A stretch of 60,273 nucleotides of DNA, from positions 1 through 60,273 of IMG/VR virus record IMGVR_UViG_2778261541_000006, one strand, 5' to 3'. Numbering within the stretch: position 1 is the first letter of the stretch; each line of letters opens with the position of its first letter. The DNA is from a virus. Its lineage: Duplodnaviria > Heunggongvirae > Uroviricota > Caudoviricetes. The position numbers were made by a program, and so were the translations under genes. This document shows positions 1-60,273 of the stretch, one piece after another. A model generated the notes under the pieces. It made no database searches. It was not told the origin of the DNA and saw only the letters and a program-made list of their open reading frames with translations.

Positions 1-362
1 CCATCAGCAAAAGGGGATGATAAGTTTATCACCACCGACTATTTGCAACAGTGCCTTTTTAACCCAGGGCGTTCAGCCTTTTTGCCGCTCGCCTTGTCCT
101 CAAAAATTAGCTCACATCCTGCGCTTTCAAGGGCATTTCGTTGTAAAGCAGTGTTTTGTTCATTTGTTGATACGCGTACATAGCCAATTAGCATATTTTC
201 TGCTCACCATAGTTATTCATAGCAAGCTGCGGATTTTAATTAACAGAAACCAGTGTGTGTGGAAATCACAAAGTGCATACCGTGCCCCAATGATGTTTTA
301 TTGAAAAGCGGGGTTACTTTAATGTTGATTTAACCATATTTTTTATAACCATCCTTGGAGGC

Positions 363-602
363 GTGCATTCGTTTCTGAATGGGGTTCGTGAAAAACGTTA
401 CGAAGCGTCATGCAGGCAATTGATGGCCGAGTGTATTGCTGCCGTACTTGCAGGCTTTATAGGCATGTATTTCGCGGAATATAAGGGTATGGATGAAAGT
501 CTTCAGAATTGCGTGACTATTATTTGCAGCATCAATAACAGGCTCATTCTTGAAAAGTTACAAAGGATTATCGATTCGTACCTCAGTAGCAATGCCTCTT
601 AA
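363..602 (+). CDS. small hydrophobic protein upstream of lydA, possible holin-like lysis protein
   Basis: 79-aa ORF with a central hydrophobic stretch (AAVLAGFIGMYF), same strand and immediately upstream of the holin gene; assignment by position only. Confidence 0.3.
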   Translation: MHSFLNGVREKRYEASCRQLMAECIAAVLAGFIGMYFAEYKGMDESLQNCVTIICSINNRLILEKLQRIIDSYLSSNAS

Positions 603-669
603 GCAACAAATGACCGGTTGAGAAGTTACTTTGCATACCATTACCTCCTGACAACGTAGGAGGGTACTT

Positions 670-999
670 GTGCTTGACACACAGGAATTAGCTCCAGTTG
701 CTATTGCGCTCCTGCTTTCAGTAATTGGTGGGATAGGCACGTTCCTGATGGATGTCCGAGACGGTCGCCAGTCTGGCAATTTGTTGGGATTGGTTACGGA
801 GATCTTTGTTGCAGTGACAGCTGGCGCGGTGGCGTACCTATTGGGGCAACACGAGGGCTGGGAGTTATCAATTACGTACTTAATGGTAACGATAGCCAGC
901 AATAACGGTCATGAGGTGATTTCAGGGATGAAACGAGTGAATATCGATAGCATTCTGAATGTTCTTACAAGTTTGGTGAAAAAGGGAGGCGGGAAATGA
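670..999 (+). CDS. lydA: holin LydA
   Basis: 109-aa ORF with two hydrophobic TM-like segments, 4-nt overlap with the next ORF; matches my recollection of P1 LydA heading the darA operon. Confidence 0.6.
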   Translation: MLDTQELAPVAIALLLSVIGGIGTFLMDVRDGRQSGNLLGLVTEIFVAVTAGAVAYLLGQHEGWELSITYLMVTIASNNGHEVISGMKRVNIDSILNVLTSLVKKGGGK

Positions 1000-1439
1000 T
1001 TGGCTGGGGTGTATGCGTTCTTGCGTTAGCCTTAGCCGATCGCTATTTGCTAAAACGCAAGGACATCACGCATTTAGAACTTGGTGATGTGGAAATTAAA
1101 CCGGGTTTCATCCGGGTGCCGTTCAAATACCGGTCTAAATTCCCGTTTTTGCGCGGCGCAACGGTCAGATATTGGATCCGCGATGTTCAGAAGCCGACGA
1201 CAGTGATTGAAGGCGAACAACGTTGTCTGACGTCGGCTGAACAGGGCGAAAACAGTGAATGGTTGTACATACCCACTGAATATATGGGTAAAGGAGAGCG
1301 ACTGTGGCATTTCAACGTCATGGTTACGCATGGCGACTCGTTCATTAACCCGTTGTATCGGATTTTCCCTGTTACTCAGCAAATCCGCAGAAGTTACGTA
1401 ATAAATCTCGCACAGGATGTGTCAGATGACGAAAAATAA
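996..1439 (+). CDS. lydB: antiholin LydB
   Basis: 147-aa ORF with N-terminal hydrophobic segment, translationally coupled to lydA; position and size fit P1 LydB. Confidence 0.5.
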   Translation: MIGWGVCVLALALADRYLLKRKDITHLELGDVEIKPGFIRVPFKYRSKFPFLRGATVRYWIRDVQKPTTVIEGEQRCLTSAEQGENSEWLYIPTEYMGKGERLWHFNVMVTHGDSFINPLYRIFPVTQQIRRSYVINLAQDVSDDEK

Positions 1440-2028
1440 GTATGCAACGGTCGATTTTGACCAGGTTAATGAAAAGGGGCTGAAATCCCTTATCGCGGTG
1501 CTCAATAAAACCGGTGTTACGGTAATTGAGGTTGACTCCAGCAACCGCGCAACAACGAAAGATGGCGTTAAAGTTAAAACCGCAAAGCTGGTTCTTAACG
1601 ACGGACAAATTCTTGCCATACAGGTAAACGATACTGGCGATATATCGTCTGTGAAGCTGAATGGAAAAGCTATTCCTAACGCTCAGTCGCCGGATATCAA
1701 GACGCTTGGTACCGTCATGGGACAGGCGGCCCGCAAAAACTCCGCAAAATTCCAGAAATCACTGATCGCCAAAGCGAAGCGTGTTGCCAATCCGGTAGAC
1801 AAGAAACCGGCAGTTAAATCCAACTTTCAGCGCCTGCAAGAAGCAAAACAGCGGAATGCTCAGGTGGTTGCCGCTTATAAGTCCGCGCAGAATTCGGTGT
1901 CTTTCAATCAACAGCAGATCACTGATTTGCGGGCGAAGCTGGATAAGGAGACGGGCCGACTCAATAACGAGAAGGCACGGAATGGCGAACTCAAACGTCG
2001 TCTTAAGCAACTGAAAGCAGGAAATTAA
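1417..2028 (+). CDS. hdf: Hdf, dar-operon protein
   Basis: 203-aa basic/coiled-coil protein directly upstream of darA; size and position match recalled P1 hdf. Confidence 0.5.
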   Translation: MCQMTKNKYATVDFDQVNEKGLKSLIAVLNKTGVTVIEVDSSNRATTKDGVKVKTAKLVLNDGQILAIQVNDTGDISSVKLNGKAIPNAQSPDIKTLGTVMGQAARKNSAKFQKSLIAKAKRVANPVDKKPAVKSNFQRLQEAKQRNAQVVAAYKSAQNSVSFNQQQITDLRAKLDKETGRLNNEKARNGELKRRLKQLKAGN

Positions 2029-2029
2029 C

Positions 2030-3949
2030 ATGGAACAGTTCAATATCAATAAAGGGGTGACGATCAAGCCTGGGCTTGACGTGCTTCCCCCGCCAGTGAC
2101 TGATGATGAATATCGCGCATTAATGGCCGGTGAAGACCGCTATCTGATGACGGAATCCAACACCCTGGAGGAAATCGAGGCTACGTTCTTCTATGACACG
2201 CCGATCCACTGGTGTGCTACGGATTTACTGGAGGCGATTAGTTCTACTCGTTTGCAGTTACACCGGACCATGCATGCATTTGTCCGGGCATTGAACCAGA
2301 AGCTGAATGGTACCGGAATCTCTGCGGGGAGTGATAAAACGGGGGATGTGGCCCAGAGCGGCGCGCGCGCGATCGGCGGCGCTGAAATTGGCCGGGCACG
2401 TAACGTTAACGGGCTGCCAGTCCTGCCAGCCATTATTCCGCTCAGTGATGGTCAGACTATCAGCATTCTGTTTCATAGCCCGACAGCGGAAAACCGGATC
2501 ACCAATAGCGATACGCTGGTTGCTTTCCAGTTCTTACTGAATAAAAAAGACGTTACTCACACCGTTGCTCCGATGAGTGGACGTGATATGACGCTGGCGC
2601 AGGTCACCATGAAACTTGCCAACCTTGCAGAGAAAAACTCGGCAAAATTCCAGCGTGCGCAGAAGAAGAAAAAAGCCCTTGTTGATGAAATAACCCAACT
2701 ACAGATTGACAGTGACCAGAAAGAGGATGCCATGAGCGACCTCGCGGATCAGGTGGCAGCGGTAGAAGGGCAGAAGGCAGATCTGGAGCAGAAAATTAAC
2801 GCTGTTGCATCGGAAGCGGATTCTCTTTATGAAGAGAATGAGCGTTTGCAGGGGGAGATTGATCGGCTCAATCGCACTGGTGGGCGCGATACCATTGCCC
2901 CTGCGGGGATGACTGGTGGGCACTCTCGCGCGCTGACGGATCGCCTTGCCAGTATCAAAAATCGTATGCATATGGACGGGGAAGCGACGCTCAGTAATGG
3001 TGCATCAATGAAGCAATTCATTGGGGATGGCGAAGGGTATATCCAGTTAACCGATCCGGATGGCAGCGTATACATGATCAAGGCTAAATCCATACAGGGT
3101 GTGGACATGGCAGATGCGATCGGCAAGCTGTTTAAAGCCTATAAAGCGGGTAATGTATCGGAATATCTGGTCCAACCAGAAGAACATAAACCGGAAAACG
3201 TCGAACCTGAACCAGCGGAGGATACCGGTAGCTCTTCGCCTGAACCAGAAGTCTCTGTAGGTGCATATCGATATGCCCTGCAAATGCGTCCGGCGGCCCC
3301 TGGCGCAATACCTGAAGGTAACAAAGCAATTCTGCCGCGCCCTGATGAAGGTGACCCGTATTATGAATATGCACGCTACGGCATTGCTACTTACGATACC
3401 CCGCTTTCTGATCAGCAAATGAGTGAGTACGACCTGAAGTTATTGCCTCGCGAGGATTCTTTCGACTTCCTGGCGAAGACACTTACTAATGGTCCGTTTG
3501 GCAAATATGCACAAAAAGCTATGGAGCTGGCCACCAGCTCACCAGACGAGTTCCGCGTAATGCTGAAAACTCAGTTTCAAAAAACTTTCCCCAATATTGC
3601 GTTTCCGGGTGGCGCTGGCACCGAGAAAATGGTGCAGAGCATGATCAATGCATTGCAGGCCGAAGTCGGTGAGATTACTCAGCCAGAACTGGCCCCGGCA
3701 CAGCCTGATGAAACGGTTAGCGAAGCAGATGCAGAGGCTAATAAAGCCATTGAATATCTCAATAACGTGATGGATATGCAAAGCACTGACATGGCGGAGA
3801 TCCGTAACGCCCGGGGCAATGTCCGGGAAGCGATTGCAGCCCTTCAGGCTGCCGGACGTTTTGAGGAAAACGAAGAGCTGGTTAATGGCGCTGCTCGCCA
3901 CCTGGCTGATCTGCTGGTAGCAATCCAGAAAGCGGGGGTAGCGGCATGA
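2030..3949 (+). CDS. darA: DarA antirestriction capsid-internal protein
   Basis: 639-aa ORF, same size as P1 DarA; lies in a lydA-lydB-hdf-darA-ddrA-ddrB arrangement. Confidence 0.65.
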   Translation: MEQFNINKGVTIKPGLDVLPPPVTDDEYRALMAGEDRYLMTESNTLEEIEATFFYDTPIHWCATDLLEAISSTRLQLHRTMHAFVRALNQKLNGTGISAGSDKTGDVAQSGARAIGGAEIGRARNVNGLPVLPAIIPLSDGQTISILFHSPTAENRITNSDTLVAFQFLLNKKDVTHTVAPMSGRDMTLAQVTMKLANLAEKNSAKFQRAQKKKKALVDEITQLQIDSDQKEDAMSDLADQVAAVEGQKADLEQKINAVASEADSLYEENERLQGEIDRLNRTGGRDTIAPAGMTGGHSRALTDRLASIKNRMHMDGEATLSNGASMKQFIGDGEGYIQLTDPDGSVYMIKAKSIQGVDMADAIGKLFKAYKAGNVSEYLVQPEEHKPENVEPEPAEDTGSSSPEPEVSVGAYRYALQMRPAAPGAIPEGNKAILPRPDEGDPYYEYARYGIATYDTPLSDQQMSEYDLKLLPREDSFDFLAKTLTNGPFGKYAQKAMELATSSPDEFRVMLKTQFQKTFPNIAFPGGAGTEKMVQSMINALQAEVGEITQPELAPAQPDETVSEADAEANKAIEYLNNVMDMQSTDMAEIRNARGNVREAIAALQAAGRFEENEELVNGAARHLADLLVAIQKAGVAA

Positions 3950-4311
3950 CACTATCAGCTATTGAGTTAATGGATCTCAGCGATAAGTTGGATGCTCTGA
4001 TGTCCAAAGCGGCTACCGCGAGTGGCATGGAGTTGCTGGATATCAGCGATGAAATTGACCAGATCATGCAACAGATGGGGTACGGCGCGTCCGGCGGCGG
4101 TAGTGGCGAGGAAAAACAACCTTCGGTACATGATGGTGTGCCAAAACTGGTTGCTGATTTCCTGGCTGATAAATTCGTCGATCAGAGCACCGATGCATTT
4201 ATCGGTACGTTGCAGGACTTGAGTCAATATGTTGGCACATACATCGATCTGGACCAGGTTAAACAGCACACGGCGGCATGGATAGCCGCCAACATTAAAG
4301 AGGCAGCATAA
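3946..4311 (+). CDS. ddrA: DdrA
   Basis: 121-aa acidic ORF overlapping darA stop by 4 nt; position matches P1 ddrA. Confidence 0.45.
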   Translation: MTLSAIELMDLSDKLDALMSKAATASGMELLDISDEIDQIMQQMGYGASGGGSGEEKQPSVHDGVPKLVADFLADKFVDQSTDAFIGTLQDLSQYVGTYIDLDQVKQHTAAWIAANIKEAA

Positions 4312-4323
4312 GGCGTAACAGGG

Positions 4324-7311
4324 ATGAGCTTAAGCGATCAGGTGGTGATGGCCACCAGCATAGAAACGCTGATCGAGCTGCTAAAAAACCTGCCCGATTA
4401 CGGGCGGGTTTCGTATGTGGTGACAGCGAAGGGAGACGAGGTAAAAACAGCGTTTGATATCGTCGATGCCTCAGCTCTTTTGGTATCCAATACTCTGGAC
4501 GGGAAAATTAATCCGGACTATCCCCAGGAACTTCAGCCGCGCGACCGGACCCGTGCATCCAGCCTTCTTCAGGTTAACCAGATATCCAAGGATTTGCGGC
4601 CTGCTCAGCTTACCGACTCCGGTTTATCCAGCCATGGAGCGCCGATAATTGGTGAGGACAATGCCGTTGAGTCAGGTAATGGACGGACTATGGGAATCAT
4701 TAAAGCCTATCAGGACGGCAATGCGGATCGGTATCGGGAGTATCTGATTGAACATGCGACCGAATTCGGCATACGGCCTGAAAAGGTTGAATCAATGACG
4801 GCTCCGGTACTGGTGCGCCGCCGGTTAACGAAGGTTGACCGTGTTCAGTTTGCCAAGGACTCAAATATTTCTGATCTCCAGGAAATGGCAGCCAGTGAAA
4901 AGGCTTTTGTTGATGCCGACAGCATAACACCGGCGATGATAGCGTTGTTTAACCCGTCAGAAAGCGGAGATCTGCTTAGCCGCAGTAATGACGCGTTTAT
5001 TCGCGGATTCATGACGCAAGTTGGTGCCACACAGGCTGCTGGCCTTGTAACGGAAGATGGGCGACCAACACGGCAACTTGTAGACCGTATACAAAACGCG
5101 ATCTTTGCCAAGGCATATAAGGATGCGCGCCTGGTAAGGATGGTTGCAGAAGAACCTGATCCGGATATGCGTAATGTTCTGACGGCGCTTAATGCGGCAG
5201 CCAATGATTTTGTCCAGATGCAGGCTTTATCAGGAGAAGCGCACAAGCAGGCTGTGACAACTATTGTTGATGGCATTGAGACAGCGGATAGCCTCGATAA
5301 AAAGGCGCTGGCGGCATTGAAAGATGCGGTAGACCTGGTAAGGCAATCGAAGGAGTCAGGCCAGCATATTACCGATGTTATTGCTCAGGGGGATATGTTC
5401 AGCGAAACGGCCCCGGAAGTGAAAGCACTCGCGTTGTTCATCGTCGCGAATAACCGTAGCGCGAAGCGTATGGCCACCGCCTTTAAGTTGATGGCTCAAC
5501 GTATCAATGATGAGTTACAGCACCAGGGCCAGGCGCTGGGGGATATGTTTGGCGGCGGCGATGTGTCGTTACAGGATATCCTTCGCCAGGTGTCTCAGGA
5601 ACTGGAATACGAAGGCATGCAAGGGATATCCGGCGGTCTTTTCGAGTCCGTTTCCGGCGGTAGTTACAACGGTGTTGCTCCGTATACCAGTTTGCTATTA
5701 CATCGGGCATCCGGCATCAAAGACATTATTCATCTGATCAGGCTGCTTTCCCGCACAGATCCCCAGGATGAACAGCTTGTACAAGTGCTTGCGCATTTTG
5801 TTCGAATGCCTGTTGCCGACGTGAAAAAATGGTGCCGATTATTCGGTATCAGCAATTCGTTACTTCGCGGCTTGTTAAATCACGCATCCTCCCTTGGGCG
5901 CGATGGCTTTGACGAGATAGCGCAGGCGATAAAAAACGGAGATATGCCACCAGCTATTGACTGGTTTTCCATTCGCCCAACCAGGGTGAAAGCATTCCTT
6001 AGCGCGGCGCATTCGGCATCACCATTGGCAGAAATGGTTCAGAGGTTGTCGCTCATATTCACAGACCATACCGCGTTGGGTGATCTGACTCTGGACGAGA
6101 TGAAAGAAGCCTCCATTCAGTGGGCCGATCAACAAAATGAGGTTAACTCAGACTTCTTGCCAGCATTCAGGAAGGCCGTTAGTAAAGCGGATGATGCCCG
6201 TGGAATTCTGAAGGCATTTAAGGCATTGCAAAGTCGTGTTAATAAACATGTCGGTGATATCGATGGGGTAACGGCGGAAGGCCGGGATATCCTTAAAGAG
6301 CACGGCATAACGCCAGAGTTTATTGATGAGATCAGGACTGATATGCAGCGTGAGGTCGTATCGTCCCTGCAAATCGTAGCCAGAGCGTTGGCGGATGCTA
6401 ATCCGAAGAGTGCGGCCATTGTTAACCGGGTTATTGGTGATATTGAAGCATCGGAGGGCATGGGGGCGCTGAAACTCTTCCTTTCGCGAGCGTTTAATCC
6501 TAACGGCAATATTCTCCCTGGCATTATTGGTGAGGCTAAAAAGTATGTCAGTGAAGAAGAACTTGAGCATATTGACCAACTACTTAAGCGATTCTCATAT
6601 AACCCGCAGACACGCTGGCAAATGAATCAGCAAAGTATGGGGTCGGTCTATGAGAAAGTGTTATCTGCCATGAACAGTGCGATCGCAAACTCATCCGTAT
6701 CTGAAGAAAAAGCTCTTGAGTGGGCCGACTCTTTTATCACAGAAGAAGTGGAAGAAGTCCGCGCTGGACAGAATGGTGGGATAGACCTGCGCAAGGAACT
6801 TGCTGATATTTATCGCCTGACCGGCGGGAAAATCTCGACCTTATCAAAGGTAGTTCACCACCAGGGAAGGGCATATGCAAATCTTAATGGTGTTGTTGCT
6901 GTCAATTTGAACGATGAAAATGCAAGTGCACTGTGGCACGAGCTGGGTCATCATCTTGAGTACAGTAACCCTGGTTTGTTAGAGAAAGCCCGGTCATTCC
7001 TGAAGGCCAATGTTGAAGGGGATAAGCCATCTTTCGTCAATATCGGTGGGCGTGGCAAGCCTGAATGGTGCTTCAGATCTCGATTGAGTAATATTTATAT
7101 GGCGAAGGTATACCCGCCAGCCTCAGTAAGTAACACCGGGAAAATTCGGCAGAAATCACCGACTATTTCCAAAACGTCAGCAACGGAAGTATTCTCTATG
7201 GCTCTTCAGTTGTATCATGACAAAGAGGCCGCTGCCGCATCACTGATGAATGGTGACGGATTGCTGGAACTGTTATTAGGTGTGGCAAAGGAGCTAAATA
7301 ATGCAGATTAA
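4324..7311 (+). CDS. ddrB: DdrB
   Basis: 995-aa ORF downstream of ddrA in the dar operon; size matches recalled P1 DdrB. Confidence 0.55.
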   Translation: MSLSDQVVMATSIETLIELLKNLPDYGRVSYVVTAKGDEVKTAFDIVDASALLVSNTLDGKINPDYPQELQPRDRTRASSLLQVNQISKDLRPAQLTDSGLSSHGAPIIGEDNAVESGNGRTMGIIKAYQDGNADRYREYLIEHATEFGIRPEKVESMTAPVLVRRRLTKVDRVQFAKDSNISDLQEMAASEKAFVDADSITPAMIALFNPSESGDLLSRSNDAFIRGFMTQVGATQAAGLVTEDGRPTRQLVDRIQNAIFAKAYKDARLVRMVAEEPDPDMRNVLTALNAAANDFVQMQALSGEAHKQAVTTIVDGIETADSLDKKALAALKDAVDLVRQSKESGQHITDVIAQGDMFSETAPEVKALALFIVANNRSAKRMATAFKLMAQRINDELQHQGQALGDMFGGGDVSLQDILRQVSQELEYEGMQGISGGLFESVSGGSYNGVAPYTSLLLHRASGIKDIIHLIRLLSRTDPQDEQLVQVLAHFVRMPVADVKKWCRLFGISNSLLRGLLNHASSLGRDGFDEIAQAIKNGDMPPAIDWFSIRPTRVKAFLSAAHSASPLAEMVQRLSLIFTDHTALGDLTLDEMKEASIQWADQQNEVNSDFLPAFRKAVSKADDARGILKAFKALQSRVNKHVGDIDGVTAEGRDILKEHGITPEFIDEIRTDMQREVVSSLQIVARALADANPKSAAIVNRVIGDIEASEGMGALKLFLSRAFNPNGNILPGIIGEAKKYVSEEELEHIDQLLKRFSYNPQTRWQMNQQSMGSVYEKVLSAMNSAIANSSVSEEKALEWADSFITEEVEEVRAGQNGGIDLRKELADIYRLTGGKISTLSKVVHHQGRAYANLNGVVAVNLNDENASALWHELGHHLEYSNPGLLEKARSFLKANVEGDKPSFVNIGGRGKPEWCFRSRLSNIYMAKVYPPASVSNTGKIRQKSPTISKTSATEVFSMALQLYHDKEAAAASLMNGDGLLELLLGVAKELNNAD

Positions 7312-7609
7312 AATCGCAGCGCCATTAGGTGGAGATGCCATTATCGAATTTGATGATAATGAAGAAGTTTCCGGGCGTTTAAGCATTATCTCCGGTGACA
7401 TTACCGAGGACATGATCGCTGAAGCCATAGCTGGAGCAAATCCCAATAGCTATATGGGATTCGTTAACACCCTTGATGCTCCCGCAAGTGATGTTCTCCG
7501 AACGCTGCATCTTTACGCTGGCTGGTTTGTTGATTGGCCAGCAGTAGATGGTGGCGATGAGGACGACGACGATGATTTGGGTGATCATGTGGATCAGTTT
7601 GTATATTAG
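7301..7609 (+). CDS. acidic hypothetical protein (iddB-like position)
   Basis: 102-aa ORF overlapping ddrB stop, aspartate-rich C-terminus (DGGDEDDDDDLGD). Confidence 0.35.
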   Translation: MQIKIAAPLGGDAIIEFDDNEEVSGRLSIISGDITEDMIAEAIAGANPNSYMGFVNTLDAPASDVLRTLHLYAGWFVDWPAVDGGDEDDDDDLGDHVDQFVY

Positions 7610-7815
7610 ATACTAACAGATCGTCTATGTGGCTAGAATCGTTCGAGTTTAGCGATTAAACGGAAGTTCTGGTCGATTATGATTAGTGCATATTCATGCA
7701 CAGGCACACAAAATCTGGAGATATTGATCAGCGTTTATGTATAGTTTGTAATATAAAATCGCCTTGAACGGAGTTTGTGCGTTATGAGAATCAATCTTAA
7801 CTCTGGAGTAAGATA

Positions 7816-8184
7816 GTGGACGCTTTGTCTGAGGTTTTCGTTAATAATTGGCTTCCTGGTATCTGCACATTTTTTTTAGGTATCTTTTATTCTAATATTG
7901 TTGAAAAAAAGAAACTTAAACAGAAGTTAAAGAATGATATTCTTGAGATATTCATTCCTGTATTTAACGCCGGAAATGAAATCACCATTGAAATTGCTGA
8001 GAATGCTTACAGGAATATGAATGGTACGTTTCAGTTGTACAAGAGAATATATCCAGGTATGTTCAACAAAGAAGCAGAGCGTGAGCTAGACCGACTACTA
8101 AAAGACGGTTTCCTCATAAATGGAGAGGTTAATAAGCATTACTTTGAACCAACTAATATTGAGAGCCTGATTAAAAGATTATAA
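7816..8184 (+). CDS. hypothetical small protein with N-terminal hydrophobic segment
   Basis: 122-aa ORF in a strongly AT-rich stretch (about 7610-8400); N-terminal hydrophobic helix (WLPGICTFFLGIFYSNIV). Confidence 0.4.
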   Translation: MDALSEVFVNNWLPGICTFFLGIFYSNIVEKKKLKQKLKNDILEIFIPVFNAGNEITIEIAENAYRNMNGTFQLYKRIYPGMFNKEAERELDRLLKDGFLINGEVNKHYFEPTNIESLIKRL

Positions 8185-8390
8185 CTCATTTACCACAGTT
8201 AAAACCCCGCTTCATTGCGGGGTTTGCATCATGCGCCAATAAAAGCTATTTATTCTGCGTCAAGTTGTAACATCTAATCCACTATTATATATCGTTATGT
8301 TTGGCATATAACAGATAATTAAATGAATTATATCCAGATCTAATTTTATGCGGTTCTGGAACCCGGCTGCGTACTATATAATAGAAAAAA

Positions 8391-9746
8391 TCAGAGTCTA
8401 TCAAAAATAGAGCCTTTTCTCGGTACAAATATTTTCTCATACAGTCGAGTAGCGTAATCATCTGTCATGCCTGAAACATAGTCGCAAATGACGCGCATTT
8501 TTTTATCATCACCTTTTGCTTCCTCTTGATTATATTTCTTTCGAGTTTCTGTCGGGAGAAAACGTATTGGGTCATTTGCCAGTACATTGAATAGTTCCAC
8601 AATCAGTTTCTGACCTTTGAACTCTAATAGTTGGACGTTTTCGTGCTGAATAACTTTGTTCCTAACCAGCTCAAAAATGGCTTTACGTAACTCTTCTACC
8701 GCGGCAGGAAGTGCCACTTTATAGCGTAAAATTTTACTTTTGAAATCAGAGTTCTGCACTTCAAGCTTAACGCTAGTGATCATCAGATGAACAAGTGTCC
8801 CTATGCACTCCTTGCGTAGATAACTTTCGCCGAACAGTTTTTCAGCTACATCATCGGCTTTTAGATTAAACGAGTCGCATTGGCAAGCTGCAAATAAATG
8901 GGATTTGTCCTCGAAGTGCTCCTCCCACATTTTTTTGTCGATCATCTTCAGAGAAATTGCGTCTTCAAGATCATGGAGTGAGTAGGATATCTCATCAGCC
9001 AAGTCCATAATCGTTGTATCCAGTGCTTTATATATTGTTTCCTTGTGCTTATTCAACGCGGTAGTTTTTACCGTTTTGAATAACTTAACATCATCACTAT
9101 CAAAAGGTTGGAGTGCGAATCTAACAGTGTTCTCCTCAGAGTCCAGGTAACATTTCGGGGGCTTAAATTCGGATGATTTAAACAACCACTCATTGCTTCT
9201 TGGCTGTAACTGGCTGTAAGCCCTCTCATTGACGACCTCTGAATAGCTTGCTGGATATTTCAGTACGCCTAAAATAAGTCTACGGGTGGGATCCAGCCCA
9301 TTGGTTTCGGTGTACTTATCCAGTTTGGAGAGTATACGCAGTGTCTGCCCGTTACCTTCAAAGCCGCCATAGGATCTCATGCAGTAGTTTAGTGCGACCT
9401 CACCACCATGACCGAAGGGGGGATGTCCTATATCATGAGCAAGGCAGATAGCCTGCATCAGGCTTGGGTCAGGTAAGAATTTACCCCCCTCATCTGTATC
9501 GCGCTTAGACAACTGAGACAAGATACCGCCGCCAATTTGCGCTACTTCCATAGAGTGAGTTAGCCGCGTACGGTAGAAATCGCTTTCGCCCAATCCCAAC
9601 ACCTGCGTCTTCGATTGTAATCTCCTAAAAGCGGAAGAGTGGATTAACCGGGAAAGATCACGTTCATACTCCGACCTTATCTCATTCGGGCGGGTGGTAT
9701 TGTACCCTTGACGCTCATACCAAGTATTTTCTTTGCAGTGTGTCAT
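8391..9746 (-). CDS. dGTP triphosphohydrolase-like HD-domain protein (Dgt family)
   Basis: Translation has the HD phosphohydrolase signature (RLTHSMEVAQIGG ... LAHDIGHPPFGHGGE) and an N-terminal RLIHSSAFRRLQSKTQV motif typical of Dgt-like dGTPases; start placed at Met34 of the track ORF (8391..9845), which has an AAAGGA RBS. Confidence 0.7.
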   Translation of the reverse strand: MTHCKENTWYERQGYNTTRPNEIRSEYERDLSRLIHSSAFRRLQSKTQVLGLGESDFYRTRLTHSMEVAQIGGGILSQLSKRDTDEGGKFLPDPSLMQAICLAHDIGHPPFGHGGEVALNYCMRSYGGFEGNGQTLRILSKLDKYTETNGLDPTRRLILGVLKYPASYSEVVNERAYSQLQPRSNEWLFKSSEFKPPKCYLDSEENTVRFALQPFDSDDVKLFKTVKTTALNKHKETIYKALDTTIMDLADEISYSLHDLEDAISLKMIDKKMWEEHFEDKSHLFAACQCDSFNLKADDVAEKLFGESYLRKECIGTLVHLMITSVKLEVQNSDFKSKILRYKVALPAAVEELRKAIFELVRNKVIQHENVQLLEFKGQKLIVELFNVLANDPIRFLPTETRKKYNQEEAKGDDKKMRVICDYVSGMTDDYATRLYEKIFVPRKGSIFDRL

Positions 9747-9924
9747 ACGTGTTCCTTTGGGCAGGATAGAGCAAGTCGCCTGCTTAATTGCTGAAGAAAG
9801 AAATACAAATTTGTAACGCTGTGGATCTTCTTTATGCGTCCACAATCAGTAAATATTGGATACTTGCAAGGTGCGCGAAACACTAAAGATTGTCAATTAA
9901 TAATTAACACCTCTTATAGTTACT

Positions 9925-9955
9925 AGAAATAAAAATCCCCTGTATTAACAGGGGC
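9925..9955 (-). terminator. rho-independent terminator downstream of ssb
   Basis: On the minus strand: hairpin CCCCTGTTAATACAGGGG followed by a T-rich run; lies between ssb and the dGTPase gene. Confidence 0.4.
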
Positions 9956-9994
9956 CTGTGTATGAACTATTTACAAATAACTCACAAGTTAACT

Positions 9995-10483
9995 CTAAAA
10001 CGGAATATCGTCGTCAAAGTCCATTGGAGGTTCGTTATTGGCGCTGCTCTGAGGTTTGCCGCCACCGCTGTATTGCTGGTGGTTTTGAGGTTGGTTTGAT
10101 TGCCCCCAGCCATTTGAGGACTGTGAATCGTCGCGGCGGGCGCCGATCATTTGCATAGTTCCGCCCTGGCTGACGATAATTTCCGTCGTGTAACGTTCTA
10201 CACCGGCGTCATCTGTCCACTTACGGGTTTTAAGTTTCCCTTCGATGTAGACCTGAGAACCTTTTCGTAAATACTCACTCGCAATTTCAGCAAGTTTCCC
10301 GAACAAAACGACTCTATGCCATTCTGTTTGCTCTTTCTGTTGGCCCGTTTGCTTGTCGCGCCATGATTCATTTGTTGCGATGCTTAGTCTTCCGACCGCT
10401 CCGCCATTTGGTATATACCTGATATCTGGGTCTTGCCCCAGGGTACCAATCAGGATGACTTTGTTTACACCGCGTTGTGCCAC
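9995..10483 (-). CDS. ssb: single-stranded DNA-binding protein
   Basis: Strong identity to the bacterial SSB fold ([16 protein letters not shown] ... acidic tail [11 protein letters not shown]); probable GTG start giving MAQRGVNKV, the track ORF extends to 10504. Confidence 0.85.
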
Positions 10484-10651
10484 TTTTCTTACCCAATAAA
10501 ACAAATTAATTAGAGCAATAATGTATATCTTTGAAACGTAGCTAACAAGTGATTTGCATTATCCTGTGCCTTCTAAAGGGATCGAGTCAGTCGGTATTGG
10601 CTGTGAATGGGTGTTTGTCCTGGAGCGTAAAAATTCGCTTATGAGGTCTTT

Positions 10652-11208
10652 ATGAAGGGAAAAACAGCCGCAGGAGGCGGTGCAATTTGCGCTATCGCGG
10701 TGATGATTACCATCGTGATGGGTAATGGCAATGTGCGAACCAACCAGGCGGGGCTTGAGCTTATCGGAAACGCTGAAGGTTGCCGACGTGATCCATACAT
10801 GTGCCCGGCGGGGTATGGACTGATGGGATCGGTAATACACACGGGGTAACGCCGGGTGTGCGAAAAACCGACCAGCAAATCGCCGCTGATTGGGAAAAGA
10901 ATATCCTGATCGCTGAACGCTGTATTAATCAGCACTTCCGGGGCAAAGACATGCCCGATAATGCCTTCAGTGCAATGACAAGCGCGGCATTCAATATGGG
11001 ATGCAATAGCTTACGGACCTACTACAGCAAAGCGCGAGGCATGCGAGTAGAAACGTCCATCCACAAGTGGGCGCAGAAAGAGGAATGGGTGAATATGTGT
11101 AACCATCTCCCTGATTTCGTGAACAGTAACGGCGTGCCCCTGCGAGGTTTAAAGATTCGCCGTGAAAAAGAACGCCAGCTTTGCCTGACGGGGCTGATCA
11201 ATGAATAA
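10652..11208 (+). pseudogene. lyz: SAR endolysin Lyz, interrupted by a -1 frameshift
   Basis: Two ORFs in different frames (10652..10849 and 10801..11208) together reproduce the P1 Lyz sequence as I recall it (SAR domain, Cys13, Glu42, Cys44, Cys51); the frame breaks inside a G run near 10809-10813. Confidence 0.7.
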
Positions 11209-11455
11209 ACTCCGGCAGCTCCGCCGACTTTCGACAATGAAGTTATCGCTGGCGGCGATAGTTTTCGACTCGATTTTCATGGCGGTATATGTGCTCAATG
11301 AGACGTGGCCACTGGAACCGCTATTATATGCCGGGCTTCGGCTGTGCCTGACATTTTTGAGCATGGCTGCGAGATTGATGCAGCAGAAAGAAACCGCTTC
11401 AGATTGTCCACGCCGCGCGGTGCGCAAATATATGGCACGCAGGCGAAGGCGATAA
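11201..11455 (+). CDS. small membrane protein downstream of lyz (LydD-like position)
   Basis: 84-aa ORF with a hydrophobic segment and basic C-terminus, overlapping the lyz stop. Confidence 0.35.
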   Translation: MNKLRQLRRLSTMKLSLAAIVFDSIFMAVYVLNETWPLEPLLYAGLRLCLTFLSMAARLMQQKETASDCPRRAVRKYMARRRRR

Positions 11456-11468
11456 TAGTTAACGATAA

Positions 11469-11496
11469 CCCCGGCAGCCGCCGGGGTTATTTTTGG
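11469..11496 (+). terminator. rho-independent terminator after the lyz cluster
   Basis: Hairpin CCCCGGC-AGCC-GCCGGGG followed by TTATTTTTGG. Confidence 0.5.
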
Positions 11497-11499
11497 TGG

Positions 11500-12835
11500 T
11501 TATCCGGTGCGCCGTAAAATCCCGTCCTTCAGGGAGGGGATATAAGGCGTGGTTTTCCACCTAACTGTTTTTGTTTAAAATAGTGGGATGAAGCGACTAC
11601 AAGCATTTAAATTCCAGTTAAGACCCGGTGGTCAACAGGAGCGTCAAATGAGGCTCTTTGCCGGAGCTTGTCGTTTCGTTTTCAATCGTGCACTGGCACT
11701 TCAGAATGAGAATTATGAGGCCGGGAATAAATACATCCCTTACACGAAAATGGCTTCCTGGTTGGTTGAGTGGAAAAAAGACACTGAAACCGAATGGCTT
11801 AAAGATTCTCCCTCACAGCCATTGCAGCAGTCACTGAAAGACCTTGAGCGGGCCTACAAAAATTTCTTCCAGAAGCGGGCGGCTTTTCCCCGATTCAAAA
11901 AGCGGGGACAGAATGATGCATTCCGCTACCCGCAGGGTGTTAAGCTCGACCAGGAAAACAGCCGTATTTTTCTGCCGAAACTTGGCTGGATGCGCTACCG
12001 TAACAGCCGGCAGGTCACGGGGATTGTGAAAAATGTCACTGTCAGCCAGTCCTGCGGTAAATGGTACATCAGTATTCAGACAGAAAGTGAAGTATCCACT
12101 CCTGTTCACCCTTCAGCATCAATGGTCGGACTGGATGCTGGCGTGGCCAGGCTCGCCACGCTGTCAGATGGCACAGTCTTTGAGCCTGTAAACAGTTTCC
12201 AGAAAAACCAGAAAAAGCTGGCGAGACTTCAGCGCCAGTTAAGCCGCAAGGTCAGATTCAGCAACAACTGGCAGAAGCAGAAACGCAAAATACAGCAACT
12301 GCACTCCCGTATCGCAAATATCCGCAGAGACTACCTTCATAAAGTCACAACGATCATCAGCAAAAACCACGCAATGATTGTCATTGAGGATTTGAAGGTT
12401 AAACACATGTCAAAGTCAGCGGCGGGTACGATAAGTCAGCCGGGTCGCAATGTCCGGGCAAAATCAGGTTTAAACCGTTCGATACTGGATCAGGGCTGGT
12501 ATGAAATGCGCCGCCAGCTTGAGTACAAGCAGCTCTGGCGTGGCGGTCAGGTGCTTGCTGTTCCGCCAGCGTACACAAGCCAGCGTTGCGCGTGCTGTGG
12601 TCATACAGCGAAAGAAAATCGCCTGTCACAAAGTAAATTCAGATGCCAGGTATGTGGATATACAGCGAACGCCGATGTAAACGGCGCTCGTAACATTTTA
12701 GCGGCGGGGCACGCCGTTCTTGCCTGTGGAGGGATGGTGCAGTCAGGCCGCCCGTTGAAGCAGGAACCCACCGAAATGATTCAGGCGACAGCCTGAACGT
12801 AGCAGGAATCCACGCCCGTCAGGGCGTGGAGGGTG

Positions 12836-12860
<25 letters not shown>
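11500..12860 (+). mobile_element. IS200/IS605-family element (IS609/InsQ-like), tnpB only
   Basis: Contains a full-length TnpB ORF; no tnpA (Y1 HUH transposase) ORF adjacent; imperfect palindrome CCACGCCCGTCAGGGCGTGG just 3' of tnpB is typical of a right-end hairpin; boundaries approximate. Confidence 0.5.
11588..12796 (+). CDS. tnpB: TnpB (InsQ-like) RuvC/zinc-finger nuclease of IS200/IS605 family
   Basis: 402-aa translation is near-identical, from memory, to E. coli InsQ (IS609 OrfB); C-terminal CxxC...CxxC zinc finger (CACCGH...CQVCGY). Confidence 0.85.
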
Positions 12861-15566
<2,706 letters not shown>

Positions 15567-15632
15567 TTAATTAGAATAATTCGCATCGTGTTTGAACGGA
15601 ATTTAACACTAGTCACTTGTTAAGGATTACCA

Positions 15633-18600
15633 ATGAACAAGCTATCTATGTGGGTGTTTCGCTGTTCAAGTGTCAGCGAAATATTAAAATACATTAGGGC
15701 AATAACATCTCACCGAGCGCCGATTAAATACGGCGTGGAAAAGGTGGAAGGCAAAAGCTATGACCGACTGCGCCGGGAGGCGAATCAGAAGGCGATAGAT
15801 TTGCTTAATTCGCTGGTGGACGGCGCGACACTGACAGATGAACAGCGCCAGATCCTGGCTGGGTACACCGGTGAAGGCGGCATTGGCGGGTCCGTCTCCG
15901 AATATTACACACCAAAGCCGATCGCTGAAGGTGTCTGGGAGATCATGAAGCTCTACGGCGCGGACGTAGGTAACACTCTGGAACCATCGGCGGGAACCGG
16001 CGTTTTTAATGAGACAAAGCCGGTTGGTACGGTGATGACCGCGACTGAGATCAGCAGTGTTTCCGGTCGTATAAACCAGTTGTTACACCCGGAAGACAGC
16101 GTACAGATTTCCCCGTTCGAACAGCTGGCTGTAAGCACGCCTAACGATTCATTCGACCATGTTGTGGGTAACGTTCCGTTCGGTGGTCGTGATAACACAC
16201 GCAACATCGATAAGCCTTACGCAGAAGAAACGGACATGGGTTCTTACTTCATGCTCCGCATGCTGGACAAGATAAAGCCTAGCGGATTCATGTGTGTGAT
16301 TGTGCCGCCGTCCATTGTTTCAGGTTCAAACATGAAGCGGTTACGCCTGCGCCTATCCCGTAAAGCTGAATTTCTTGGCGCTCACCGCTTGCCTACCGGT
16401 ACTTTTGACGCAAACGGGACCAGTACGGTCGTTGACGTGGTGCTGATGCGCAAACATCCGGCGGAGATGGCTGAGAAAATCCCCCTGGTGGATGAAGGCA
16501 CTCTTGAATCGGCAAATGTGCTTTGGCCAACGTTTATTTCTGGCAAGTGGTTTGAAAAGGATGGCCGCCGGTTTGTTCATGGCACCCAGGAAAAGGGCTT
16601 CCAGGGGCGTATTGAGGTTCGTGCCGACGGGCAGATTGATAACCAGGCTCTTAAAGCGAAGCTGATTCATCGTTTCGAAAGTCGTATCGACTGGTCTTTG
16701 CTCGATATGGCTGAACCGTCACCGACCGCAGATGTTGTTGATGAAGGGGAAATGCGCCTGATTAATGGCGTATGGCAAAAATATGCTGGTGGTCGCTGGA
16801 TTGAAGCTGATGCCGGTAAGGCGCTTAAGATTGATGCTGCCAGTTATGGCGCGGATAGCTGGGAGGCTCTTCAGCGTAACCTGACTACAACAGAAGGCCG
16901 TCTCGGTATGACATTTACCCAGATGGCAAATGTCCGCGATAAGTACACCACATCAATCAGCGACGATATGGTGCAGCTGGTGGACTGGATTAACAGCCAG
17001 CCTGAAAAATACCGTGAACGCTTGTATCGTGGGGCGATGATTGGCCGGATGTTAATTGAATATCAGGATATGAAGGCCGCCGGGCATAGTGCTGAACAAA
17101 TCGAACAGCAGCGCCTTTCTCTGGTATCCCGTTTGCAGGCAGAGATTGACCGTTTTGGTAACCCCGGTCGCGGTCCGATAGCTAAATTATCAGGAAGCGG
17201 TGCGCGCGCCTGGTTTGCTTTCCGTGGTGCAATTAAGCTGGATGGCACTATTTCTGACGAGCTGACAGGAAAGCTGGTTACGCATGATTCCAGCGCCAGT
17301 TATGACTCCACCAGCTATCAGGACACCCTGCGTTATCTCTATAGCGATCTTACCCGCGATCCAATCCAGCTCGATGATTTCCGCCTTGCGTTTACCGGCG
17401 AACTGCCAGCCAGTGATGAAGAGTTGCTTAATTTATTGGCCAGCACCCCTGGTATTGCGGTTTCACCGTATGGCGGGATTGTTCCGTTCGCCCGCGCCAC
17501 CAGCGGCGACATTAACGAGATAGTGGCTCCAAAACAGGAATTTCTTGCCACACTCCCCGACGGTCCAGTAAAGAACAACGTCCTTAATCAGCTGGCAGCG
17601 ATCGAAGAGAAGCGCATCAAGACGCCAGCAGAGAATATCCGCTTTAAGCTCAATAGCCGTTGGTTCGACCGCTCCGTCATTCTGGAGTTTTTGCAGGAAA
17701 ACGGCTATCCGGATCTGCGCTATGTGCAGTCAGTGCAGCTGGAAGGCGACGAAATGGTTTCTGACACCTATCACGGTGGTGATGGTCTGTTCGTCGGGCA
17801 CCGATACGGTGTCGTCCAGCGCAAGGATAAAGAAACAGGCGAGATCCGCTACGAGTGGGACCGTAAATCAGGTGAAAACGCGACCGGGTTCCCGGCACAG
17901 CTGGAAAAGTATCTCAATGGTGCGCGTATCGGTGGCAAAGATAGCGCGACGGCGAACGGCTACCGCGAGCAGATGGCACTGCTTGAGGACCAGTTCAATA
18001 AGTGGATCAAGACGCACGATCGCTACGATGAGCTGGTTGCCAAATACAACGATGTGTTCAATAGCAATATCCCGTATGAACACTCTGGCGATCCGCTTGG
18101 GTTGAAGGGATTAAGCGGTAAGCGCCAGCCATTTGATTACCAGAATAGCGAGGTGCGCCGACTGTCCGAAGATGGGCGCGGCATCCTGGGCTTCGGCACC
18201 GGGCTGGGTAAAACGACGACCGCGCTGGCGCTTGAGGCGTTCAACTATGAGAACGGTCGCTCCACCCGTACTGCTTATGTAGTGCCTAAATCAGTGCTGG
18301 AAAACTGGTATTACGAAGCAAAAGAGTTCCTGAGTGAAGAGGCATTCAGTAACTACCTGTTCGTCGGTCTTGATGTGCTGATGGATGGCGATCAGATTCG
18401 CCAGGTGCCGGTGCTCAATGAGAACGGTAAACCTGTTCTTGGTACTGATGGCACTCCAGTTATGCGCGATGCTCTTAAGCTGGCAGATGAAGCCACTATC
18501 ACGGCGCGGATGAACGCGATCCCGCACTCAAACTACCGTGCAGTCGTGTTTACCAAAGAACAATACGCCCGCATTCCGCTACGTGATGACACCGTAGATG

Positions 18601-21600
18601 AGCATGCACAAGACATGCTTTATGACTTCGTTGCTGCCGGGCGTGTGGCCAGCGCAATGGACTCCGATTCCCATCGCAAAGAGGCGGCGCGTCGCCGGGT
18701 ATTGTCGGAGTATTCAGATACCGGTACCGAAAAAGCAGAGAAGTATCCGTACTTTGAGGATATGGGCTTCGACAGCGTGATTGCTGACGAAGGCCACAAC
18801 TACCGCAATAGCTATAAAAATGGTCGCGAAGCGTCACAGCTGGCCTATCTGCCCACCAGCGCGGTGGCGCAATCGGCGCGAGATATGGCAATCAAAAACG
18901 CGTACCTGATGAAAAAGAATGGCGGGCGCGGACCGGTTCTCCTGACTGCAACGCCAGTCGTTAACACCCCGATCGATGCATACAACATGCTTTCTCATGT
19001 TCTGCCGAAGGAATACTGGCAGAAGATGGGGATCTACAGTCCTGATGACTTCGTTAAATTCTTCGGCAAGACCAGGCTGGAAACGGTACAGAAAATCAGC
19101 GGCGAAGTTGAAGAAAAAATGGCGCTGGTGGGTTTTGAAAACCTTGATGCGCTGCGCGGCATATTCCATCGCTGGACAACGCTTAAAACGGCGGAAGACG
19201 TTAAGGATACCGTGGAGATCCCGGAACTGGACGAACACCAGCAGGATGCACCACTTACTGAAGAACAACTGGCGGCGTATGAAGAATTGCGTCAGCAGGC
19301 GGAAGCGGCAGCAAAAGCCAACAATGGCGTAACGACCTCGGTCAATGAAGACGGCGTGATTGAGCACGAGAAAGCCAGTCCGATCTTCTCAATAATCAGG
19401 GATATGGACCGCGTATGTACTGACATGGACCTGTACTATCGCCGGATCACCTATCGTTTCCTGCCGGAGTACGCCGATGCGGTGCAGCAGCTGGCGGACA
19501 GTTTGCCTAAACAAGCCACCAGCGAAGACGACGACAGTGATGATTCAATCACGCAGCAATCGCAATACTCCCTGATAGATAAGGGCGAGTTTATTCAGTT
19601 GCAGGTTCCGGAAGCGTTCGAGCAGGAAGTGAATAAGCGCCTGGCCAAGTTTGGCATTGACGAACAGACCGTAACTCACCCCGTTACACCCAAATACGCG
19701 AAGCTGATCGCCACGCTGAAGGAGTTTTTCCCGGAAGGTAAGCAAATCATCTTCACCGATGAAAAAACGCAGCACCAGAAGCTCAAGCGCATTATCTGCA
19801 ATGCTCTTAACCTTGAACCTTCAAAGGTGGGGATCCTGAATGCTCAGACGGTTGCCGAGGCAGGTAAAACCGGTAAGAAACTGAAAGCGGTTAAACCGCC
19901 GAAAGAGTTACCGGATGAACCAACAGATGCACAGATAGCGAAATACAACGAGCAAATGGTTCTGTATGACGCCTATATCGCGCAGCAAAATGAAATGTCG
20001 TTGGGCGGTCTGGAAAAGATTGCAGCCGACTTCCAGGAGGGCCGGACTCCGATCATCATCTGCAACAAAAAGGCAGAGGTGGGTATCAACCTGCATCGAG
20101 GAACGACTGACATCCATCATCTGACGTTGCCATGGACACCAGCCAGTATCGCACAGCGTAACGGTCGCGGTGCCCGAGTTGGCTCCAACCGTGCAAGCGT
20201 TCGCGTTCATTACTACTGCGGCAAGGGTTCTTTCGATGAATACCGACTGAAGACGCTGAAACGTAAAGCAGGCTGGATCTCCGATATCCTCCGTTCAGAT
20301 AAGTCAGAAATGGAGAACGCCGACGCCAACGATATGATCGAAATGCAGATGTATACCGCTAAGGATGATGGCGAACGTCTGGCAATGATGCAGGTTCAAA
20401 TGGATAAGGCGAAAGCCGCGCAACGCGCTCGCCAGAAAGAACAGGCTACTATCGACCTTCAGAACTACATCAAGGCGCAGCACGCAGCTGGCGAGGATGT
20501 GGAGGTACTTACCGCTGAATTAGAGCGAAGCAAAGCGGAACTTGAAAAGACCTCCGCCGAGGTAGCTAAATTCAAACAGGCGGTAATGGCCAAAGCAGCT
20601 GATAACGCAGACTGGAAGGCCCGCTGGGGTAGCGTCCATCACACAGACCGTACGTTGTTAGCACAGTATCGCGCGTCGTTGAAAAGCGCCATTCAGCGCA
20701 AGGCTAATATCTCTCAAGCCATCTCCCGCTATGAGAAATTATTGAACCGTACTCAGAAGGCCGCGACGGATATCAAACGCCTGCGCCCGCTGGTGGAGGA
20801 TGCAATAAATAAAGGCATTCTGGATGTTGATCCTGACCTGGTTAACCATGCGAGTGAGTTCCTTGTTATCGGCGATCGCTCATGGCGTGTAGGCCAATAC
20901 TACGATTGTGCCGGTGATATCGTTCGCATTAAGTCGCTGGACTTCGACAGCCAGCGCGCAGACGTGGAGATCATCTTTACCTTAAGAGGCACCAAATCGG
21001 GTAACTGGGATGTGAAGACGCTGGATAAACAGGTGGATGTAACTCCCGATGAAGATGCTGTTATGCAGAAAATCAGTGGTGGCGTCTCCATCGCCGGGAT
21101 TAACGACATCATTTCCTGTGACGATTTCTACCGTTTCCAGCAGCGCGGCATGATCAAAATCACTGACTCATACGGCGTTCAGACTACAGAGTCAGGCTAT
21201 AGCATTGATTTTGTTGGTACCTATACGGACCCACTGAAGCATGCGGTTTACCCGGATCGCCGTGACGGCGCGCTGAAGTCGTCAATTGCAAAATGGGTGC
21301 TTGGTATGATGTCGGAAGGGAATAACCGCCAGATCCGTTCGGCAGAAACATTCCTGGTTGAATTGTTTGGCTCCAATTATGGCGATGTAATCGCGTCATA
21401 CGGAGATACGCTATCCCCTGAAGCAATTCAGGAGAAAATAGCGGATGCGATCGCAAAAATGCCGGAGAAAACAAGCCAGGGGGCTACTCGTAACGGGGAT
21501 TCTGAACTTGAGGTCACCAATGCCATTTTCGGTACCCATGAGTTCCGGGCGTCAGATTATGAGATCACCACAGCACAGTTTGGCACCATTGGCATTTACA

Positions 21601-22400
21601 GCAATAAAGCCGAGATCAAGCAGGCAATGGACGCAGCAAACGCGCGCATCGCAGCAGAACGGGAAGCCAATCTGAATCATGCAGTCGCCGCACTGACTCA
21701 ATCGTGGGTAACAGCAATCAGGGAGGCCGCCACCACAGGGAAAATCACACCTGCAATTGCGGATGTCGTAAACGCCGGCTCTAAATTTATGGATGCCTAT
21801 CAAATGGATGCGGTGCAGTTGCCATCAGCCTATGGCCAACTCAGCTATCGCATGACCTACAACCTGGTATCAATGTTTTCCGACCTTGCCATCCTTGGGC
21901 TGGTGGATCTTAACGAGGTTACGCCGGAATTGCTCAGCATGCGCAAGAATCATGTGGAGATATTGCAGAGAATTAACACGGTTCTTGCCGGGCGCACCGA
22001 TGAAGAGAAACAGGCCGACGCTGATCGGATAAACCTGGCCCTTGGCAACATCACGGAGGAAGAAATTGCCGCCAGAAACGAGAAACAAGAAGAGTTATCA
22101 TCAATACAGGGTGATGCCACCAGCATAGCTCAGTCTCTTGGTCTGAATTATCGCGTATCCACCGCCGACCTGAAGATGATGTACGCACCGAAATTCGCCG
22201 CTGGCGAGGTATTTGGGCTTCAGGAAGCCTCAGGCATGAAAGGCGTTCTTTTCCGTGCGAAAGACGCAATCAAGGCGAAATTCGGCGCTCGCTGGCTGCC
22301 AGCGAAGGCGAAGAACAGCGATTTCCCGGGTAACTGGTGGATTATCGAGACAAAACACAACGTGGCGGACGTTCTGGCCGTCATCCAACAATACGCATAA
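15633..22400 (+). CDS. darB: DarB antirestriction protein (N6-adenine methyltransferase plus helicase domains)
   Basis: 2255-aa ORF, the size of P1 DarB; N-terminal MTase-like region (NVPFGG) and helicase motifs (GFGTGLGKTT, DEGHNYRN). Confidence 0.9.
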   Translation: MNKLSMWVFRCSSVSEILKYIRAITSHRAPIKYGVEKVEGKSYDRLRREANQKAIDLLNSLVDGATLTDEQRQILAGYTGEGGIGGSVSEYYTPKPIAEGVWEIMKLYGADVGNTLEPSAGTGVFNETKPVGTVMTATEISSVSGRINQLLHPEDSVQISPFEQLAVSTPNDSFDHVVGNVPFGGRDNTRNIDKPYAEETDMGSYFMLRMLDKIKPSGFMCVIVPPSIVSGSNMKRLRLRLSRKAEFLGAHRLPTGTFDANGTSTVVDVVLMRKHPAEMAEKIPLVDEGTLESANVLWPTFISGKWFEKDGRRFVHGTQEKGFQGRIEVRADGQIDNQALKAKLIHRFESRIDWSLLDMAEPSPTADVVDEGEMRLINGVWQKYAGGRWIEADAGKALKIDAASYGADSWEALQRNLTTTEGRLGMTFTQMANVRDKYTTSISDDMVQLVDWINSQPEKYRERLYRGAMIGRMLIEYQDMKAAGHSAEQIEQQRLSLVSRLQAEIDRFGNPGRGPIAKLSGSGARAWFAFRGAIKLDGTISDELTGKLVTHDSSASYDSTSYQDTLRYLYSDLTRDPIQLDDFRLAFTGELPASDEELLNLLASTPGIAVSPYGGIVPFARATSGDINEIVAPKQEFLATLPDGPVKNNVLNQLAAIEEKRIKTPAENIRFKLNSRWFDRSVILEFLQENGYPDLRYVQSVQLEGDEMVSDTYHGGDGLFVGHRYGVVQRKDKETGEIRYEWDRKSGENATGFPAQLEKYLNGARIGGKDSATANGYREQMALLEDQFNKWIKTHDRYDELVAKYNDVFNSNIPYEHSGDPLGLKGLSGKRQPFDYQNSEVRRLSEDGRGILGFGTGLGKTTTALALEAFNYENGRSTRTAYVVPKSVLENWYYEAKEFLSEEAFSNYLFVGLDVLMDGDQIRQVPVLNENGKPVLGTDGTPVMRDALKLADEATITARMNAIPHSNYRAVVFTKEQYARIPLRDDTVDEHAQDMLYDFVAAGRVASAMDSDSHRKEAARRRVLSEYSDTGTEKAEKYPYFEDMGFDSVIADEGHNYRNSYKNGREASQLAYLPTSAVAQSARDMAIKNAYLMKKNGGRGPVLLTATPVVNTPIDAYNMLSHVLPKEYWQKMGIYSPDDFVKFFGKTRLETVQKISGEVEEKMALVGFENLDALRGIFHRWTTLKTAEDVKDTVEIPELDEHQQDAPLTEEQLAAYEELRQQAEAAAKANNGVTTSVNEDGVIEHEKASPIFSIIRDMDRVCTDMDLYYRRITYRFLPEYADAVQQLADSLPKQATSEDDDSDDSITQQSQYSLIDKGEFIQLQVPEAFEQEVNKRLAKFGIDEQTVTHPVTPKYAKLIATLKEFFPEGKQIIFTDEKTQHQKLKRIICNALNLEPSKVGILNAQTVAEAGKTGKKLKAVKPPKELPDEPTDAQIAKYNEQMVLYDAYIAQQNEMSLGGLEKIAADFQEGRTPIIICNKKAEVGINLHRGTTDIHHLTLPWTPASIAQRNGRGARVGSNRASVRVHYYCGKGSFDEYRLKTLKRKAGWISDILRSDKSEMENADANDMIEMQMYTAKDDGERLAMMQVQMDKAKAAQRARQKEQATIDLQNYIKAQHAAGEDVEVLTAELERSKAELEKTSAEVAKFKQAVMAKAADNADWKARWGSVHHTDRTLLAQYRASLKSAIQRKANISQAISRYEKLLNRTQKAATDIKRLRPLVEDAINKGILDVDPDLVNHASEFLVIGDRSWRVGQYYDCAGDIVRIKSLDFDSQRADVEIIFTLRGTKSGNWDVKTLDKQVDVTPDEDAVMQKISGGVSIAGINDIISCDDFYRFQQRGMIKITDSYGVQTTESGYSIDFVGTYTDPLKHAVYPDRRDGALKSSIAKWVLGMMSEGNNRQIRSAETFLVELFGSNYGDVIASYGDTLSPEAIQEKIADAIAKMPEKTSQGATRNGDSELEVTNAIFGTHEFRASDYEITTAQFGTIGIYSNKAEIKQAMDAANARIAAEREANLNHAVAALTQSWVTAIREAATTGKITPAIADVVNAGSKFMDAYQMDAVQLPSAYGQLSYRMTYNLVSMFSDLAILGLVDLNEVTPELLSMRKNHVEILQRINTVLAGRTDEEKQADADRINLALGNITEEEIAARNEKQEELSSIQGDATSIAQSLGLNYRVSTADLKMMYAPKFAAGEVFGLQEASGMKGVLFRAKDAIKAKFGARWLPAKAKNSDFPGNWWIIETKHNVADVLAVIQQYA

Positions 22401-22433
22401 CAGGAGCGCCCGGTTCGCCGGGCGTCGCATAAT

Positions 22434-22874
22434 ATGGCCACACTATCTGATACAATAAAACCGAATAAAACATATCTTGAGGCGGTACTCCGTACAGCGT
22501 TGTTAGGAAAGACAGAAGACGAATACGTTGATTTCTTCCTGTCAGGGCTACGCGGGCTATTACTGAAAAATCCCCGCCTGTACCGCAGCTATGGTCCATA
22601 CTGGCCGGAAATTAAAAAATTATTACTGGAGCGCGGTTATGGTAATTTCGGTCGTCTCGTTGACCGTGACGTTCGCAAAATTTACCGTTATGACCGCCCG
22701 GCGCTGACGCTCATAGCCGCGACGCTCTACAGCCAGGAGCGTTTTGATAATGGTCAGATATACTCAGCCTGGCATTTACTGCCAGTGCCTGAAGAGGTTG
22801 ACGACCAGGACTATGAGTTTGAGTCTTACGATTTGGAAGTTGAAGCCTTGGCACAGGCTGGAGAGAAAACTTGA
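22434..22874 (+). CDS. ulx: Ulx
   Basis: 146-aa ORF immediately downstream of darB; size and position match P1 ulx. Confidence 0.55.
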   Translation: MATLSDTIKPNKTYLEAVLRTALLGKTEDEYVDFFLSGLRGLLLKNPRLYRSYGPYWPEIKKLLLERGYGNFGRLVDRDVRKIYRYDRPALTLIAATLYSQERFDNGQIYSAWHLLPVPEEVDDQDYEFESYDLEVEALAQAGEKT

Positions 22875-23119
22875 AAAAGCGATACTACACAGTAAAGCAT
22901 GGGACGCTACGAGCATTACAAGAGTTTGCTGACAAGCACAACGTTGAGGTGCGCAGGGAAGGGGGAAGTAAAGCTCTGCGCATGTACCGCCCGGACGGGA
23001 AATGGCGGACGGTCGTCGATTTCAAAACTAACAGTGTTCCCCAAGGTGTCCGCGACCGGGCATTCGAAGAATGGGAGCAGATCATCATAGATAACGCATT
23101 GCTTCTGAATGCTGATTAA
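22871..23119 (+). CDS. lxc: Lxc/Bof, C1 co-repressor
   Basis: 82-aa ORF overlapping ulx stop; P1 Bof/Lxc is 82 aa at this position. Confidence 0.5.
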   Translation: MKKRYYTVKHGTLRALQEFADKHNVEVRREGGSKALRMYRPDGKWRTVVDFKTNSVPQGVRDRAFEEWEQIIIDNALLLNAD

Positions 23120-23122
23120 GAA

Positions 23123-23152
23123 CTCTCCGGCCTAGGGAGATTAGGCCGGAGA
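23123..23152. terminator. bidirectional hairpin between lxc and the SIR2 gene
   Basis: Inverted repeat TCTCCGGCCTAG / TAGGCCGGAGA flanked by AT-rich sequence between convergent genes. Confidence 0.4.
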
Positions 23153-23160
23153 TAAATATA

Positions 23161-24465
23161 CTATATAAACTTAGATATAATATCGTGAATCTGTTGTAGC
23201 GGGATATCTTCCATCTCATTCTTAATAAGAGAGCGGTTAGATGCTGTCAGTGAAGGCCATTTTGTTTTCCAGGCTAGATATGCTCGCCATGAGCAGCCTG
23301 TTTCGTAAGGTTTATTCATATTAGTCATTGAGTGCTCAACCGCATGTATGTATTTTTTCTCAAAATTGGTTCCTTTTACTTCAAATAAACTACCGAAATA
23401 AATAAGCCATTTTGCCAAGTGTTCATACTGCTCCCATGCGCCAGGCTTTTTAGTAAGTTCTATTTTTTTATCTATTATATTACAAAAAACATTTAATACA
23501 TTTTCATTATTCCAGCTATATCCAGATGATGAAATGGAGGAAATGATATGATAAAAAGAATCCTCTAGCTTCAAGAACTCTATTTTATACTCTCTTCCGT
23601 TTTTTATTACCGATTTGATTGAGTGCCTCAATTTGTCTTTTATTTTTTTTGCTTCTGGAATTTTATCGTTAAGTTTTCTAAAGAAATCAGATACTTCTGT
23701 TTTATCTATAACCCTAACCCCATAGCAGGAAAAATAGTAATCTTTAATAGGTTGCAATAGTTCCCCTCGGGAAACAAGGAAAATATTGGAGGACATTACG
23801 TTGTCCCGTGAAAATACCTTATATTCATTTATAATAGCCTTTAGGTTCGCGTCACTTAGAGAATAGCCAAGGATAACAATAGTGTTTTCATGTAGAACTG
23901 TGCTTAGTTTATTAGAAAAGTAAGAATTACCATTTATAAATCTGAAATAATCCTCGCTAGTAACAACCATGTCTGATGGGGAGTCTATAGAACCGTGAAC
24001 ATGGTAGACTTTAACCTCACAATTATATTTTGGAATTGGCAGGCCGGGGGTGATTGTACACGTTCGATTCTCTCCAGCCAGCTTTTCTGCTAACTTGTCA
24101 TAATTTGTCGTAATTACTTTAAATGTGTTTTCTTTGAAAAAGTCTTGAATATATTCAATTGATGGATCAAGTTCGATTGAGGCTATGATTTTCTCAATCT
24201 CTTGGTAAATATTTTTCCCCGAAAGTATAAATTTTAGTGCAATAACCTGAGCAGCTTCTTCAAGGCTAAGGTCTTTTGCTTTTCCATCAGGAAATAATTC
24301 CTCTTTGAGTGAGTCACCATCCTTCAATAAACCGCACAGTTGCTCCAATAAAGATTGCCAACTTGGGGCTTTATCATCAGAAACAGCCTTTGAAAATCCA
24401 GTGCCTGTAAGAAAGCACAGCCTATGTGTAGCCGCTGCATAGGCAATTTCTATATACTCGCTCAT
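23161..24465 (-). CDS. SIR2-family protein (ThsA-like SIR2 domain) with uncharacterised C-terminal domain
   Basis: 434-aa ORF in a very AT-rich block; N-terminal half carries SIR2-type motifs in the same order as Thoeris ThsA (FLTGTGFS, TTNYDKL, HVHGS, ILGYSLSD); C-terminal 200 aa unrecognised. Confidence 0.7.
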   Translation of the reverse strand: MSEYIEIAYAAATHRLCFLTGTGFSKAVSDDKAPSWQSLLEQLCGLLKDGDSLKEELFPDGKAKDLSLEEAAQVIALKFILSGKNIYQEIEKIIASIELDPSIEYIQDFFKENTFKVITTNYDKLAEKLAGENRTCTITPGLPIPKYNCEVKVYHVHGSIDSPSDMVVTSEDYFRFINGNSYFSNKLSTVLHENTIVILGYSLSDANLKAIINEYKVFSRDNVMSSNIFLVSRGELLQPIKDYYFSCYGVRVIDKTEVSDFFRKLNDKIPEAKKIKDKLRHSIKSVIKNGREYKIEFLKLEDSFYHIISSISSSGYSWNNENVLNVFCNIIDKKIELTKKPGAWEQYEHLAKWLIYFGSLFEVKGTNFEKKYIHAVEHSMTNMNKPYETGCSWRAYLAWKTKWPSLTASNRSLIKNEMEDIPLQQIHDIISKFI

Positions 24466-24521
24466 TACTTACTCCATTTACTTATAGTTCTACGGAGAAG
24501 TATACCCTAATGCATTGACGT

Positions 24522-25163
24522 TTATAGATAATTTCCTTTTCCTGTTAATACTCCCTTAGGCACCTGTTTTTGTGCCAGCGTTTGGGTGCCGCGAATTATG
24601 TTAATCAGAGGGCTTAGTAACGATGGTTCCTGGCGTGCCTCAACTTCTCCAGCCATTGCACTGATGTAGTCGGCGCTGGCAACGTTGTTGTATTCCGTCG
24701 CAAAGCAACATAGTAACGTCAGAACATGCTCTGTCGTTATTTCGCTCCAGTTGATGTTGAAAAATTCATCGCCTTTTTTATCGTGTTCGGAATCGAAGAT
24801 GCTTTGGTGGAGGATGTATTTGCCGGATTCCTTGCGCGGTAACTTGATTGCTTTCTGGCGTTCCAGCTCCTTATAAATCTGCATTGCCTCAATTAGTACC
24901 GGCCTGCCGTTCATGAAGGGATCGCGCAACCTTACACGCTGGCCAACTCGACCAGTAATAAAGCTGTTTTCCTCTTCCACCAGCACGATAAAACCTTTTT
25001 CCTCTTTCTCACGCAATTCGCGCAGCAACTGGAGTTCCATATCGCGGCGGCGTTCAGGGTAGCTGGTCCGCTCAGCCATTATCAGCTCGTTGTTGATCCA
25101 TGCAGCAGTCATTGACGCCGGTTTGCCGACGCTCATCGAAACAACGCATATTTTCTTATCCAT
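24522..25163 (-). CDS. hypothetical protein
   Basis: 213-aa ORF from Met50 of the track ORF (24522..25310), preceded by a GGGGG RBS; higher GC than the SIR2 gene; no recognisable domain. Confidence 0.45.
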   Translation of the reverse strand: MDKKICVVSMSVGKPASMTAAWINNELIMAERTSYPERRRDMELQLLRELREKEEKGFIVLVEEENSFITGRVGQRVRLRDPFMNGRPVLIEAMQIYKELERQKAIKLPRKESGKYILHQSIFDSEHDKKGDEFFNINWSEITTEHVLTLLCCFATEYNNVASADYISAMAGEVEARQEPSLLSPLINIIRGTQTLAQKQVPKGVLTGKGNYL

Positions 25164-25423
25164 AGCGCCCCCTACAAAAAAGAAAAGCCACCAGCGGCGG
25201 CTTAGCAATACAACTGAAGGTAGCGCCCGGTACTCAGACTGTGCCGTCCATGGAATATTTGAAAAGGGATCCATCCGTACCGGGCGTGTGATGATTCTGA
25301 CTGAAGTCACTTGTCAGTTGTCAATTATTTATTATTAAAAATAATATATTTATTAGTGCATACAAATAAGGCACTAAGTGTGCACATTGCAACCTCAGAG
25401 AGGAAACATTCAACTAGATTGTT

Positions 25424-25457
25424 ATTGCTCTAATAAATTTGATTTATTAGAGCAAAT
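25424..25457. promoter_or_regulatory. C1 operator pair upstream of icd-ant module 1
   Basis: ATTGCTCTAATAAATTT followed head-to-head by an inverted near-copy (ATTTATTAGAGCAAAT); matches the asymmetric 17-bp P1 C1 operator consensus. Confidence 0.6.
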
Positions 25458-25619
25458 AAACTACTATTGGACGCCAGACTATTGATCTTCCTGTTGTTCA
25501 GGCTTATAGTTCCTACGTCGTAGCAAATTCTGCGACCGGGTTTAGCAGCCTGAATGTACATGCGGACAACCGCAGATTTCCGATATTGCGGTATTTTTAT
25601 GTCCGTAAAACCGCGTTAC

Positions 25620-25700
25620 GCCCGAATTATGGTGGGGCGTGATGGGGAGGCTTCGGCCTGCTGGTTTCATGTACGCCAGTCTGCTAACCCCGTCACGTCC
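25620..25700 (+). ncRNA. candidate c4-like antisense RNA
   Basis: Segment containing CATGTAC and CTGCTAA, complementary to two copies each of GTACATG and TTAGCAG upstream (25542-25561) and at the icd RBS (25710-25749); extent approximate. Confidence 0.35.
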
Positions 25701-25757
25701 TGCCACCCGTTTAGCAGCGGGTAGCAGGTTGTTAAACCTGTACATGAGGCCGTAACT

Positions 25758-25979
25758 ATGGTTAATGCCAATCCTTGCGCACGCCCTGAATTTATCTGGC
25801 GCTTTTACTCCTGCCAGAAACGTCACTATCACTTCGTTATCGCACCAACAGAAGATGAGGCACGTTCTCAGCTTCCGGATGCTCCCTGTATTTTCTCTGC
25901 CCGCTTTTCTACCGATTTGCGCAATTCTCTCAGTTACTGGTGCCTCCCTGTTAACGCTTCTGCTCAGGAGGGGCTATGA
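25758..25979 (+). CDS. Icd-like small protein, translationally coupled to ant
   Basis: 73-aa ORF overlapping the downstream antirepressor start by 4 nt, the arrangement of P1 icd-ant1. Confidence 0.5.
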   Translation: MVNANPCARPEFIWRFYSCQKRHYHFVIAPTEDEARSQLPDAPCIFSARFSTDLRNSLSYWCLPVNASAQEGL

Positions 25980-27088
25980 GAACGTCATTAGTCACCCGTG
26001 AAGAGATGATCGAGGCAATTGAACAGCACACTGCCTGTATCAGTACCAGGGATATACCAGGCGTTATTGCCAACTACTTCATGATCACCAAACAACTTTA
26101 CCGGAGAAAGGACAAGAACGCGGTTCACCGCATTCTTCTAACTGATATCCGTGAATACCTGCTCGAACAGGGTCGTCTTGATTATGCAACCGTAACCGCC
26201 GAAGCACGCAAGGAGGCACACAGAATGAAAGCAACTAACGTTAAATCAGAAAAAATTCATGCACCTTCAGTTCAGGAATCGGAGCTGGTGGTTGTTCAAA
26301 ATCAGCCGGATGAAATTCCCGTTCTGGAATGGCAGGGAGTACGTGTCGTAACAACCGAAACTCTTGCTAAGGGGTACGGAACCGATGAAGGCAATATTCG
26401 TAAAAATTTGTCTTGCAACTCCGATCGCTTTGAAGAAGGTAAACACTACTTTCTTTTAACTGGTTCAAAATTAAGAGAATTTAAGAACAGAGTTACTTTT
26501 AGTAACTCTGTTGGTAAGAACGCCAGAAACCTCACTCTCTGGACGGAACGCGGCGCAGCCCGCCACGCTAAAATGATCGAAACCGATCAGGCATGGGCAT
26601 TCTTTGAAAAACTGGAAGACAGCTACTTCCGGCAAAAAGAACAGCAACCGGTCGCAATCCCTCAGACGCTTCCCGAAGCTCTGCGCCTGGCTGCCGAGCT
26701 GGCTGAACAAAAGCAACTTCTGGAACAGAAAGCCCACCAGCTAAATCAGCAGCTGGTGGCCGCAGCCCCTAAGGTCGATTTTGCCGACCGGGTATCAGTG
26801 GCTAAGGGGATCCTGATTGGGAATTTTGCAAAGGTTGTTGGACTTAAGCAAAATGCGCTGTTTGCCTGGTTACGGGAGAACGGCATCCTGATTGCGTCCG
26901 GCGGACGTAAAAATGTACCGTTTCAGCAGTACATAAACGCCGGATATTTCACAGTGAAAGAAGTGGTGCTGGATGATGAAGATGGCTATCAGATACGGCT
27001 GACGCCTCAATTAACGGGTAAAGGCCAGCAGTGGTTGACGCGTAAACTGCTCGATGCTGGCTTGTTAAAACCGGTGGCGGCTGAATGA
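25976..27088 (+). CDS. phage antirepressor (ORF6N N-domain plus KilA-C/Ant C-domain), copy 1
   Basis: 370-aa ORF; central motif IPVLEWQGVRVVTTETLAKGYG and C-terminal region VSVAKGILIGNFAKVVGLKQNALFAWLRENGIL are characteristic of antirepressor families. Confidence 0.65.
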   Translation: MRTSLVTREEMIEAIEQHTACISTRDIPGVIANYFMITKQLYRRKDKNAVHRILLTDIREYLLEQGRLDYATVTAEARKEAHRMKATNVKSEKIHAPSVQESELVVVQNQPDEIPVLEWQGVRVVTTETLAKGYGTDEGNIRKNLSCNSDRFEEGKHYFLLTGSKLREFKNRVTFSNSVGKNARNLTLWTERGAARHAKMIETDQAWAFFEKLEDSYFRQKEQQPVAIPQTLPEALRLAAELAEQKQLLEQKAHQLNQQLVAAAPKVDFADRVSVAKGILIGNFAKVVGLKQNALFAWLRENGILIASGGRKNVPFQQYINAGYFTVKEVVLDDEDGYQIRLTPQLTGKGQQWLTRKLLDAGLLKPVAAE

Positions 27089-27092
27089 TTAA

Positions 27093-27115
27093 AAAAGGCG
27101 GCCTTTCGGCCGCCA
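27093..27115 (-). terminator. terminator for the cre-side transcript
   Basis: Hairpin GGCGGCC-TTTC-GGCCGCC preceded on the plus strand by an A run, i.e. followed by a T run on the minus strand. Confidence 0.4.
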
Positions 27116-27329
27116 ATGATGTCAAGGAGTTAAGTAATGGCTCGTCTTCGTAGTTGACAAAAACCGCGGCTCAATTATAGCAATAAATTAGAGCAATGGT
27201 AGATATTTTGTTTATCGCGAATCATATTTTTTCACTTCAGTACCAGTGTGCTATACTCCTTCTTGATTGATTGGATGCGGAATACAAACCCGCTCTTTTG
27301 TGCAGCCTGGCTCCTTGCCAGGCTTTTTT

Positions 27330-27641
27330 TTACTTCATCATGGAAGCTGTTAACGCTTTGGACCTTGCTGAACTGATTGAAAGGACATTGTTAACCTTAC
27401 CCAAGAGTTCGCCAAACTCAGACATCACTTTAGCAAAACCGCGCCGTGCTTCTTCCTCGGTGGCATTCATCACGAAATGTTCAGCACTACGCATACTTTT
27501 GACAGGGAACGCAACGGATATTGAGTCAATATCAGGCATCCTGTCGCTCAACTTTACAGTGACAATGACGGCTGGCGACTGAATATTAGTGCTTACAGAC
27601 AGCACTACATATTTTCCGTCGATGTTGAAATCCTTTCTCAT
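27330..27641 (-). CDS. hypothetical protein downstream of cre (cra-like position)
   Basis: 103-aa ORF co-directional with and just downstream of cre; competes with an overlapping plus-strand ORF (27271..27582); position-based call only. Confidence 0.3.
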   Translation of the reverse strand: MRKDFNIDGKYVVLSVSTNIQSPAVIVTVKLSDRMPDIDSISVAFPVKSMRSAEHFVMNATEEEARRGFAKVMSEFGELLGKVNNVLSISSARSKALTASMMK

Positions 27642-27691
27642 ATGTCACCATAAATATCAAAGAATCAGAGCAATCCTTTGCGCGTTAATGG

Positions 27692-28723
27692 CTAATCGCC
27701 ATCTTCCAGCAGGCGCACCATTGCCCCCGTTTCACTATCCAGGTTACGAATGTAGTTCATGACAATATTTACGTTGGTCCAGCCACCAGCTTGCATGATC
27801 TCCGGTATTGAAACTCCGGCGCGGGCCATATCTCGCGCGGCACCGACACGGGCACTGTGTCCAGACCAGGCCAGGTATCTCTGGCCAGAGTCATCCTTAG
27901 CGCCGTAAATCAATCGATGAGTTGCTTCAAAAATCCCTTCCAGGGCGCGAGTTGATAGCTGGCTGGTGGCAGATGGCGCGGCAACACCATTTTTTCTGAC
28001 ACGGCAAAACAAGTAGTTATTCGGATCATCAGCCACACCAGAGACAGAAATCCATCGCTCGACCAGTTTAGTTACCCCCAGGCTAAGTGCCTTCTCTACA
28101 CCTGCGGTGCTAACCAGCGTTTTCGTTCTGCCAATATGGATTAACATTCTCCCACCGTCAGTACGTGAGATATCTTTAACCCTGATCCTGGCAATTTCGG
28201 CTATACGTAACAGGGTGTTATAAGCAATCCCCAGAAATGCCAGATTACGTATATCCTGGCAGCGATCGCTATTTTCCATGAGTGAACGAACCTGGTCGAA
28301 ATCAGTGCGTTCGAACGCCAGTGCCTGTTTTGCACGTTCACCGGCATCAACGTTTTCTTTTCGGATCCGTCGCATGACCAGTGAAACAGCATTACTGTCA
28401 CTTGGTCGTGGCAGCCCGGACCGACGATGAAGCATGTTTAGCTGGCCCAAATGTTGCTGGATAGTTTTTACTGCCAGACCGCGCGCCTGAAGATATAGAA
28501 GATAATCGCGAACATCTTCAGGTTCTGCGGGAAACCATTTCCGGTTATTCAACTTGCACCATGCCGCCCACGACCGGCAAACGGACAGAAGCATTTTCCA
28601 GGTATGCTCAGAAAACGCCTGGCGATCCCTGAACATGTCCATCAGGTTCTTGCGAACCTCATCACTCGTTGCATCGACCGGTAATGCAGGCAAATTTTGG
28701 TGTACGGTCAGTAAATTGGACAT
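27692..28723 (-). CDS. cre: Cre tyrosine site-specific recombinase
   Basis: 343-aa translation (MSNLLTVHQNLPALPVDATSDEVRKNLMDMFRDRQAFSEHTWK ... MVRLLEDGD) matches P1 Cre as I recall it. Confidence 0.97.
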   Translation of the reverse strand: MSNLLTVHQNLPALPVDATSDEVRKNLMDMFRDRQAFSEHTWKMLLSVCRSWAAWCKLNNRKWFPAEPEDVRDYLLYLQARGLAVKTIQQHLGQLNMLHRRSGLPRPSDSNAVSLVMRRIRKENVDAGERAKQALAFERTDFDQVRSLMENSDRCQDIRNLAFLGIAYNTLLRIAEIARIRVKDISRTDGGRMLIHIGRTKTLVSTAGVEKALSLGVTKLVERWISVSGVADDPNNYLFCRVRKNGVAAPSATSQLSTRALEGIFEATHRLIYGAKDDSGQRYLAWSGHSARVGAARDMARAGVSIPEIMQAGGWTNVNIVMNYIRNLDSETGAMVRLLEDGD

Positions 28724-29141
28724 TTAACACTCAGATAATGGTTTTAAGTAAAGTGTACAGGATTGGCTCTGCCTTTACCTGTTTATGGTTCTCGTCATAG
28801 AAACGCCAGCGACCGCGCGTGCGTTCTATTTTCTCTTCACCGCGCGATAATGACAGTTGGCAACTATCACGATCAAACCATTTTGCCCGCCAGTAACCAC
28901 GGTTTTTCTCAAGCTCAAGATGAGTGGACACTTTAGCAGCTGAATATCCCAGTTTTCACCTCTGATTGATTGGTGGTGCTAAGTGCGCTACGCGAAATCT
29001 GGAGCACTAACACTGCCAACATTTCGCAGATTTTACGTAGCGCAACCTTGATCAAATGATCAAGTGATCACTATTTGACCTGATAAGGTATTGAACTGTA
29101 TGGATTTACAGGTAAATTAATCATGTTCAATAACCCTTAAG

Positions 29142-29175
29142 ATAACTTCGTATAATGTATGCTATACGAAGTTAT
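29142..29175. other. loxP: loxP recombination site
   Basis: Exact 34-bp ATAACTTCGTATA-ATGTATGC-TATACGAAGTTAT, upstream of cre. Confidence 0.97.
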
Positions 29176-29220
29176 CAGGTCCGAAGAGGAGTTTACGTCC
29201 AGCTGCGCACAAAAATCAAG

Positions 29221-29318
29221 AATTATTAGAGCAATAATTTTTGAGAGAAAAATCCCACTCCACCAGCCAAAAACTGGATTGTTTTTCATAGTTGTTTGAC
29301 AATTGCTCTAATAAATTA
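29221..29318. promoter_or_regulatory. C1 operators in the coi-c1 control region
   Basis: AATTATTAGAGCAAT (29221-29235, reverse orientation) and ATTGCTCTAATAAATTA (29302-29318) between loxP and coi. Confidence 0.6.
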
Positions 29319-29556
29319 TAGTTTTGCCGCCGTTTCGTAATACGACTTTGGATTCACTATTTAATGTGTCTTCAGCGTTGTAGAGCGGCTCAGAAGGAAA
29401 TGAGCAAACAGGGAAACCTTATACAACGGCATTACAGCTATGCATTGCTCATCTTACACACAGCGCAATGTTGTTAGATTACCCCAGCATGGATCATGGG
29501 TGAAACAGTAGGTCAGAGCTTCAGGCTCTGTGTTGTCAATACAGTGAGGCATAATT

Positions 29557-29766
29557 ATGGCTTTCATTCAACCAACCATCGACGACGTTAGACATTGCTC
29601 TAACGCTTTATCTGTAGACCCTGCCGAAACCGACGCTGCCCGCGCCATTGCTGAACACTACTCAAAGATATCCAATCAGGAGTACCGCATCACCCAAGAC
29701 GACCTGGATGACCTCACTGACACAATCGAATATCTCATGGCAACTAACCAGTTAGACTCACAATAA
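29557..29766 (+). CDS. coi: Coi, C1 inactivator
   Basis: 69-aa ORF immediately upstream of c1 on the same strand; size and position match P1 Coi. Confidence 0.85.
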   Translation: MAFIQPTIDDVRHCSNALSVDPAETDAARAIAEHYSKISNQEYRITQDDLDDLTDTIEYLMATNQLDSQ

Positions 29767-29876
29767 ATGCACTAATAAATCTATTATTTTTGTTTGATCC
29801 CTCTATAATATAGGTCAGTAATGACCGGTTTTCTCAGCCGGGCGTTATTGACCATGTCAATTCTGGAGGAGGATCA

Positions 29877-30728
29877 ATGATAAATTATGTCTACGGCGAA
29901 CAACTGTACCAGGAGTTCGTCAGCTTCAGGGATCTCTTTCTAAAAAAAGCTGTTGCACGCGCCCAACACGTTGATGCCGCCAGCGACGGTCGTCCTGTAC
30001 GCCCGGTTGTCGTTCTACCGTTCAAAGAAACAGACAGCATTCAGGCTGAAATTGATAAATGGACTTTAATGGCGCGGGAACTGGAACAGTACCCAGACCT
30101 CAATATCCCAAAGACTATTTTATATCCTGTGCCTAACATCCTTCGCGGTGTGCGTAAGGTTACGACTTATCAGACAGAAGCTGTGAACAGCGTCAACATG
30201 ACCGCTGGCCGCATTATTCATCTGATTGATAAGGACATTCGCATCCAAAAAAGCGCGGGGATCAATGAGCACAGTGCGAAATACATAGAGAACCTGGAAG
30301 CAACAAAAGAGCTAATGAAGCAGTACCCAGAGGATGAAAAATTCCGTATGCGCGTACACGGCTTTAGCGAAACAATGCTGCGCGTCCACTACATTTCCAG
30401 TAGCCCTAACTACAATGATGGTAAATCAGTTAGTTACCATGTGCCACTGTGTGGCGTGTTTATCTGCGATGAAACTCTCCGTGATGGAATTATCATCAAC
30501 GGTGAATTCGAAAAAGCAAAATTTAGCCTTTATGACTCCATAGAACCGATCATCTGCGACCGCTGGCCGCAAGCAAAAATATATCGCCTGGCAGATATTG
30601 AAAATGTAAAAAAACAAATTGCCATCACTCGCGAAGAGAAAAAGGTTAAGTCAGCCGCATCAGTTACGCGCAGCCGTAAAACCAAGAAGGGGCAGCCAGT
30701 AAACGACAACCCCGAAAGCGCGCAATAA
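29877..30728 (+). CDS. c1: C1 repressor of lysis
   Basis: 283-aa translation beginning MINYVYGEQLYQEFVSFRDLFLKKAVARAQ, matching P1 C1 as I recall it. Confidence 0.95.
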   Translation: MINYVYGEQLYQEFVSFRDLFLKKAVARAQHVDAASDGRPVRPVVVLPFKETDSIQAEIDKWTLMARELEQYPDLNIPKTILYPVPNILRGVRKVTTYQTEAVNSVNMTAGRIIHLIDKDIRIQKSAGINEHSAKYIENLEATKELMKQYPEDEKFRMRVHGFSETMLRVHYISSSPNYNDGKSVSYHVPLCGVFICDETLRDGIIINGEFEKAKFSLYDSIEPIICDRWPQAKIYRLADIENVKKQIAITREEKKVKSAASVTRSRKTKKGQPVNDNPESAQ

Positions 30729-30760
30729 ATTATGCCCGGCATCAACCGGGCATTCTTCCA

Positions 30761-31855
30761 TTATTCAGCCGCCACCGGTTTTAACAAGCCAGCATCGAGC
30801 AGTTTACGCGTCAACCACTGCTGGCCTTTACCCGTTAATTGAGGCGTCAACCGTATCTGGTAGCCATCTTCATCATCCAGCACCACTTCTTTCACCGTGA
30901 AATACCCCGCGTTGATGTACTGCTGGAACGGCACATTTTTACGTCCACCGGACGCTATCAGGATGCCGTTCTCCCGTAACCAGACAAACAGCGCGTTTTG
31001 CTTAAGTCCAACAACCTTTGCAAAATTCCCAATCAGGATCCCTTTAGCTACTGATACCCGGTCGGCAAAATCGACCTTAGGAGCGGCGGCCACCAGCTGC
31101 TGATTTAGCTGGTGGGCTTTCTGTTCCAGAAGCTGCTTTTGTTCAGCCAGTTCGGCAGCCAGGCGTAGGGCTTCTGGTAATGTTTGGGGGATTGTGATCG
31201 GTTGCTGTTCTTTTTGTCGGAAGTAGCTGTCTTCCAGTTTTTCAAAGAATGCCCATGCTTCATTTGTGTCCACGATCTTAGACATGCGTGCAGCACCGCG
31301 TTCGGCCCAGAGAATTACCTGACTTGTATATTTGCTAACCAAGTGACTAATAGTCACTAGCCTTTTAAATTCCTTTAACTTTGAACCGGTTAAGAGATAG
31401 TAATGCTTACCTTCTTCAAAGCGATCGGAGTTGCGAGACAAATTTTTACGAATATTGGCTTCATCGGTACCATACCCTCTAGCAAGAGTCTCGGTTGTTA
31501 CGACACGTACTCCCTGCCATTCCAGAACGGGAATTTCATCCAGCTGACTTTGAACAACCACCAGCCCGGATTCCTGAATTTCTGATTTAACGTTAGTTGC
31601 TTTCATTCTGTGTGCCTCCTTGCGTGCTTCGGCGGTTACGGTTGCATAATCAAGACGACCCTGTTCGAGCAGGTATTCACGGATATCAGTTAGAAGAATG
31701 CGGTGAACCGCGTTCTTGTCCTTTCTCCGGTAAAGTTGTTTGGTGATCATGAAGTAGTTGGCAATAACGCCTGGTATATCCCTGGTACTGATACAGGCAG
31801 TGTGCTGTTCAATTGCCTCGATCATCTCTTCACGGGTGACTAATGACGTTCTCAT
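30761..31855 (-). CDS. phage antirepressor (ORF6N plus KilA-C), copy 2
   Basis: 364-aa ORF; N-terminal about 88 aa and C-terminal about 185 aa identical or nearly so to copy 1, central segment diverged. Confidence 0.65.
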   Translation of the reverse strand: MRTSLVTREEMIEAIEQHTACISTRDIPGVIANYFMITKQLYRRKDKNAVHRILLTDIREYLLEQGRLDYATVTAEARKEAHRMKATNVKSEIQESGLVVVQSQLDEIPVLEWQGVRVVTTETLARGYGTDEANIRKNLSRNSDRFEEGKHYYLLTGSKLKEFKRLVTISHLVSKYTSQVILWAERGAARMSKIVDTNEAWAFFEKLEDSYFRQKEQQPITIPQTLPEALRLAAELAEQKQLLEQKAHQLNQQLVAAAPKVDFADRVSVAKGILIGNFAKVVGLKQNALFVWLRENGILIASGGRKNVPFQQYINAGYFTVKEVVLDDEDGYQIRLTPQLTGKGQQWLTRKLLDAGLLKPVAAE

Positions 31856-32073
31856 AGTCCCTCCTGAGCAGAAGCGTTAACAGGGAGGCACCAGTAACTG
31901 AGAGAATTGCGTGAATCAGTGGAAAAACGGGCAGAGAAAATACATGGGGCGTCAGGAAGCTGAGTGCGGGCCTCATCTTCTGTTGGTGCAATAACGAAGT
32001 GATAGTGACGTTTTTGGCAGGAGTAAAAGCGCCAGATAAATTCAGGATGAGTTGGGGTAGGGATAGTAGCCAT
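31852..32073 (-). CDS. Icd-like small protein, copy 2
   Basis: 73-aa ORF (MATIPTPTHPEFIWRFYSCQKRHYHF...) with AAGGAGG RBS, overlapping the copy-2 antirepressor start by 4 nt; N-terminus differs from copy 1. Confidence 0.5.
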   Translation of the reverse strand: MATIPTPTHPEFIWRFYSCQKRHYHFVIAPTEDEARTQLPDAPCIFSARFSTDSRNSLSYWCLPVNASAQEGL

Positions 32074-32393
32074 ATTGGCAGCCTCCTTAGACGTTGGTAT
32101 GTAACCACCGCAGAAGAGACCAATCTTGCTGGCGGTGGACTGTACGGAGTTGGCCTTACTGGCGTCCAAGGTAACCAGCCTACCCGAAGGTAGCCCCATA
32201 CAGCCCACCATTGTAGATGGTGTGCGTGTACGCCGATACAAAAAAAGACGCGAGCGGCGTCTGTATCGCCTTAGACTTAAGCGGGAGGCCAATCCCGGCA
32301 CCCGTTTTAATGAGGTGCCTGATAAGCATAAACCGAAAATGCCTCAAGGCGCAAGAGGTCAGGTTCAATGTAACATCGGTAGCTAAAAAACAC

Positions 32394-32410
32394 AATTTAT
32401 TAGAGCAAAT
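32394..32410. promoter_or_regulatory. C1 operator upstream of icd-ant module 2
   Basis: AATTTATTAGAGCAAAT immediately beyond the pacB stop, at the head of the minus-strand module. Confidence 0.55.
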
Positions 32411-32412
32411 AT

Positions 32413-33897
32413 TCATTCATTAAGCCATGCCAGAGCTTCATCAACCTGCGCTTCGTCTTCGACGCTAAGCACTTCGTCCTGGGGAACATAATCCGCCAGC
32501 ATAGCGAAACAATATGTATCCCAATGGTCTGGTGAGTGCAGATTGAGTTTTTTCTTCATATCCTCCTTACTCATCACCTTCCATTGACCTGCGGAGTTAA
32601 TACCTACAGGTATTTTAGACGCTTCCTCAATGGTTGCATTACCCTTATCCAGTCTCATACGACCAGATTTTACGGCCTCTGCGGCTTGAACGTTGGCATA
32701 AGCACGTTTATCAAAGTACAGGCTCTTATCTTCACGGCTATGCATCTTTTTACCCCAGCGTATACGCTGTACGGTAATACCATAATACTCGTACATCAGA
32801 TCCGCCGTTGCTTTACCCAGCCCATCGCCGTCTATCGCTATGGTGATATTTGGGAATCGCTCAGGATTACATTCTGCGAAAATTTTGGCGGCAAGCTGCG
32901 TTTCTGTAACGTCTGTGTATTCCAGCATTCGATAGTTGATTACACGGCGTTTATTTCGCTGGCCGGACACCATCATGATATTGATAACGGACTTATCCCG
33001 TCCCGTACCACCAGCAACGTCCACACATGCAAGCCAGCCCCATCCTTTGGCAATCTTGACTTTCCGCCGCGTTGCACGTTCAACCTCATCACGTCCAAGA
33101 AGGAAGCCATCCTGTGATTTAGGGAATAGGCCGCGCACCTTAATCATGTACATAGGGTTATCACGCCCGCCGTACTCCGCCAGCTTCATTTTGATAAATG
33201 CTGGCGTTACCAGCGGTGATTCCTCACTGTTAAGCGTGATCGCCGTATAAACGCCATCAGGGTTACCAGGACGCTTGGCCAGTTTATGGTGTGTATCGTA
33301 GAAATAGCCGCTTGGGCGTGTAGGCTGTGACAGTAATAAGATGCGGTTATCCTGTCCGGTAAGAGCACCGGTGATGATACCGAAAGCTCTATCACTGACA
33401 CCGGAGGCTTCATCGATAATATACAGAAGATGATCTGCGTGTTCACCGGCGAGAGCTTCTTCACTTCCCAGACGAAAGCCCTTCGGTACTACAGTCCATA
33501 CACCTTTACCTGTAACCTCATAGAAAGCGGTTTCTGTCAGAACAAAATAATCAGCAAGCCATGGGAAACGGCTGGTGGCAGTAGCCCAGTTTATCTTGAT
33601 GTACTTGAATATACCGGTCATTACCTGCTGAATTTTGTTCGCAACGATAATGGCGCGGGCACCGGGATACATGATTATGAACAACATGATCATGATAGAA
33701 GTCATGTCTGATTTCCCGGTACCGTGACCAGACGAAACAGATGTCTTGCTACCCTGTTCCTGCACAGACTCAATAATCAGATCCTGCTGCCAGGTAGGTG
33801 TTTTGCCGAACAAAACATCAGCGGCAGCAATCCAGTCATAACGATATAGCGCCACCAGCTCGCGCCAACGTGGATCCGTTACGCAACTTCTGGCCAT
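32413..33897 (-). CDS. pacB: terminase large subunit PacB
   Basis: 494-aa ORF overlapping pacA stop by 1 nt; ATPase-like motifs ([19 protein letters not shown]). Confidence 0.9.
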
Positions 33898-35090
33898 TAA
33901 TCATCATCCCCGTATAGCTTGCGGGTAACTTCTTCGTCTTCCTCCTCGTCTTCGTCCAGGTCTTGTTCCAGCCATGGGTCGTTTGATACACCTTCAGTAT
34001 CAACATCTCCATAACCGCCTGTATCAACGATATCGGCGATTTCTTCCCTACGCTGCTCAATCCACAATGCGGCATCGGCGCGGCGGTTGGCGGCCCGTTC
34101 TCGCGCAACTTTGTCCAGATCTTCAAGAGAAGGGCCACCGACGGCTGTTTGCCTTTCCTCATCATCGGTATTGGTCTTAGGAGCACGCAGATCGGCTTTG
34201 ATTTGCTCCAGCATCAGGGGCGGCACTTTCCCGCCATGCGCCTCGATGAATTCAGCTGCTTCCAGCACTGACCAGTTATTTTCACGCTTTCGTTCGTATG
34301 CCAGCTTAACAATGCCAGCTTGCCCCATAGACAAAGCGTGCTTTTCCGCCTCCCGGCTTTCTTTTCGATAGTTATTCCGGATGCTGTAAATGGTGTTGAT
34401 CAGACTGCTTATCTGCGCGGAACAGCTGTTTAGCATGCTCGCGATACGGTATTCAGGCGGAGTACCTTCATCATCGTCTTTTTGCTGATCGCGCATTTCC
34501 TGCACCAAGCGAATACACGTATCCCTGGCGTTCTCCAGCATAAGGAGATGAGAAAGAGACTTTTCCAGAAGAGTGGTTTCCAGAACATCGGCCCCGGACC
34601 GACGCAACATAGCGCGCGCGGCCTTCCGCGCTTCAACGTTATCTATCAGGTAATCGCCAGCTTCGAATTCAAAGCGTTCACCATCATCATCCAGGGTGTC
34701 GCGTTCCAGGCGATCACGTAAGGTACGGTGGGCGCGGGTGATCACGTCATGATCATCAGAGCGATCATTTATGCGCTTATTTTGGCGCTTAGCGTTCTCG
34801 ACTGCGGCACTGACAACAGCATTAACTCTTTGTTTTTCAGCCATTTCAGTCGCAATGTGATCACCCGCACGTTGATCATTAGCGTGATCAATGATCATGC
34901 TTTTTAGTGGTTTCCTGACAGGCTTATTTGGCTTACGACTGTCCGCTGTTCCGGTGTCTTCTTTGAATGCACGGAGATAACGACGTGCGGTGTTTGGGTT
35001 GAGATTAAACTCGGCGGCATATTGTGCGATGGTGTAACCACCCTCTCGCGCCAGGCGAGCAAAATTCTTCTTGTGATCGTCCCAGGTCAC
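33897..35090 (-). CDS. pacA: terminase small subunit PacA
   Basis: 397-aa ORF with N-terminal HTH-like region and acidic C-terminus; contains the pac site in its 5' part. Confidence 0.9.
34741..34905 (-). other. pac: pac packaging site with TGATCA/G hexamer clusters
   Basis: Two clusters of GATC-containing hexamers (TGATCA, TGATCAT...) about 100 bp apart inside pacA; matches the P1 pac architecture. Confidence 0.7.
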
Positions 35091-35176
35091 TTATGCTTCC
35101 TTTCGTATAAAACTCTTTTTGACGCGAGGGTAACGAAAGTCACATGTCAAAAGGCCCGGAACGGGCAAGCAATCAA

Positions 35177-35629
35177 TCAGATACGTGCGGATGTGGCATT
35201 ACCGTAATGACGGTGCTGACGGACCACCTTATTGAAAAGTTGACGCGCCATCACCCAAGGCTGGTGCTCCCGGCGTTCCTTTTCGTCCTGCGTCATATAG
35301 AGTTCGTTCTGGAGTTTTTCATCAAACCGGCGCGGAGCGCGGCTGCGGCGAAAGAATTCAGGATTCAGAGAGTGGATCTGAAATCTACGTGGGCGTGTAC
35401 TGTCATCAATCAAAACAGACGAATACTTAGACACAGCGATAGCCTTTAAGCGCAGATAAACATCGCGCTTATCGACATCCAGATGCGGGTATTCCTTTTC
35501 AAGAATTGCTGCGAGTTCTTTCGCTGATAGAAGAGATTTAGTGCGGATCATGTAATCCGCAATCTCGTACGATGTTATTCGTGAGTGATTTATTTCCATG
35601 AAGTGGCGTCCCTGCCAGTTAAGTAACAT
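35177..35629 (-). CDS. lpa: Lpa late promoter activator (gp10)
   Basis: 150-aa ORF directly upstream of pacA; size and position match P1 Lpa. Confidence 0.8.
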   Translation of the reverse strand: MLLNWQGRHFMEINHSRITSYEIADYMIRTKSLLSAKELAAILEKEYPHLDVDKRDVYLRLKAIAVSKYSSVLIDDSTRPRRFQIHSLNPEFFRRSRAPRRFDEKLQNELYMTQDEKERREHQPWVMARQLFNKVVRQHRHYGNATSARI

Positions 35630-35704
35630 CCTGTCACCTACTGATTAGCCCATGTCAACTAATCAACGTCGAATATAATACCCTCGATTAAAGAAATAGC
35701 AATA

Positions 35705-35716
35705 CACTAGAGCAAT
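35705..35716. promoter_or_regulatory. degenerate C1 operator-like site upstream of lpa
   Basis: CACTAGAGCAAT partial match to the operator core. Confidence 0.3.
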
Positions 35717-35717
35717 T

Positions 35718-36761
35718 TTATCTAACACTAGACGAATGACTTGTGATAGCGCCGACTCCAAGCGCGTAATCAAAGAACAATCGTTGATGCATCGCCAGCC
35801 TACCGTGCGTCTTCTCCCAATTATCGCGGTCACGCTCAATATCACGCTGGCATGACTGGCACAGAGGAATAGCATAAATGTCATGCGCGCATAATCGACT
35901 ATGACGAACGATATAAGGCGTAATGTGAGCGCCAGCTCCCGCAGCTCCACAGCCACAGCATGGACGGGAAGCCACAAAGTCCATGTACTCGGGCAATTTT
36001 AGCGATTGAAGTTTTGGTATTTTGAAATGCGCCATACCTGGGTCGGAGTCAACATCCACAGGGCATACTTTTGCACGCATCGGCGCGGCGCGTTCTTCCA
36101 TCATCTGAACATATGCTGTAGCGCGATCGTCATACGGGCGAATATCCGCCTCTTTCAGAGGTCCGCTATCCTGCGGAGTAGCCTTCATCTTATTTATTGA
36201 TATGCGGCAGACTTCTTCCGGCATCAGGTGCATCATGTTGCGCATGAAAGCCCACCAGCACAGCTCCTGAATACTTAAATCATGGCTATTTGAAAGGCCC
36301 ATTTCCTGACGGGCGACATCCAGTATCCAGTTAACGCGATTATTGTGCAGCGTTTCTTTCAGCTCATTAAAACCACGCATCCGGTAATGGTTATCGTGAT
36401 GCCAGCACAACAACACCGCGCTATTGTCTCGTTCAGCGTGGACAATATGGTTGTCACACCAACTACGATCTGCGGCCTGGCATTGCCCCTCTTTCCTACG
36501 CAACCACGCCACCAGCGCGTCAATTCCACCAATACGGCGAAACAGTTCATCGCTGTTAAAAAACGGCTGCAACGCCTCATTTGTTGCCATAGTTTGCTCG
36601 GAAACAACGAGGCCGTCGTCCATGTGCTCGATTAACTCACGCGGCACCGGCTCCATAATAAATTTACGGCCAGCCTCCACCAGCTTTCTGACTTCCTGAT
36701 CCACTTTGAATGTGGCGACGCCAAGCTCTTTTTGTACAAAGGGAGTAATTACGGCTTTCAC
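35718..36761 (-). CDS. PdcB-like protein (post-doc position), cysteine-rich C-terminus
   Basis: 347-aa ORF downstream of doc; C-terminal Cys/His cluster (PCCGCG ... HITPY ... PLCQSCQ) suggests an HNH-like zinc-binding fold. Confidence 0.4.
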
Positions 36762-36788
36762 ATCACACCTTTCATCACTGATTGGGCT

Positions 36789-36989
36789 TTATCTGCTGCC
36801 CGGCATTCTCTGTTTAAGCACAACCATTTCCTGACGGCATAACACAGCAATAGCGGTCCTAGCACCAATTTGCTTACCAACCAGGTATTGCTTTACCTCG
36901 CGGCGACTCACGCCATCAAGAAGCATCTTTAACGCTTCACGGGACAATTTGTTGTATTTACGTGCCATTAATCTACTCCGCAGAACCAT
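36789..36989 (-). CDS. small basic protein (pdcA-like position)
   Basis: 66-aa ORF overlapping the doc stop region. Confidence 0.3.
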
Positions 36990-37353
36990 ATAATCTACGT
37001 AACGTGTCGGCGACAGAAGATACAGATATCTCGCCAGTCGCAGCGCCTACAGTAAGGTCTGCCAGTTCAGGTGAATCAAATACCTGCACCCCGTTACGGC
37101 GTAGAAATAACAGCGCACTGTTTAGCGCGGTACGCTTATTGGCATCATTGAATATATGCCCTCTCGCAGTAGCCACCAGGTAGGTTGCGGAGACTTCGAA
37201 AAGGTCGGTAATCTCTTCGTACACAACTCTGGCCTGGACTCTCCCGATAATGGCCTCTGCCCTGCCCGGATCTGACATTCCCGGCAGGCCGCCGTAGCGG
37301 TTTATATTCGCATCATGAAGCGCAATAAGTTCTTCCGGTGATATATGCCTCAT
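36973..37353 (-). CDS. doc: Doc toxin (Fic-family kinase)
   Basis: 126-aa translation [25 protein letters not shown] ... matches P1 Doc as I recall it. Confidence 0.95.
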
Positions 37354-37574
37354 TATCGGTTAACCAGTTCCTTGTTGGTGGAGTCCAGGGTGTCGAACAG
37401 GGATGCAAATTCAGCATCCAGCGCCGCTTTTTTGTAGGCTTCGAAAGTAGCCTTACTGACAATTACTGCTGGCTCACGGCCTCTGCGGGTGATTTCAACC
37501 TCTTCCCCGGCTTCAACATTGTTGAGCACTTCAGAAAGGTTGCCGCGCGCGGTACGGAAGTTAATAGATTGCAT
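37353..37574 (-). CDS. phd: Phd antitoxin
   Basis: 73-aa product [40 protein letters not shown] ... matches P1 Phd; stop overlaps doc start by 1 nt. Confidence 0.95.
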
Positions 37575-37740
37575 AAACACCTCGTGTACTCGTTATGTGT
37601 ACACAATTATAAACTTCACAGGCATAAAGCACCAGCACTTTGCGGCTTAACAAACCTCTAGGCAGGTCATTCGTAGGAACTGCTAAAGCATCCAAGTTGC
37701 TGTAGAATCACCGCCAATTACATAAGCCTGAAAGAAGTGG

Positions 37741-39303
37741 ATGAAAATGACAAGTATTCAACAACGTGCAGAGCTTCATCGTCAAATCTGGCAAATTGCT
37801 AACGATGTCAGGGGTTCGGTCGATGGATGGGATTTTAAGCAATACGTTCTGGGCGCACTTTTCTACCGTTTTATCAGCGAAAATTTTTCCAGTTATATTG
37901 AAGCCGGTGATGACAGTATCTGTTATGCGAAACTGAATGACAGCGTAATTACTGATGACATTAAAGACGATGCCATCAAAACCAAAGGTTACTTCATCTA
38001 CCCCAGTCAGCTTTTCTGCAACGTAGCTGCGAAAGCAAATACCAATGACAGACTGAATGCGGATTTAAACAGCATCTTCGTTGCTATCGAAAGTTCTGCT
38101 TACGGTTACCCTTCAGAAGCTGACATCAAAGGTTTGTTTGCTGATTTCGATACTACCAGTAACCGCCTGGGTAACACCGTTAAAGATAAAAATGCCCGCC
38201 TGGCTGCGGTTCTGAAAGGAGTTGAAGGGCTAAAACTTGGTGACTTCCACGAACATCAGATTGACCTGTTCGGTGACGCCTATGAGTTCCTGATTTCTAA
38301 CTATGCGGCAAATGCCGGTAAGTCAGGCGGTGAGTTCTTTACACCGCAGCACGTCTCCAAGCTGATTGCACAACTGGCTATGCACGGGCAGACCAACGTT
38401 AACAAAATCTACGACCCGGCAGCAGGTTCCGGCTCACTGTTGTTGCAGGCTAAAAAGCAGTTTGATAACCATATCATTGAAGAAGGCTTTTTCGGACAGG
38501 AAATCAACCATACGACCTATAACCTGGCACGTATGAACATGTTTTTGCACAACATCAACTACGACAAGTTTGATATCAAGCTGGGCAATACGCTGACTGA
38601 GCCGCACTTCAGAGATGAAAAACCGTTTGATGCCATCGTTTCTAACCCGCCGTATTCGGTGAAATGGATTGGCAGCGATGACCCGACGCTGATTAACGAT
38701 GAACGTTTTGCCCCGGCTGGCGTCCTGGCCCCCAAATCCAAAGCTGACTTCGCCTTTGTACTACATGCGCTGAACTATCTTTCGGCCAAAGGTCGCGCTG
38801 CGATTGTTTGCTTCCCGGGTATTTTTTACCGTGGCGGCGCAGAGCAGAAAATCCGTCAGTATCTGGTCGACAATAACTATGTCGAAACCGTGATTTCACT
38901 GGCACCGAACCTGTTCTTTGGCACCACCATTGCCGTAAACATTCTGGTTCTGTCTAAACATAAAACGGATACCAACGTTCAGTTTATTGACGCCAGCGAA
39001 CTGTTCAAAAAAGAGACTAACAACAATATCCTGACCGATGCCCATATCGAACAGATTATGCAGGTATTTTCCAGCAAGGAAGATGTTGCTCATCTGGCAA
39101 AATCTGTCACGTTTGAGGCCGTTGTCGCTAATGACTATAACCTGTCGGTAAGCAGCTATGTGGAAGCGAAAGATAACCGCGAAATTATCGATATCGGTGA
39201 GCTGAATGCTGAGCTGAAAACCACGGTCAGCAAAATCGACCAGTTGCGTAAAGATATTGATGCAATTGTGGCTGAAATTGAAGGCTGCGAGGTGCAGAAA
39301 TGA
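37741..39303 (+). CDS. hsdM: type I restriction-modification methyltransferase subunit HsdM
   Basis: 520-aa ORF with N6-adenine MTase motifs (NPPYS at [10 protein letters not shown]; AdoMet-binding [10 protein letters not shown]). Confidence 0.9.
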
Positions 39304-40508
39304 GCGAGCTGAGCTATCTGGAAAAACTGTTGGATGGGGTTGAGGTTGAGTGGGCAACATTGGGTTCTATGGCAGATATCGGTACTGGAAGCTCAAATCG
39401 TCAGGATGAAAGCGAAAATGGAATTTATCCATTCTATGTTCGCTCAAAGAATATCTTGAAGTCAGATACCTTTGAATTTGATGAGGTAGCAATAGTCATT
39501 CCTGGTGAAGGTGGAATTGGCGACATATTTCACTATGTTGAGGGGAAATATGCTCTACATCAAAGGGCGTATAGAATTCGTATCACAACTAATGCCGTAG
39601 ACACGAAGTTTTTGTATTACTTCATGTCATCTAGCTTTAAGCAGTACATCTTGACAAAAAGTGTGGGTGCTACCGCCATTTCGATAAGAAAACCCATGCT
39701 GGAAGGATTTAAAGTTCCCATTCCTAGCCCGGACAACCCGGAAAAGTCCCTAGCCATCCAGTCTGAAATCGTTCGGATTCTGGATAAGTTTACTGCACTT
39801 ACCGCTGAGCTAACCGCTGAGCTAACCGCTGAGCTTAACATGCGTAAAAAACAGTACAACTTCTATCGTGACCAGTTGTTGAGTTTTAAAGAGGGGGAGG
39901 TTGAGTGGAAAAGTCTGGAAGATATTGCTTTATTTAGACGGGGTTCATTTCCACAGCCATATGGAAATAGTGAATGGTATGATGGAGAAGGTTGCATGCC
40001 TTTTGTTCAGGTAGCTGATGTGGCTGATTCAGGATTTACATTACACACAAAAACCAAACAACAGATTTCTAAGATTGCACAAAGCAAGAGCGTTTTTGTT
40101 GAGGCTGGAACAATTGTTGTGACACTGCAAGGTACTATTGGTCGAGTAGCAATAACACAGTACGATTGTTATGTGGATAGAACTCTTGCAATATTTACTA
40201 ACTTTAAAGTAAAAATAAACAAAAAATACTTTGCTTATCAACTAAAAGCTAAATTCGATTCAGAGAAAGAATTTGCAAGAGGAAGTACTTTGAAGACAAT
40301 TACAAAAGAAGAGTTTTCTAAGTTCCAATTACCTCTTCCCTCAATAAACGAACAAAATCGTATAGTATCACTATTGGATAAGTTCGATACACTGGCTCAT
40401 TCAATAAAACAAGGTCTCCCGCGTGAAATCGAGTTGCGCCAGAAACAATACGAGTACTATCGTGATTTACTGTTCAGTTTCCCGAAACCTGAAACTGTCA
40501 GTAATTAA
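39300..40508 (+). CDS. hsdS: type I R-M specificity subunit HsdS, type IC (EcoR124-like)
   Basis: 402-aa ORF overlapping hsdM stop by 4 nt; two target-recognition domains separated by a central [12 protein letters not shown] repeat region. Confidence 0.85.
39800..39835 (+). repeat. 3 x 12-bp tandem repeat (ACCGCTGAGCTA) encoding TAEL x3 in the hsdS central conserved region
   Basis: Three direct copies, the third with one substitution; in-frame within hsdS. Confidence 0.8.
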
Positions 40509-40629
40509 TTGACCGTTGCTACCGACCGGGCCACCTTAACATCCGGTCTGTATATAGACTATTTTTTACGTGCCGGAAGTCACTCTTAACGCCCTTCCGA
40601 CCCTTGCCAGACGGCACAAAGGATGCGCT

Positions 40630-43600
40630 ATGACTCATCAAACACACACCATTGCTGAATCCAATAACTTTATCGTTCTTGATAAGTACATCAAAGCTGA
40701 GCAAACAGGCAACAGCTATCAGAGCGAATCGGACCTGGAACAGGAACTGATTCAGGACCTGCGAAATCAGGGCTATGAATTTATATCCGTAAAATCTCAG
40801 TCGGCGATGCTGGCCAATGTTCGACAACAGCTTCAGAGCCTCAATGGTGTGGTGTTTAATGACAGCGAGTGGCGGCGTTTCACGGAGCAGTATCTGGACA
40901 ACCCGAGCGATGGAATTCTGGATAAGACCCGTAAAATCCATATCGACTATATTTGCGACTTTATTTTTGATGACGAGCGACTTGAGAACATCTATTTGAT
41001 AGATAAAAAGAATCTCATGCGCAATAAGGTGCAGATTATCCAGCAGTTTGAACAGACGGGTTCTCATGCTAACCGTTATGACGTCACGATCCTGGTTAAT
41101 GGTTTACCGCTGGTGCAAATCGAACTAAAAAAACGCGGGGTGGCGATTCGTGAGGCTTTCAACCAGATACATCGTTACAGTAAAGAGAGTTTTAACAGCG
41201 AAAATTCCCTGTTTAAGTATCTGCAACTGTTTGTCATTTCTAACGGCACCGATACCCGTTATTTTGCCAACACGACAAAGCGCGATAAAAACAGTTTTGA
41301 CTTCACCATGAACTGGGCTAAAGCAGACAATACACTGATTAAAGACCTCAAAGACTTTACCGCTACCTTTTTCCAGAAACATACTCTGCTTAATGTTCTG
41401 GTGAACTACAGCGTTTTTGACAGCAGTCAGACACTACTGGTAATGCGACCGTACCAGATTGCCGCCACCGAGCGCATTCTGTGGAAAATTAAGAGTTCCT
41501 TTACAGCGAAGAACTGGTCAAAACCGGAAAGCGGTGGGTATATCTGGCACACTACCGGTTCTGGTAAAACCCTCACCAGCTTTAAAGCCGCGCGTCTGGC
41601 AACAGAGCTGGACTTTATTGATAAAGTCTTCTTCGTGGTCGACAGGAAAGACCTCGATTACCAGACCATGAAGGAATATCAGCGTTTTTCGCCAGACAGC
41701 GTCAACGGCTCGGAAAATACCGCAGGACTTAAACGAAATCTGGACAAGGACGATAACAAAATTATCGTCACTACTATTCAGAAACTCAATAACCTGATGA
41801 AAGCAGAAAGCGACCTGCCTGTATATAATCAGCAAGTGGTGTTTATATTTGATGAATGCCACCGCAGCCAGTTTGGAGAAGCGCAGAAAAACCTGAAGAA
41901 GAAATTCAAACGCTATTATCAGTTTGGTTTTACCGGCACACCTATTTTCCCGGAAAACGCCTTAGGCTCAGAAACGACCGCCAGCGTATTTGGTCGTGAA
42001 TTGCATTCGTATGTAATTACCGATGCGATTCGTGATGAAAAAGTGCTCAAATTCAAGGTGGACTACAACGATGTGCGGCCACAGTTTAAGTCTTTAGAGA
42101 CAGAAACTGACGAGAAAAAACTAAGTGCGGCTGAAAATCAGCAGGCGTTTCTTCATCCCATGCGTATACAGGAAATTACGCAATATATTCTGAATAACTT
42201 CCGCCAGAAGACGCACCGTACTTTCCCTAGCGCAAAAGGTTTTAATGCTATGTTGGCAGTGAGCAGCGTGGATGCTGCAAAAGCCTATTACGCGGCGTTT
42301 AAACGGTTACAAGAGGAAGCCGCTAATAAATCTGCAACTTATAAACCGCTGCGTGTTGCGACAATCTTCTCCTTTGCCGCTAATGAAGAACAAAATGCCA
42401 TTGGTGAAATTTCCGATGAAACTTTTGATACCAGCGCAATGGACAGCAGTGCTAAAGAGTTTCTTGACGCTGCAATTCGTGAGTATAACAGCTATTTTAA
42501 AACTAACTTCAGCACCGACAGTAACGGTTTTCAGAACTACTATCGCGATTTAGCCCAACGGGTTAAAAATCAGGATATCGATCTGTTAATTGTCGTGGGG
42601 ATGTTTTTAACTGGCTTCGATGCTCCAACATTGAACACGCTATTCGTCGATAAAAACCTGCGTTTTCACGGCTTGATGCAGGCATTTTCCCGCACCAACC
42701 GTATTTATGATGGAACTAAAACCTTCGGTAATATCGTCACTTTCCGGGATCTGGAACGCTCAACTATTGATGCCATAACGCTGTTTGGTGACAAAAACAC
42801 CAAAAATGTGGTTTTAGAAAAGAGTTATGCAGAGTATATGGAAGGCTTTACTGATGCTGCCACTGGTGAAGCTAAGCGCGGCTTTATGGCAGTAGTTTCA
42901 GAACTGGAACAACGGTTCCCTGACCCTGCCAGTATTGAAAGTGAAAAAGAGAAGAAAGACTTCGTTAAACTGTTTGGTGAATACCTGCGTGCCGAGAACA
43001 TCCTGCAAAACTATGATGAATTTGCCACGCTGAAAGCCCTGCAACAAATCGATCTTAGCGATCCTGTTGCGGTAGAAAAATTCAAAGAAGAACATTATGT
43101 GGATGATGAAAAGTTCGCTGAATTGCAAACGATTCGTCTCCCTGCTGAACGCAAGATTCAGGATTATCGTTCTGCCTATAACGATATTCGTGACTGGCAG
43201 CGCCGCGAGAAAGAAGCTGATAAAAAAGAAAAATCAACCACTGACTGGGATGACGTGGTTTTTGAGGTCGATTTGCTGAAGTCTCAGGAAATAAACCTGG
43301 ATTATATCCTTGGACTGATTTTCGAACACAACAGACAAAATAAAGGCAAGGGCGAAATGATCGAAGAGGTCAAACGCTTAATTCGTTCAAGCCTGGGGAA
43401 CCGGGCGAAAGAGGGCCTGGTGGTCGATTTTATTCAGCAAACGAACCTGGATGATTTACCAGACAAAGCCAGTATCATTGAGGCATTCTTTACGTTTGCT
43501 CAACGCGAACAGCAACGTGAAGCAGAAGCATTGATAAAAGAAGAAAATCTCAATGAAGATGCAGCAAAACGCTATATTCGCACGTCTTTAAAACGCGAAT

Positions 43601-43746
43601 ACGCCACCGAAAATGGCACAGAATTAAACGAAACATTACCAAAACTTAGTCCGTTGAATCCGCAATATAAAACGAAAAAACAGGCAGTTTTCCAGAAAAT
43701 CGTCTCGTTTATTGAGAAGTTTAAAGGCGTAGGCGGAAAAATATAG
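40630..43746 (+). CDS. hsdR: type I R-M restriction subunit HsdR (EcoR124-family)
   Basis: Start at internal Met ([14 protein letters not shown]) with AAAGGA RBS; helicase motifs (TGSGKT, DECHRSQ) and PD-(D/E)xK region; N-terminus matches my recollection of EcoR124I HsdR. Confidence 0.9.
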
Positions 43747-43765
43747 CCCAATTCGTGTTTTTCTT

Positions 43766-43794
43766 GCGGGTTCTTAATTAAACCCGCAAGAGCT
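43766..43794. terminator. hairpin terminator after hsdR
   Basis: Inverted repeat CTTGCGGGTT-CTTAATTAA-ACCCGCAAG just after the hsdR stop. Confidence 0.4.
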
Positions 43795-43998
43795 CGTGGG
43801 GTTCCAAATGGCTAATATACTCCCCTTACCCATGCGCGACGATGCCGCCAAAAGTGATAGAGAACAGCCAGAAATAGATCGCGGTCATAATGATTTTGAA
43901 TGCCGTGTTCATATCTTCAGCTCCTGTGATTGATTGGATATATGCCGCGCCCCTTGCGGCATGTTTTTATTTTCACACACTCTGTTTTAAAAATCAAG

Positions 43999-44013
43999 AT
44001 TTATTAGAGCAAT
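43999..44013. promoter_or_regulatory. C1 operator
   Basis: ATTTATTAGAGCAAT, reverse-orientation operator motif. Confidence 0.5.
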
Positions 44014-44519
44014 TATTGTTGATGAAGAAGCGCATTTTCATACTCCCTGACCATTAACGTAAGTACGCCGTGACTCCTGAAAACACGCGCCACTTCAATC
44101 TTATCTTCCAGCGCGAACGCAATTTTACTTATACCAATTTTCTTCAGGAGATCAATCTTTGCTGGACCGTCATTTCTGTCATCGGTGGCAGGACGCATAG
44201 ATAGCAAAGGCTCAGCCCCATTTGTTACGTGCTTACGCAACCAGGCTCGTGTTTTATCCCTGGCTATCTCACAGCGCCCGGTTACAAACCAGAGGGTGTA
44301 AATGCCGGACAACTGGCGCACCATATCAATAACTGGAGTGATGGGAGCATCAGTGTCACAGGCAAGGTTAAACTCGTTCCAGTGCTCTGTTAATGCACCT
44401 TTGCCAGGTGGTGGAAGTAAATGCAGCCTGTCTTCCGTTGCCTCTGATATCGTCCCATCAATATCAACTATGACGATGTACGGACGTTCCTGGTGTGCGT
44501 GTTTATTGAAAATACTCAA
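44013..44519 (-). CDS. HAD-superfamily hydrolase-like protein
   Basis: 168-aa ORF with N-terminal DxDGT motif (IVDIDGTI) typical of HAD phosphatases and polynucleotide 3'-phosphatases. Confidence 0.45.
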   Translation of the reverse strand: MSIFNKHAHQERPYIVIVDIDGTISEATEDRLHLLPPPGKGALTEHWNEFNLACDTDAPITPVIDMVRQLSGIYTLWFVTGRCEIARDKTRAWLRKHVTNGAEPLLSMRPATDDRNDGPAKIDLLKKIGISKIAFALEDKIEVARVFRSHGVLTLMVREYENALLHQQ

Positions 44520-44591
44520 ATGCCCTCCTCATTGGACGAAAAAAATGCTGGTGGGAGCACTCCACCAGCATTAAAAGTGACACTGTAACTA

Positions 44592-57401: not shown

Positions 57402-58229
57402 TTATTTCACCGGAACAAACGGAACAGCGGTATTACTGGTCATATACTGCGGTAATGTACCGTTCCATTTGTTGATCGCTTCCAACTCCATAACACCGGG
57501 GTTCTGGCGCAGAGCTTCACCACGTAAACGAATGGCATCAGCTTCGGCCTGGGCTTTTGTGCGAATAGCATCAGCCTGTCCGGCAGCTTCCGCGCGCAGC
57601 ATGTTGGCCTCTGCTTCACGTTGTTTGACCTCTTGCTCGCGTTGCAGGGTTTTTTGGTTTGCCGTGACTTTGGCGTTAATACTGTCAATAACTGTTGGCG
57701 GGTATTCTGGCTTACCTACATAAGAGAGGCTCATCACCTGAATGCCGATTGGCGTCATTTCTTCCTGAATGTCTTTAAGGGCTGCATCAAGCAATTCAGA
57801 TTTGCCACCGTCGATAAATTTGTCGGTGGTCATTTTGCTGGCTAACCGGTTCAGAGCATCTGCAACCTTCTGGCGTAGATCGGTATCAGTAATATCATCT
57901 ACACCTTTGCGATAGGTCTGAAATACCGTTGTGACTTTTGCTGGATCAACCTTGTAGGCTACGCCGATGTGGTAACCAATGGTTGTTCCGTCGCTCATCT
58001 GGAAGCTGAACGGCTCATCGTATGTCTTCATTTGCTTAAAGGTCGGGAAGATATAAACTTCAGTATTCAAGCCTGTCCAGTAGCGACCAACGCCAACTAC
58101 TTCACCGATACCTTTATCATCCCCCAGCTTATTTACTTTGATCCCTACGTTACCTGGCTCTACCCGATCGCATCCGGTCAGACATAAAGAACCCAAAATA
58201 ATCGCTGCACTAATCAACGTTTTTTTCAT
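57402..58229 (-). CDS. plp: SPFH/band-7 lipoprotein Plp
   Basis: 275-aa ORF with lipoprotein signal (LISAAIILGSLCLTGC) and SPFH-like coiled-coil C-terminus. Confidence 0.65.
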   Translation of the reverse strand: MKKTLISAAIILGSLCLTGCDRVEPGNVGIKVNKLGDDKGIGEVVGVGRYWTGLNTEVYIFPTFKQMKTYDEPFSFQMSDGTTIGYHIGVAYKVDPAKVTTVFQTYRKGVDDITDTDLRQKVADALNRLASKMTTDKFIDGGKSELLDAALKDIQEEMTPIGIQVMSLSYVGKPEYPPTVIDSINAKVTANQKTLQREQEVKQREAEANMLRAEAAGQADAIRTKAQAEADAIRLRGEALRQNPGVMELEAINKWNGTLPQYMTSNTAVPFVPVK

Positions 58230-58446
58230 TAATTAATTTCCTGGTTTTTTCACGAAAAAAGACTACTGCGAAAGCCGGGTAAATGAGCGCGAGAAGGACT
58301 CCCAACAATACAAGTATTGTGCTGTTAGATGAGATCATATTTGGCAAAAGCCAAACATACAGAACCAGTGACACAATCAAACAGAGGACGGCATAAATAT
58401 ATAACCGCACCCATAGCGTTCGACATTTGTTCGGATTGTTCTGCAT
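58210..58446 (-). CDS. upl: small membrane protein upstream of plp (Upl)
   Basis: 78-aa ORF with two hydrophobic helices, overlapping plp start. Confidence 0.4.
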   Translation of the reverse strand: MQNNPNKCRTLWVRLYIYAVLCLIVSLVLYVWLLPNMISSNSTILVLLGVLLALIYPAFAVVFFREKTRKLINEKNVD

Positions 58447-59099
58447 CCTCTCACTCCATTATTTAACGAATAAAAAAACTGCGGTGCCGGGTGCCTCCCG
58501 GTGTCCTTTGGCTGGTTATCCACCGTGGACGGGGAAACAAGGAGAAATGAATGGACTGATATAACCATTTCCCCGCGTGCGCTTAGCCGCATTCACCGCA
58601 ACGGAAAGAGCATTCTTGGTGGACCTGTAGATTGGGATATGAACCCGTTACAGGAGAATGCTCTTACCTGTTACGTGCTCCGTTTCGTGGAGCTAACGGC
58701 GGGTGATCGGGCCGCACCAGGCTGGACTTATTTCAGCGTTATGCTCATGCCAGAGAATCAAACTGTGATGGTCGGTGCTGAACTCCGACACAGGGTTGTA
58801 GCAAGCCCCGCAAAGCGCGCACTACTGTAGTTGCGGCACATCAGCCTGTGCATTCACCACAATGTTGAGAACACTGGTTGTCACGCTGCAACGCAACATT
58901 TATTCATAGATTGGGATATGACCCCGTTACGCCAGTGTTCTCAACGTTGTAGTGCCGGTTACGGTTCCGGCCAGGCCTCTTCCTCAACGGGTTGTTCTCC
59001 ATACGGACTACCGTTTATTGGTCGTTCCTGCGGTTTATGTTGTGAAGCCAGATGCTTATCTTCTGGTTGCTTCAAAGAGCTGCACTTCATCACAACGGT

Positions 59100-59170
59100 A
59101 AGGGTACTTCGTAGGGATTCGAACCCTCTGCCAAGCTCGGCGATCTCCGACGTCGCAAAATACCCTTACC
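59100..59170 (-). other. degenerate tRNA-like element
   Basis: 10-bp terminal stem (GGTAAGGGTA / TACCCTTACC) and a T-arm-like AGGGTTCGAATCCCT, but no D-arm, anticodon arm or CCA. Confidence 0.25.
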
Positions 59171-59178
59171 TGTTGTGC

Positions 59179-59254
59179 TGGTGCCGATTAACGGACTCGA
59201 ACCGCTGACATCCTGCTTACAAGGCAGGCGCTCTACCAACTGAGCTAAACCGGC
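59179..59254 (-). tRNA. tRNA-Thr (UGU)
   Basis: Minus-strand 76-nt cloverleaf GCCGGTT-TAGCTCAGTTGGTAGAGC-CCTGC-CTTGTAA-GCAGG-...-GGTTCGAGTCC-...-CCA. Confidence 0.85.
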
Positions 59255-59256
59255 AT

Positions 59257-59332
59257 TGGCGATGGTGGATGGATTTGAACCATCGACCCGTTGATTAACA
59301 GTCAACCGCTCTAACCGCTGAGCTACACCATC
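59257..59332 (-). tRNA. tRNA-Asn (GUU)
   Basis: Minus-strand 76-nt cloverleaf GATGGTG-TAGCTCAGCGGTTAGAGC-GGTTGA-CTGTTAA-TCAAC-...-GGTTCAAATCC-...-G-CCA. Confidence 0.85.
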
Positions 59333-59989
59333 ACTTGCCGGGTACGTCTCCGGCGAGGGCTTCCACCTCCGTATGCTTTTCGGCGCACCGCGCCCTGGCT
59401 GCAATTCGGTAACAGGGGATGCATAACCCTGGCTTCCAGCGTGATTAGCGCTTTCAGCATGACGGGATATACCCGTAAATTCGTGGAACTGTACCCAAAG
59501 TGCTGTTAAGCACCGCTGTTACGCTGAAAAGAAGACGCAACAGGAAAGGACGCTGACCAACAGATGGCCCCTTCTCGTTCATCTGGTTAATCACACCAGC
59601 GCCCTTACCTGTTGTGCCTCCCCGCTCCCTAATACACAGACGGGGACACTCTGCGGTCGATTTTTTGACGGGGGACGACTCATACCCCGTGGCGTCTGGC
59701 TTCTTAGGCCGCTACCATCATCAGATCATCGTTTGCATTTACTTTAATGGTCAGTTTCTAAACCGCCGCAAAGTCGCTAACCATGACGAAAACCCTGAAA
59801 AAAACGCCCACCCGAAGATGGGCAAACTGGAAGCTCGTAACGCACTTCGGTGTTGCCACTTAGGCGTATGGTCAACCTGGCAACTCGGCGTCATGAGGGG
59901 GAAGGAGTCACTACCCCGCCATACTTGCCGCCGCGCCTGTCGCGGCTAACAGCTAAATCGCTCTATAAATCACGATTCATTGAGGCGAT

Positions 59990-60017
59990 ATTACACTAAT
60001 AAATTTATTAGAGCAAT
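59990..60017. promoter_or_regulatory. overlapping C1 operator pair
   Basis: ATTACACTAATAAATTT (degenerate) overlapping AAATTTATTAGAGCAAT (perfect reverse consensus). Confidence 0.5.
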
Positions 60018-60176
60018 ATTGCTATAACGTCATGAGCAACACCACGAGTGTCTCCCTTACAAGACACAGAACGTCTGGCAAAAAGAGGTTCCACTCTGAA
60101 GCCACTGTCCTGATAAAGTTCTCTGATGTTTGGCGCGCCACTGTTAGTAATGAGAACCTTTGCACCTCGGCGATGA

Positions 60177-60273
<97 letters not shown>

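What the first reader, a model, noticed from the sequence alone, without database searches (positions are those of the whole stretch)
7610..9960. AT-rich island with a Dgt-like dGTPase and a small membrane ORF between the dar operon and ssb
Seen in sequence: a 451-aa HD-domain protein with Dgt-family motifs (RLTHSMEVAQIGG, HDIGHPPFGHGGE) on the minus strand, with its own RBS and a terminator hairpin (about 9925-9955) separating it from ssb; upstream lies an AT-rich 122-aa ORF with an N-terminal hydrophobic helix, after about 200 bp of AT-rich non-coding DNA. Established: dGTPases of this family deplete dGTP as a single-gene antiphage defence. Inference: this is a second defence cargo island; the small ORF could be an unrelated accessory or a partner.
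Basis: partly seen in the sequence, partly recalled or inferred. Interest (0 to 1): 0.65.

Follow-up and report, generated by a model that had tools for sequence, protein, structure and literature searches.

The report
Known antiphage dGTPase cassette in P1-like plasmid
A P1-like phage-plasmid carries, in a swappable slot between two backbone genes, an already catalogued anti-phage enzyme that destroys the DNA building block dGTP, next to a small uncharacterised gene that turns up beside many different defence genes in other mobile elements.

Summary
Window 7610-9994 is a 2.39-kb, 40% GC cassette that starts at the hxr stop codon and ends at the ssb stop codon. It holds a 451-aa HD-domain dGTPase (9746..8391, minus strand) and a 122-aa ORF (7816-8184, plus strand).

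The dGTPase is not housekeeping Dgt. It passes NCBIfam "antiphage_dGTPase" (571 bits, cutoff 400) and PADLOC dGTPase (5e-149). It is 80% identical to the E. coli dGTPase type tested by Tal et al. and about 58-60% identical to Shewanella SpdGTPase (PDB 9P8W). All catalytic residues are kept.

About 10% of P1-like plasmids carry the cassette; others hold a porin, isaA-type genes or IS1 in the same slot. RefSeq already names this protein "anti-phage deoxyguanosine triphosphatase", and a 2025 preprint lists dGTPase among the defence systems of E. coli P1-like phage-plasmids. The main finding is therefore already known.

ORF122 is not an obligate partner: it is absent from 80 other dGTPase loci, and its homologues elsewhere lack a dGTPase. 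It is a narrow, strongly conserved orphan family. Its members repeatedly lie beside unrelated defence genes (PD-T4-7, bSEFIR, PDC-S08, GmrSD-like in the P2 hotspot, restriction-modification (RM) systems). That association is the only new lead.

The parts
7301..7609 (+). hxr-like 102-aa backbone gene; its stop codon marks the left edge of the cassette
   Evidence: phrog_2292. Annotated as Hxr in SJ46. Alignment A2 shows all cargo variants diverging exactly at the stop codon.
7610..7815 (.). AT-rich (36.9% GC) non-coding leader of ORF122, holding one weak sigma-70-like site at 7716-7745 (+)
   Evidence: The promoter match is 9/12, and the region has no more such matches than shuffled sequence, so it is not evidence of function. 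An IS1 replaces this stretch in four related plasmids.
7816..8184 (+). ORF122: small helical protein with an N-terminal hydrophobic helix, from an orphan family (phrog_26730), function unknown
   Evidence: dN/dS is 0.09. No Pfam, NCBIfam or PADLOC hit.
8202..8225 (.). GC-rich hairpin (AAACCCCGC-TTCATT-GCGGGGTTT) between the two convergent genes; probable bidirectional terminator
   Evidence: Read from the sequence and from the fold of 8185-8390, which has z = -3.3. A TTTT run follows it on the minus strand.
8391..9746 (-). 451-aa anti-phage-type dGTP triphosphohydrolase (HD + HD_assoc). Catalytic residues H64, H104-D105, H113/E116 and D251 are present.
   Evidence: Pfam, PADLOC dGTPase 5e-149, NCBIfam NF041026 at 571 bits against cutoff 400, PDB 9P8W at 3e-158. 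80% identical to the Ec G177-type dGTPase. Residue positions.
9747..9936 (-). Upstream region of the dGTPase, with the AAGGA ribosome-binding site at 9757-9753. No convincing sigma-70 promoter and no C1 operator.
   Evidence: RNA fold z = -0.6, so no special structure.
9937..9954 (-). Intrinsic terminator (CCCCTGT-TAAT-ACAGGGG + ATTTTTATTT) just after ssb; it insulates the dGTPase from the C1-controlled ssb transcript
   Evidence: It lies within the cassette-specific DNA. Other cargo types have an isaA-like gene directly after ssb, with no terminator.
9995..10483 (-). ssb backbone gene; its stop codon marks the right edge of the cassette
   Evidence: Pfam SSB 1e-39; alignment A3.
10503..10519 (-). 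C1 repressor operator Ossb (1 mismatch to consensus); the nearest C1 operator, and it lies outside the cassette
   Evidence: corresponding annotation in P1 and P7.

Best explanation
The cassette at 7610-9994 is accessory cargo in a variable slot of P1-like phage-plasmids, bounded by the hxr stop codon and the ssb stop codon. Its main gene encodes a single-gene anti-phage dGTPase of the Tal et al. 2022 family.

Proposed mechanism: an HD-domain enzyme, probably hexameric like SpdGTPase, hydrolyses dGTP to deoxyguanosine and triphosphate when a foreign lytic phage infects the lysogen. The incoming phage's DNA polymerase is starved, which protects the host population and with it the resident P1-like prophage.

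- Shown here: family membership, intact catalytic residues, purifying selection, accessory and patchy distribution, exact cassette boundaries, and separation from the ssb transcript by a terminator.
- Taken from the literature on homologues: dGTP depletion, phage protection, and the link between triggering and phage tampering with host RNA polymerase.
- Inferred only: expression in the lysogen, the trigger for this allele, and compatibility with P1's own lytic replication.

ORF122 is an independent co-cargo gene, not a required partner.
For: - Family scores: NCBIfam antiphage_dGTPase 571 bits against cutoff 400, while housekeeping Dgt models fail their cutoffs. PADLOC dGTPase 5e-149. Pfam HD + HD_assoc.
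- Tested relatives: the best PDB match is 9P8W at 3e-158. That entry is SpdGTPase, a hexamer that is sufficient on its own for dGTP hydrolysis. Identity to it is about 58-60%, above the 45% level at which Tal et al. found defence-island association. Identity is 80% to the chromosomal E. coli dGTPase, whose first 399 nt are 99% identical to the Ec G177 gene that protected E. coli in Tal et al..
- Catalytic residues H64, HD104-105, H113/E116 and D251 are present.
- dN/dS is 0.12.
- Patchy distribution: 52 of 534 matching plasmids, 1 of 20 phage records, 64 of 5426 E. coli genomes, all at least 98.6% identical.
- Other cargo in the same slot: porin in P7, isaA-like gene with or without a 364-aa protein or a DUF2829 protein, and IS1 in P1.
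- Boundaries fall exactly at the two stop codons.
- RefSeq names the identical protein WP_000148486.1 anti-phage dGTPase. dGTPase is reported among defence systems of E. coli P1-like phage-plasmids.
Against: - No experiment exists on this allele. Only an 80% identical homologue was tested, and that test used arabinose-induced expression.
- No convincing sigma-70 promoter was found upstream, so expression from the prophage is unproven.
- SpdGTPase is constitutively active in vitro. How toxicity, and interference with P1's own lytic DNA synthesis, are avoided is unexplained.
- The near-identity of all copies may reflect recent spread rather than long-term selection in P1.
Confidence: 0.85

Rival explanations
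1. ORF122 and the dGTPase form a two-gene system. The small membrane protein would sense infection or restrain the enzyme, analogous to CloB restraining CloA in Clover.
For: The two genes are always together in P1-like elements: the 52 PLSDB records with ORF122 are P1-like plasmids of the set that also carries the dGTPase, and the same holds for 10 IMG/VR contigs. Regulated dGTPase systems with a partner gene do exist.
Against: - The genes are convergent, with a terminator hairpin between them.
- None of 80 dGTPase loci at 43-80% identity in other species has an ORF122 relative within 5 kb.
- Chromosomal E. coli dGTPase loci lack it.
- ORF122 homologues in Salmonella, Yersinia, Vibrio, Marinomonas, Rheinheimera, Enterobacter and P2-like prophages have no dGTPase nearby.
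- ORF122 has no nucleotidyltransferase or other domain hit.
- Sp- and Ec-dGTPases protect as single genes.
Confidence: 0.07
2. The dGTPase serves the phage-plasmid itself rather than anti-phage defence, for example by balancing the dNTP pool, avoiding mutations, or acting against the host or rival plasmids. In that case it would be a housekeeping-type Dgt analogue.
For: Bacterial dGTPases have other proposed roles. No promoter or trigger has been identified here. The gene sits next to the replication-related gene ssb.
Against: It fails every housekeeping Dgt equivalog cutoff and passes the anti-phage model. It is present in only about 10% of P1-like elements, and unrelated cargo such as a porin replaces it in others, so it is dispensable for P1 biology. 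Its close homologue protects against phages.
Confidence: 0.06
3. The cassette is an inert or decaying passenger with no current function.
For: - Occasional disrupted copies exist: a group II intron inside the island in CP057937.1; frameshifted or truncated ORF122 in CP042617.1, CP148548.1 and NZ_CP087567.1; and a frameshifted dGTPase in one IMG/VR contig.
- No promoter was detected.
Against: The reading frames are intact here and in the large majority of copies. dN/dS is 0.12 and 0.09 against diverged homologues. All catalytic residues are kept.
Confidence: 0.03

Closest known systems
Anti-phage dGTPase of Tal et al. 2022 (Sp-dGTPase of Shewanella putrefaciens CN-32, PDB 9P8W; Ec-dGTPase of E. 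coli G177); DefenseFinder/PADLOC 'dGTPase', NCBIfam NF041026
   Same: Same HD + HD_assoc architecture, same catalytic residues and a single-gene organisation. About 58-60% identical to Sp and 80% to the Ec G177 type. Carried on a mobile element among variable cargo.
   Different: This allele is on a P1-like phage-plasmid, between hxr and ssb, rather than in a chromosomal island beside type I RM systems. It has not itself been tested. Its regulation inside a temperate phage that must itself replicate lytically is unknown.
Housekeeping E. coli Dgt (PDB 4X9E/6OIY; NF003429)
   Same: HD-domain dGTP triphosphohydrolase chemistry.
   Different: Only the N-terminal ~110 residues align (E = 6e-24). 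It scores 143 bits against a cutoff of 405. Dgt is chromosomal, core and not associated with defence islands.
Clover system (CloA dGTPase + CloB nucleotidyltransferase)
   Same: A defence dGTPase with a neighbouring gene.
   Different: CloA is a more distant relative (9P8S-V, E about 1e-23) and is octameric. Its partner is an NTase that makes p3diT. ORF122 has no NTase motif, and no family or domain model matches it. It is convergent to the dGTPase and does not co-occur with dGTPases elsewhere.
Defence hotspots of temperate phages and satellites (P2 gpA-gpQ locus, P4 cos-proximal locus; Rousset et al. 2022, PMC9122126)
   Same: A fixed slot between conserved backbone genes in which unrelated cargo cassettes, including defence genes, replace one another.
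   Different: This slot is hxr-ssb in P1-like phage-plasmids. Of its alternative cargos (isaA-like protein, 364-aa protein, DUF2829 protein and porin), the three non-porin proteins had no PADLOC hit (the porin was not scanned), so on present evidence the slot is a general accessory slot rather than a dedicated defence hotspot.

Membership tests
Anti-phage dGTPase (Tal et al. 2022; NCBIfam NF041026; PADLOC dGTPase) | HD phosphohydrolase domain followed by the HD-associated C-terminal domain, in a protein of about 400-460 aa | tested here: met
   Pfam HD at 5.5e-08 and HD_assoc at 7.5e-21 in a 451-aa protein.
Anti-phage dGTPase (Tal et al. 2022; NCBIfam NF041026; PADLOC dGTPase) | Score above the curated cutoff of the family model, full length | tested here: met
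   NF041026 scores 571.4 bits against cutoff 400, covering profile positions 1-425 of 425. PADLOC PDLC02374 scores 5.1e-149.
Anti-phage dGTPase (Tal et al. 2022; NCBIfam NF041026; PADLOC dGTPase) | At least 45% identity to Sp-dGTPase (the defence-associated subset in Tal et al.) | tested here: met
   260 identical positions over 436-452 aligned columns, about 58-60%, against 9P8W (SpdGTPase). The threshold is quoted.
Anti-phage dGTPase (Tal et al. 2022; NCBIfam NF041026; PADLOC dGTPase) | Metal-binding H...HD...D residues and the H/E catalytic dyad | tested here: met
   H64, H104-D105, H113/E116 and D251 are present. D105 aligns with Sp D101, whose mutation to alanine abolished defence.
Anti-phage dGTPase (Tal et al. 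2022; NCBIfam NF041026; PADLOC dGTPase) | Located in variable or defence regions of genomes or mobile elements | tested here: met
   It is an accessory cassette in about 10% of P1-like plasmids, at a slot with alternative cargo.
Anti-phage dGTPase (Tal et al. 2022; NCBIfam NF041026; PADLOC dGTPase) | Hydrolyses dGTP, depletes dGTP on infection and reduces phage plating | not testable with these tools
   Shown only for homologues: Sp-dGTPase, and Ec G177, which is 80% identical to this protein.
Housekeeping Dgt (E. coli dgt; NCBIfam NF003429 and other Dgt equivalogs) | Score above the equivalog cutoff | tested here: not met
   NF003429 scores 142.8 bits against cutoff 405. All the other Dgt equivalogs also fall below their cutoffs.
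Clover (CloA-CloB) | Adjacent Pol-beta-type nucleotidyltransferase partner (CloB) | tested here: not met
   The only neighbour inside the cassette is ORF122, which has no Pfam, NCBIfam or PADLOC hit and is convergent. CloA structures match only weakly, E about 1e-23.
ORF122 family as a dedicated dGTPase partner | Co-occurrence with dGTPase genes across lineages | tested here: not met
   0 of 80 dGTPase loci have an ORF122 relative within 5 kb. No non-P1 ORF122 context has a dGTPase.

The most novel reading that the evidence does not exclude
ORF122 (7816-8184) may be a member of an undescribed, independently mobile anti-phage or exclusion gene family: a small membrane-anchored helical protein. 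The P1 cassette would then carry two separate defence genes.

The family is tiny, with 14 clusters among 1.84 billion representative proteins. It is strongly conserved and absent from PADLOC v2. Of the 13 or so independent contexts read, at least 8 put it within a few genes of a different known or candidate defence gene:
- the dGTPase in the P1-like cassette;
- a PD-T4-7 homologue (9e-35);
- bSEFIR (4.5e-125) plus an AbiV-like gene in Yersinia;
- PDC-S08 (1e-117) in Marinomonas;
- a GmrSD/NsnA-like gene in the gpQ-gpA hotspot of a P2-like prophage;
- a type III RM system plus a RelA/SpoT protein;
- Mrr and HNH nucleases in Vibrio;
- a type IIG RM system in Salmonella.
Probability: 0.3. Interest if true: 0.5.

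Novelty: already known. Interest (0 to 1): 0.22.

Why it matters
The dGTPase adds nothing new in kind. It is one more documented example of a temperate phage-plasmid carrying nucleotide-depletion immunity that protects its lysogen against competing phages. Its presence bears on phage-therapy host range and on competition between P1-like elements and other phages in E. coli.

Two modest points go beyond the annotation.
- The hxr-ssb interval of P1-like elements is a precise cassette-exchange slot, bounded by the two stop codons, with at least six alternative contents.
- The small co-cargo ORF belongs to an orphan family whose genomic neighbourhoods resemble those used to discover new defence genes. 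It is a cheap candidate for a plaque-assay test.

A further open and testable question is how a phage that must replicate its own DNA tolerates carrying a dGTP-destroying enzyme.

Tried and rejected
- Hidden dGTPase remnant: about 1.5 kb of uncalled DNA follows the ORF122 homologues in Salmonella and Enterobacter. tblastn found no dGTPase there. The Salmonella gap holds broken ORFs of 134 and 201 aa that I read as an IS transposase remnant, though no domain search was run on them; the Enterobacter gap holds nothing recognisable.
- Transposition signatures: no flanking direct or inverted repeats around the cassette.
- C1 control: no C1 operator inside the cassette, only Ossb outside it.
- RNA regulator, as in the type III toxin-antitoxin system AvcID: Rfam gave no credible hit in 7000-13200. 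The dGTPase upstream region folds no better than shuffled sequence, z = -0.6. The z = -3.3 of the inter-gene spacer includes the terminator hairpin at 8202-8225 and a second long stem (about 8282-8384) that was not examined further.
- Sigma-70 promoter for the dGTPase: none at 9 of 12 matches or better. A perfect TTGACA at 9897-9892 has no usable -10 element.
- Function of ORF122 by fold: the AlphaFold2 model (pLDDT 74, all helical) has no Foldseek hit with E <= 0.001 in PDB or BFVD. The afdb50 library was unavailable.
- Distant homologues of ORF122: a profile search of 1.84 billion representatives returned only its own small family.
- Defence annotation of the alternative slot cargos (364-aa, 262-aa and DUF2829 proteins): no PADLOC hits.
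- Literature search by the two RefSeq accessions: nothing found.
Full report
**Observation.** The window is a P1-like phage-plasmid. DdrB (Pfam ddrB-ParB, 4324-7311) and an hxr-like gene (7301-7609) lie to the left of the finding. P1-type ssb (9995-10483, minus strand), with its C1 operator at 10503-10519, lies to the right. Fifteen C1-operator matches occur across the window, against 0.3 expected by chance.

- A 451-aa ORF runs from ATG 9746 to the stop at 8391 on the minus strand. It carries RLTHSMEVAQIGG at residues 61-73 and HDIGHPPFGHGGE at 104-116, with an AAGGA ribosome-binding site 6 nt upstream.
- An intrinsic terminator lies at 9954..9937 on the minus strand, directly after ssb.
- A 122-aa GTG-initiated ORF runs 7816-8184 at 33.6% GC, preceded by 206 bp of 36.9% GC spacer.
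- A GC-rich hairpin at 8202-8225 sits between the two convergent genes.
- The cassette is 39.9% GC, against 48% for the window and about 50% for ddrB and ssb.

**What the dGTPase is.** The protein has Pfam HD and HD_assoc domains. It matches the PADLOC dGTPase model at 5e-149. It scores 571 bits on NCBIfam NF041026 "antiphage_dGTPase" against a cutoff of 400, and fails every housekeeping Dgt equivalog; E. coli-type NF003429 scores 143 bits against a cutoff of 405.

Its best solved relative is PDB 9P8W (E = 3e-158). The Clover preprint identifies that entry as the hexameric Shewanella putrefaciens SpdGTPase, which alone hydrolyses dGTP rapidly in vitro. Identity to it is about 58-60%. Tal et al. 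found that homologues at 45% identity or more to Sp-dGTPase are defence-island associated (58 of 110), against 10% for more distant ones.

The protein is 80% identical to a chromosomal E. coli dGTPase (strain ABWA45). The first 399 nt of that gene are 99% identical to the E. coli G177 dGTPase that Tal et al. synthesised and found protective. The metal ligands and catalytic dyad are all present: H64, H104-D105, H113/E116 and D251. D105 corresponds to Sp D101, whose mutation to alanine abolished defence. dN/dS against the 80% identical homologues is 0.12.

**Accessory status and the slot.** I ran megablast with 7200-10600.
- Against phage records, only 1 of 20 P1-like phages (vB_EcoM-673R5) has the cassette. 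The rest match only the flanks.
- In PLSDB, 534 plasmids match the flanks, about 25 of them through a conjugative-plasmid ssb only. 52 carry the whole cassette at 98.6% identity or more.
- 64 of 5426 complete E. coli genomes carry it, nearly all on plasmids of about 95-100 kb. Eight genomes carry the 80% chromosomal version, without ORF122.

Alignments of six or seven cargo variants show that similarity breaks exactly at the hxr stop codon and resumes exactly at the ssb stop codon. The slot holds different contents in other elements:
- a porin (nmpC/ompC) in P7 and many plasmids;
- an isaA-like 262-aa gene alone;
- the isaA-like gene with a 364-aa protein;
- the isaA-like gene with a DUF2829 protein;
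- isaA plus IS1 in P1.

None of the alternative proteins I scanned has a PADLOC hit, so the slot is a general accessory slot rather than a dedicated defence hotspot. No flanking repeats mark the cassette, which fits exchange by recombination in the conserved flanks. In the isaA-type variants the cargo follows ssb directly. Here a terminator and about 190 bp separate ssb from the dGTPase, and the cassette has no C1 operator. I could not find a convincing sigma-70 promoter for the dGTPase.

**Already known.** RefSeq annotates the identical protein (WP_000148486.1) as "anti-phage deoxyguanosine triphosphatase" in dozens of these plasmids. PHROGs holds both genes as families of unknown function. 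A 2025 preprint that screened 1592 P1/D6 phage-plasmids with DefenseFinder states that E. coli P1-like elements commonly carry CapRel or dGTPase systems.

**Mechanism.** This part is by homology and is not shown for this allele. The enzyme hydrolyses dGTP to deoxyguanosine and triphosphate during infection, which starves phage DNA synthesis. T7 escape mutants map to gp5.7 and gp0.7, which modify host RNA polymerase, suggesting that activation is linked to tampering with host transcription. How a P1-like element reconciles this enzyme with its own lytic replication is not addressed by any data I found.

**ORF122.** This is a real gene.
- 34 homologues were found, 54-85% identical across Escherichia, Salmonella, Enterobacter, Yersinia, Vibrio, Marinomonas and Rheinheimera. 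They share an invariant KLKNDILEIFIPVFN-G core.
- dN/dS is 0.09.
- The family is very narrow, with only 14 clusters among 1.84 billion representative proteins.
- It has no Pfam, NCBIfam or PADLOC hit.
- The AlphaFold2 model (pLDDT 74) is all helical, with a long N-terminal helix containing the hydrophobic stretch. No significant fold match was found in PDB or BFVD.

It is not an obligate partner of the dGTPase.
- None of 80 dGTPase loci (43-80% identity) from other species has a relative within 5 kb.
- None of the non-P1 ORF122 contexts has a dGTPase.
- On plasmids it occurs only in the P1-like cassette.

Its neighbours elsewhere are informative:
- a PD-T4-7 homologue, convergent to it, in an integrase-flanked island (L118, 9e-35);
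- bSEFIR directly upstream (4.5e-125) plus an AbiV-like gene in Yersinia (L106, L123, L124);
- the PADLOC candidate PDC-S08, a 5'-nucleotidase, directly upstream in Marinomonas (1e-117);
- a GmrSD_N/NsnA-like gene in the portal-to-gpA interval of P2-like prophages (L120-122), which is the published P2 defence hotspot (PMC9122126);
- a type III RM system plus a RelA/SpoT protein (L108);
- Mrr_cat and an HNH restriction enzyme in Vibrio (L019);
- an Eco57I-type enzyme in Salmonella (L004);
- Phd/ParE (L105).

Orientation and spacing vary, so ORF122 behaves as an independent gene that travels through defence hotspots. This is guilt by association from a dozen hand-read contexts, not a statistical test. 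A recent study found 6 of 8 unknown-function P4 hotspot loci to be protective, which sets a reasonable prior.

**Verdict.** The main item is an already annotated and already reported member of a known single-gene defence family, so interest is low. Three things remain:
- the precise definition of the hxr-ssb cassette slot;
- the untested question of self-compatibility;
- the ORF122 family as a candidate new defence-associated gene.

Noticed in passing
window 7816-8184; loci L021, L106, L108, L118, L120-L124, L019: The ORF122 orphan family lies next to a different known or candidate defence gene in most independent contexts: PD-T4-7, bSEFIR, PDC-S08, a GmrSD-like gene in the P2 gpQ-gpA hotspot, type III RM plus RelA/SpoT, and Mrr/HNH. 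It is absent from PADLOC v2.
   Followed up: partly
window 11588-12796 (+), with 12723-12766: A 402-aa TnpB-type (IS200/IS605-family) ORF is inserted between the lysis genes and pro. Related plasmid pKFu022_2 has a TnpB at a different site, upstream of ddrB. A sub-threshold RAGATH-18 match (28 bits, E = 0.04) overlaps the 3' end of the ORF and could be the element's guide-RNA region.
   Followed up: no
plasmid CP057937.1 (hit H48/H94), equivalent to window 7200-10600: One copy of the cassette is split by a group II intron (ltrA reverse transcriptase/maturase), which stretches the matched interval from 3.4 to 5.4 kb.
   Followed up: no
L014 (pTET-GZEC065) 4288-5000, equivalent to window 7610-7815: In four related plasmids an IS1 abuts the ORF122 start codon and replaces the AT-rich leader and the upstream dar genes. 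ORF122 there has lost its native upstream region while both cassette genes stay intact.
   Followed up: no
L015 642-1736 (alternative cargo at the same slot): A 364-aa protein that occupies the hxr-ssb slot in many P1-like plasmids shows weak similarity to terminase large-subunit families (phrog_2, 3.6e-09) and has no PADLOC hit. Its function is unknown.
   Followed up: no
L118 1-336 and L120 5449-5784: A conserved 111-aa acidic protein (MNNIPP/SMPQLGIYVSKIDPTLRITVTDVD...) directly precedes the ORF122 homologue in two different mobile-element contexts, which may indicate a small two-gene module there. P1-like elements have hxr at that position instead.
   Followed up: no
L013 (E. coli ABWA45 chromosome) 8005-13743: The chromosomal Ec G177-type dGTPase sits beside a DNA adenine methylase, an 8-oxoguanine glycosylase-like gene and 7-cyano-7-deazaguanine synthase/PfkB-kinase genes. 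This could be a DNA-modification (deazaguanine-type) island.
   Followed up: no

What the first reader, a model, noticed from the sequence alone, without database searches (positions are those of the whole stretch)
10652..11208. lyz (SAR endolysin) carries a -1 frameshift in a G homopolymer
Seen in sequence: the Lyz reading frame is split between ORFs 10652..10849 and 10801..11208; the first ends ...DPYMCPAGYGLMGSVIHTG and the second resumes with (P)GGVWTDGIGNTHGVTPG, consistent with loss of one G in the GCGGGG(G)TA run near 10809-10813. The total length (557 nt) is one base short of an intact 185-codon gene. Established: P1 Lyz needs Glu42 and the SAR-domain cysteines, which lie upstream of the break, but the catalytic domain lies downstream. 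Inference: either a homopolymer sequencing error or a genuine inactivating mutation that would make the prophage lysis-defective.
Basis: partly seen in the sequence, partly recalled or inferred. Interest (0 to 1): 0.5.

Follow-up and report, generated by a model that had tools for sequence, protein, structure and literature searches.

The report
One-base deletion breaks P1 endolysin gene
The lysis enzyme gene (lyz) of a P1-like plasmid prophage in an E. coli draft genome has lost one G from a run of five, which splits the gene in two and most likely leaves the prophage unable to burst its host; this is an ordinary, very recent pseudogene.

Summary
Window 10652..11208 is the P1 SAR-endolysin gene lyz. 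It is 557 nt instead of 558 because the run GCGGGGGTA is GCGGGGTA here (G run 10810..10813). That is the only difference from the intact lyz of plasmid pJIE250_3, and adding one G restores the 185-aa protein. The break at codon 55 lies inside the catalytic motif E42-X8-C51-X5-T57. It gives a 65-aa N-terminal fragment and an untranslated remainder.

The window is the whole contig NLNJ01000025.1 of GCA_002229695.1. I judge the deletion more likely real than a sequencing error:
- Both contig ends stop exactly 55 nt into IS26 and IS100, the mark of a k=55 short-read assembly.
- It is the only frameshift found against two relatives across the aligned parts of the 60 kb, despite 260 homopolymers of 5 or more.
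- An independent Logan assembly of run SRR6413647 is identical over 11,171 nt, including the 4-G run.

The same 4-G allele also occurs on a different lyz haplotype, in an Illumina-derived phage record and in several clearly noisy assemblies. The site is therefore prone to both mutation and error.

Since Lyz is P1's only endolysin, the expected result is a lysis-defective prophage. Low interest; nothing new in kind.

The parts
10547..10565 (+). Late promoter LPlyz (-22 box and -10), intact
   Evidence: The coordinates were transferred from the NC_005856 annotation. The 19-nt sequence AAGTGATTTGCATTATCCT is identical to P1.
10652..10849 (+). 5' fragment of lyz. Codons 1-54 are native (SAR domain with C13, then E42, C44, C51), followed by 11 out-of-frame codons (YGLMGSVIHTG) and a TAA stop.
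   Evidence: The fragment has no Pfam hit. It is already on record as WP_274536788.1, 'hypothetical protein'.
10810..10813 (+). G4 run. It is G5 in the intact alleles, and this is the site of the 1-nt deletion.
   Evidence: Alignments; the sequence itself.
10813..11208 (+). 3' remainder of lyz in the shifted frame, native codons 55-185 including T57. The mechanical ORF starts at a GTG at 10801.
   Evidence: PF00959 Phage_lysozyme matches profile positions 14-125 of 125. There are no differences from pJIE250_3 lyz downstream of the deletion.
11201..11455 (+). lydD (pinholin), intact. Its start overlaps the end of lyz.
   Evidence: The 84-aa product is identical to P1 LydD. Annotation is; the pinholin role is from PMC9025707.

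Best explanation
A genuine, evolutionarily very recent one-base deletion has inactivated lyz, the only endolysin gene of a P1-like plasmid prophage. The likely cause is replication slippage (inferred) that shortened a G5 run to G4 at codons 53-55.

Translation from the intact late promoter and start codon would yield a 65-aa peptide. It has the SAR membrane domain and residues E42, C44 and C51, then 11 wrong residues. It lacks T57 and about 70% of the lysozyme fold. The downstream 131 native codons have no signal or SAR domain, no E42 or C51, and no evident start of their own.

The prophage should therefore be unable to lyse its host on induction, while still being maintained as a plasmid. Loss of translational coupling or polarity may also lower expression of the overlapping pinholin gene lydD.

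Shown: the lesion, its uniqueness within the contig, and its presence in a second assembly. Inferred: that it is in the DNA rather than in the reads, and the lysis-defective phenotype.
For: Lesion:
- One gap in 558 columns against pJIE250_3 lyz, and no other difference.
- The repaired ORF gives the intact 185-aa protein.
- The intact protein matches the P1 lysozyme structures 1XJT and 1XJU.
- In the intact protein PF00959 spans residues 40-174. In the window only the 135-aa fragment hits it, from profile position 14.

Real rather than error:
- The window is the whole contig NLNJ01000025.1 of GCA_002229695.1.
- Homology to P1-like relatives stops 55 nt from each contig end.
- Those 55-nt tails are the termini of IS26 and IS100, which are multicopy repeats. 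This is the overlap left by a k=55 de Bruijn assembler of short reads.
- Against two relatives, lyz is the only clean frameshift found in the parts of the 60 kb that align with them. Over 19.9 kb aligned to pSJ2D-1 there are only 3 indels, and the other two are intergenic. The contig holds 260 homopolymers of 5 or more, up to T8.
- The Logan assembly of SRR6413647 is 100% identical over 11,171 nt, including the G4 run.
- The same allele on another haplotype is in ON470615.2, which came from HiSeq 2500 reads assembled with SPAdes (bioRxiv 10.1101/2022.06.29.498070).

Phenotype:
- Insertional inactivation of P1 lyz abolishes lysis on induction, and Lyz is P1's only endolysin (PMC9025707).
- The lysozyme triad motif is E-X8-D-X5-T (PMC9239132). 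In the repaired protein the corresponding positions 42, 51 and 57 are E, C and T.
Against: - No reads could be inspected.
- I could not establish whether SRR6413647 is an independent isolate or the read set behind the assembly. If it is the same read set, it rules out an assembler artefact but not a systematic read error.
- The same G5 to G4 change appears in assemblies that are clearly error-ridden. pSCLS1 has three homopolymer deletions in lyz. L056, L060, L064 and L065 have extra indels. So this run is also a recurrent site of sequencing error.
- The complete absence of further substitutions in the broken gene fits an error as well as a recent mutation.
- The short-read platform is inferred from the contig ends, not documented.
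Confidence: 0.75

Rival explanations
1. Homopolymer sequencing or consensus error. The DNA really has five G, lyz is intact, and the prophage is lysis-competent.
For: - The lesion is a single-base loss in a G run, the classic error type.
- The same change is seen in visibly noisy assemblies.
- Apart from the missing G, the gene is identical to an intact allele.
Against: - The contig ends carry the signature of a k=55 short-read assembly. For such data, consensus indels at a 5-base run are rare (general knowledge).
- No other frameshift was found against two relatives across the aligned parts of the 60 kb, despite 260 runs of 5 or more, including A7 and T8 runs.
- A second, k-mer-based assembly from SRR6413647 gives the same allele.
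Confidence: 0.2
2. Leaky recoding. The tRNA-Gly on GGG (10811..10813) slips back one base onto G 10810 to 10812, where it can re-pair perfectly. The next codons then read GTA TGG, so a small amount of exactly wild-type Lyz is made and lysis is only delayed or reduced.
For: Only the sequence geometry supports this. In C-GGGG-T a -1 P-site slip re-pairs perfectly and restores the native sequence A53-G54-V55-W56 (read).
Against: - There is no X XXY YYZ heptamer and no known stimulator. I did not look for a downstream structure.
- The 5-G allele is the overwhelming norm, so the 4-G state has not been selected as an expression strategy.
- Spontaneous slippage on a 4-base run is expected to be very rare (general knowledge).
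Confidence: 0.03
3. The G run is a reversible on/off switch (contingency locus) that toggles lysis competence of P1-like phage-plasmids.
For: The same deletion is found on at least two lyz haplotypes: the pJIE250_3 type in the window, and the P1 type in ON470615.2 and others.
Against: - The run is only 4 or 5 bases. Known phase-variable tracts are usually 7 or more (general knowledge).
- The 4-G allele is rare: 0 of 45 in IMG/VR. Among about 370 complete E. coli records that cover the site, no exact match to the 61-mer was found, and the one gapless match, pSCLS1, is in a noisy assembly.
- Much of the apparent recurrence is sequencing noise.
Confidence: 0.02

Closest known systems
Bacteriophage P1 Lyz (gp17), the prototype SAR endolysin (UniProt ENLYS_BPP1; PDB 1XJT, 1XJU)
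   Same: - Same gene at the same locus, in the order ssb, then LPlyz, lyz, lydD and pro.
- The promoter and LydD are identical to P1.
- The repaired product differs from P1 Lyz at 2 of 185 residues.
- The SAR domain, C13, E42, C44 and C51 are all present in the 5' fragment.
   Different: The reading frame is broken at codon 55, so no single polypeptide carries the full E-X8-C-X5-T motif or the full PF00959 domain.
Intact lysozyme WP_024220783.1 of P1-like plasmids pJIE250_3, pSJ2D-1 and pRHB25-C13_2
   Same: - The nucleotide sequence is identical over the whole gene except for the missing G.
- The neighbourhood is the same, including the TnpB element downstream.
   Different: These plasmids have five G and a 185-aa product.
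lyz of Escherichia phage vB_EcoM-673R5 (ON470615.2), annotated as two hypothetical proteins of 65 and 135 aa
   Same: It has the same G5 to G4 deletion and the same pair of ORFs.
   Different: - It lies on the P1-type lyz haplotype, with different synonymous SNPs and T instead of M in the out-of-frame tail. It is therefore an independent event.
- It was predicted in silico from an Illumina assembly.

Membership tests
P1-type SAR endolysin (T4-like lysozyme, Pfam PF00959) | Sequence homology to P1 Lyz over its whole length | tested here: met
   There is one gap and no mismatch against pJIE250_3 lyz, and about 98% identity to P1 lyz. The intact relative matches 1XJT over residues 1-185.
P1-type SAR endolysin (T4-like lysozyme, Pfam PF00959) | N-terminal SAR domain, Gly/Ala-rich and weakly hydrophobic, carrying Cys13 | tested here: met
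   Residues 1-54 of the 65-aa product are identical to P1 Lyz, and C13 is present.
P1-type SAR endolysin (T4-like lysozyme, Pfam PF00959) | Catalytic motif E-X8-D/C-X5-T on one polypeptide | tested here: not met
   E42 and C51 are in ORF 10652..10849. T57 is in the other frame. The motif definition is from PMC9239132.
P1-type SAR endolysin (T4-like lysozyme, Pfam PF00959) | Uninterrupted ORF of about 185 codons with a complete lysozyme domain | tested here: not met
   The span is 557 nt with a stop at 10847..10849. The 65-aa fragment has no Pfam hit, and the 135-aa fragment covers only profile positions 14-125.
P1-type SAR endolysin (T4-like lysozyme, Pfam PF00959) | Muralytic activity and holin-triggered lysis | not testable with these tools
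   This needs induction of the lysogen or expression of the allele.
Programmed frameshift or phase-variable homopolymer locus | Slippery heptamer (X XXY YYZ) or a long tract (7 or more), with both states common in the population | tested here: not met
   The tract is 4 or 5 G and there is no heptamer in TGC CCG GCG GGG TAT. The 4-G allele is absent from the 45 IMG/VR contigs with this stretch, and no exact 61-mer match was found among about 370 complete E. coli records; the one gapless match is in a noisy assembly.

The most novel reading that the evidence does not exclude
The G5 run in lyz is a genuine mutational hot spot through which P1-like phage-plasmids repeatedly, and perhaps reversibly, lose lysis competence. 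That would be a simple route to domestication of the plasmid by its host. A variant of this reading is that rare -1 slippage on the remaining GGGG still supplies a trickle of wild-type Lyz.
Probability: 0.06. Interest if true: 0.4.

Novelty: already known. Interest (0 to 1): 0.12.

Why it matters
The matter is practical rather than conceptual.
- If the deletion is real, this P1-like plasmid cannot complete a lytic cycle. Predictions of it as an 'intact' prophage, or as a transducing vehicle for the strain, would then be wrong.
- For annotation, the two ORFs should be merged into one frameshifted lyz pseudogene. The 65-aa fragment is currently on record as WP_274536788.1, a hypothetical protein.
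- For surveys of phage-plasmid decay, the case is a warning. The same site is miscalled in noisy long-read assemblies, so counts of 'lyz pseudogenes' need read-level checks.

Tried and rejected
- **Two separate genes.** Rejected. The single 185-aa ORF is the form found on well over 1,600 contigs, and one added G restores it exactly.
- **A generally error-prone assembly.** Rejected. A tblastn screen of all stop-to-stop ORFs of two relatives against the window flagged only lyz as a clean frameshift. The other flags were antisense ORFs over the same site, or regions where the relative itself is a pseudogene or is divergent.
- **Exact 4-G 61-mer in complete E. coli genomes and in PLSDB.** No exact match. 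The one gapless hit, pSCLS1, has three homopolymer deletions in lyz and a frameshifted ompC next to it.
- **4-G pattern in IMG/VR.** 0 hits, against 45 for 5 G.
- **Literature search for NLNJ01, GCA_002229695 or SRR6413647.** Nothing found. The relation between the run and the assembly therefore stays unknown.
- **An old pseudogene.** Rejected, because there are no further substitutions relative to an intact allele.
- **Not run.** I did not use the large protein homology searches or structure prediction. The gene is 98-100% identical to a solved, well-studied protein.

Full report
**What is in the sequence**

The region is the ssb/lyz/lydD/pro locus of P1-like plasmid prophages. It matched 19 phage records, 502 plasmid records and 502 E. 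coli records at 95-99.9% identity, nearly all annotated as lysozyme or Lyz.

The best matches are one base longer than the query. Aligning the 557-nt span with the 558-nt lyz of pJIE250_3 and of phage P1 shows a single gap in the window, inside GCGGGGGTA. There is no other difference from pJIE250_3. The G run in the window is 10810..10813. Inserting one G restores a 185-aa protein that is identical to the pJIE250_3 lysozyme and differs from P1 Lyz only at G144E and V183I.

**What the break does**

The intact protein matches the solved P1 lysozyme structures 1XJT and 1XJU over its whole length. Its Pfam lysozyme domain spans residues 40-174. T4-type lysozymes have the catalytic motif E-X8-D-X5-T (PMC9239132). 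In the repaired protein the corresponding positions are E42, C51 and T57, with C13 and C44 also present.

The deletion shifts the frame after G54. The first product keeps the SAR domain, E42, C44 and C51, but ends after 11 wrong residues. T57 and the rest of the fold are in the other frame. The 65-aa fragment has no Pfam hit, and the 135-aa ORF covers profile positions 14-125 only.

The late promoter LPlyz (10547..10565) and the overlapping pinholin gene lydD (11201..11455) are identical to P1. The lesion is therefore confined to lyz.

Insertional inactivation of P1 lyz abolishes lysis after induction, and Lyz is P1's only endolysin (PMC9025707). The expected phenotype is a lysis-defective prophage. 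This step is an inference.

**Mutation or sequencing error**

An exact look-up of the 65-aa product showed that the window is the whole contig NLNJ01000025.1 of assembly GCA_002229695.1. It also showed that a Logan assembly of run SRR6413647 carries the same product. That contig is 100% identical to the window over 11,171 nt.

Homology with P1-like relatives begins at window position 56 and ends at 60219. The remaining 55 nt at each end are multicopy sequences, with 22,257 and 5,333 places in complete E. coli genomes. They lie at the outer ends of IS26 and IS100. Tails of exactly 55 nt running into repeats at both ends are what a de Bruijn assembler with k=55 leaves, so I infer a short-read draft assembly.

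The contig is also clean:
- Over 19.9 kb aligned to pSJ2D-1 there are three indels, and the other two are intergenic.
- A tblastn screen of all ORFs of two relatives found no other clean frameshift in the parts of the 60 kb that align with them.
- The contig contains 260 homopolymers of five or more bases, including A7 and T8 runs.

Together these make a random homopolymer miscall unlikely, but they do not exclude one. I put the genuine mutation at about 0.75-0.8.

**Recurrence elsewhere**

The same 4-G allele is present in phage record ON470615.2 (vB_EcoM-673R5), where it is annotated as two hypothetical proteins of 65 and 135 aa. It sits there on the P1-type haplotype, with different synonymous SNPs, so it arose independently. 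That record came from HiSeq 2500 reads assembled with SPAdes (bioRxiv 10.1101/2022.06.29.498070).

The 65-aa product of that haplotype is on 20 contigs. Several of these carry extra single-base indels in lyz or ssb (L056, L060, L064, L065). Plasmid pSCLS1 has three homopolymer deletions in lyz beside a frameshifted ompC. Those are sequencing noise. A group of Logan contigs from runs ERR14686225, ERR14686228 and ERR14686368 is identical to reference P1 over lyz-lydD apart from this deletion, and I could not tell whether that is real.

The allele is rare overall:
- 0 of 45 IMG/VR contigs have it.
- There is no exact 61-mer match in complete E. coli genomes or PLSDB.
- The intact proteins are on at least 1000 and 673 contigs.
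- Other rare lyz disruptions at other positions are also on record.

The run is thus a weak spot for both real slippage and miscalling. It is not a maintained polymorphism.

**Rival readings**

- A sequencing error remains possible, at about 0.2.
- A -1 slip of tRNA-Gly on GGGG would re-pair perfectly and restore the native sequence. There is no slippery heptamer and no sign of selection for the 4-G state, so I give it about 0.03.
- A phase-variable switch is unlikely for a run of 4 or 5 bases at this allele frequency, about 0.02.
- Two separate genes is excluded.

**Comparison with known systems, and verdict**

This is P1 lyz, the prototype SAR endolysin, at its normal locus and carrying a frameshift. 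As a sequence it belongs to the family. As a gene it fails two defining features, an uninterrupted ORF and the complete catalytic motif on one chain, so it should be annotated as a lyz pseudogene.

The missing G is the only difference from an intact allele, which means the event is very recent. The contig also shows other signs of wear. An IS100 end lies inside the 3' part of dmt, an IS26 lies at the other contig end, and a TnpB-only element sits between lydD/lydE and pro.

Nothing here is new in kind. Interest is low (0.12).

Noticed in passing
window 1-55 and 60219-60273: Both contig ends carry exactly 55 nt of insertion-sequence termini: the IS26 end at the start, and the IS100 (IS21-family) end upstream of istA at the finish. 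This is a k=55 de Bruijn assembly signature. It also means the P1-like plasmid is interrupted by IS26 and IS100 at these points.
   Followed up: yes
window about 60008-60219: By alignment to pRHB25-C13_2 (dmt CDS 16768..20055, minus strand), the window holds only the last 212 nt or so of the Dam-family methyltransferase gene dmt before the IS100 end. dmt therefore appears to be split by the IS.
   Followed up: partly
window 11504-12839 (TnpB ORF 11588..12796): A 1.3-kb IS200/IS605-family element that carries only TnpB (OrfB_IS605 and Cas12f1-like TNB domains) is inserted between lydD/lydE and the 3' end of pro, relative to P1. It replaces the last bases of lydE and supplies the stop of pro. 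The same insertion is present in pJIE250_3, pSJ2D-1 and pRHB25-C13_2.
   Followed up: partly
window 37741-43746: A complete type I restriction-modification system: hsdM 520 aa, hsdS 402 aa, hsdR 1058 aa. It lies in a stretch (about 37650-43822) that has no counterpart in the two fetched relatives, so it is cargo specific to this lineage.
   Followed up: partly
window 8391-9749 (-) and 23161-24465 (-): Defence-type cargo genes flank the lysis and dar region: a dGTPase (HD plus HD_assoc domains, annotated in relatives as an anti-phage deoxyguanosine triphosphatase) and a SIR2-like protein.
   Followed up: no
L061-L064 (Logan contigs of ERR14686228, ERR14686368, ERR14686225, ERR14686239): Several runs of one project carry lyz-lydD identical to reference phage P1 (0 mismatches) except for the same G5 to G4 deletion. 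L064 also has a 1-nt deletion in ssb. This could be a laboratory P1 derivative with a real lyz frameshift, or a systematic long-read miscall at this run.
   Followed up: partly
window 7658, 7755, 8385-8390: Three intergenic A-run length differences against close relatives lie within 3 kb upstream of lyz. At 7755 and at 8385-8390 the relatives differ among themselves, so those two look like natural variation. At 7658 all three relatives agree against the window, so that one is private to the window and cannot be told apart from an error.
   Followed up: partly

Follow-up and report, generated by a model that had tools for sequence, protein, structure and literature searches.

A tnpA-less, probably IS609-derived element with an intact tnpB at the lydE/pro junction of a P1-like phage

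The window analysed here, that is, the whole of a 60,273-nucleotide stretch of viral DNA, belongs to a P1-like phage and is oriented opposite to NC_005856. It carries a 1336-bp insertion that we consider, with high confidence, to be a non-autonomous member of the IS200/IS605 family: a derivative of IS609 without tnpA, which has retained the two transposon ends together with an intact tnpB and a predicted guide-RNA scaffold, and which would have arisen and persisted by the mechanism proposed in the Discussion. The element provides a natural example of a tnpB-only IS200/IS605 derivative with a traceable autonomous parent, of an insertion precise enough to be survived by both of the genes it overlaps, one of which (pro) borrows its stop codon from the element, and of a TnpB guide that would by construction be directed against a gene conserved in sibling phage-plasmids.

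The insertion is already known. Venturini 2019 (PMC6906374) reported an IS609 insertion in the P1-like plasmid pJIE250-3 and an IS609-like sequence in pSvP1, and the RefSeq name of the gene is 'RNA-guided endonuclease InsQ/TnpB family protein'. Judged by its published description, the pJIE250-3 insertion lies where the window element does, with the head-processing genes (prt, pro) on one side and the lysis genes (lydE, lydD, lyz) on the other; the 1340 bp given there equal the 1336 bp found here plus TTAT, and the published cleavage sites, TTAT on the left and TCAA on the right, are alike (PMC6906374). That report predates the discovery that TnpB is RNA-guided, and a guide RNA, the loss of tnpA and the effects on LydE and Pro are undiscussed there.

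Results

Alignment with P1 by blastn placed the insertion precisely. The 1336 bp at 11504–12839 (+) interrupt otherwise contiguous P1 sequence, with window position 11503 corresponding to position 2502 of the P1 locus and window position 12840 to position 2503. Written as flank / element and element / flank, the junctions read ...GGTGGTTAT / CCGGTGCGCC...GGGTGTCAA / TTAAACGGG, and no bases are common to both junctions of 11504–12839, hence there is no target-site duplication. A preliminary description of this DNA had put the element at the junction of the lysis genes and pro, at 11500–12860, in a place where canonical P1 has no IS. The site stands, as does the contiguity of P1 across the lydE/pro junction; the span is corrected to 11504–12839, which clips lydE and pro. 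The element and its immediate surroundings are as follows.

11465–11499, + strand: P1 backbone terminator-like hairpin and T-run, inside the 3' part of lydE (DNA fold)
11500–11503, + strand: TTAT, target tetranucleotide 5' of the left end (comparison with K-12 IS609 and relatives)
11504–12839, + strand: whole IS609-derived, tnpA-less element, 1336 bp (blastn against P1)
11504–11562, + strand: left end (LE), identical to the K-12 IS609 left end at 59 of 63 aligned positions
11563–11588, + strand: 26-bp joint that replaces the tnpA segment (alignment with K-12 IS609)
11588–12796, + strand: tnpB, 402 amino acids (ORF, Pfam, NCBIfam and alignment to ISDra2 TnpB)
12809–12830, + strand: right-end (RE) subterminal hairpin (DNA fold and covariation)
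12836–12839, + strand: TCAA, right-end terminal tetranucleotide (end of homology among relatives)

The tetranucleotides at the two boundaries recur among related elements. TTAT precedes the left end in the window, in K-12 IS609, in the copy on pNT1F34-108k and in five of the six relatives with a recognisable left end, the sixth having TTAC. In an alignment of 3' ends from 31 relatives (Serratia, Yersinia, Photorhabdus, Xenorhabdus, Morganella, Erwinia and other genera), homology among all of them stopped precisely at GTCAA, beyond which the flanks are unrelated. By analogy with characterised TnpBs, TTAT is presumed to serve as the TAM of the TnpB encoded by the element.

The upstream terminator, which the preliminary description had assigned to the lysis genes, does lie outside the element. 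A hairpin at 11465–11490 is followed by TTTTTGG, and the fold of 11455–11503 has an energy of −13.5 kcal/mol (z = −4.2). The same hairpin is found in P1 itself and is thus backbone context, and K-12 IS609 likewise sits directly after a hairpin and a T-run ending in TTAT. A simple promoter/terminator scanner did not flag the hairpin at 11465–11490, though folding supports it.

Both ends of the element carry subterminal hairpins. That of the left end is imperfect (11519–11541; fold of 11504–11587, z = −3.5). At the right end, the palindrome CCACGCCCGTCAGGGCGTGG lies at 12810–12829, 14 nt past the tnpB stop codon, and its presence 3' of the gene is as first described; it is, however, a perfect rather than an imperfect 8-bp inverted repeat (9 bp with the flanking T/A, 12809–12830) with a 4-nt loop. 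The 60 nt from 12780 to 12839, which include the RE hairpin, fold with −19.1 kcal/mol (z = −5.3 versus shuffles), and five of the nine pairs of the hairpin show compensatory changes among relatives. A subterminal hairpin at each end, the lack of terminal inverted repeats and the lack of a target-site duplication are traits of the IS200/IS605 family. IS608 of Helicobacter pylori, the paradigm of this family, has no terminal inverted repeats, generates no duplication, has subterminal hairpins and a right end in TCAA, inserts 3' of the tetranucleotide TTAC and carries its own tnpA. The window element resembles IS608 in its ends, hairpins and TCAA, and differs from it in the TTAT target and the absence of tnpA.

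The closest described element is IS609, as represented in E. coli K-12 (NC_000913 1503161–1504908), where 1748 bp comprise the tnpA pseudogene yncK and insQ. Across the left end, tnpB and the right end, the window element shows 94% nucleotide identity to K-12 IS609 and ends at the same positions, starting with CCGGTGCGCC after TTAT and finishing in GTCAA, and the encoded proteins, TnpB and InsQ, are both 402 residues long with 378 of 402 identical (94%). The two differ in length (1336 versus 1748 bp) and in the start codon of tnpB, which is ATG in the window and GTG in IS609. Elements of at least roughly 95% nucleotide identity are counted by ISfinder as the same IS. With 94% identity at both the nucleotide and amino acid levels the present case is borderline, and the element is probably best termed IS609-like, as in the preliminary description, a relative of K-12 IS609 rather than an identical copy of it.

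The difference in length reflects the loss of tnpA. In the alignment, the ~440-bp tnpA (yncK) segment of IS609 is replaced by 26 bp, leaving only 84 bp from the left end to the tnpB start. This joint holds a promoter-like TTTCCA-16 nt-TAAAAT, a consensus match in a promoter scan, which ends 7 nt before the ATG, and pNT1F34-108k has an identical 26-bp joint in its copy of the element, which is 94% identical. With the IS609 TnpA remnant yncK as query, tblastn found no credible tnpA anywhere in the 60-kb window; one weak match (E 0.005) at 15087–15218, inside an ORF corresponding to the P1 portal gene prt, was judged to be due to chance. Hence the Y1 HUH transposase TnpA is not encoded and the element is a non-autonomous derivative rather than a complete IS609, which bears out the earlier statements that no tnpA is adjacent and that the element could not move by itself. 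K-12 IS609 has also decayed: an in-frame stop interrupts tnpA/yncK. For IS609 tnpA, an intact copy (WP_000604943.1) is annotated on an O157:H7 chromosome, and 4327 of 5426 complete E. coli genomes contain the tnpA region of IS609. From this prevalence we infer that a transposase acting in trans is plausible in natural hosts.

TnpB was assigned from its domains and by alignment. Pfam recognises HTH_OrfB_IS605, OrfB_IS605 and Cas12f1-like TNB domains, and the NCBIfam model guided_TnpB matches at 389 bits (cutoff 100). Among natural proteins of solved structure the nearest is ISDra2 TnpB (PDB 8bf8, 8exa, 8h1j; E 2.5e-51), and the RuvC triad D183/E267/D363 aligns with D191/E278/D361 of that protein. 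The C-terminal zinc finger of the 402-residue protein, which the preliminary description had recognised, comprises C334/C337/C353/C356, with CxxC at 334–337 and 353–356. All ten residues termed critical in PMC12781874 are matched with a constant offset of +2; in the portion of that paper considered here, IS609 TnpB is purified and no activity is reported for that protein. A literature search returned nothing specific on IS609 TnpB activity or on TnpB in phage-plasmids. Compared with ISDra2 TnpB (Karvelis 2021, PMC8612924), the window system has the same domain order, the RuvC D-E-D, a zinc finger and a scaffold that would extend over the 3' end of the gene and the right end; ISDra2 TnpB is a distant homologue and its motif is TTGAT, versus TTAT for the window element.

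Inactivating mutations, which the preliminary description had named as an observation that would speak against it, are absent from the window ORF, and all catalytic and zinc-binding residues are kept. Codon differences from K-12 insQ comprise 44 synonymous and 24 non-synonymous changes, and those among nine full-length P1-borne copies comprise 23 and 14, respectively. The excess of synonymous over non-synonymous changes points to purifying selection on tnpB. Two of ten P1-borne copies are pseudogenes, that of E. albertii with a stop at codon 332 and that of E. fergusonii EF91 with a frameshift, and thus tnpB is dispensable.

The right end and the sequence on either side of its boundary were examined for the components of a guide RNA, with the following candidates.

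12693–12839, + strand: predicted omega-RNA scaffold, overlapping the 3' end of tnpB and the right end (RNAalifold)
12840–12855, + strand: flank, within the last codons of pro, from which the omega-RNA guide would be read: TTAAACGGGTTGATTG (from TnpB biology)

RNAalifold was applied to a 28-sequence alignment of the last 220 nt and gave 47 pairs, ten of them with compensatory changes and several within the coding region, with 98.1% of cells in the predicted scaffold paired. The ten compensated pairs compare with 4.8±1.1 in shuffles (0 of 500 reached ten) and with 1–4 in slid controls, this covariation being measured across the family, at the level of the relatives rather than within the P1-borne copies. 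A long-range helix, 12693–12698 with 12831–12836, closes the structure just ahead of the terminal CAA, and many of the scaffold pairs are G-U and so valid on the sense strand only. Rfam matches over 12669–12849 to RAGATH-18 (28.1 bits versus 44.9), HgcC and sot0042 fell below gathering thresholds and provide a hint only. The modelled structure supports the view that 12693–12839 is a sense-strand structured RNA of ~147 nt, as expected of an omega-RNA, and in this respect the conserved right-end RNA structure lends support to the guide-RNA activity suggested in the preliminary description. The RE hairpin is also a DNA-level recognition element for TnpA, so that part of the conservation could come from transposition and not from RNA.

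In IS200/IS605 elements, the TnpB guide comes from transcription of the DNA that directly follows the right end, and the TAM is the target motif (PMC8612924, PMC10055086). The corresponding stretch, TTAAACGGGTTGATTG, is unique in the window and equals the target in the uninterrupted site. By analogy, the predicted target of the guide is the lydE/pro junction in its uninterrupted form.

Rather than lying wholly between genes, the insertion affects both of its neighbours. In P1, lydE and pro are convergent and overlap at the insertion point, and the element removes the last 17 nt of lydE and splits the last sense codon of pro. The two genes now read as follows.

11305–11517, + strand: lydE (antiholin), whose C-terminus differs from that of P1 LydE (translation)
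12836–13855, − strand: pro (head processing protein), intact save for a C-terminal K to N change (comparison with P1)

Translation shows that the last five residues of LydE, FKRID, become SGAP, which are read from the left end of the element. Pro ends in PFN* in the window, versus PFK* in P1, and its stop codon TGA (minus strand, 12836–12838) is supplied by the terminal TCA of the element. RefSeq annotations of the same allele agree, the antiholin in pE2865-1 extending 14 nt into the element.

Among 25 phage records matched, all 19 P1-like records that span the site are without the insertion, as are P1 and P7. PLSDB contains 491 records with the region, of which 434 have an uninterrupted site and about 40 (~8%) a filled left junction. 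A gene common to all P1-like genomes, which the preliminary description had named as the observation that would speak against an insertion confined to a lineage, was therefore not what we found: empty P1, P7 and 434 PLSDB records beside about 40 filled ones agree with a lineage-specific insertion, and a P1 backbone (core) gene was rejected on its absence from P1, P7 and ~90% of P1-like plasmids. Copies on plasmids of E. coli, Salmonella and E. fergusonii are at least 98.7% identical and all lie at the lydE/pro site; the E. albertii copy is more divergent, with 37 differences from the window. One of the 19 P1-like phage records, vB_EcoM-673R5, has a different IS200/IS605 element, located in prt.

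Of 20,395 E. coli replicon records, only 60 match the tnpA-less joint between LE and tnpB in full. In the search with this joint, 65 of the places matched were on plasmids, and the alignment of chromosomal copies began only at the start of tnpB. The same tnpA-less architecture, with the identical 26-bp joint and ~6% divergence, also follows TTAT at other sites, namely on pNT1F34-108k and on pCREC447-2, where it lies beside icd/ant and its neighbour genes are P1-like in appearance. The non-autonomous form has thus moved more than once.

With E. albertii excluded, the element differs by 0–16 nt among carrier plasmids, versus up to 28 nt in the 1-kb flanks. Filled alleles occur on at least seven right-flank haplotypes, each of which is also seen with empty alleles. 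Position +9, a synonymous position of an Asn codon in pro, was compared between filled and empty sites. In IMG/VR, G is present in 8 of 8 filled alleles and in 1 of 42 empty ones, the other 41 having A. In PLSDB there are 27 empty-G, 288 empty-A, 27 filled-G and 14 filled-A records, counts that are approximate in that the 40-nt megablast queries also returned matches at 97.5% identity. Filled copies with A at +9 were directly seen in Salmonella and in E. fergusonii EF91. Against the commonest empty allele, the sole mismatch of the predicted guide would be an rG:dT wobble at guide position 9. Repeated independent transposition into the lydE/pro site was considered and is unlikely, the +9 flank allele mostly travelling with the element. 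A rare empty allele, 'TCAA', has lost TTAT and retains the last four bases of the element.

Discussion

We propose that the element was inserted by single-strand 'peel-and-paste' transposition, with IS609 TnpA catalysing in trans, and that it was later inherited vertically and shuffled by homologous recombination among P1-like backbones. TnpB would bind an omega-RNA of ~150 nt from 12693–12839 that carries a guide of ~16 nt from the flank (UUAAACGGGUUGAUUG). The complex could then cut where TTAT adjoins a guide match, that is, at the uninterrupted lydE/pro junction, either after excision or in related P1-like genomes, and repair from an element-bearing copy would restore the element and so favour its retention. 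Retention of this kind has been described for TnpB (PMC8612924, PMC10055086), as has a plasmid gene drive (bioRxiv 10.1101/2025.02.20.638934).

A comparable class is formed by IS1341-type (tnpB-only) elements and PATEs, which are non-autonomous, have IS200/IS605 ends and no tnpA, and are presumed to be mobilised in trans. The window element differs from these in that its 94% identity allows it to be traced to one autonomous parent, IS609.

Whether the element is still of any consequence to itself or its host can be argued in several ways. It may be an inert passenger, a stranded relic that no longer moves or acts and that persists only through plasmid inheritance and because its position, in the final codons of lydE and pro, is tolerated. 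The lack of tnpA in the window is in keeping with such a relic, as are the pseudogenes in two of ten copies, the decay of the chromosomal K-12 IS609 and the fact that plain linkage accounts for the +9 association. We nevertheless regard this account as possible but doubtful, since the ORF is full in eight of ten copies, synonymous changes exceed non-synonymous ones, the catalytic residues are all intact, the ~6%-diverged tnpA-less form at other TTAT sites must have been mobile, and the element is far more uniform than its flanks among carrier plasmids. Co-option of tnpB by the phage, for example as a TldR-like nuclease-dead regulator or to modify lysis by way of the changed LydE, is highly improbable. 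Its fixed position in a sub-lineage and the changed LydE C-terminus would suit a domesticated gene, yet the distribution, with the gene missing from P1, P7 and ~90% of P1-like plasmids, largely refutes this view; pseudogene copies exist, both transposon ends are present and intact, and the protein is full-length with its RuvC triad intact, unlike TldR, so that a nuclease-dead regulator of the TldR type was rejected.

The opposite possibility is that the element is currently active against other phage-plasmids, TnpB/omega-RNA cutting co-resident or superinfecting P1-like genomes that have an empty site and either converting them (homing) or eliminating them (competition). By construction the empty site offers TTAT together with a match to the guide, within the conserved 3' end of pro; the narrower variation of the element relative to its flanks and the occurrence of carriers in at least seven flank haplotypes also held by empty alleles would fit such an activity, and TnpB gene drive on plasmids has already been demonstrated experimentally for IS605 (bioRxiv 10.1101/2025.02.20.638934). 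TnpB plasmid gene drive could be studied here in a temperate-phage setting. We consider an active drive or weapon unlikely, however. The frequency of the element is merely ~8%, the P1 prophage is a low-copy plasmid, and ordinary recombination in mosaic P1-like genomes yields the same haplotype pattern. Moreover, fully matching empty-G records equal filled-G records in PLSDB (27 versus 27), so that susceptible alleles are unswept, and the 27 empty-G together with the 14 filled-A records rule out a sweep of all susceptible sites by the element; the association at +9 is explained by ordinary linkage to a minority haplotype plus recombination. The fuller proposal, in which the element acts as an RNA-guided homing drive or anti-competitor weapon against rival P1-like genomes with an uninterrupted lydE/pro junction and the 'TCAA' allele is a drive-resistant footprint of element loss, seems to us distinctly improbable as a whole.

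An element-free TCAA allele at the lydE/pro junction

A shared partial match to the lydE/pro site was found in six P1-like plasmids from PLSDB, two of which were read (L144 and L145, stretches of NZ_CP045829.1 and NZ_CP013030.1). The element is absent from both, and the site reads GGTGG-TCAA-TTAAACGGA as opposed to GGTGG-TTAT-TTAAACGGA.

Features of the element-free plasmids
L144 2990-3010 (NZ_CP045829.1) and L145 2990-3010 (NZ_CP013030.1): element-free TCAA site, corresponding to window 11495-11503 joined to 12836-12845
L144 1250-2990: icd-like and KilAC antirepressor module (for comparison, window 11448-11464 and 25422-27124)

The TCAA is identical to the last four bases of the IS609-derived element, and Pro in both plasmids ends in PFN followed by TGA, as in the filled alleles. 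Judged from these junction sequences, the allele looks like the footprint of an imprecise loss of the element, in which a 1,336-bp deletion with a 4-nt shift would also have removed the TTAT motif, although two substitutions could instead have produced the same four bases. In both plasmids the 1.7-kb icd-like/KilAC module, which shares 88.7% identity with window 25422-27124, is inserted upstream of the IS609 site at a distance of ∼40 bp. Insertions seem to be favoured at the lydE/pro junction, as at a hot spot.

Related phage-plasmids have other IS200/IS605 elements just past pro, in or beside prt, among them ISEc42 and a further annotated TnpB. Elements of this IS family seem to have accumulated repeatedly in the head-processing region.

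Other IS200/IS605 elements near prt
L057 5615-6300: E. albertii p2RM10705
L002 4023-4754: vB_EcoM-673R5

Variation among tnpB copies and a second lineage

The window copy of tnpB differs from the other P1-borne copies at 8 nucleotides within window 12526-12718, six of them inside 37 bp, and the sole resulting amino-acid change is R318H. At seven of the eight positions the window agrees with the K-12, O157 and pNT1F34 copies, and at the eighth with two of those three. On these alignments, either the window copy would be basal among the P1-borne copies or a gene-conversion patch may divide the two groups. The tnpB stop codon is mutated in several P1-borne copies (1585-2799 in L060, L061 and L062), where TnpB ends in ...QATALT and has 404 residues, the two extra residues being read into the right end.

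Another lineage of the tnpA-less element occurs at other sites in large plasmids, with 94% identity and an identical 26-bp joint between the left end and tnpB.

Second-lineage copies
L143 4001-5336: pCREC447-2
L005 3001-4336: pNT1F34-108k

TTAT at the insertion was read directly in the pNT1F34-108k copy only. One second-lineage copy adjoins the icd/antirepressor genes of its plasmid, where the genes around it resemble those of P1.

Neighbouring genes

Genes on the lydE side of the element (window coordinates)
8391-9845 (-): 484-residue ORF past ssb
10652-11208: lyz (endolysin), split around 10810

Compared with P1 and pE2865-1, lyz lacks one G of a run of five (GGGGG to GGGG), and this 1-nt deletion, shared with phage vB_EcoM-673R5, splits the gene. 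Either the homopolymer was misread in sequencing or the endolysin is truly inactivated. Genes of vB_EcoM-673R5 at the position matching the 484-residue ORF are annotated as dGTP triphosphohydrolase-like; canonical P1 has isaA at this position.

What the first reader, a model, noticed from the sequence alone, without database searches (positions are those of the whole stretch)
23120..25170. AT-rich SIR2-domain gene at the position where P1 carries its res/mod restriction system
Seen in sequence: a 434-aa ORF (23161..24465, minus strand) in a block of roughly 30% GC, sharply below flanking backbone genes; its N-terminal half has SIR2-type motifs in the same order as the Thoeris ThsA SIR2 domain (FLTGTGFS, TTNYD, HVHGS, ILGYSLSD), while the C-terminal 200 aa matches nothing I recognise (not an obvious SLOG, TIR, HerA or APAZ). 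Established: SIR2 domains are NAD+-depleting effectors in Thoeris, DSR, SIR2-HerA and short-pAgo systems; in P1 the interval between lxc/ulx and cre holds the EcoP1I type III system. Inference: this is a defence or abortive-infection cargo gene, possibly single-gene, with an unrecognised sensor domain. No ThsB/TIR, HerA or pAgo partner is adjacent; the neighbouring 213-aa ORF (24522..25163) has backbone-like GC and no recognisable domain, so its partnership is uncertain.
Basis: partly seen in the sequence, partly recalled or inferred. Interest (0 to 1): 0.85.

Follow-up and report, generated by a model that had tools for sequence, protein, structure and literature searches.

The report
Stand-alone SIR2 defence gene in P1 slot
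A P1-like plasmid prophage carries, exactly where phage P1 keeps its restriction enzyme, a foreign single gene for a compact SIR2-type enzyme that most likely kills infected cells by destroying NAD+; the gene family is widespread but, as far as I could find, untested.

Summary
A 434-aa ORF (23161-24465, minus strand) is the lowest-GC 1.3-kb stretch of the window: 35.2% GC against 48% overall, so not ~30%. It fills the interval between the stop codons of lxc and mat, where P1 carries EcoP1I res/mod. The "213-aa neighbour" is Mat, a backbone gene and not a partner.

The N-terminal half is a SIR2_2 domain (E=2e-23). Its closest folds are anti-phage NADases: KomC, ThsA, Avs5 and DSR2. The catalytic Asn121 and His157 are invariant. 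The C-terminal 180 aa form a HEAT-like alpha-solenoid. That domain occurs only in this family and always sits behind this SIR2.

The family has at least 661 protein clusters, occurs in 426 species genomes and extends across several phyla. It has no conserved neighbour in 63 loci and often lies beside other defence genes or at prophage ends.

The same P1 slot is empty in RCS47 and holds the validated CapRel(SJ46) system in phage SJ46.

Best reading: a single-protein, DSR-like, NAD+-depleting abortive-infection system. Function, trigger and promoter are inferred, not shown. It fails membership tests for Thoeris, DSR1/2, SIR2-HerA, SPARSA, Avs5, Lamassu and Kongming. A preprint's "sole-Sir2" (~440 aa) may be related, but that could not be tested.

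The parts
23161..24465 (-). 434-aa SIR2-family ORF, the cargo gene (end coordinate includes the stop codon)
   Evidence: ORF list. Pfam SIR2_2 E=2.1e-23. 99.6% identical to 'SIR2 family protein' WP_023155280.1 on E. coli plasmid pFORC64.1. 35.2% GC.
23701..24465 (-). N-terminal SIR2 (SIRim-type) NADase domain, aa 1-255
24397..24405 (-). Codons for G21-T22-G23, the glycine-rich NAD-binding loop (motif FLTGTGFS)
   Evidence: Invariant in 36 family members and in the divergent branch (G31/G33 of A4).
24103..24105 (-). Codon for Asn121 (TTNYD), the predicted catalytic Asn
   Evidence: Invariant. Aligns to ThsA N112 by the offsets of the 6lhx match (query 118-222 to chain 109-218) and lies in the 'ittnyd' block aligned to DSR2. 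N133/H171 are the DSR2 catalytic residues (PMC11087589).
23995..23997 (-). Codon for His157 (HVHGS), the predicted catalytic His
   Evidence: Invariant. Aligns to DSR2 H171 ('vyhvHgs' against 'llkvHgd'). The H171A mutation abolishes DSR2 NADase activity (PMC11087589).
23164..23700 (-). C-terminal all-helical HEAT-like alpha-solenoid domain, aa 256-434; putative sensor or regulatory domain
23124..23152 (.). 11-bp-stem GC-rich hairpin between the convergent lxc and SIR2 genes; cargo-specific, bidirectional terminator-like
   Evidence: Terminator scan and sequence. Each different cargo in this slot brings its own, different hairpin right after the lxc stop codon.
24466..24521 (-). 56-bp mat-SIR2 spacer with a GGAG Shine-Dalgarno and only a weak promoter-like site (TATACT -10, 3/6 -35)
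   Evidence: Sequence. The strict scan finds no promoter or terminator in it. The loose scan scores 8/12.
22871..23119 (+). lxc (backbone), left boundary of the cargo slot
   Evidence: Annotated Lxc/modulator protein in P1, RCS47, SJ46 and JL22. Homology among P1-likes ends at its stop codon.
   Evidence: Annotated Mat/maturation control protein in P1-family phages. Homology resumes at its stop codon. 47.8% GC.
25345..25362 (-). Omat-equivalent C1 operator upstream of mat, followed by conserved Pmat/LPmat sequence; could also drive the SIR2 gene by read-through
   Evidence: Alignment to P1 2628-2645 and downstream is near-identical from the operator onward (with the P1 annotation).

Best explanation
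The gene is horizontally acquired defence cargo sitting in a swappable slot of P1-like phage-plasmids, between the stop codons of lxc and mat.

It encodes a self-contained, single-protein immune system of the defence-associated-sirtuin type. The N-terminal SIR2 domain (catalytic Asn121 and His157) is kept inactive in uninfected lysogens. The family-specific C-terminal alpha-solenoid recognises an infection cue, most likely a protein of a superinfecting phage, as the alpha-solenoid CTD of DSR2 recognises a tail-tube protein. Binding relieves autoinhibition and/or drives SIR2-SIR2 oligomerisation into a tetramer or filament, as in ThsA, Avs5, KomC and DSR2. The enzyme then hydrolyses NAD+, and the infected cell stops supporting phage growth (abortive infection). 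This protects the clonal population and the resident plasmid prophage.

Shown here:
- the fold and conserved catalytic residues
- cargo status and exact slot boundaries
- absence of any conserved partner
- exclusivity of the C-terminal domain to this family
- repeated carriage by temperate phages and in defence-rich neighbourhoods

Inferred:
- NADase activity
- anti-phage phenotype
- sensor role of the C-terminal domain
- oligomerisation
- expression in the lysogen
For: Fold and active site:
- Pfam SIR2_2 E=2e-23.
- PADLOC hits go only to SIR2 defence models: PDC-S25, ThsA, LmuA, Dsr2 and SIR2.
- The closest solved relatives by sequence are SeThsA, DSR2, ThsA and KomC.
- Asn121, His157 and the GTG loop are invariant in both the ~434-aa and the divergent ~444-aa branches. 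They align to ThsA N112 and DSR2 H171, which are catalytic (PMC11087589).

Single-gene status:
- In 63 loci from different species, the largest flanking-gene cluster occurs in 6 loci, at scattered positions and orientations.
- No TIR, HerA, pAgo or STAND gene lies anywhere in the window.

Sensor-like C-terminal domain:
- It is conserved together with the SIR2 domain at 55-60% identity over 97% of the length.
- It is an alpha-solenoid.
- It is found only in this family.
- DSR2's phage-sensing CTD is also an alpha-solenoid.

Defence context:
- The same slot holds EcoP1I in P1.
- In SJ46 it holds a RelA/SpoT-family gene identical over 373 aa to PDB 7ztb. SJ46 encodes the validated defence system CapRel(SJ46) (PMC9712102).
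- The slot is empty in RCS47.
- Immediate neighbours of homologues include dGTPase x3, type I REase, AbiD, AbiU, HamB, PD-T7-1, PD-T7-5 and MADS genes.
- The E. coli chromosomal homologue sits directly after the integrase at a lambdoid prophage end.
- A preprint reports that a single ~440-aa Sir2 protein ('sole-Sir2') hydrolyses NAD+ in vitro, and that a homologue of it protects against T2 and T4.

Foreign origin: 35.2% GC against 48%.
Against: - No experiment bears on this protein.
- No convincing sigma-70 promoter was found in the 56-bp spacer or nearby.
- The gene follows mat with no terminator between them, and mat keeps its C1 operator and late promoter. The gene might therefore be repressed in lysogens and expressed only during P1 lytic growth, which would not fit lysogen defence.
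- The defence-island association was not compared with a background control.
- AF2 confidence is lowest around the active-site loops, residues 120-122 and 181-183.
- In the sole-Sir2 preprint the CRISPR-linked versions gave no protection in E. coli, and the text places the Sir2 domain at the C-terminus. It may therefore be a different family.
Confidence: 0.62

Rival explanations
1. Orphan effector awaiting a signal made elsewhere. On this reading the protein is a ThsA-like or CBASS/type III-CRISPR-like NADase effector, activated by a small-molecule second messenger produced by an unlinked sensor (for example a TIR or cyclase encoded on the chromosome). The C-terminal domain would be the ligand receptor.
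For: - The best sequence relatives in the PDB are ThsA proteins.
- One of 125 neighbours in other genomes is ThsB-like.
- Mobile elements often carry shortened or partial systems (statement in PMC10879196).
Against: - The C-terminal domain is an alpha-solenoid, not SLOG, Macro, CARF, SAVED or any known nucleotide-sensor fold.
- ThsB adjacency is 1 in 63 loci.
- The gene spreads as a lone gene across several phyla and on phages, which would be hard for an effector that depends on a host-encoded signal generator.
Confidence: 0.1
2. Phage-serving function expressed with mat. On this reading the gene is co-transcribed with mat from the C1-repressed and late promoters. It would act during P1's own development or induction, for example to shut down host metabolism, to exclude competitors only during lytic growth, or as a post-segregational toxin that stabilises the plasmid prophage. 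It would not be a standing defence in lysogens.
For: - It lies on the same strand as mat, 56 bp downstream, with no terminator between them and no clear promoter of its own.
- Omat, Pmat and LPmat are conserved upstream of mat.
Against: - Homologues occur as lone genes in chromosomes and defence-rich neighbourhoods unrelated to P1 or mat.
- The slot's other occupants, the type III R-M system and CapRel(SJ46), are lysogen-expressed defences. CapRel is also co-directional with mat.
- Depleting NAD+ during the phage's own lytic growth would be self-harming.
- A weak TATACT -10 with an AT-rich upstream region does exist 33 nt before the ATG.
Confidence: 0.1
3. Ordinary sirtuin. On this reading it is an NAD-dependent protein deacylase or ADP-ribosyltransferase that modifies a specific protein, as the RefSeq name 'SIR2 family NAD-dependent protein deacylase' implies, with a regulatory rather than an immune role.
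For: - The RefSeq/PGAP product name.
- The catalytic His and Asn are shared with deacylases, so chemistry other than NAD+ hydrolysis cannot be excluded from sequence alone.
Against: - Only SIR2_2 (PF13289) matches, and no classical SIR2 model does.
- All DefenseFinder-identified antiphage SIR2 proteins fall in one of two SIR2 clades, and neighbourhoods of that clade are 12-fold enriched in defence systems (bioRxiv 10.1101/2024.09.18.613514). Placement of this protein in that clade was inferred from the fold hits, not tested phylogenetically.
- The gene is low-GC mobile cargo in a defence slot.
Confidence: 0.08

Closest known systems
DSR2 (defence-associated sirtuin 2, Bacillus subtilis; PDB 8k98, 8wkt and others)
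   Same: - A single protein with an N-terminal SIR2 NADase domain. Sequence match covers query residues 51-260, E=1e-8.
- The catalytic Asn and His are conserved.
- The C-terminal region is built as an alpha-solenoid that, in DSR2, binds the phage tail-tube protein.
- No partner gene.
   Different: - 434 aa against ~1000 aa.
- No middle domain.
- The C-terminal domain is a short 10-helix solenoid with no detectable sequence or specific fold relationship to DSR2's.
- The NCBIfam Dsr2 equivalog scores 30 bits against a cut-off of 1400.
- The trigger is unknown.
Thoeris ThsA (SIR2-SLOG; PDB 7uxt, 6lhx, 8bto)
   Same: - The same catalytic residues.
- Similar overall length.
   Different: - No SLOG or Macro ligand-binding domain.
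- No ThsB/TIR partner in the window.
- ThsB is adjacent in only 1 of 63 related loci.
sole-Sir2 (bioRxiv 10.1101/2024.12.27.630466)
   Same: - Described as a single stand-alone Sir2-like protein of ~440 aa whose Sir2 domain resembles that of DSR2.
- It converts NAD+ to ADPR in vitro.
- A close homologue protects E. coli against T2 and T4.
- Its size and single-gene nature match this family, which has branches of 431-437 aa and ~444 aa.
   Different: - It is defined by being embedded in type I-C cas operons under crlRNA control. Neither the window nor the two divergent members examined have any CRISPR context.
- The preprint places the Sir2 domain at the C-terminus with a novel N-terminal part, which is the opposite order to this protein.
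- No sequence or accession was available, so identity could not be tested.
PADLOC candidate PDC-S25
   Same: The best-scoring PADLOC model, E=1.8e-24. It is a candidate single-gene system.
   Different: - The best matched stretch covers only residues 100-247 of the protein and positions 127-278 of a 517-position profile, so only the SIR2 core is shared.
- It is a computational candidate with no experimental validation that I could find.
Other occupants of the P1 mat-lxc slot: EcoP1I res/mod in P1 and CapRel(SJ46) in phage SJ46
   Same: - The same insertion point, bounded by the lxc and mat stop codons.
- Each cargo has its own terminator hairpin.
- All are immunity functions carried by the plasmid prophage.
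   Different: Unrelated proteins and mechanisms: type III restriction, tRNA pyrophosphorylation by a fused toxin-antitoxin, and predicted NAD+ depletion.
KomC (Kongming), Avs5 SIR2 domain and human FAM118B
   Different: - KomC works with KomA and KomB.
- Avs5 has a STAND NTPase and a large sensor.
- FAM118B is vertebrate.
- None carries this C-terminal domain.

Membership tests
SIR2_2 / anti-phage 'SIRim' sirtuin domain superfamily | Matches Pfam PF13289 above its gathering score | tested here: met
   83.4 bits against a cut-off of 24.5, residues 117-253.
SIR2_2 / anti-phage 'SIRim' sirtuin domain superfamily | Conserved catalytic Asn and His plus a glycine-rich NAD loop | tested here: met
   N121, H157 and G21/G23 are invariant. 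They align to ThsA N112 and DSR2 H171. The catalytic role of the equivalent residues is reported in PMC11087589.
SIR2_2 / anti-phage 'SIRim' sirtuin domain superfamily | NAD+ hydrolase activity | not testable with these tools
   Needs a biochemical assay.
Thoeris (ThsA/ThsB) | ThsA carries a C-terminal SLOG (type I) or Macro (type II) signal-binding domain | tested here: not met
   No Pfam, PADLOC or NCBIfam match beyond residue ~253. The C-terminal model is an alpha-solenoid. The ThsA profiles match only residues 117-236.
Thoeris (ThsA/ThsB) | An adjacent ThsB (TIR) gene | tested here: not met
   The neighbours are mat and lxc. No TIR is present in the window. A ThsB-like neighbour occurs in 1 of 125 flanking genes of homologues.
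DSR2 | Full-length match to the NCBIfam Dsr2 equivalog; ~1000-aa protein with middle domain and large CTD | tested here: not met
   30.4 bits against a cut-off of 1400, with only residues 117-212 matched. The protein is 434 aa.
DSR1 | Full-length match to the NCBIfam Dsr1 equivalog | tested here: not met
   21.2 bits against a cut-off of 1400.
SIR2-HerA (Nezha) | An adjacent HerA ATPase gene | tested here: not met
   No HerA in the window and no conserved neighbour in 63 loci. PADLOC SIR2 (HerA-type) models score only E=3e-6 or weaker, over short stretches.
SPARSA (short pAgo with SIR2-APAZ) | An APAZ domain fused to SIR2 and an adjacent short pAgo | tested here: not met
   No APAZ or Piwi match. 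No conserved neighbour.
Avs5 (SIR2-STAND) | A central STAND/NOD NTPase domain | tested here: not met
   No NTPase domain in Pfam. The region after SIR2 is 180 aa of alpha-solenoid.
Lamassu (LmuA with Sir2 effector) | An LmuB SMC-like partner, and a match to the LmuA C-terminal region | tested here: not met
   The LmuA profile PDLC03856 matches only positions 21-221 of 433, the SIR2 part. No SMC gene is adjacent in the window. SMC_N occurs in 2 of 125 neighbours elsewhere.
Kongming (KomABC) | KomA and KomB partner genes | tested here: not met
   No conserved neighbours. KomC is 264 aa and lacks the C-terminal domain.
PADLOC PDC-S25 candidate | Full-length match to the PDC-S25 profile (517-528 positions) | tested here: inconclusive
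   E=1.8e-24, but the best stretch covers only profile positions 127-278. The extent of the second stretch is not reported.
sole-Sir2 (CRISPR-supervised immune system) | A single ~440-aa protein with a DSR2-like Sir2 domain | tested here: met
   434 aa, single gene, with a match to the DSR2 SIR2 domain.
sole-Sir2 (CRISPR-supervised immune system) | Sequence homology to the published sole-Sir2 proteins | not testable with these tools
   No sequence or accession is held. The stated domain order (Sir2 at the C-terminus) conflicts with this protein.
sole-Sir2 (CRISPR-supervised immune system) | Located between cas3 and cas5c of a type I-C operon with a regulating SRU | tested here: not met
   The window locus lies between mat and lxc. 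No cas family appears among the 25 most frequent families listed for flanking genes of homologues, and two divergent members show no cas context.
P1-family mat-lxc cargo slot | Insert bounded by the lxc and mat stop codons, with different content in different P1-like genomes | tested here: met
   Homology breaks at both stop codons. The slot is empty in RCS47 and holds res/mod in P1, the 7ztb-identical RelA/SpoT gene in SJ46, and other genes in JL22 and Ro157c2YLVW.

The most novel reading that the evidence does not exclude
The C-terminal alpha-solenoid may be a previously unrecognised, minimal phage-protein sensor. That would make this 434-aa protein the smallest self-contained sensor-plus-NADase immune receptor.

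The lxc-mat interval of P1-like phage-plasmids may also be an unreported defence hotspot. It already swaps type III R-M, CapRel and SIR2, and its remaining uncharacterised occupants (the JL22 316-aa gene, the Ro157c2YLVW two-gene cassette and the MH422554 1.2-kb insert) could be new immune systems.
Probability: 0.4. Interest if true: 0.65.

Novelty: new variant of a known kind. Interest (0 to 1): 0.5.

Why it matters
- **A small model system.** If it works as proposed, this is a very compact (434 aa), partner-free NAD+-depleting immune protein. It is found in hundreds of species and on roughly one in ten P1-like plasmid prophages of E. coli. That makes it a tractable model for how a small helical-repeat domain switches a SIR2 NADase on.
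- **Practical relevance.** It is also a likely determinant of phage susceptibility, including for therapeutic phages, in clinical and livestock E. coli that carry P1-like plasmids.
- **A discovery site.** The lxc-mat slot exchanges type III restriction, CapRel and this SIR2, and so looks like a defence hotspot of a phage-plasmid. I found no paper describing it. It offers a defined place to look for further systems, as the P2 and P4 hotspots did.

Tried and rejected
- **Partner gene.** I clustered all ORFs within 5 kb of 63 full-length homologues. Nothing is conserved, so two-gene models were rejected.
- **The 213-aa neighbour as partner.** Rejected, because it is Mat.
- **Identity with known systems.** DSR1/2, Thoeris, SIR2-HerA, SPARSA, Avs5, Lamassu and Kongming each failed a defining feature (see the membership table).
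- **sole-Sir2.** I looked for a CRISPR I-C context in two divergent members and among neighbours, and found none. No sequences were available, so this stays unresolved.
- **Literature.** Searches for a described P1 hotspot, or for this SIR2 on phage-plasmids, found nothing specific. One malformed search and one malformed paper look-up returned errors.
- **Promoter.** The strict scan found none for the gene. The loose scan found only 8/12 matches. Expression therefore remains open.
- **Phage records.** None of the 20 INPHARED phage records that matched the 3-kb region carries the SIR2 gene. They match only the flanks. The gene was seen only in plasmid and genome records.
Full report
**What is in the sequence**

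The window is a P1-like phage-plasmid. Around the finding, the backbone genes run as follows:
- darB, 15633-22400 (+), 2255 aa
- ulx, 22434-22874 (+)
- lxc, 22871-23119 (+)
- the ORF in question, 23161-24465 (-), 434 aa
- mat, 24522-25163 (-)
- further on, cre, 27692-28723 (-)

The composition break is real but less extreme than stated. The ORF is 35.2% GC (GC3 32%). The comparison values are 47.8% for mat, 48.8% for ulx+lxc, 52.1% for darB and 48.0% for the window. It is the lowest-GC 1.3-kb stretch of the whole 60 kb.

The "213-aa neighbour with no recognisable domain" is the backbone gene mat. The partnership question is therefore settled in the negative.

**The slot**

In P1, the order is ref-mat-res-mod-lxc-ulx-darB. 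I aligned the junctions of six P1-like genomes. Homology stops precisely at the lxc stop codon on one side and resumes at the mat stop codon on the other. Each cargo brings a different GC-rich hairpin right after lxc; here it lies at 23124-23152.

The slot's contents differ between genomes:
- RCS47: empty, 39 bp.
- P1 and P7: the type III R-M system.
- Salmonella phage SJ46 and phage 673R5: a 373-aa RelA/SpoT-family gene. The SJ46 copy is identical over its full length to PDB 7ztb. SJ46 is the phage that encodes the experimentally validated defence system CapRel(SJ46) (PMC9712102).
- JL22: an uncharacterised 316-aa gene.
- Ro157c2YLVW: an HTH gene plus a 199-aa gene.
- MH422554: 1.2 kb of unannotated DNA.

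The interval therefore behaves as a defence hotspot. I found no paper that describes it as such.

The SIR2 cargo is common:
- 66 PLSDB plasmids carry it at 90-99.6% identity. The 30 listed are mostly 92-103 kb and 60 of the 66 are non-mobilizable; the one examined, pFORC64.1, is typed IncY.
- 70 of 5,426 complete E. coli genomes carry it, with 71 of 72 copies on plasmids.
- 694 genomes carry a P1-type mat, so roughly one P1-like element in ten has this cargo.
- None of the 20 phage records that matched the region carries it.

**The protein, N-terminal half**

- Pfam SIR2_2 matches residues 117-253 at E=2e-23.
- The only PADLOC hits are SIR2 defence models: PDC-S25, ThsA, LmuA, Dsr2 and HerA-type SIR2.
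- The nearest solved sequences are SeThsA, DSR2, ThsA and KomC.
- Asn121, His157 and the G21-T-G loop are invariant across the family and its divergent branch. They align with ThsA N112 and DSR2 H171, residues shown to be catalytic (PMC11087589).

The SIR2 assignment is therefore secure. NADase chemistry is a strong inference.

**The protein, C-terminal half**

A profile of this domain was searched against 1.84 billion representative proteins and found only 95. Every full-length hit is 406-480 aa with the domain at the C-terminus. All ten checked, including the most divergent and the truncated ones, have SIR2_2 in front. The domain is therefore not a module shared with other effectors. It is an obligate companion of this SIR2.

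DSR2's phage-sensing C-terminal domain is also described as a horseshoe-shaped alpha-solenoid. That makes a protein-binding sensor or regulator role the natural hypothesis, but it is an analogy of fold class, not homology.

**The family**

At least 661 protein clusters share 55-60% identity over 97% of the length, and nearly all are 431-437 aa. Relatives were confirmed in 426 species-representative genomes, mostly Gamma-, Beta- and Alphaproteobacteria. A ~444-aa branch reaches Bacteroidota, Bacillota and Planctomycetota.

Across 63 loci with full-length homologues, no flanking gene is conserved. The largest neighbour cluster is in 6 loci at scattered positions. Immediate neighbours are heterogeneous, but many are known defence genes: dGTPase x3, type I REase, AbiD, AbiU, Hachiman HamB, PD-T7-1, PD-T7-5, MADS and NERD+UvrD. 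I did not run a background control for this.

The 55%-identical E. coli chromosomal homologue sits immediately after the integrase at the end of a lambdoid prophage. This is a second, independent case of carriage by a temperate phage.

**Mechanism proposed**

It is a single-protein, DSR-like abortive-infection system. The steps are:
1. The alpha-solenoid senses an infection cue, probably a phage protein.
2. This relieves autoinhibition and/or promotes SIR2 oligomerisation. The closest structural relatives are deposited as helical or filament assemblies, and filament formation is reported to activate ThsA and Avs5.
3. NAD+ is hydrolysed.
4. The infected lysogen stops supporting the superinfecting phage.

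The architecture, the catalytic residues, single-gene status and context are shown here. Activity, phenotype, sensor role and oligomerisation are inferred. I put this at about 0.6.

**Open problem: expression**

The gene lies 56 bp downstream of mat on the same strand, with a good Shine-Dalgarno sequence. There is no terminator in between, and only a weak promoter-like site (TATACT with a 3/6 -35). mat keeps its P1-type C1 operator and its late promoter.

If the gene were expressed only by read-through from mat, it would be repressed in lysogens. That would favour a phage-serving or addiction role, which is one of the rival explanations. CapRel(SJ46) has the same orientation relative to mat, so co-directionality alone is not decisive.

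**Comparison with known systems**

The protein works like DSR2 or ThsA at the effector end, but it fails a defining feature of every named SIR2 system I tested:
- no SLOG or Macro domain and no ThsB (Thoeris)
- 30 and 21 bits against cut-offs of 1400 (Dsr2 and Dsr1 equivalogs)
- no HerA
- no APAZ or pAgo
- no STAND NTPase
- no LmuB
- no KomA or KomB

The best PADLOC model is the unvalidated single-gene candidate PDC-S25, and it matches only the SIR2 core.

A 2024 preprint names "sole-Sir2". It is a stand-alone ~440-aa Sir2 protein found inside type I-C cas operons. It hydrolyses NAD+ in vitro, and a non-CRISPR homologue of it protects E. coli against T2 and T4. Size and single-gene nature fit this family. 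However, the preprint places the Sir2 domain at the C-terminus, I found no CRISPR context for family members, and no sequences were available. Identity is therefore unresolved. If it is the same family, part of the function is already demonstrated and the novelty drops.

**Verdict**

The finding is a new variant of a known kind. It is a compact stand-alone SIR2 defence protein with a family-exclusive helical-repeat domain, carried in a swappable defence slot of P1-like phage-plasmids. Interest is moderate. The general idea would not surprise a specialist. Three things are worth an experiment: the size and reach of the uncharacterised family, its minimal architecture, and the hotspot shared with EcoP1I and CapRel.

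Noticed in passing
window 8394-9845 (-): A 484-aa HD + HD_assoc protein gives a very strong PADLOC dGTPase match (E=5e-149). It lies in the window's second lowest-GC patch (~7050-9400) and is probably another anti-phage cargo gene of this plasmid prophage.
   Followed up: partly
window 37741-43743 (+): A complete type I restriction-modification system: hsdM 37741-39300, hsdS 39300-40505 and hsdR 40570-43743, the last with an EcoR124-type C-terminal domain. This is further defence cargo on the same element.
   Followed up: partly
window 25976-27088 (+), also 30764-31855 (-) and 25424-25440: Where P1 has ref, this element has a 370-aa ORF6N + ANT/KilAC antirepressor-like gene. It has the same domain architecture as the 364-aa gene at 30764-31855. 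A perfect 17-bp C1 operator (ATTGCTCTAATAAATTT) lies between it and mat. Homology to P1 breaks just upstream of Omat.
   Followed up: partly
window 11588-12793 (+): A TnpB/IS605 OrfB-type gene (OrfB_IS605 + Cas12f1-like TNB + HTH), so a transposon-associated RNA-guided nuclease relative is inserted in the plasmid.
   Followed up: no
L085:1082-2032 (JL22); L086:1059-2633 (Ro157c2YLVW); L088:1021-2210 (MH422554): Other P1-like phages carry uncharacterised cargo in the same lxc-mat slot: a 316-aa protein with only a weak PDC-S34 hit, an HTH 240-aa gene plus a 199-aa gene with no PADLOC hits, and 1.2 kb with no annotated gene. These are candidate new defence genes.
   Followed up: partly
L095-L097:8001-9311: The E. 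coli chromosomal homologue (436 aa, 55% identical) lies directly downstream of the integrase at the edge of a lambdoid prophage, next to host response-regulator and ccm genes. This is a typical 'moron' position.
   Followed up: partly
L093:1026-3906 and L094:2542-5422: A divergent 450-aa family member is immediately preceded, on the same strand with a 58-bp gap, by a 489-aa Ser/Thr protein kinase gene in two independent contigs. This may be a lineage-specific two-gene variant.
   Followed up: no
window 10503-60017 (15 sites): Fifteen matches to the P1 C1-operator consensus with at most 3 mismatches, against 0.3 expected by chance. This is consistent with an intact P1-type immunity network on this element.
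   Followed up: no

Follow-up and report, generated by a model that had tools for sequence, protein, structure and literature searches.

Two inverted immI-type cassettes flank the immC segment of a P1-like phage-plasmid

The stretch of viral DNA analysed here (60,273 nucleotides, hereafter the window) carries two units of about 1.7 kb in inverted orientation, which flank the c8-cre-loxP-coi-c1 segment of a P1-like phage-plasmid. Each unit is laid out as a complete immI-type operon, comprising a C1 operator, an a1/b1 leader, a C4 antisense RNA, a2/b2 sites over the icd ribosome-binding site, icd and ant1/ant2 (Table 1). The two modules are a variant of the already known immI-type system. We consider it probable that they represent two ectopic, complete and presumably functional immI-type cassettes, which occupy known variable spots flanking immC and for which a mechanism can be proposed by homology. 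This layout is common in nature, yet has so far been without functional study.

Results

Alignment of the two units yields two inverted blocks, namely 25785-26252 versus 31579-32046 (468 nt, 97% identity) and 26271-27099 versus 30750-31578 (829 nt, 89% identity), in line with the two oppositely oriented modules described in a first-pass annotation of this DNA. The same annotation had described a 73-codon ORF coupled to a 370-aa or 364-aa ORF, and the respective ATGA overlap is indeed found in both modules. Its assignment of the large ORFs to the antirepressors is corroborated by ORF6N and KilA-C (ANT) Pfam domains (E values for ANT of 2e-32 and 8e-31 in the two proteins) and by full-length matches to PHROG 63 "anti-repressor Ant". 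A search with the C1-operator consensus gave 15 matches in the window, compared to 0.3 expected by chance. Hereby, the operator proposed at the head of each module was recovered, with matches at 25424-25440, 25440-25456 and 32393-32409 that show 0, 3 and 2 mismatches to the 17-bp consensus, respectively. The C4 genes and leader elements, found in both modules, are absent from the earlier account.

The sites of both modules differ from the sim/kilA-repL location of immI, which in P1 is a single copy located elsewhere, as the first-pass annotation had it; the P1 annotation places it between simA and kilA. Module 1 is bracketed by an Omat-like site (~25345-25362) and Oref and therefore takes the place of ref, while module 2 fills the gap between pacB and c1, whose 3' ends face it. 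Homology between the modules begins inside icd at about codon 10, and the 350 nt upstream are essentially unrelated. The earlier description as a duplicated, mosaic immunity system thus holds as far as mosaic immI-type units with C1 operators are concerned. A simple duplication does not apply: the term is misleading because the control regions come from different lineages and the common part comprises only icd from codon 10 onwards and ant.

Table 1. Coordinates of the features of both modules and of the segment between them (positions in the window).
Feature	Position	Strand	Basis or remark
Module 1, two overlapping, opposed C1 operators: ATTGCTCTAATAAATTT on +, TTTGCTCTAATAAATCA on -	25424..25456	+	consensus search
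Module 1, promoter-like TTGATC-17-TATAGT	25482..25510	+	promoter scan; counterpart of P1 P1c4 (P51b)
Module 1, leader	25504..25598	+	Rfam c4-a1b1 (RF03163), 53.2 bits (gathering score 46.7)
Module 1, a1 UUAGCAG	25542-25548	+	within leader
Module 1, b1 GUACAUGC	25556-25563	+	within leader
Module 1, leader hairpin and U-run	25569-25598	+	after b1
Module 1, C4 antisense RNA, 77 nt (gene 25625-25710)	25631..25707	+	Rfam C4 (RF01695), 71.7 bits (gathering score 45)
Module 1, C4 b' loop UCAUGUAC	25667-25674	+	
Module 1, C4 a' CUGCUAA	25681-25687	+	
Module 1, a2 target	25711-25717	+	a' complementarity 7/7
Module 1, b2 target GUACAUGA	25740-25747	+	b' complementarity 8/8; extends into icd Shine-Dalgarno GAGG
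Module 1, icd, 73 codons	25758..25979	+	phrog_1426, E 5e-46; ATGA stop/ant1-start overlap
Module 1, ant1, 370 aa	25976..27088	+	Pfam ORF6N and ANT, PHROG 63, P1/P7 Ant1 alignment
Module 1, ant2 start (M84), internal, in frame	26225	+	AAGGAGG ahead; aligned with annotated P1 ant2 start
Module 1, ant-internal hairpin, codons 171-179 (ORF6N)	26486..26512	+	12-bp perfect stem, 3-nt loop
GC-rich terminator-like hairpin	27097..27114		directly past ant1 stop
Oref (P1 Op2a) operator	27181..27197	-	
Intervening immC segment, c8 to c1	27330..30728		
c8	27330-27641	-	ORF between module 1 and cre
cre	27692-28723	-	
loxP	29142-29175		
coi	29557-29766	+	
c1	29877-30728	+	
Hairpin	30732..30753		common to c1 and module 2 ant, whose 3' ends converge here
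Module 2, ant1, 364 aa	30761..31855	-	Pfam ORF6N and ANT, PHROG 63
Module 2, ant-internal hairpin AGUGACU-AUU-AGUCACU	31342..31358	-	17-bp palindrome
Module 2, ant2 start (M84), internal	31606	-	AAGGAGG ahead
Module 2, icd, 73 codons	31852..32073	-	phrog_1426; ATGA overlap with ant1
Module 2, b2 GUCUAAGG	32085-32092	-	part of Shine-Dalgarno AAGGAGG
Module 2, a2 UUGGUCU	32117-32123	-	
Module 2, C4 antisense RNA, 76 nt (gene 32128-32215)	32134..32209	-	Rfam C4, 75.9 bits (gathering score 45)
Module 2, C4 a' AGGCCAA	32150-32156	-	
Module 2, C4 b' CCUUGGAC	32164-32171	-	
Module 2, IsrK-type leader	32241..32318	-	Rfam isrK (RF01394), 60.8 bits (gathering score 50)
Module 2, intrinsic-terminator-like hairpin and U-run	32246-32262	-	terminator scan
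Module 2, b1	32269-32276	-	within IsrK-type leader
Module 2, a1	32286-32292	-	within IsrK-type leader
Module 2, single C1 operator TTTGCTCTAATAAATTG	32393..32409	-	4 nt past pacB stop

The control region of module 1 is 86-91% identical to that of P1/P7 immI and, judged by its sequence, is of the P1/P7 type with a new b allele. Its two operators together form a palindrome whose arms measure 14 bp, and no perfect palindrome in the window is longer. It lies at a position equivalent to P1 Oc4/Op51, and the TATAGT hexamer aligns with the annotated -10 element of P1 P1c4. The C4 RNA folds with -45.4 kcal/mol (z -5.2) into two hairpins within a long stem and is complementary to the a site over 7/7, to b2 over 8/8 and to b1 over 7/8 positions. 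Icd of module 1 shares 81% identity with P1 Icd.

The control region of module 2 is, by the same kind of comparison, of the IsrK/lambdoid-type lineage: it is ~99% identical to the pacB-adjacent copy in phage vB_EcoM-673R5, ~80% to RCS47 and JL22 and ~79% to Stx/lambdoid phages, and icd codons 1-9 (MATIPTPTH) are of the IsrK-lineage type. The C4 RNA likewise shows two hairpins within a long stem (z -3.5), and its duplexes comprise about 8 bp at the b site and 7 bp at the a site with one G-U pair in each. The same C1 operator occurs in RCS47. A promoter scan revealed no strong sigma-70 promoter for module 2, and since the best -35 candidate follows the operator only after ~30 nt, control of this module by C1 is uncertain.

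The two Ant proteins are identical over residues 1-91; the segment 92-225 contains 35 differences, among them a 6-aa indel, and the remainder up to residue 370 only 3. The pattern of near-identical ends and a divergent centre is thus as first described, but the differences span residues 92-225 instead of a centre of about 90 residues. The N-terminal region and the KilA-C domain are common to P1 Ant and conserved, as is the ant2 start (M84 preceded by AAGGAGG) in both modules, which aligns with the annotated P1 ant2. The centre is of the ORF6N type in both window copies, while P1 Ant has a P1-type centre without Pfam match; the latter occurs in P1, P7 and module 1 of the relative described below, and the ORF6N type comprises several alleles. 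The central domain represents the swappable, fast-diverging part of Ant. Because it differs from that of P1 Ant, the target of the Ant proteins could differ from C1.

Both ant genes moreover contain an internal hairpin. A 17-bp palindrome had been placed at 31337-31353 and ascribed to copy 2 only; it actually occupies 31342-31358, and copy 1 possesses a longer stem at the homologous position. For copy 1, stems of at least 12 bp occurred in no shuffles, and the RNA fold has a z value of -4.3. The hairpin is conserved and shows covariation across 7 alleles.

With regard to C4/target specificity, the cognate b'-loop/target duplexes amount to -10.2 kcal/mol for module 1 and -11.3 kcal/mol for module 2, compared to -1.6 to -5.4 kcal/mol for all non-cognate pairs. 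P1 and P7, whose heteroimmunity is established by experiment, give -4.7 and -5.0 kcal/mol with each other and thus fall into the same range. The C4/target sets of modules 1 and 2 are thus predicted to be orthogonal to each other as well as to the P1 and P7 sets, so that each cassette would constitute a separate immunity specificity. The b alleles are GUACAUGA in module 1, GUUAGUGA in P1 and GAUUGUGA in P7, and the change in module 1 is compensated at b1, b' and b2. Specificity is less clean at the a site than at the b site, since the a' strand of the P7-type allele has a second near-complementary site in all P1-type leaders.

Among 147 modules on 121 contigs, 17 (b', a') classes were distinguished; in the first set, which numbered 77 modules, each of the 10 classes present keeps a1/a2 and b1/b2 complementarity. 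In this sample, the P1-type lineage comprises at least six b and at least two a alleles, and the IsrK-type cassettes of P1-like elements at least three of each, with one more b and a in a Stx phage. None of 35 cases of co-resident cassettes shares an (a, b) pair; as the site-matched chance expectation is only about one (P = 0.36), selection for orthogonality is not demonstrated.

Of 5,426 complete E. coli genomes, about 48 have the two-module layout, as do 46 PLSDB plasmids, E. albertii and Shigella among them; the pacB-module 2 junction of the window was found in 180 genomes and the mat-module 1 junction in 41. The ORFs are intact in both modules, which together with the recurrence of the layout speaks for purifying selection. 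The closest complete relative, pETEC1701 unnamed3, carries three cassettes that all differ in their (a, b) pair, the third of them at the canonical immI site, and two contigs carry four. Modules 1 and 2 very likely supplement a canonical sim-c4-icd-ant-kilA cassette situated outside the window, as opposed to being a relocated immI.

Discussion

By homology to P1/P7 immI for both modules, and to Gifsy-1 IsrK for module 2, the following mechanism can be proposed. Each cassette would have a promoter of its own, located behind one or two C1 operators, whose matches to the consensus suggest repression by C1. The transcript would comprise the a1/b1 leader with its terminator-like hairpin, followed by the 76-77-nt C4 RNA, which is recognisable by structure and family membership. 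Given the observed complementarity, the C4 b' loop would pair with b2 on the icd Shine-Dalgarno and the a' strand with a2. Judged from the work on P1 and IsrK, this pairing would block icd translation and, owing to the ATGA coupling of ant1 to icd, also Ant synthesis. When C4 is absent or titrated, e.g. by the a1/b1 leader as for IsrK, Icd and Ant1/Ant2 would be made and Ant would inactivate C1. Hereby, we infer C1 binding, C4 processing, target repression by C4 and the Ant-C1 interaction from the known systems; for P1, summaries of the mechanism are given in PMC8546580 and PMC12197685, and in Gifsy-1 the short leader RNA acts in trans to activate translation of the antirepressor (PMC4825925). 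A resident plasmid with several cassettes should then silence incoming relatives bearing any of those types, and an incoming multi-cassette phage should escape unless the resident matches every cassette. Cassette stacking and the diversification of a and b alleles would in this case reflect competition among P1-like elements.

The extra cassettes might, however, chiefly serve cross-talk or offence, with the ORF6N Ants inactivating or sensing the repressors of other elements (D6-like, lambdoid) and not their own C1. The swappable Ant centre would fit such a role, as would the exact D6 C4 allele in some pacB-c1 cassettes and the module 2 control region, which is common to D6 and Stx/lambdoid phages and there lies upstream of Rha-family regulators; in Salmonella, trans-acting antirepressors coordinate several prophages (PMC3121763). 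We nevertheless regard this role as unlikely, considering that both cassettes are headed by C1 operators and that the Ant1 N-terminal region and KilA-C domain, common to P1 Ant, are conserved. Moreover, neither a' nor b' of the module 2 C4 agrees with its counterpart in the examined alleles of Stx phage and D6, and thus no direct RNA cross-talk with these elements is predicted.

The inverted ant copies could also act as a recombination switch, by which c8-cre-loxP-coi-c1 flips between two functional isomers, an inversion already envisaged in the first-pass annotation. The copies are homologous over 1.3 kb in inverted orientation (89-100% identity), with about 3.6 kb between them, and have exchanged sequence: they share an identical run of 279 nt that is private to this pair, and nucleotides 1-270 of ant are 100% identical between them, compared to at most 95.9% identity to any other module (75 compared in all). 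Yet a synthetic recombinant junction was recovered (at ≥80% coverage) in none of the 5,426 complete E. coli genomes, where the best places end exactly at the homology boundary and the native layout occurs about 48 times, and of the 96 ant copies that the first set of related loci comprises, none has mat...c1 or pacB...c8 flanks; consensus assemblies such as these would hide minority isomers within a culture. A dedicated recombinase or crossover site is absent. A switch is thus very improbable; our main reading instead includes gene conversion between the copies, as indicated by the private tract, without detectable inversion. Still less credible is a second copy produced by mis-assembly, or a pair of decaying, non-functional duplicates. 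Short-read drafts can join repeats of ~1 kb wrongly, and the draft contig L021 has an odd join at a cassette, but the colinear two-module layout is found in several species and countries, in dozens of complete assemblies that are independent of each other. Since the copies do not agree in control region or centre, they cannot stem from a read pile that was collapsed or duplicated, and decay is at odds with the intact ORFs, the conserved coupling and ant2 start, and RNA sites with three-way compensation.

Beyond two ectopic, probably functional immI-type cassettes, a more far-reaching proposal can be made, which we advance only tentatively and consider rather doubtful as a whole: one to four stacked immI cassettes of P1 and IsrK type, with every change compensated at three sites, would form a combinatorial "immunity barcode", and the ant hairpin would be a new mRNA regulatory element. 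If so, cassette number and allele identity would jointly set which relatives are excluded and which lysogens are open to an incoming phage, and the system would be continually reshuffled by gene conversion between cassettes and by exchange of the central domain of Ant.

Comparison with known systems

The immI region of P1 and P7 (Oc4-c4-icd-ant1/ant2), which confers secondary immunity and decides P1/P7 heteroimmunity, has all its annotated parts represented in the modules in the same order and spacing, including the 73-codon icd, ATGA coupling, ant1 with internal ant2 and the KilA-C C-terminus. In contrast to immI, the modules occupy ectopic sites (the ref site and the pacB-c1 gap instead of sim-kilA) with more than one cassette per genome, module 1 has a new b allele and a bivalent palindromic operator, module 2 has a control region of another lineage, and the ORF6N Ant centre is unrelated to that of P1. 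The ant gene between pacB and c1 in RCS47, pTZ20_1P, JL22 and vB_EcoM-673R5 corresponds to the insertion of module 2 at the same site, and icd-ant1/2 homologues are also found in the res-mod region (RD-1) of pSvP1; extra ant and icd-ant of both kinds were touched on in passing by Venturini et al. 2019 (PMC6906374). These reports and annotations name "ant" only; they are silent on the C4 RNA with its targets and allele differences and on several co-occurring cassettes, and the C4 b'/a' allele of RCS47 differs from that of module 2.

Gifsy-1 IsrK-orf45-AnrP of Salmonella, with its IsrK leader, upstream ORF and AUGA coupling (PMC4825925), is matched by module 2 in the isrK leader, terminator-like hairpin, structured RNA and small ORF AUGA-coupled to an antirepressor; the isrK leader, terminator and AUGA-coupled small ORF together are found in module 2 only, as the leader of module 1 is c4-a1b1. 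The Stx-phage unit upstream of Rha-family genes shares the first codons of its ORF (MATIP...) with module 2 icd. Unlike these units, module 2 combines a P1-type icd as small ORF and P1-type Ant1/Ant2 as effector with a P1 C1 operator instead of a strong promoter context, and carries other a'/b' alleles. Although the effector in D6 is a Rha/HTH-type protein and not a KilA-C Ant, and although context and C4 allele differ, D6 and D6-like plasmids provide a further parallel in their second c4-icd region (noted for D6 in PMC6799933), an extra IsrK-lineage C4-icd-antirepressor unit beside a P1-type unit.

Layout of the region

The region belongs to a P1-like (Punavirus) phage-plasmid. By BLAST, window positions 24500-33000 are 94-97% identical to P1, P7, SJ46, RCS47 and related phages, and 832 PLSDB plasmids match the same interval. 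We read off the gene order with the P1 annotation as reference. Module 1 takes the ref site, since it sits between both operators that flank ref in P1, and its orientation is opposite to that of ref in P1. Module 2 fills the space between c1 and pacB, whose 3' ends converge.

Positions of features in the window
Feature	Position	Strand	Remark
darB			followed by the SIR2-like gene
SIR2-like gene	23161-24465	minus	P1 res-mod position
mat		minus	after the SIR2-like gene
Omat-like operator	~25345-25362		between mat and module 1
Module 1		plus	between Omat-like operator and Oref
Module 1 C1 operator	25424-25456
Module 1 C4 RNA	25625-25710	plus
Inverted arms, first pair	25785-26252/31579-32046		468 nt, 97%
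Inverted arms, second pair	26271-27099/30750-31578		829 nt, 89%
Run identical between copies	25974-26252		279 nt
Copy 1 ant stem	26486-26512		12 bp, 3-nt loop
Oref	27181-27197
c8	27330-27641
cre	27692-28723
loxP	29142-29175
lox-coi interval	29219-29318		two C1 operators
coi	29557-29766
c1	29877-30728
Weak shared hairpin	30732-30753
Module 2		minus	between c1 and pacB
Copy 2 ant palindrome	31342-31358		17 bp
Phage_ASH-matching ORF	31852-32301	minus	in frame with module 2 icd
Module 2 C4 RNA	32128-32215	minus
Terminator-like hairpin and U-run	32246-32262		module 2 leader
pacB	32413-33897		followed by pacA
hsdM, hsdS, hsdR	37741-43746	plus	downstream of phd-doc position
C1 operator pair	46089-46154		around 11-bp palindrome 46102-46129
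tRNA genes	57302-57374, 59182-59254, 59260-59332	minus	P1 tRNA cluster position
C1 operator pair	59990-60017		overlapping, inverted

A consensus search of the window with at most three mismatches returned 15 C1 operator matches, compared to 0.3 expected by chance. Predicted operators are present at the head of each module, as the first-pass annotation had proposed. Paired operators also occur near the window's end, around an 11-bp palindrome and between loxP and coi, which is consistent with the dispersed operator network of P1.

The gene at the EcoPI res-mod site of P1 encodes a 434-aa SIR2_2-domain protein matching PADLOC models of candidate and known defence systems (PDC-S25, E 2e-24; ThsA, E 8e-18; LmuA), and was probably swapped into the RD-1 hot spot as an anti-phage defence gene. 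The window further holds three tRNA genes and a complete type I restriction-modification system (HsdM 520 aa, HsdS 402 aa, HsdR 1058 aa), whose hsdS is interrupted by an IS3 element in the related plasmid pETEC1701.

Architecture of the cassettes

The two inverted modules, each consisting of a 73-aa ORF and an antirepressor gene, were recovered as two pairs of repeat arms. In both copies the stop of the 73-codon ORF overlaps (ATGA) the start of a 370-aa or 364-aa ORF. The large ORFs carry ORF6N and KilA-C (ANT) domains and match PHROG 63 'anti-repressor Ant' over their full length (E 1e-134 and 1e-128); the small ORFs match phrog_1426 (Icd family), module 1 Icd being 81% identical to P1 Icd. 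PADLOC gave weak and uninformative matches of the ORF6N domains to the candidate system PDC-S05.

Rfam reports a C4 antisense RNA in module 1 (71.7 bits) and in module 2 (75.9 bits; gathering score 45). Upstream of C4 lies the P1 a1/b1 leader family (53.2 bits) in the former and isrK (60.8 bits) in the latter. Judged by sequence, each unit is thus a whole immI operon, the predicted C4 genes of which had been overlooked. Alignment of module 1 with the annotated P1 immI recovers every part (Oc4, P1c4/P51b, a1, b1, c4, a2, b2, icd, ant1 and ant2) at the same spacing. The module 2 leader holds the sites a1 (UUGGCCU) and b1 (GUCUAAGG) and a terminator-like hairpin. Its C4 comprises 76 nt, of which the hairpin-2 loop CCUUGGAC pairs with b2, located within the icd Shine-Dalgarno sequence AAGGAGG, and the 3' single strand AGGCCAA pairs with a2. 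A search of module 2 for a strong sigma-70 promoter found none. In both ant genes the internal Ant2 start (M84) is conserved, preceded by a perfect AAGGAGG.

The module 1 operator is a perfect bivalent palindrome with 14-bp arms. At the same head the relative pETEC1701 (locus L002, ~9790-9810) has a single operator, ATTGCTCTAATGAATTT, followed by unrelated sequence; therefore, otherwise similar plasmids may differ in how strongly C1 controls this cassette.

A long ORF that precedes module 2 icd in the same frame has a match to Pfam Phage_ASH (PF10554, E 3e-9) and is named by PGAP as a partial 'ash family protein'; the observation also covers L084 1604-2389 and L002 16428-16745. What matches Pfam here is the translated isrK/C4 RNA region, and in Stx phage P13374 the annotated Rha-family CDS likewise begins with the first C4 RNA bases. 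The C-terminal half of the Pfam family may thus represent a structured RNA read as protein instead of a protein domain.

Homology between the modules starts abruptly at icd codon 10 (PEFIW...), whereas the 350 nt upstream of it, containing operator, promoter, leader, C4 and targets, are barely alignable. The earlier description as duplicated modules therefore applies to ant and to icd from codon 10, but not to the control regions, which represent separate lineages. That of module 1 shares 86-91% identity with the canonical P1 and P7 immI. In contrast, the module 2 control region shares 99% identity with the pacB-adjacent unit of phage vB_EcoM-673R5, about 80% with RCS47 and JL22, and 69% with the second c4-icd unit of D6. 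Stx/lambdoid phages have it at about 79% identity, upstream of Rha-family regulators. Module 2 Icd codons 1-9 (MATIPTPTH) are likewise of the type of this second (IsrK) lineage. The C4 stems of module 2, D6 and the Stx phages are near-identical, but the pairing segments a' and b' are different alleles, and cross-repression with those examples is therefore not predicted.

RNA specificity

The annotated target sites are a = UUGACAG and b = GUUAGUGA in P1, and a = UUAGCAG and b = GAUUGUGA in P7. Module 1 combines a P7-type a site with a new b site, GUACAUGA; b1, the C4 loop and b2 have changed to match. Duplex energies of the C4 b' loop range from -10.0 to -11.3 kcal/mol with the cognate leader and from -1.6 to -5.4 kcal/mol with any non-cognate leader. 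The latter match the values for the heteroimmune pair P1 and P7 (-4.7 and -5.0 kcal/mol), the sole yardstick validated by experiment; thus, module 1, module 2, P1 and P7 are predicted to have four separate b specificities. The a-site calculation is less clean, as a second UAGCAG-like site, present in every P1-type leader, confounds the energies, and specificity was therefore judged on the b loop together with explicit site matching.

Alleles, sites and stacking among related genomes

The closest complete relative, E. coli ETEC1701 plasmid unnamed3 (97.5% identity over 96% of the 14-kb query, window 22000-36000), has modules 1 and 2 at the same places plus a canonical cassette by kilA and repL, and the (a, b) pairs of its three cassettes are all different. 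Using both Ant types as queries, we took 157 related loci from IMG/VR and resolved 147 cassettes on 121 contigs, with C4 alleles picked by regular expressions wide enough for the IsrK type. They fall into 17 (b', a') classes. P1-lineage b' cores are CACUAAC, CACAAUC, CAUGUAC, CGUAAGU, CAUUCGU and, rarely, CACAAGU, combined with a' alleles CUGUCAA or CUGCUAA; the IsrK lineage has the b' cores ACCUUGGAC, CCCUUUUGC and CCCUUUGAC and the a' alleles AAGGCCAA, AGUUCCAA and AGUCUCAA. Complementarity of a1, b1, a2 and b2 is kept in all 10 classes of the first set (77 modules), and also in RCS47, D6 and an Stx phage.

Cassettes occupy four sites (canonical, ref, pacB-c1 and mat-res/mod, the 'RD-1' of Venturini), with up to four per contig. 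Two IMG/VR contigs of ~97 kb, 2713896909_000009 (loci L027/L045/L165) and 2703718869_000013 (loci L024/L080/L093), hold four immI-type cassettes each, at the ref, pacB-c1 and canonical sites plus one further site. All four (a', b') pairs are different, although two cassettes of 2703718869 share their b' allele and differ in a' only. Four other IMG/VR loci (L014, L009, L011 and L038) carry a cassette beyond mat, at the mat-res/mod boundary, and a gap of ~560 nt between c8 and mat that could be ref. The b' allele CGUAAGU is found in several of these and also at the canonical site, which suggests that cassettes move between sites.

No (a, b) pair is shared in any of 35 pairs of co-resident cassettes. 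Under a site-matched null, about one shared pair is expected (P = 0.36 by contig, 0.18 by genome), a low expectation because allele pools differ from site to site. We therefore dropped the claim of selection for orthogonality, with which the absence of shared pairs is consistent without demonstrating it.

Probable gene conversion and proposed inversion

Roughly one in six complete E. coli genomes (929/5,426) contains P1-like sequence matching window 22000-36000 somewhere. The pacB-module 2 junction occurs in 180, the mat-module 1 junction in 41 and the whole two-module layout in 48 of these 5,426 genomes; PLSDB holds 46 colinear plasmids, E. albertii and Shigella among them. Because the layout recurs in this way, an assembly artefact is ruled out.

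Ant consists of three parts, an Ant1-specific N-terminus (residues 1-83), a swappable centre and a highly conserved KilA-C C-terminus. One centre type without Pfam match is found in P1, P7, the canonical cassette and module 1 of the relative pETEC1701; the ORF6N centre, with several diverged alleles, is found in both window copies and most pacB-c1 cassettes. Copies 1 and 2 differ at no amino acid in residues 1-91, at 35 in residues 92-225 and at three in residues 226-370. Moreover, ant nucleotides 1-270 are 100% identical between the copies and at most 95.9% identical to any other module (75 compared in all). Since this allele is private to two paralogues of one genome, its sequence is best explained by recent gene conversion within this genome. 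Two other genomes show the same tendency, with 99.3% and 97.0% between their copies compared to 93-94% elsewhere.

The inverted repeats had also been proposed to mediate inversion of the cre-lox-c1 segment. As query for such a crossover we used a synthetic junction, in which mat, c4-1, icd and the ant 5' part are joined to the copy 2 ant 3' part and c1. At a coverage of at least 80% it is absent from all 5,426 complete E. coli genomes; the best coverage is 74%, and the best matches break off at the homology boundary, exactly where module 2 homology starts. Recombinant flank combinations are likewise absent among 96 ant copies, so that inversion finds no support in these data. Together with the conversion tract, this indicates that the repeats recombine without fixation of crossover products; a low-level isomer within cultures, to which consensus assemblies are blind, is possible. 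One draft contig assembled from short reads (L021, IMGVR_UViG_2548876964_000015) has a cassette with module 1-type C4 between the ban region (window 54662-58953) on its 5' side and c1 on its 3' side. Comparison to the window by BLAST gave the order ban region, cassette, c1 to c8, a 560-nt gap that could be ref, and mat, which is a larger rearrangement than a simple inversion. It may have arisen through cassette homology, or may be a mis-assembly across the repeat.

A hairpin within ant

The 17-bp palindrome described as specific to copy 2 is present there, yet a homologous stem, perfect over 12 bp, occupies the homologous codons of copy 1. As a stand-alone signal we rejected the copy 2 palindrome, given that the window contains 34 perfect stems of at least 8 bp and shuffled windows about 7 each; it is meaningful only by virtue of its homologous position and covariation. 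Palindromes of the size of the copy 1 stem number three in the 60-kb window (this stem, the double C1 operator of module 1 and loxP) and none in shuffles. The stem is kept by compensatory changes over seven distinct ORF6N alleles, in which, for instance, codon position 3 of Val pairs with codon position 1 of Asn, Tyr or His (GUU...AAC, GUA...UAC, GUG...CAC). Over these alleles 88% of stem cells are paired, compared to 30-43% in slid controls, and 7 of 12 pairs are changed on both sides. The covariation score of 0.52 (0.22 in shuffles) is reached by none of 500 shuffles, and RNA folding gives z scores of -4.3 for copy 1 and -2.3 for copy 2. Because G-U pairs occur on the coding strand, we favour a putative mRNA hairpin over a protein-binding DNA palindrome.

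Discussion

C1 of P1 is inactivated by the Ant1/Ant2 complex, and Ant synthesis in turn is stopped by C4 RNA acting in trans (PMC8546580; PMC12197685); P1/P7 heteroimmunity rests on C4 specificity (PMC12197685; PMC6906374). The short leader RNA of the Gifsy-1 IsrK locus stops at an intrinsic terminator and acts in trans as an activator of translation; transcripts that read through the terminator reach a small ORF coupled by AUGA to an antirepressor (PMC4825925). Because both window cassettes hold all sequence requirements for control of the P1 or IsrK type, we infer that each would switch Ant independently, with an RNA key of its own. The more cassette types a lysogen has, the more relatives it would then exclude, and an incoming phage with more types would be likelier to carry one that the resident cannot silence. 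More speculatively, both cassettes might be transcribed towards the immC segment, and transcripts running on from module 2 would cross the weak shared hairpin and be antisense to c1.

Heteroimmunity of P1 and P7 via C4 antisense RNA is a textbook case, known, to our knowledge, from two alleles and one locus only. The data presented here indicate that natural P1-like phage-plasmids often hold several C4 switches, which are predicted to be orthogonal to one another in RNA specificity and whose antirepressor domains are swappable. Should the cassettes function as predicted, they would govern which phage-plasmids coexist, exclude or induce one another. This would bear on the spread of plasmid-borne traits, relatives of these elements being known carriers of resistance genes, and would provide a natural set of orthogonal antisense RNA/target pairs. 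The hypothesis is open to direct check by reporter matrices and superinfection assays, both of which are simple.

PGAP already names these genes 'Icd-like' and 'antirepressor KilAC domain' proteins. RCS47 and pTZ20_1P are known to have an ant gene between pacB and c1, pSvP1 to have icd-ant homologues in RD-1 (PMC6906374), and D6-like plasmids to have a second c4-icd region (PMC6799933). In the library searched, we found neither functional work on extra immI cassettes or C4 allele diversity nor a description of the C4 genes, allele series or orthogonality of such cassettes, of stacking of up to four cassettes, of inter-cassette gene conversion or of the ant hairpin. The extra cassettes are therefore real and common. 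They represent a variant, as yet uncharacterised in function, of a well-known system rather than a system of a new kind.

Follow-up and report, generated by a model that had tools for sequence, protein, structure and literature searches.

By its sequence, the window (the whole stretch of 60,273 nucleotides analysed here) is a P1-like phage-plasmid (Punavirus), whose Punavirus relatives show 95-98% identity, and a synteny map was drawn between the window and P1. The C1 repressor encoded in the window differs from P1 C1.100 only at residue 193. Coi is also encoded, and the DNA of the coi region is 96% identical to P1 with identical operators. Two c4-icd-ant cassettes are present, one between mat and c8 (cassette A) and the other between c1 and pacB (cassette B). 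The 17-bp operator consensus was given previously, as were the roles played by C1, Lxc, Coi and Ant (PMC8546580), and Ant is under C1 regulation (PMC8201110). The operators and related features are as follows, with scores from a matrix derived from the P1 annotation (AF234172), which has 20 C1 operators.

10503-10519, minus strand: Ossb (Op21), ATTGCTCTAATTAATTT, 25.7 bits, upstream of ssb; equals P1 21015-21031, the annotated C1 operator Ossb
22871-23119, plus strand: lxc (bof), C1 co-repressor gene; Lxc 82/82 identical to P1 Lxc
25346-25362, minus strand: Omat (Op2b)-like site, TATGCACTAATAAATAT, 19.5 bits, upstream of mat
25424-25440, plus strand: perfect-consensus operator heading cassette A (Op51 equivalent), 27.4 bits
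25440-25456, minus strand: inverted second operator within the spacer of the putative P51a-like promoter, TTTGCTCTAATAAATCA, 20.6 bits
25482-25510, plus strand: P51b-type sigma-70 promoter TTGATC-17-TATAGT, aligned with the annotated P1 promoter P1c4 (former P51b)
25504-27088, plus strand: cassette A body (a1/b1 25504-25556, C4 RNA 25625-25710, icd 25758-25979, ant 25976-27088)
27181-27197, minus strand: Oref (Op2a), ATTGCTCTAATTTATTG, 20.0 bits, with the Pref promoters; orphan
29219-29235, minus strand: Oc1e (Op99e), cra/cre side of immC; identical to P1, flanks 94/97
29302-29318, plus strand: Oc1d (Op99d), at promoter P1coi; 97/97 bases as in P1
29594-29610, plus strand: Oc1c (Op99c), weak matrix match of 14.6 bits; identical to the annotated P1 site
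29766-29793: bivalent Oc1ab (Op99ab) at promoter Pc1; Oc1a 29766-29782 (plus), 23.1 bits, and Oc1b 29777-29793 (minus)
29877-30728, plus strand: c1 repressor gene; 282/283 identical to P1 C1.100
30761-32318, minus strand: cassette B body (isrK-type a1/b1 leader with terminator 32318-32241, C4 RNA 32215-32128, icd 32073-31852, ant 31855-30761)
32393-32409, minus strand: operator heading cassette B, TTTGCTCTAATAAATTG, 21.6 bits
35177-35629, minus strand: lpa
35700-35716, minus strand: Olpa (Op94), ATTGCTCTAGTGTATTG, A10-to-G, 13.9 bits vs 19.2 in P1, upstream of lpa
43997-44013, minus strand: OpmgT (Op88), 26.1 bits; orphan
46089-46105, plus strand: OpmgRb (Op86b); 97/97 bases as in P1
46138-46154, minus strand: OpmgRa (Op86a), which with OpmgRb controls pmgR-pmgS-pap in P1; 97/97 bases as in P1
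48861-48877, plus strand: Oppp (Op83), degenerate, TATGTACTAATTAATTT, 13.9 bits vs 20.1 in P1
49768-49784, plus strand: O26 (Op82), between pmgL and gene 26; identical to P1, flanks 96/97
59990-60017: bivalent Oban (Op72ab); Obanb 59990-60006 (plus) and Obana 60001-60017 (minus), identical to P1 68667-68694

An earlier note on this DNA had listed 13 copies of the motif, and a match was found at every one, displaced by 0-5 nt. Twelve scored 20.0-27.4 bits (25424+, 25440-, 27181-, 29219-, 29302+, 32393-, 43997-, 46089+, 46138-, 49768+, 59990+ and 60001-), and the one it had called weak, at 35705, is Olpa. Its list did not contain Ossb (outside its range), Omat, Oc1a/b/c and Oppp. Sixteen sites of the window each have a single counterpart among the annotated P1 operators (AF234172), 11 of them as an identical 17-mer, and the 97-base surroundings of the sites from immC to O26 are 78-97/97 identical to P1. 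Nine of the 13 listed sites (Oref, Oc1e, Oc1d, OpmgT, OpmgRa/b, O26 and Oban a/b) lie at the same position as in P1 with an identical sequence or one base different; Oc1b also differs from P1 by one base. The GC core of the Omat-like site is not kept in E. albertii relatives. Assignment of the motif to the C1 operator set was thus correct, since C1, Coi and Lxc are encoded and most sites are positional orthologues of P1 operators, with 84-97/97 flanking bases matching. Because nine of the listed sites coincide with annotated P1 operators in position and, to within one base, in sequence, the set, as judged from these alignments, is the already known C1 regulon of P1, and the only additions are the sites heading the two extra antirepressor cassettes.

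The supposed cargo operons at 44-50 kb turned out to be P1 core genes (pap, pmgS, pmgR, pmgQ, ppp and pmgP/O/N/M/L), 98.5% identical to P1, with Op88, Op86a/b, Op83 and Op82, all already known, as their operators. What the window does carry as cargo is a SIR2-like gene, an HD phosphohydrolase and a type I R-M system, and the matrix scan revealed no strong operator directly ahead of these genes. Similarly, the pair at 59990 and 60001 does not belong to an icd-ant module; it is the ban operator, left unnamed in the note, and stands at the head of the minus-strand ban operon.

The two icd-ant modules themselves were recognized correctly: in each, the C4 RNA exceeds the Rfam gathering score, an icd ORF of 73 aa overlaps the ant start, and Ant contains a Pfam ANT domain. 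RF01695 (gathering score 45) gave 71.7 bits in cassette A and 75.9 bits in cassette B; in addition, RF03163 gave 53.2 bits in A and RF01394 gave 60.8 bits in B. In both cassettes, a/b target pairs lie upstream and downstream of the C4 RNA, and the C4 loops covary with both target copies. Ant A (370 aa) is 56% identical to P1 Ant1 and has ANT (E 1.9e-32) and ORF6N domains, and Ant B (364 aa; ANT domain, E 8.1e-31) is 90% identical to Ant A.

The operator at 25424 overlaps TTGATT (25439-25444), the -35 hexamer of a putative P51a-like promoter with a -10 of TACTAT (25462-25467); these hexamers were read by eye, and their 8/12 matches are below the 9-of-12 cut-off of the scan. This operator is kept in five related plasmids, where the flank upstream diverges. 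It and the second operator, offset by 16 nt, make up a perfect inverted repeat of 14 bp whose arms are separated by 3 bp. The second operator is intact only in the window and pTA13-2 among five related plasmids compared, and is not conserved in three. The palindrome was also found in 14 IMG/VR stretches, and the fourth cassette of pO26_98E11_1 has it too. The P51b-type promoter, the sole one listed by the consensus scan, lies downstream of both operators. In cassette B, the 3' end of the operator overlaps a putative -35, TTGTGT (32395-32390), followed by the -10 TACATT (32372-32367); these hexamers, also read by eye, are weaker than those of cassette A and failed the same scan. The site aligns with P1 Op51/P51a and occurs in 28/66 IMG/VR P1-like contigs, where only positions 1 and 12 vary. 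Over 29 distinct sequences, no other non-coding stretch is as well conserved as the operator with its promoter.

These operators support regulation of both cassettes by C1, in a layer that acts beside the C4 RNA. In the P1 c4-icd-ant operon, C1 acts on the upstream promoter only. Because of this and because cassette A keeps a P51b-type promoter, the lysogenic repression proposed earlier for the antirepressor modules should be regarded as one of two layers, the other being the C4 antisense RNA, though an operator does head each module.

An AT-rich word recurring by chance in intergenic DNA that is itself AT-rich has practically no probability as the origin of the motif set, and was ruled out by comparison with dinucleotide shuffles and Markov models. 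The matrix scan gave 15 sites scoring 18 bits or more, where Markov models of order 1, order 3 and order 5 (300 simulations each) predict 0.05-0.18, which excludes background frequency, and ATTGCTCTAATAAATTT with up to three mismatches matched 15 times, whereas 100 dinucleotide shuffles averaged 0.30 matches and never had more than 2, so that the enrichment over chance is about 50- to 300-fold. A chance origin is further contradicted by the identity of most sites to annotated P1 operators in sequence and position. Background becomes relevant only among weaker matches: below about 14 bits the frequency is near background (10 matches at 10-14 bits against about 5-6 expected), and weak matches include one at 24227(-) with 14.6 bits inside the SIR2-like gene. 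According to the ORF coordinates and the P1 annotation, all 15 strong sites are intergenic or overlap only CDS ends, and promoter overlap at the P1-orthologous sites was carried over from P1 via sequence identity. Oref and OpmgT lack their P1 targets, so not every site marks a regulated operon here. The ref gene was swapped for cassette A in the opposite orientation, and Oref now faces the 3' end of ant; P1 homology near Oref spans a hairpin and T-run and ends where the start codon of ref lies in P1. OpmgT faces the 3' end of hsdR, as the P1 segment from humD to pmgT was replaced by hsdMSR converging on it. Moreover, Olpa is at its P1 position but carries G where 20/20 P1 operators have A, and this variant was found in none of the IMG/VR contigs against 107 contigs with the P1-type sequence. 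The Oppp variant is also present in pO26_98E11_1. The substitutions in the conserved cores of Olpa and Oppp probably weaken C1 binding, and lpa may be poorly repressed; as Olpa is mutated at an invariant position, the repression of lpa that its inclusion in the regulon implied cannot simply be assumed. These facts, together with a degenerate site upstream of c8 (at 27658, 13.3 bits) and the replacement of several P1 segments by cargo, could mean that the sites are inherited relics of a partly non-regulatory network in a perhaps rearranged or defective prophage, and that the motif count overstates the live regulon. We regard this as possible but doubtful, because the ORFs of c1, coi, lxc, lpa, pacAB, ban and the morphogenetic genes are intact, 11 operators are identical to P1, and all four other ref-less relatives examined retain Oref with a score of at least 19.6 bits.

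On the other hand, the operators before cassettes A and B might be scars of crossovers between P1-like genomes at shared 17-mers instead of selected regulatory sites. P1 homology begins exactly at the Omat 17-mer, the cassette B operator lies at the insertion boundary, 3 nt past the pacB stop codon, and cassettes occupy four different positions among relatives, bounded by an operator every time; one relative with four icd-ant cassettes has a C1 operator at each. This explanation by itself is improbable, because the register of both operators to the -35 hexamer is the same as in the annotated Op51 of P1 and P7, and the operator is kept within each insertion site where the adjoining bases vary. 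The two explanations are not exclusive of each other.

Thus, the sites are very probably the dispersed asymmetric 17-bp operators of P1 C1, inherited with the P1 backbone of the phage-plasmid. The mechanism of C1 in the lysogen is established for P1, and from the near-identity we infer that it was carried over to this element. C1 from the coi-c1 operon (29.3-30.7 kb) would bind at each operator, with binding tightened by Lxc (22.9-23.1 kb), and the occupied operators, overlapping or abutting predicted sigma-70 promoters, would shut off ssb, mat, lpa for the late-promoter activator, gene 26, the ban helicase operon and the pmgR-pmgS-pap, pmgN-ppp-pmgQ and pmgL-pmgM blocks. C1 would also regulate itself via the coi-c1 and cra-cre promoters. 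Coi and the Ant antirepressors would inactivate C1, and the whole set would be released together. With an Op51-type operator at the putative upstream promoter of each cassette, C1 would damp the transcription of its own antagonists and the C4 antisense RNA of each cassette would block icd/ant translation, as suggested by homology of the layout.

The C1 operator network of P1/P7 comprises Op2a/b, Op21, Op51, Op53, Op55, Op68, Op72ab, Op82, Op83, Op86a/b, Op88, Op94 and Op99a-e (GenBank AF234172, AF503408). The window is similar to it in the repressor (99.6% identical), the co-repressor, the asymmetric 17-bp consensus and the bivalent layout with an 11-nt offset at ban and c1. It is different in that Oref and OpmgT are orphaned, Olpa and Oppp are weakened, and the sites at 25424, 25440 and 32393 are without positional counterpart in P1. 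Cassettes A and B share the order of the P1/P7 immI operon (Op51-P51a-P51b-c4-icd-ant1/2), namely operator, promoter, a1/b1, C4 RNA, a2/b2, icd and ant. However, immI lies between sim and kilA in P1/P7, whereas cassette A takes the place of ref, with mat and c8 as neighbours, and cassette B lies between c1 and pacB. The C4 recognition loops also differ from P1/P7 immI: in cassette A the a element is of P7 type and the b element, TGTACATG, is of neither P1 nor P7, and in cassette B both elements differ. In addition, cassette A has the palindromic double operator with the 16-nt offset, and cassette B has the isrK-type leader with a terminator.

Extra icd-ant or ant insertions are known in the P1-like plasmids pSvP1, pTZ20_1P and RCS47 (Venturini et al. 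2019, PMC6906374), and they share gene content with cassettes A and B as well as the hot spots of insertion, one in the c8-mat region and one at the pacB-c1 junction. The word "operator" does not occur in that paper; the linkage of operator and cassette and the differences in C4 specificity, as read from the sequences, are described here. Finally, the leader of cassette B scored above the gathering score of isrK (RF01394), known from the isrK-orf45-anrP locus of Gifsy-1 in Salmonella, and the two loci have in common a terminator-like hairpin before a C4-like RNA and an antirepressor-family gene. Unlike the Gifsy-1 locus, which it resembles at the sequence level, the leader of cassette B is located in a P1 backbone behind a predicted C1 operator.

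The C1 operator motifs in the window are a real and highly non-random set. The consensus ATTGCTCTAATAAATTT gave 15 matches at three or fewer mismatches, against a mean of 0.30 and a maximum of 2 in 100 dinucleotide shuffles. Published operators were taken from the GenBank records AF234172 and AF503408; no relevant paper on P51a, P51b or Op51 turned up in a literature search. The weight-matrix scan proposed in the earlier note, with a matrix from the 20 sites of AF234172 annotated for binding of the phage repressor C1, found 15 sites of at least 18 bits, where 0.11, 0.05 and 0.18 were expected under order-1, order-3 and order-5 Markov models; matches of 10-14 bits occurred near background frequency. 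All 13 positions listed in that note were recovered within 0-5 nt, 12 of them scoring 20.0-27.4 bits and the one called weak, at 35700-35716, scoring 13.9 bits.

By megablast, the 25-49 kb part is 95-98% identical to the Punavirus relatives P1, P7, SJ46, RCS47 and vB_EcoM-673R5, and the orientation of the window is opposite to P1 numbering. The P1 segments (blastn against AF234172), the non-P1 inserts and two additional c4-icd-ant modules, cassettes A and B, are arranged as follows.

50-23119: lyd, darA, ddrB, ssb, lyz, pro, prt, darB, ulx and lxc, corresponding to P1 from 31.8 kb to 9.75 kb
8391-9845 (-): HD/HD_assoc phosphohydrolase, non-P1 insert downstream of ssb
11588-12796 (+): IS605-family TnpB, non-P1 insert
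23161-24465 (-): SIR2-like protein (SIR2_2 domain), non-P1 insert 57 bp downstream of mat
24528-25361: mat
25424-27099 (+): cassette A, in place of ref, between mat and c8
27091-29158: ref promoter, c8, cre and cra, to lox
29159-30727: immC (coi, c1)
32409-30750 (-): cassette B, between c1 and pacB
32415-37650: pacB, pacA, lpa, pdcB, pdcA and doc, to phd
37741-43746 (+): type I R-M genes hsdMSR, non-P1 insert
43822-57383: pap, pmgS to pmgL, then 26, 25, 7, 24, 6, 5, dbn and ban
57402-58229 (-): SPFH/Band 7 protein, non-P1 insert in the C1-controlled ban operon, replacing tciABC
58480-60219: up to the ban operator and the end of dmt

The cargo inserts occupy regions of P1 that are known to vary. 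With regard to the operators, identities were assigned from sequence and from position relative to the annotated P1 operators.

10503 (-): Ossb / Op21, identical to P1
25346 (-): Omat / Op2b, one base off P1
27181 (-): Oref / Op2a, one base off P1
29219 (-): Oc1e, identical to P1
29302 (+): Oc1d, identical to P1
29594 (+): Oc1c, identical to P1
29766 (+) / 29777 (-): bivalent Oc1ab; Oc1a identical to P1, Oc1b one base off
35700 (-): Olpa / Op94, A10-to-G relative to P1
43997 (-): OpmgT / Op88, identical to P1
46089 (+) / 46138 (-): OpmgRb / OpmgRa (Op86b/a), identical to P1
48861 (+): Oppp / Op83, two changes relative to P1, C5-to-T among them
49768 (+): O26 / Op82, identical to P1
59990 (+) / 60001 (-): bivalent Oban / Op72ab, identical to P1

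From immC to O26, the sites together with 40-nt flanks on each side agree with P1 at 78-97 of 97 bases, and the annotated P1 promoters are therefore transferable. The C1 protein of the window matches P1 C1.100 at 282 of 283 residues, the sole difference being at residue 193, and its co-repressor Lxc is the same as that of P1 at 82 of 82; given this near-identity, the binding specificity of C1 can be assumed to be that of P1. The motif set is the known P1 C1 regulon, and it works through C1/Lxc repression as in textbook accounts of P1. The C1 consensus, the scattered operators and what C1, Lxc, Coi and Ant each do have been described (PMC8546580; PMC8201110). Thus the regulatory backbone of P1 is kept nearly base-for-base in a wild P1-like plasmid. 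The earlier note had read the motifs as a C1 regulon across the window; this outline holds, but its list of operators was incomplete, and the operons at 44-50 kb, which it labelled cargo under lysogenic repression, are the P1 core genes pap, pmgS, pmgR, pmgQ, ppp and pmgP/O/N/M/L (98.5% identity). Moreover, the pair at 59990/60001 has been reassigned as the ban operator.

The cargo of the window differs from that of P1, with a SIR2-like gene, a type I R-M system, an HD phosphohydrolase and an SPFH protein. The matrix scan placed no operator scoring 18 bits or more immediately in front of the SIR2-like, HD phosphohydrolase, hsdMSR or TnpB genes. The SIR2-like gene and the HD phosphohydrolase could be co-transcribed from C1-controlled promoters. 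A 14.6-bit match inside the SIR2-like gene was rejected as a C1 operator because it scores at background level.

Two operators have lost their target genes. At Oref, homology to P1 takes in the Pref promoters and a T-run hairpin and ends exactly at the would-be ref start, beyond which an ant gene follows, 3' end first, on the opposite strand; Oref/Pref (27097-27197) now faces a bidirectional hairpin and the 3' end of ant A. Similarly, the P1 humD-to-pmgT segment has been replaced by the type I R-M cassette, and OpmgT/PpmgT (43747-44013) now faces the 3' end of hsdR. If active on removal of C1, the Pref and PpmgT units would give antisense transcripts. Two other operators are altered. Olpa (35700-35716, -) has G at position 10, where all 20 annotated P1 operators have A. 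This G may loosen repression of lpa, the late-gene activator, or else may be a sequencing error; the 25-mer with G was found in no IMG/VR contig, against 107 contigs with the P1-type 25-mer. Oppp (48861-48877, +) is degenerate, TATGTACTAATTAATTT, and scores 13.9 bits against 20.1 in P1. The related plasmid pO26_98E11_1 has the same Oppp variant, which is therefore a feature of the lineage and not a private change.

Two operator-like sites have unannotated counterparts in P1. One, ATTGCCCTAATGTATTT (15687-15703, -; 16.7 bits), falls in the opening codons of darB and 130 bp in front of prt, and corresponds to AF234172 17166-17182, which carries no operator annotation. At the same position pO26_98E11_1, which has no annotated darB, carries ATTGCACTAATATATTT with 22.8 bits (at 13042 of its sequence stretch L005). 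The other is variable and lies between cre and c8 (27658-27674, -; AF234172 1485-1501, unannotated); it scores 13.3 bits in the window, where it has A9-to-G, 18.1 in P1 and from 18.6 to 21.9 in four relatives, and is a possible C1 control site for c8.

The three operators without P1 counterpart, at 25424 (+), 25440 (-) and 32393 (-), stand at the heads of cassettes A and B, which are complete immI-type cassettes. Cassette B fills a c1-pacB gap that is only 24 bp in P1. Both carry a C4 RNA that passes the Rfam gathering score (71.7 bits in A, 75.9 in B), together with a 73-codon icd and an ant gene whose product has a Pfam ANT domain (E = 1.9e-32 and 8.1e-31). Ant A shares 56% identity with P1 Ant1 and 90% with Ant B, and icd-ant of the two cassettes make up an inverted repeat of about 1.3 kb (89-97% identity) around c8-cre-lox-coi-c1. 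Among assembled plasmids there was no sign of the inverted c8-cre-lox-immC isomer expected from recombination between these ant repeats: a chimeric query modelled on it gave no PLSDB record above the normal 82% coverage.

A four-way alignment shows the same operator register in P1 immI, P7 immI and cassettes A and B: in all four, the operator 3' end abuts a TTGnnT -35-like hexamer, with a -10-like hexamer 17 nt on; in cassettes A and B these hexamers are weak and were read by eye. The P1 equivalent is Op51 with the annotated promoter P2c4 (former P51a), and a P51b-type promoter, TTGATC-17-TATAGT, is kept downstream of the operators in cassette A (25482-25510). The cassette A first operator is kept in five related plasmids, although the adjoining upstream bases differ. 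The cassette B operator is present in 28 of the 66 IMG/VR P1-like contigs with enough flank and varies solely at positions 1 and 12, which vary in genuine P1 operators too; with its promoter it is the best-conserved non-coding stretch over 29 distinct sequences. In pO26_98E11_1 there are four icd-ant cassettes, at sim-kilA (the canonical place), mat-c8, c1-pacB and gp5-dbn, and a C1 operator scoring 21 bits or more stands ahead of every one; in the window, the gp5-dbn junction holds no cassette. On the homology given by register, conservation and the pO26_98E11_1 pattern, the placing of both antirepressor modules in the C1 regulon, as suggested in the earlier note, is well supported. As a caveat from P1, Heinrich, Velleman and Schuster (1995, as cited in PMC8546580) place only the upstream promoter of the c4-icd-ant operon under C1 and attribute the decisive block of Ant in the lysogen to the C4 RNA.

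The operators of cassette A form a 33-bp double site (25424-25456), a 14-bp perfect inverted repeat with a 3-bp spacer. Its offset of 16 nt, against 11 nt in the bivalent ban and c1 operators, is a spacing unseen in P1. The second site is degenerate in three of five relatives compared, while the exact palindrome recurs in 14 stretches of IMG/VR, with two copies in a single 103-kb contig, and in another cassette of pO26_98E11_1 (6594-6626 of its stretch L118). The junctions between backbone and cassettes coincide exactly with operator 17-mers (the junction at 25362/25363 with the Omat edge, that at 32409-32413 with the cassette B operator), and therefore shared operators may be crossover points for module exchange. 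The pacB stop codon is 3 nt from the cassette B operator.

The C4 recognition loops, compared by eye from an alignment, covary with both copies of their targets, and the codes of cassettes A and B differ from each other and from those of P1 and P7.

P1: a TTGACAG; b TGTTAGTG
P7: a TTAGCAG; b TGATTGTG
Cassette A: a TTAGCAG (P7-type); b TGTACATG
Cassette B: a TTGGCCT / TTGGTCT; b GTCTAAGG

RNA duplex energies did not discriminate cognate from non-cognate C4/target pairs, as the stem sequences dominate. The leader of cassette B (32241-32318, -) matches the isrK family of Rfam at 60.8 bits, above the gathering score of 50, with a terminator-like hairpin and T-run at 32262-32246 just upstream of the C4 RNA, and links the isrK locus of Salmonella Gifsy-1 to the P1-type immI layout.

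The non-P1 operators appear to be the 5' edge of a portable Op51-type operator-c4-icd-ant unit that is stacked in P1-like plasmids. With stacked C4 specificities, the resident could silence the antirepressors of a wider set of superinfecting P1-like phages. The complete proposal, that portable units wired to C1 are stacked with differing C4 codes and thereby broaden protection against relatives, is tentative, and we lean somewhat against it. If true, the resident would be shielded from induction by otherwise heteroimmune relatives, and the retained orphan operators would be added C1-titrating sites.

This study provides a full operator map of the window and flags its departures from P1: some operators are orphaned, the lpa operator is probably weakened, and the extra antirepressor cassettes bring operators of their own. 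No fresh question about C1 arises from it. Extra icd-ant or ant insertions at the same hot spots have been reported in the P1-like plasmids pSvP1, pTZ20_1P and RCS47 (PMC6906374), where operators at such insertions are not discussed. The full two-cassette arrangement of the window is found in 46 PLSDB plasmids. The C1 operator network is already known, and what is new comes down to three details: accessory immI cassettes with new C4 codes travel together with Op51-type operators, the bivalent operator of cassette A has a variant geometry, and some operators here are orphaned or weakened. Stacked immI cassettes that differ in C4 code offer a modest lead on how P1-like phage-plasmids compete through immunity.
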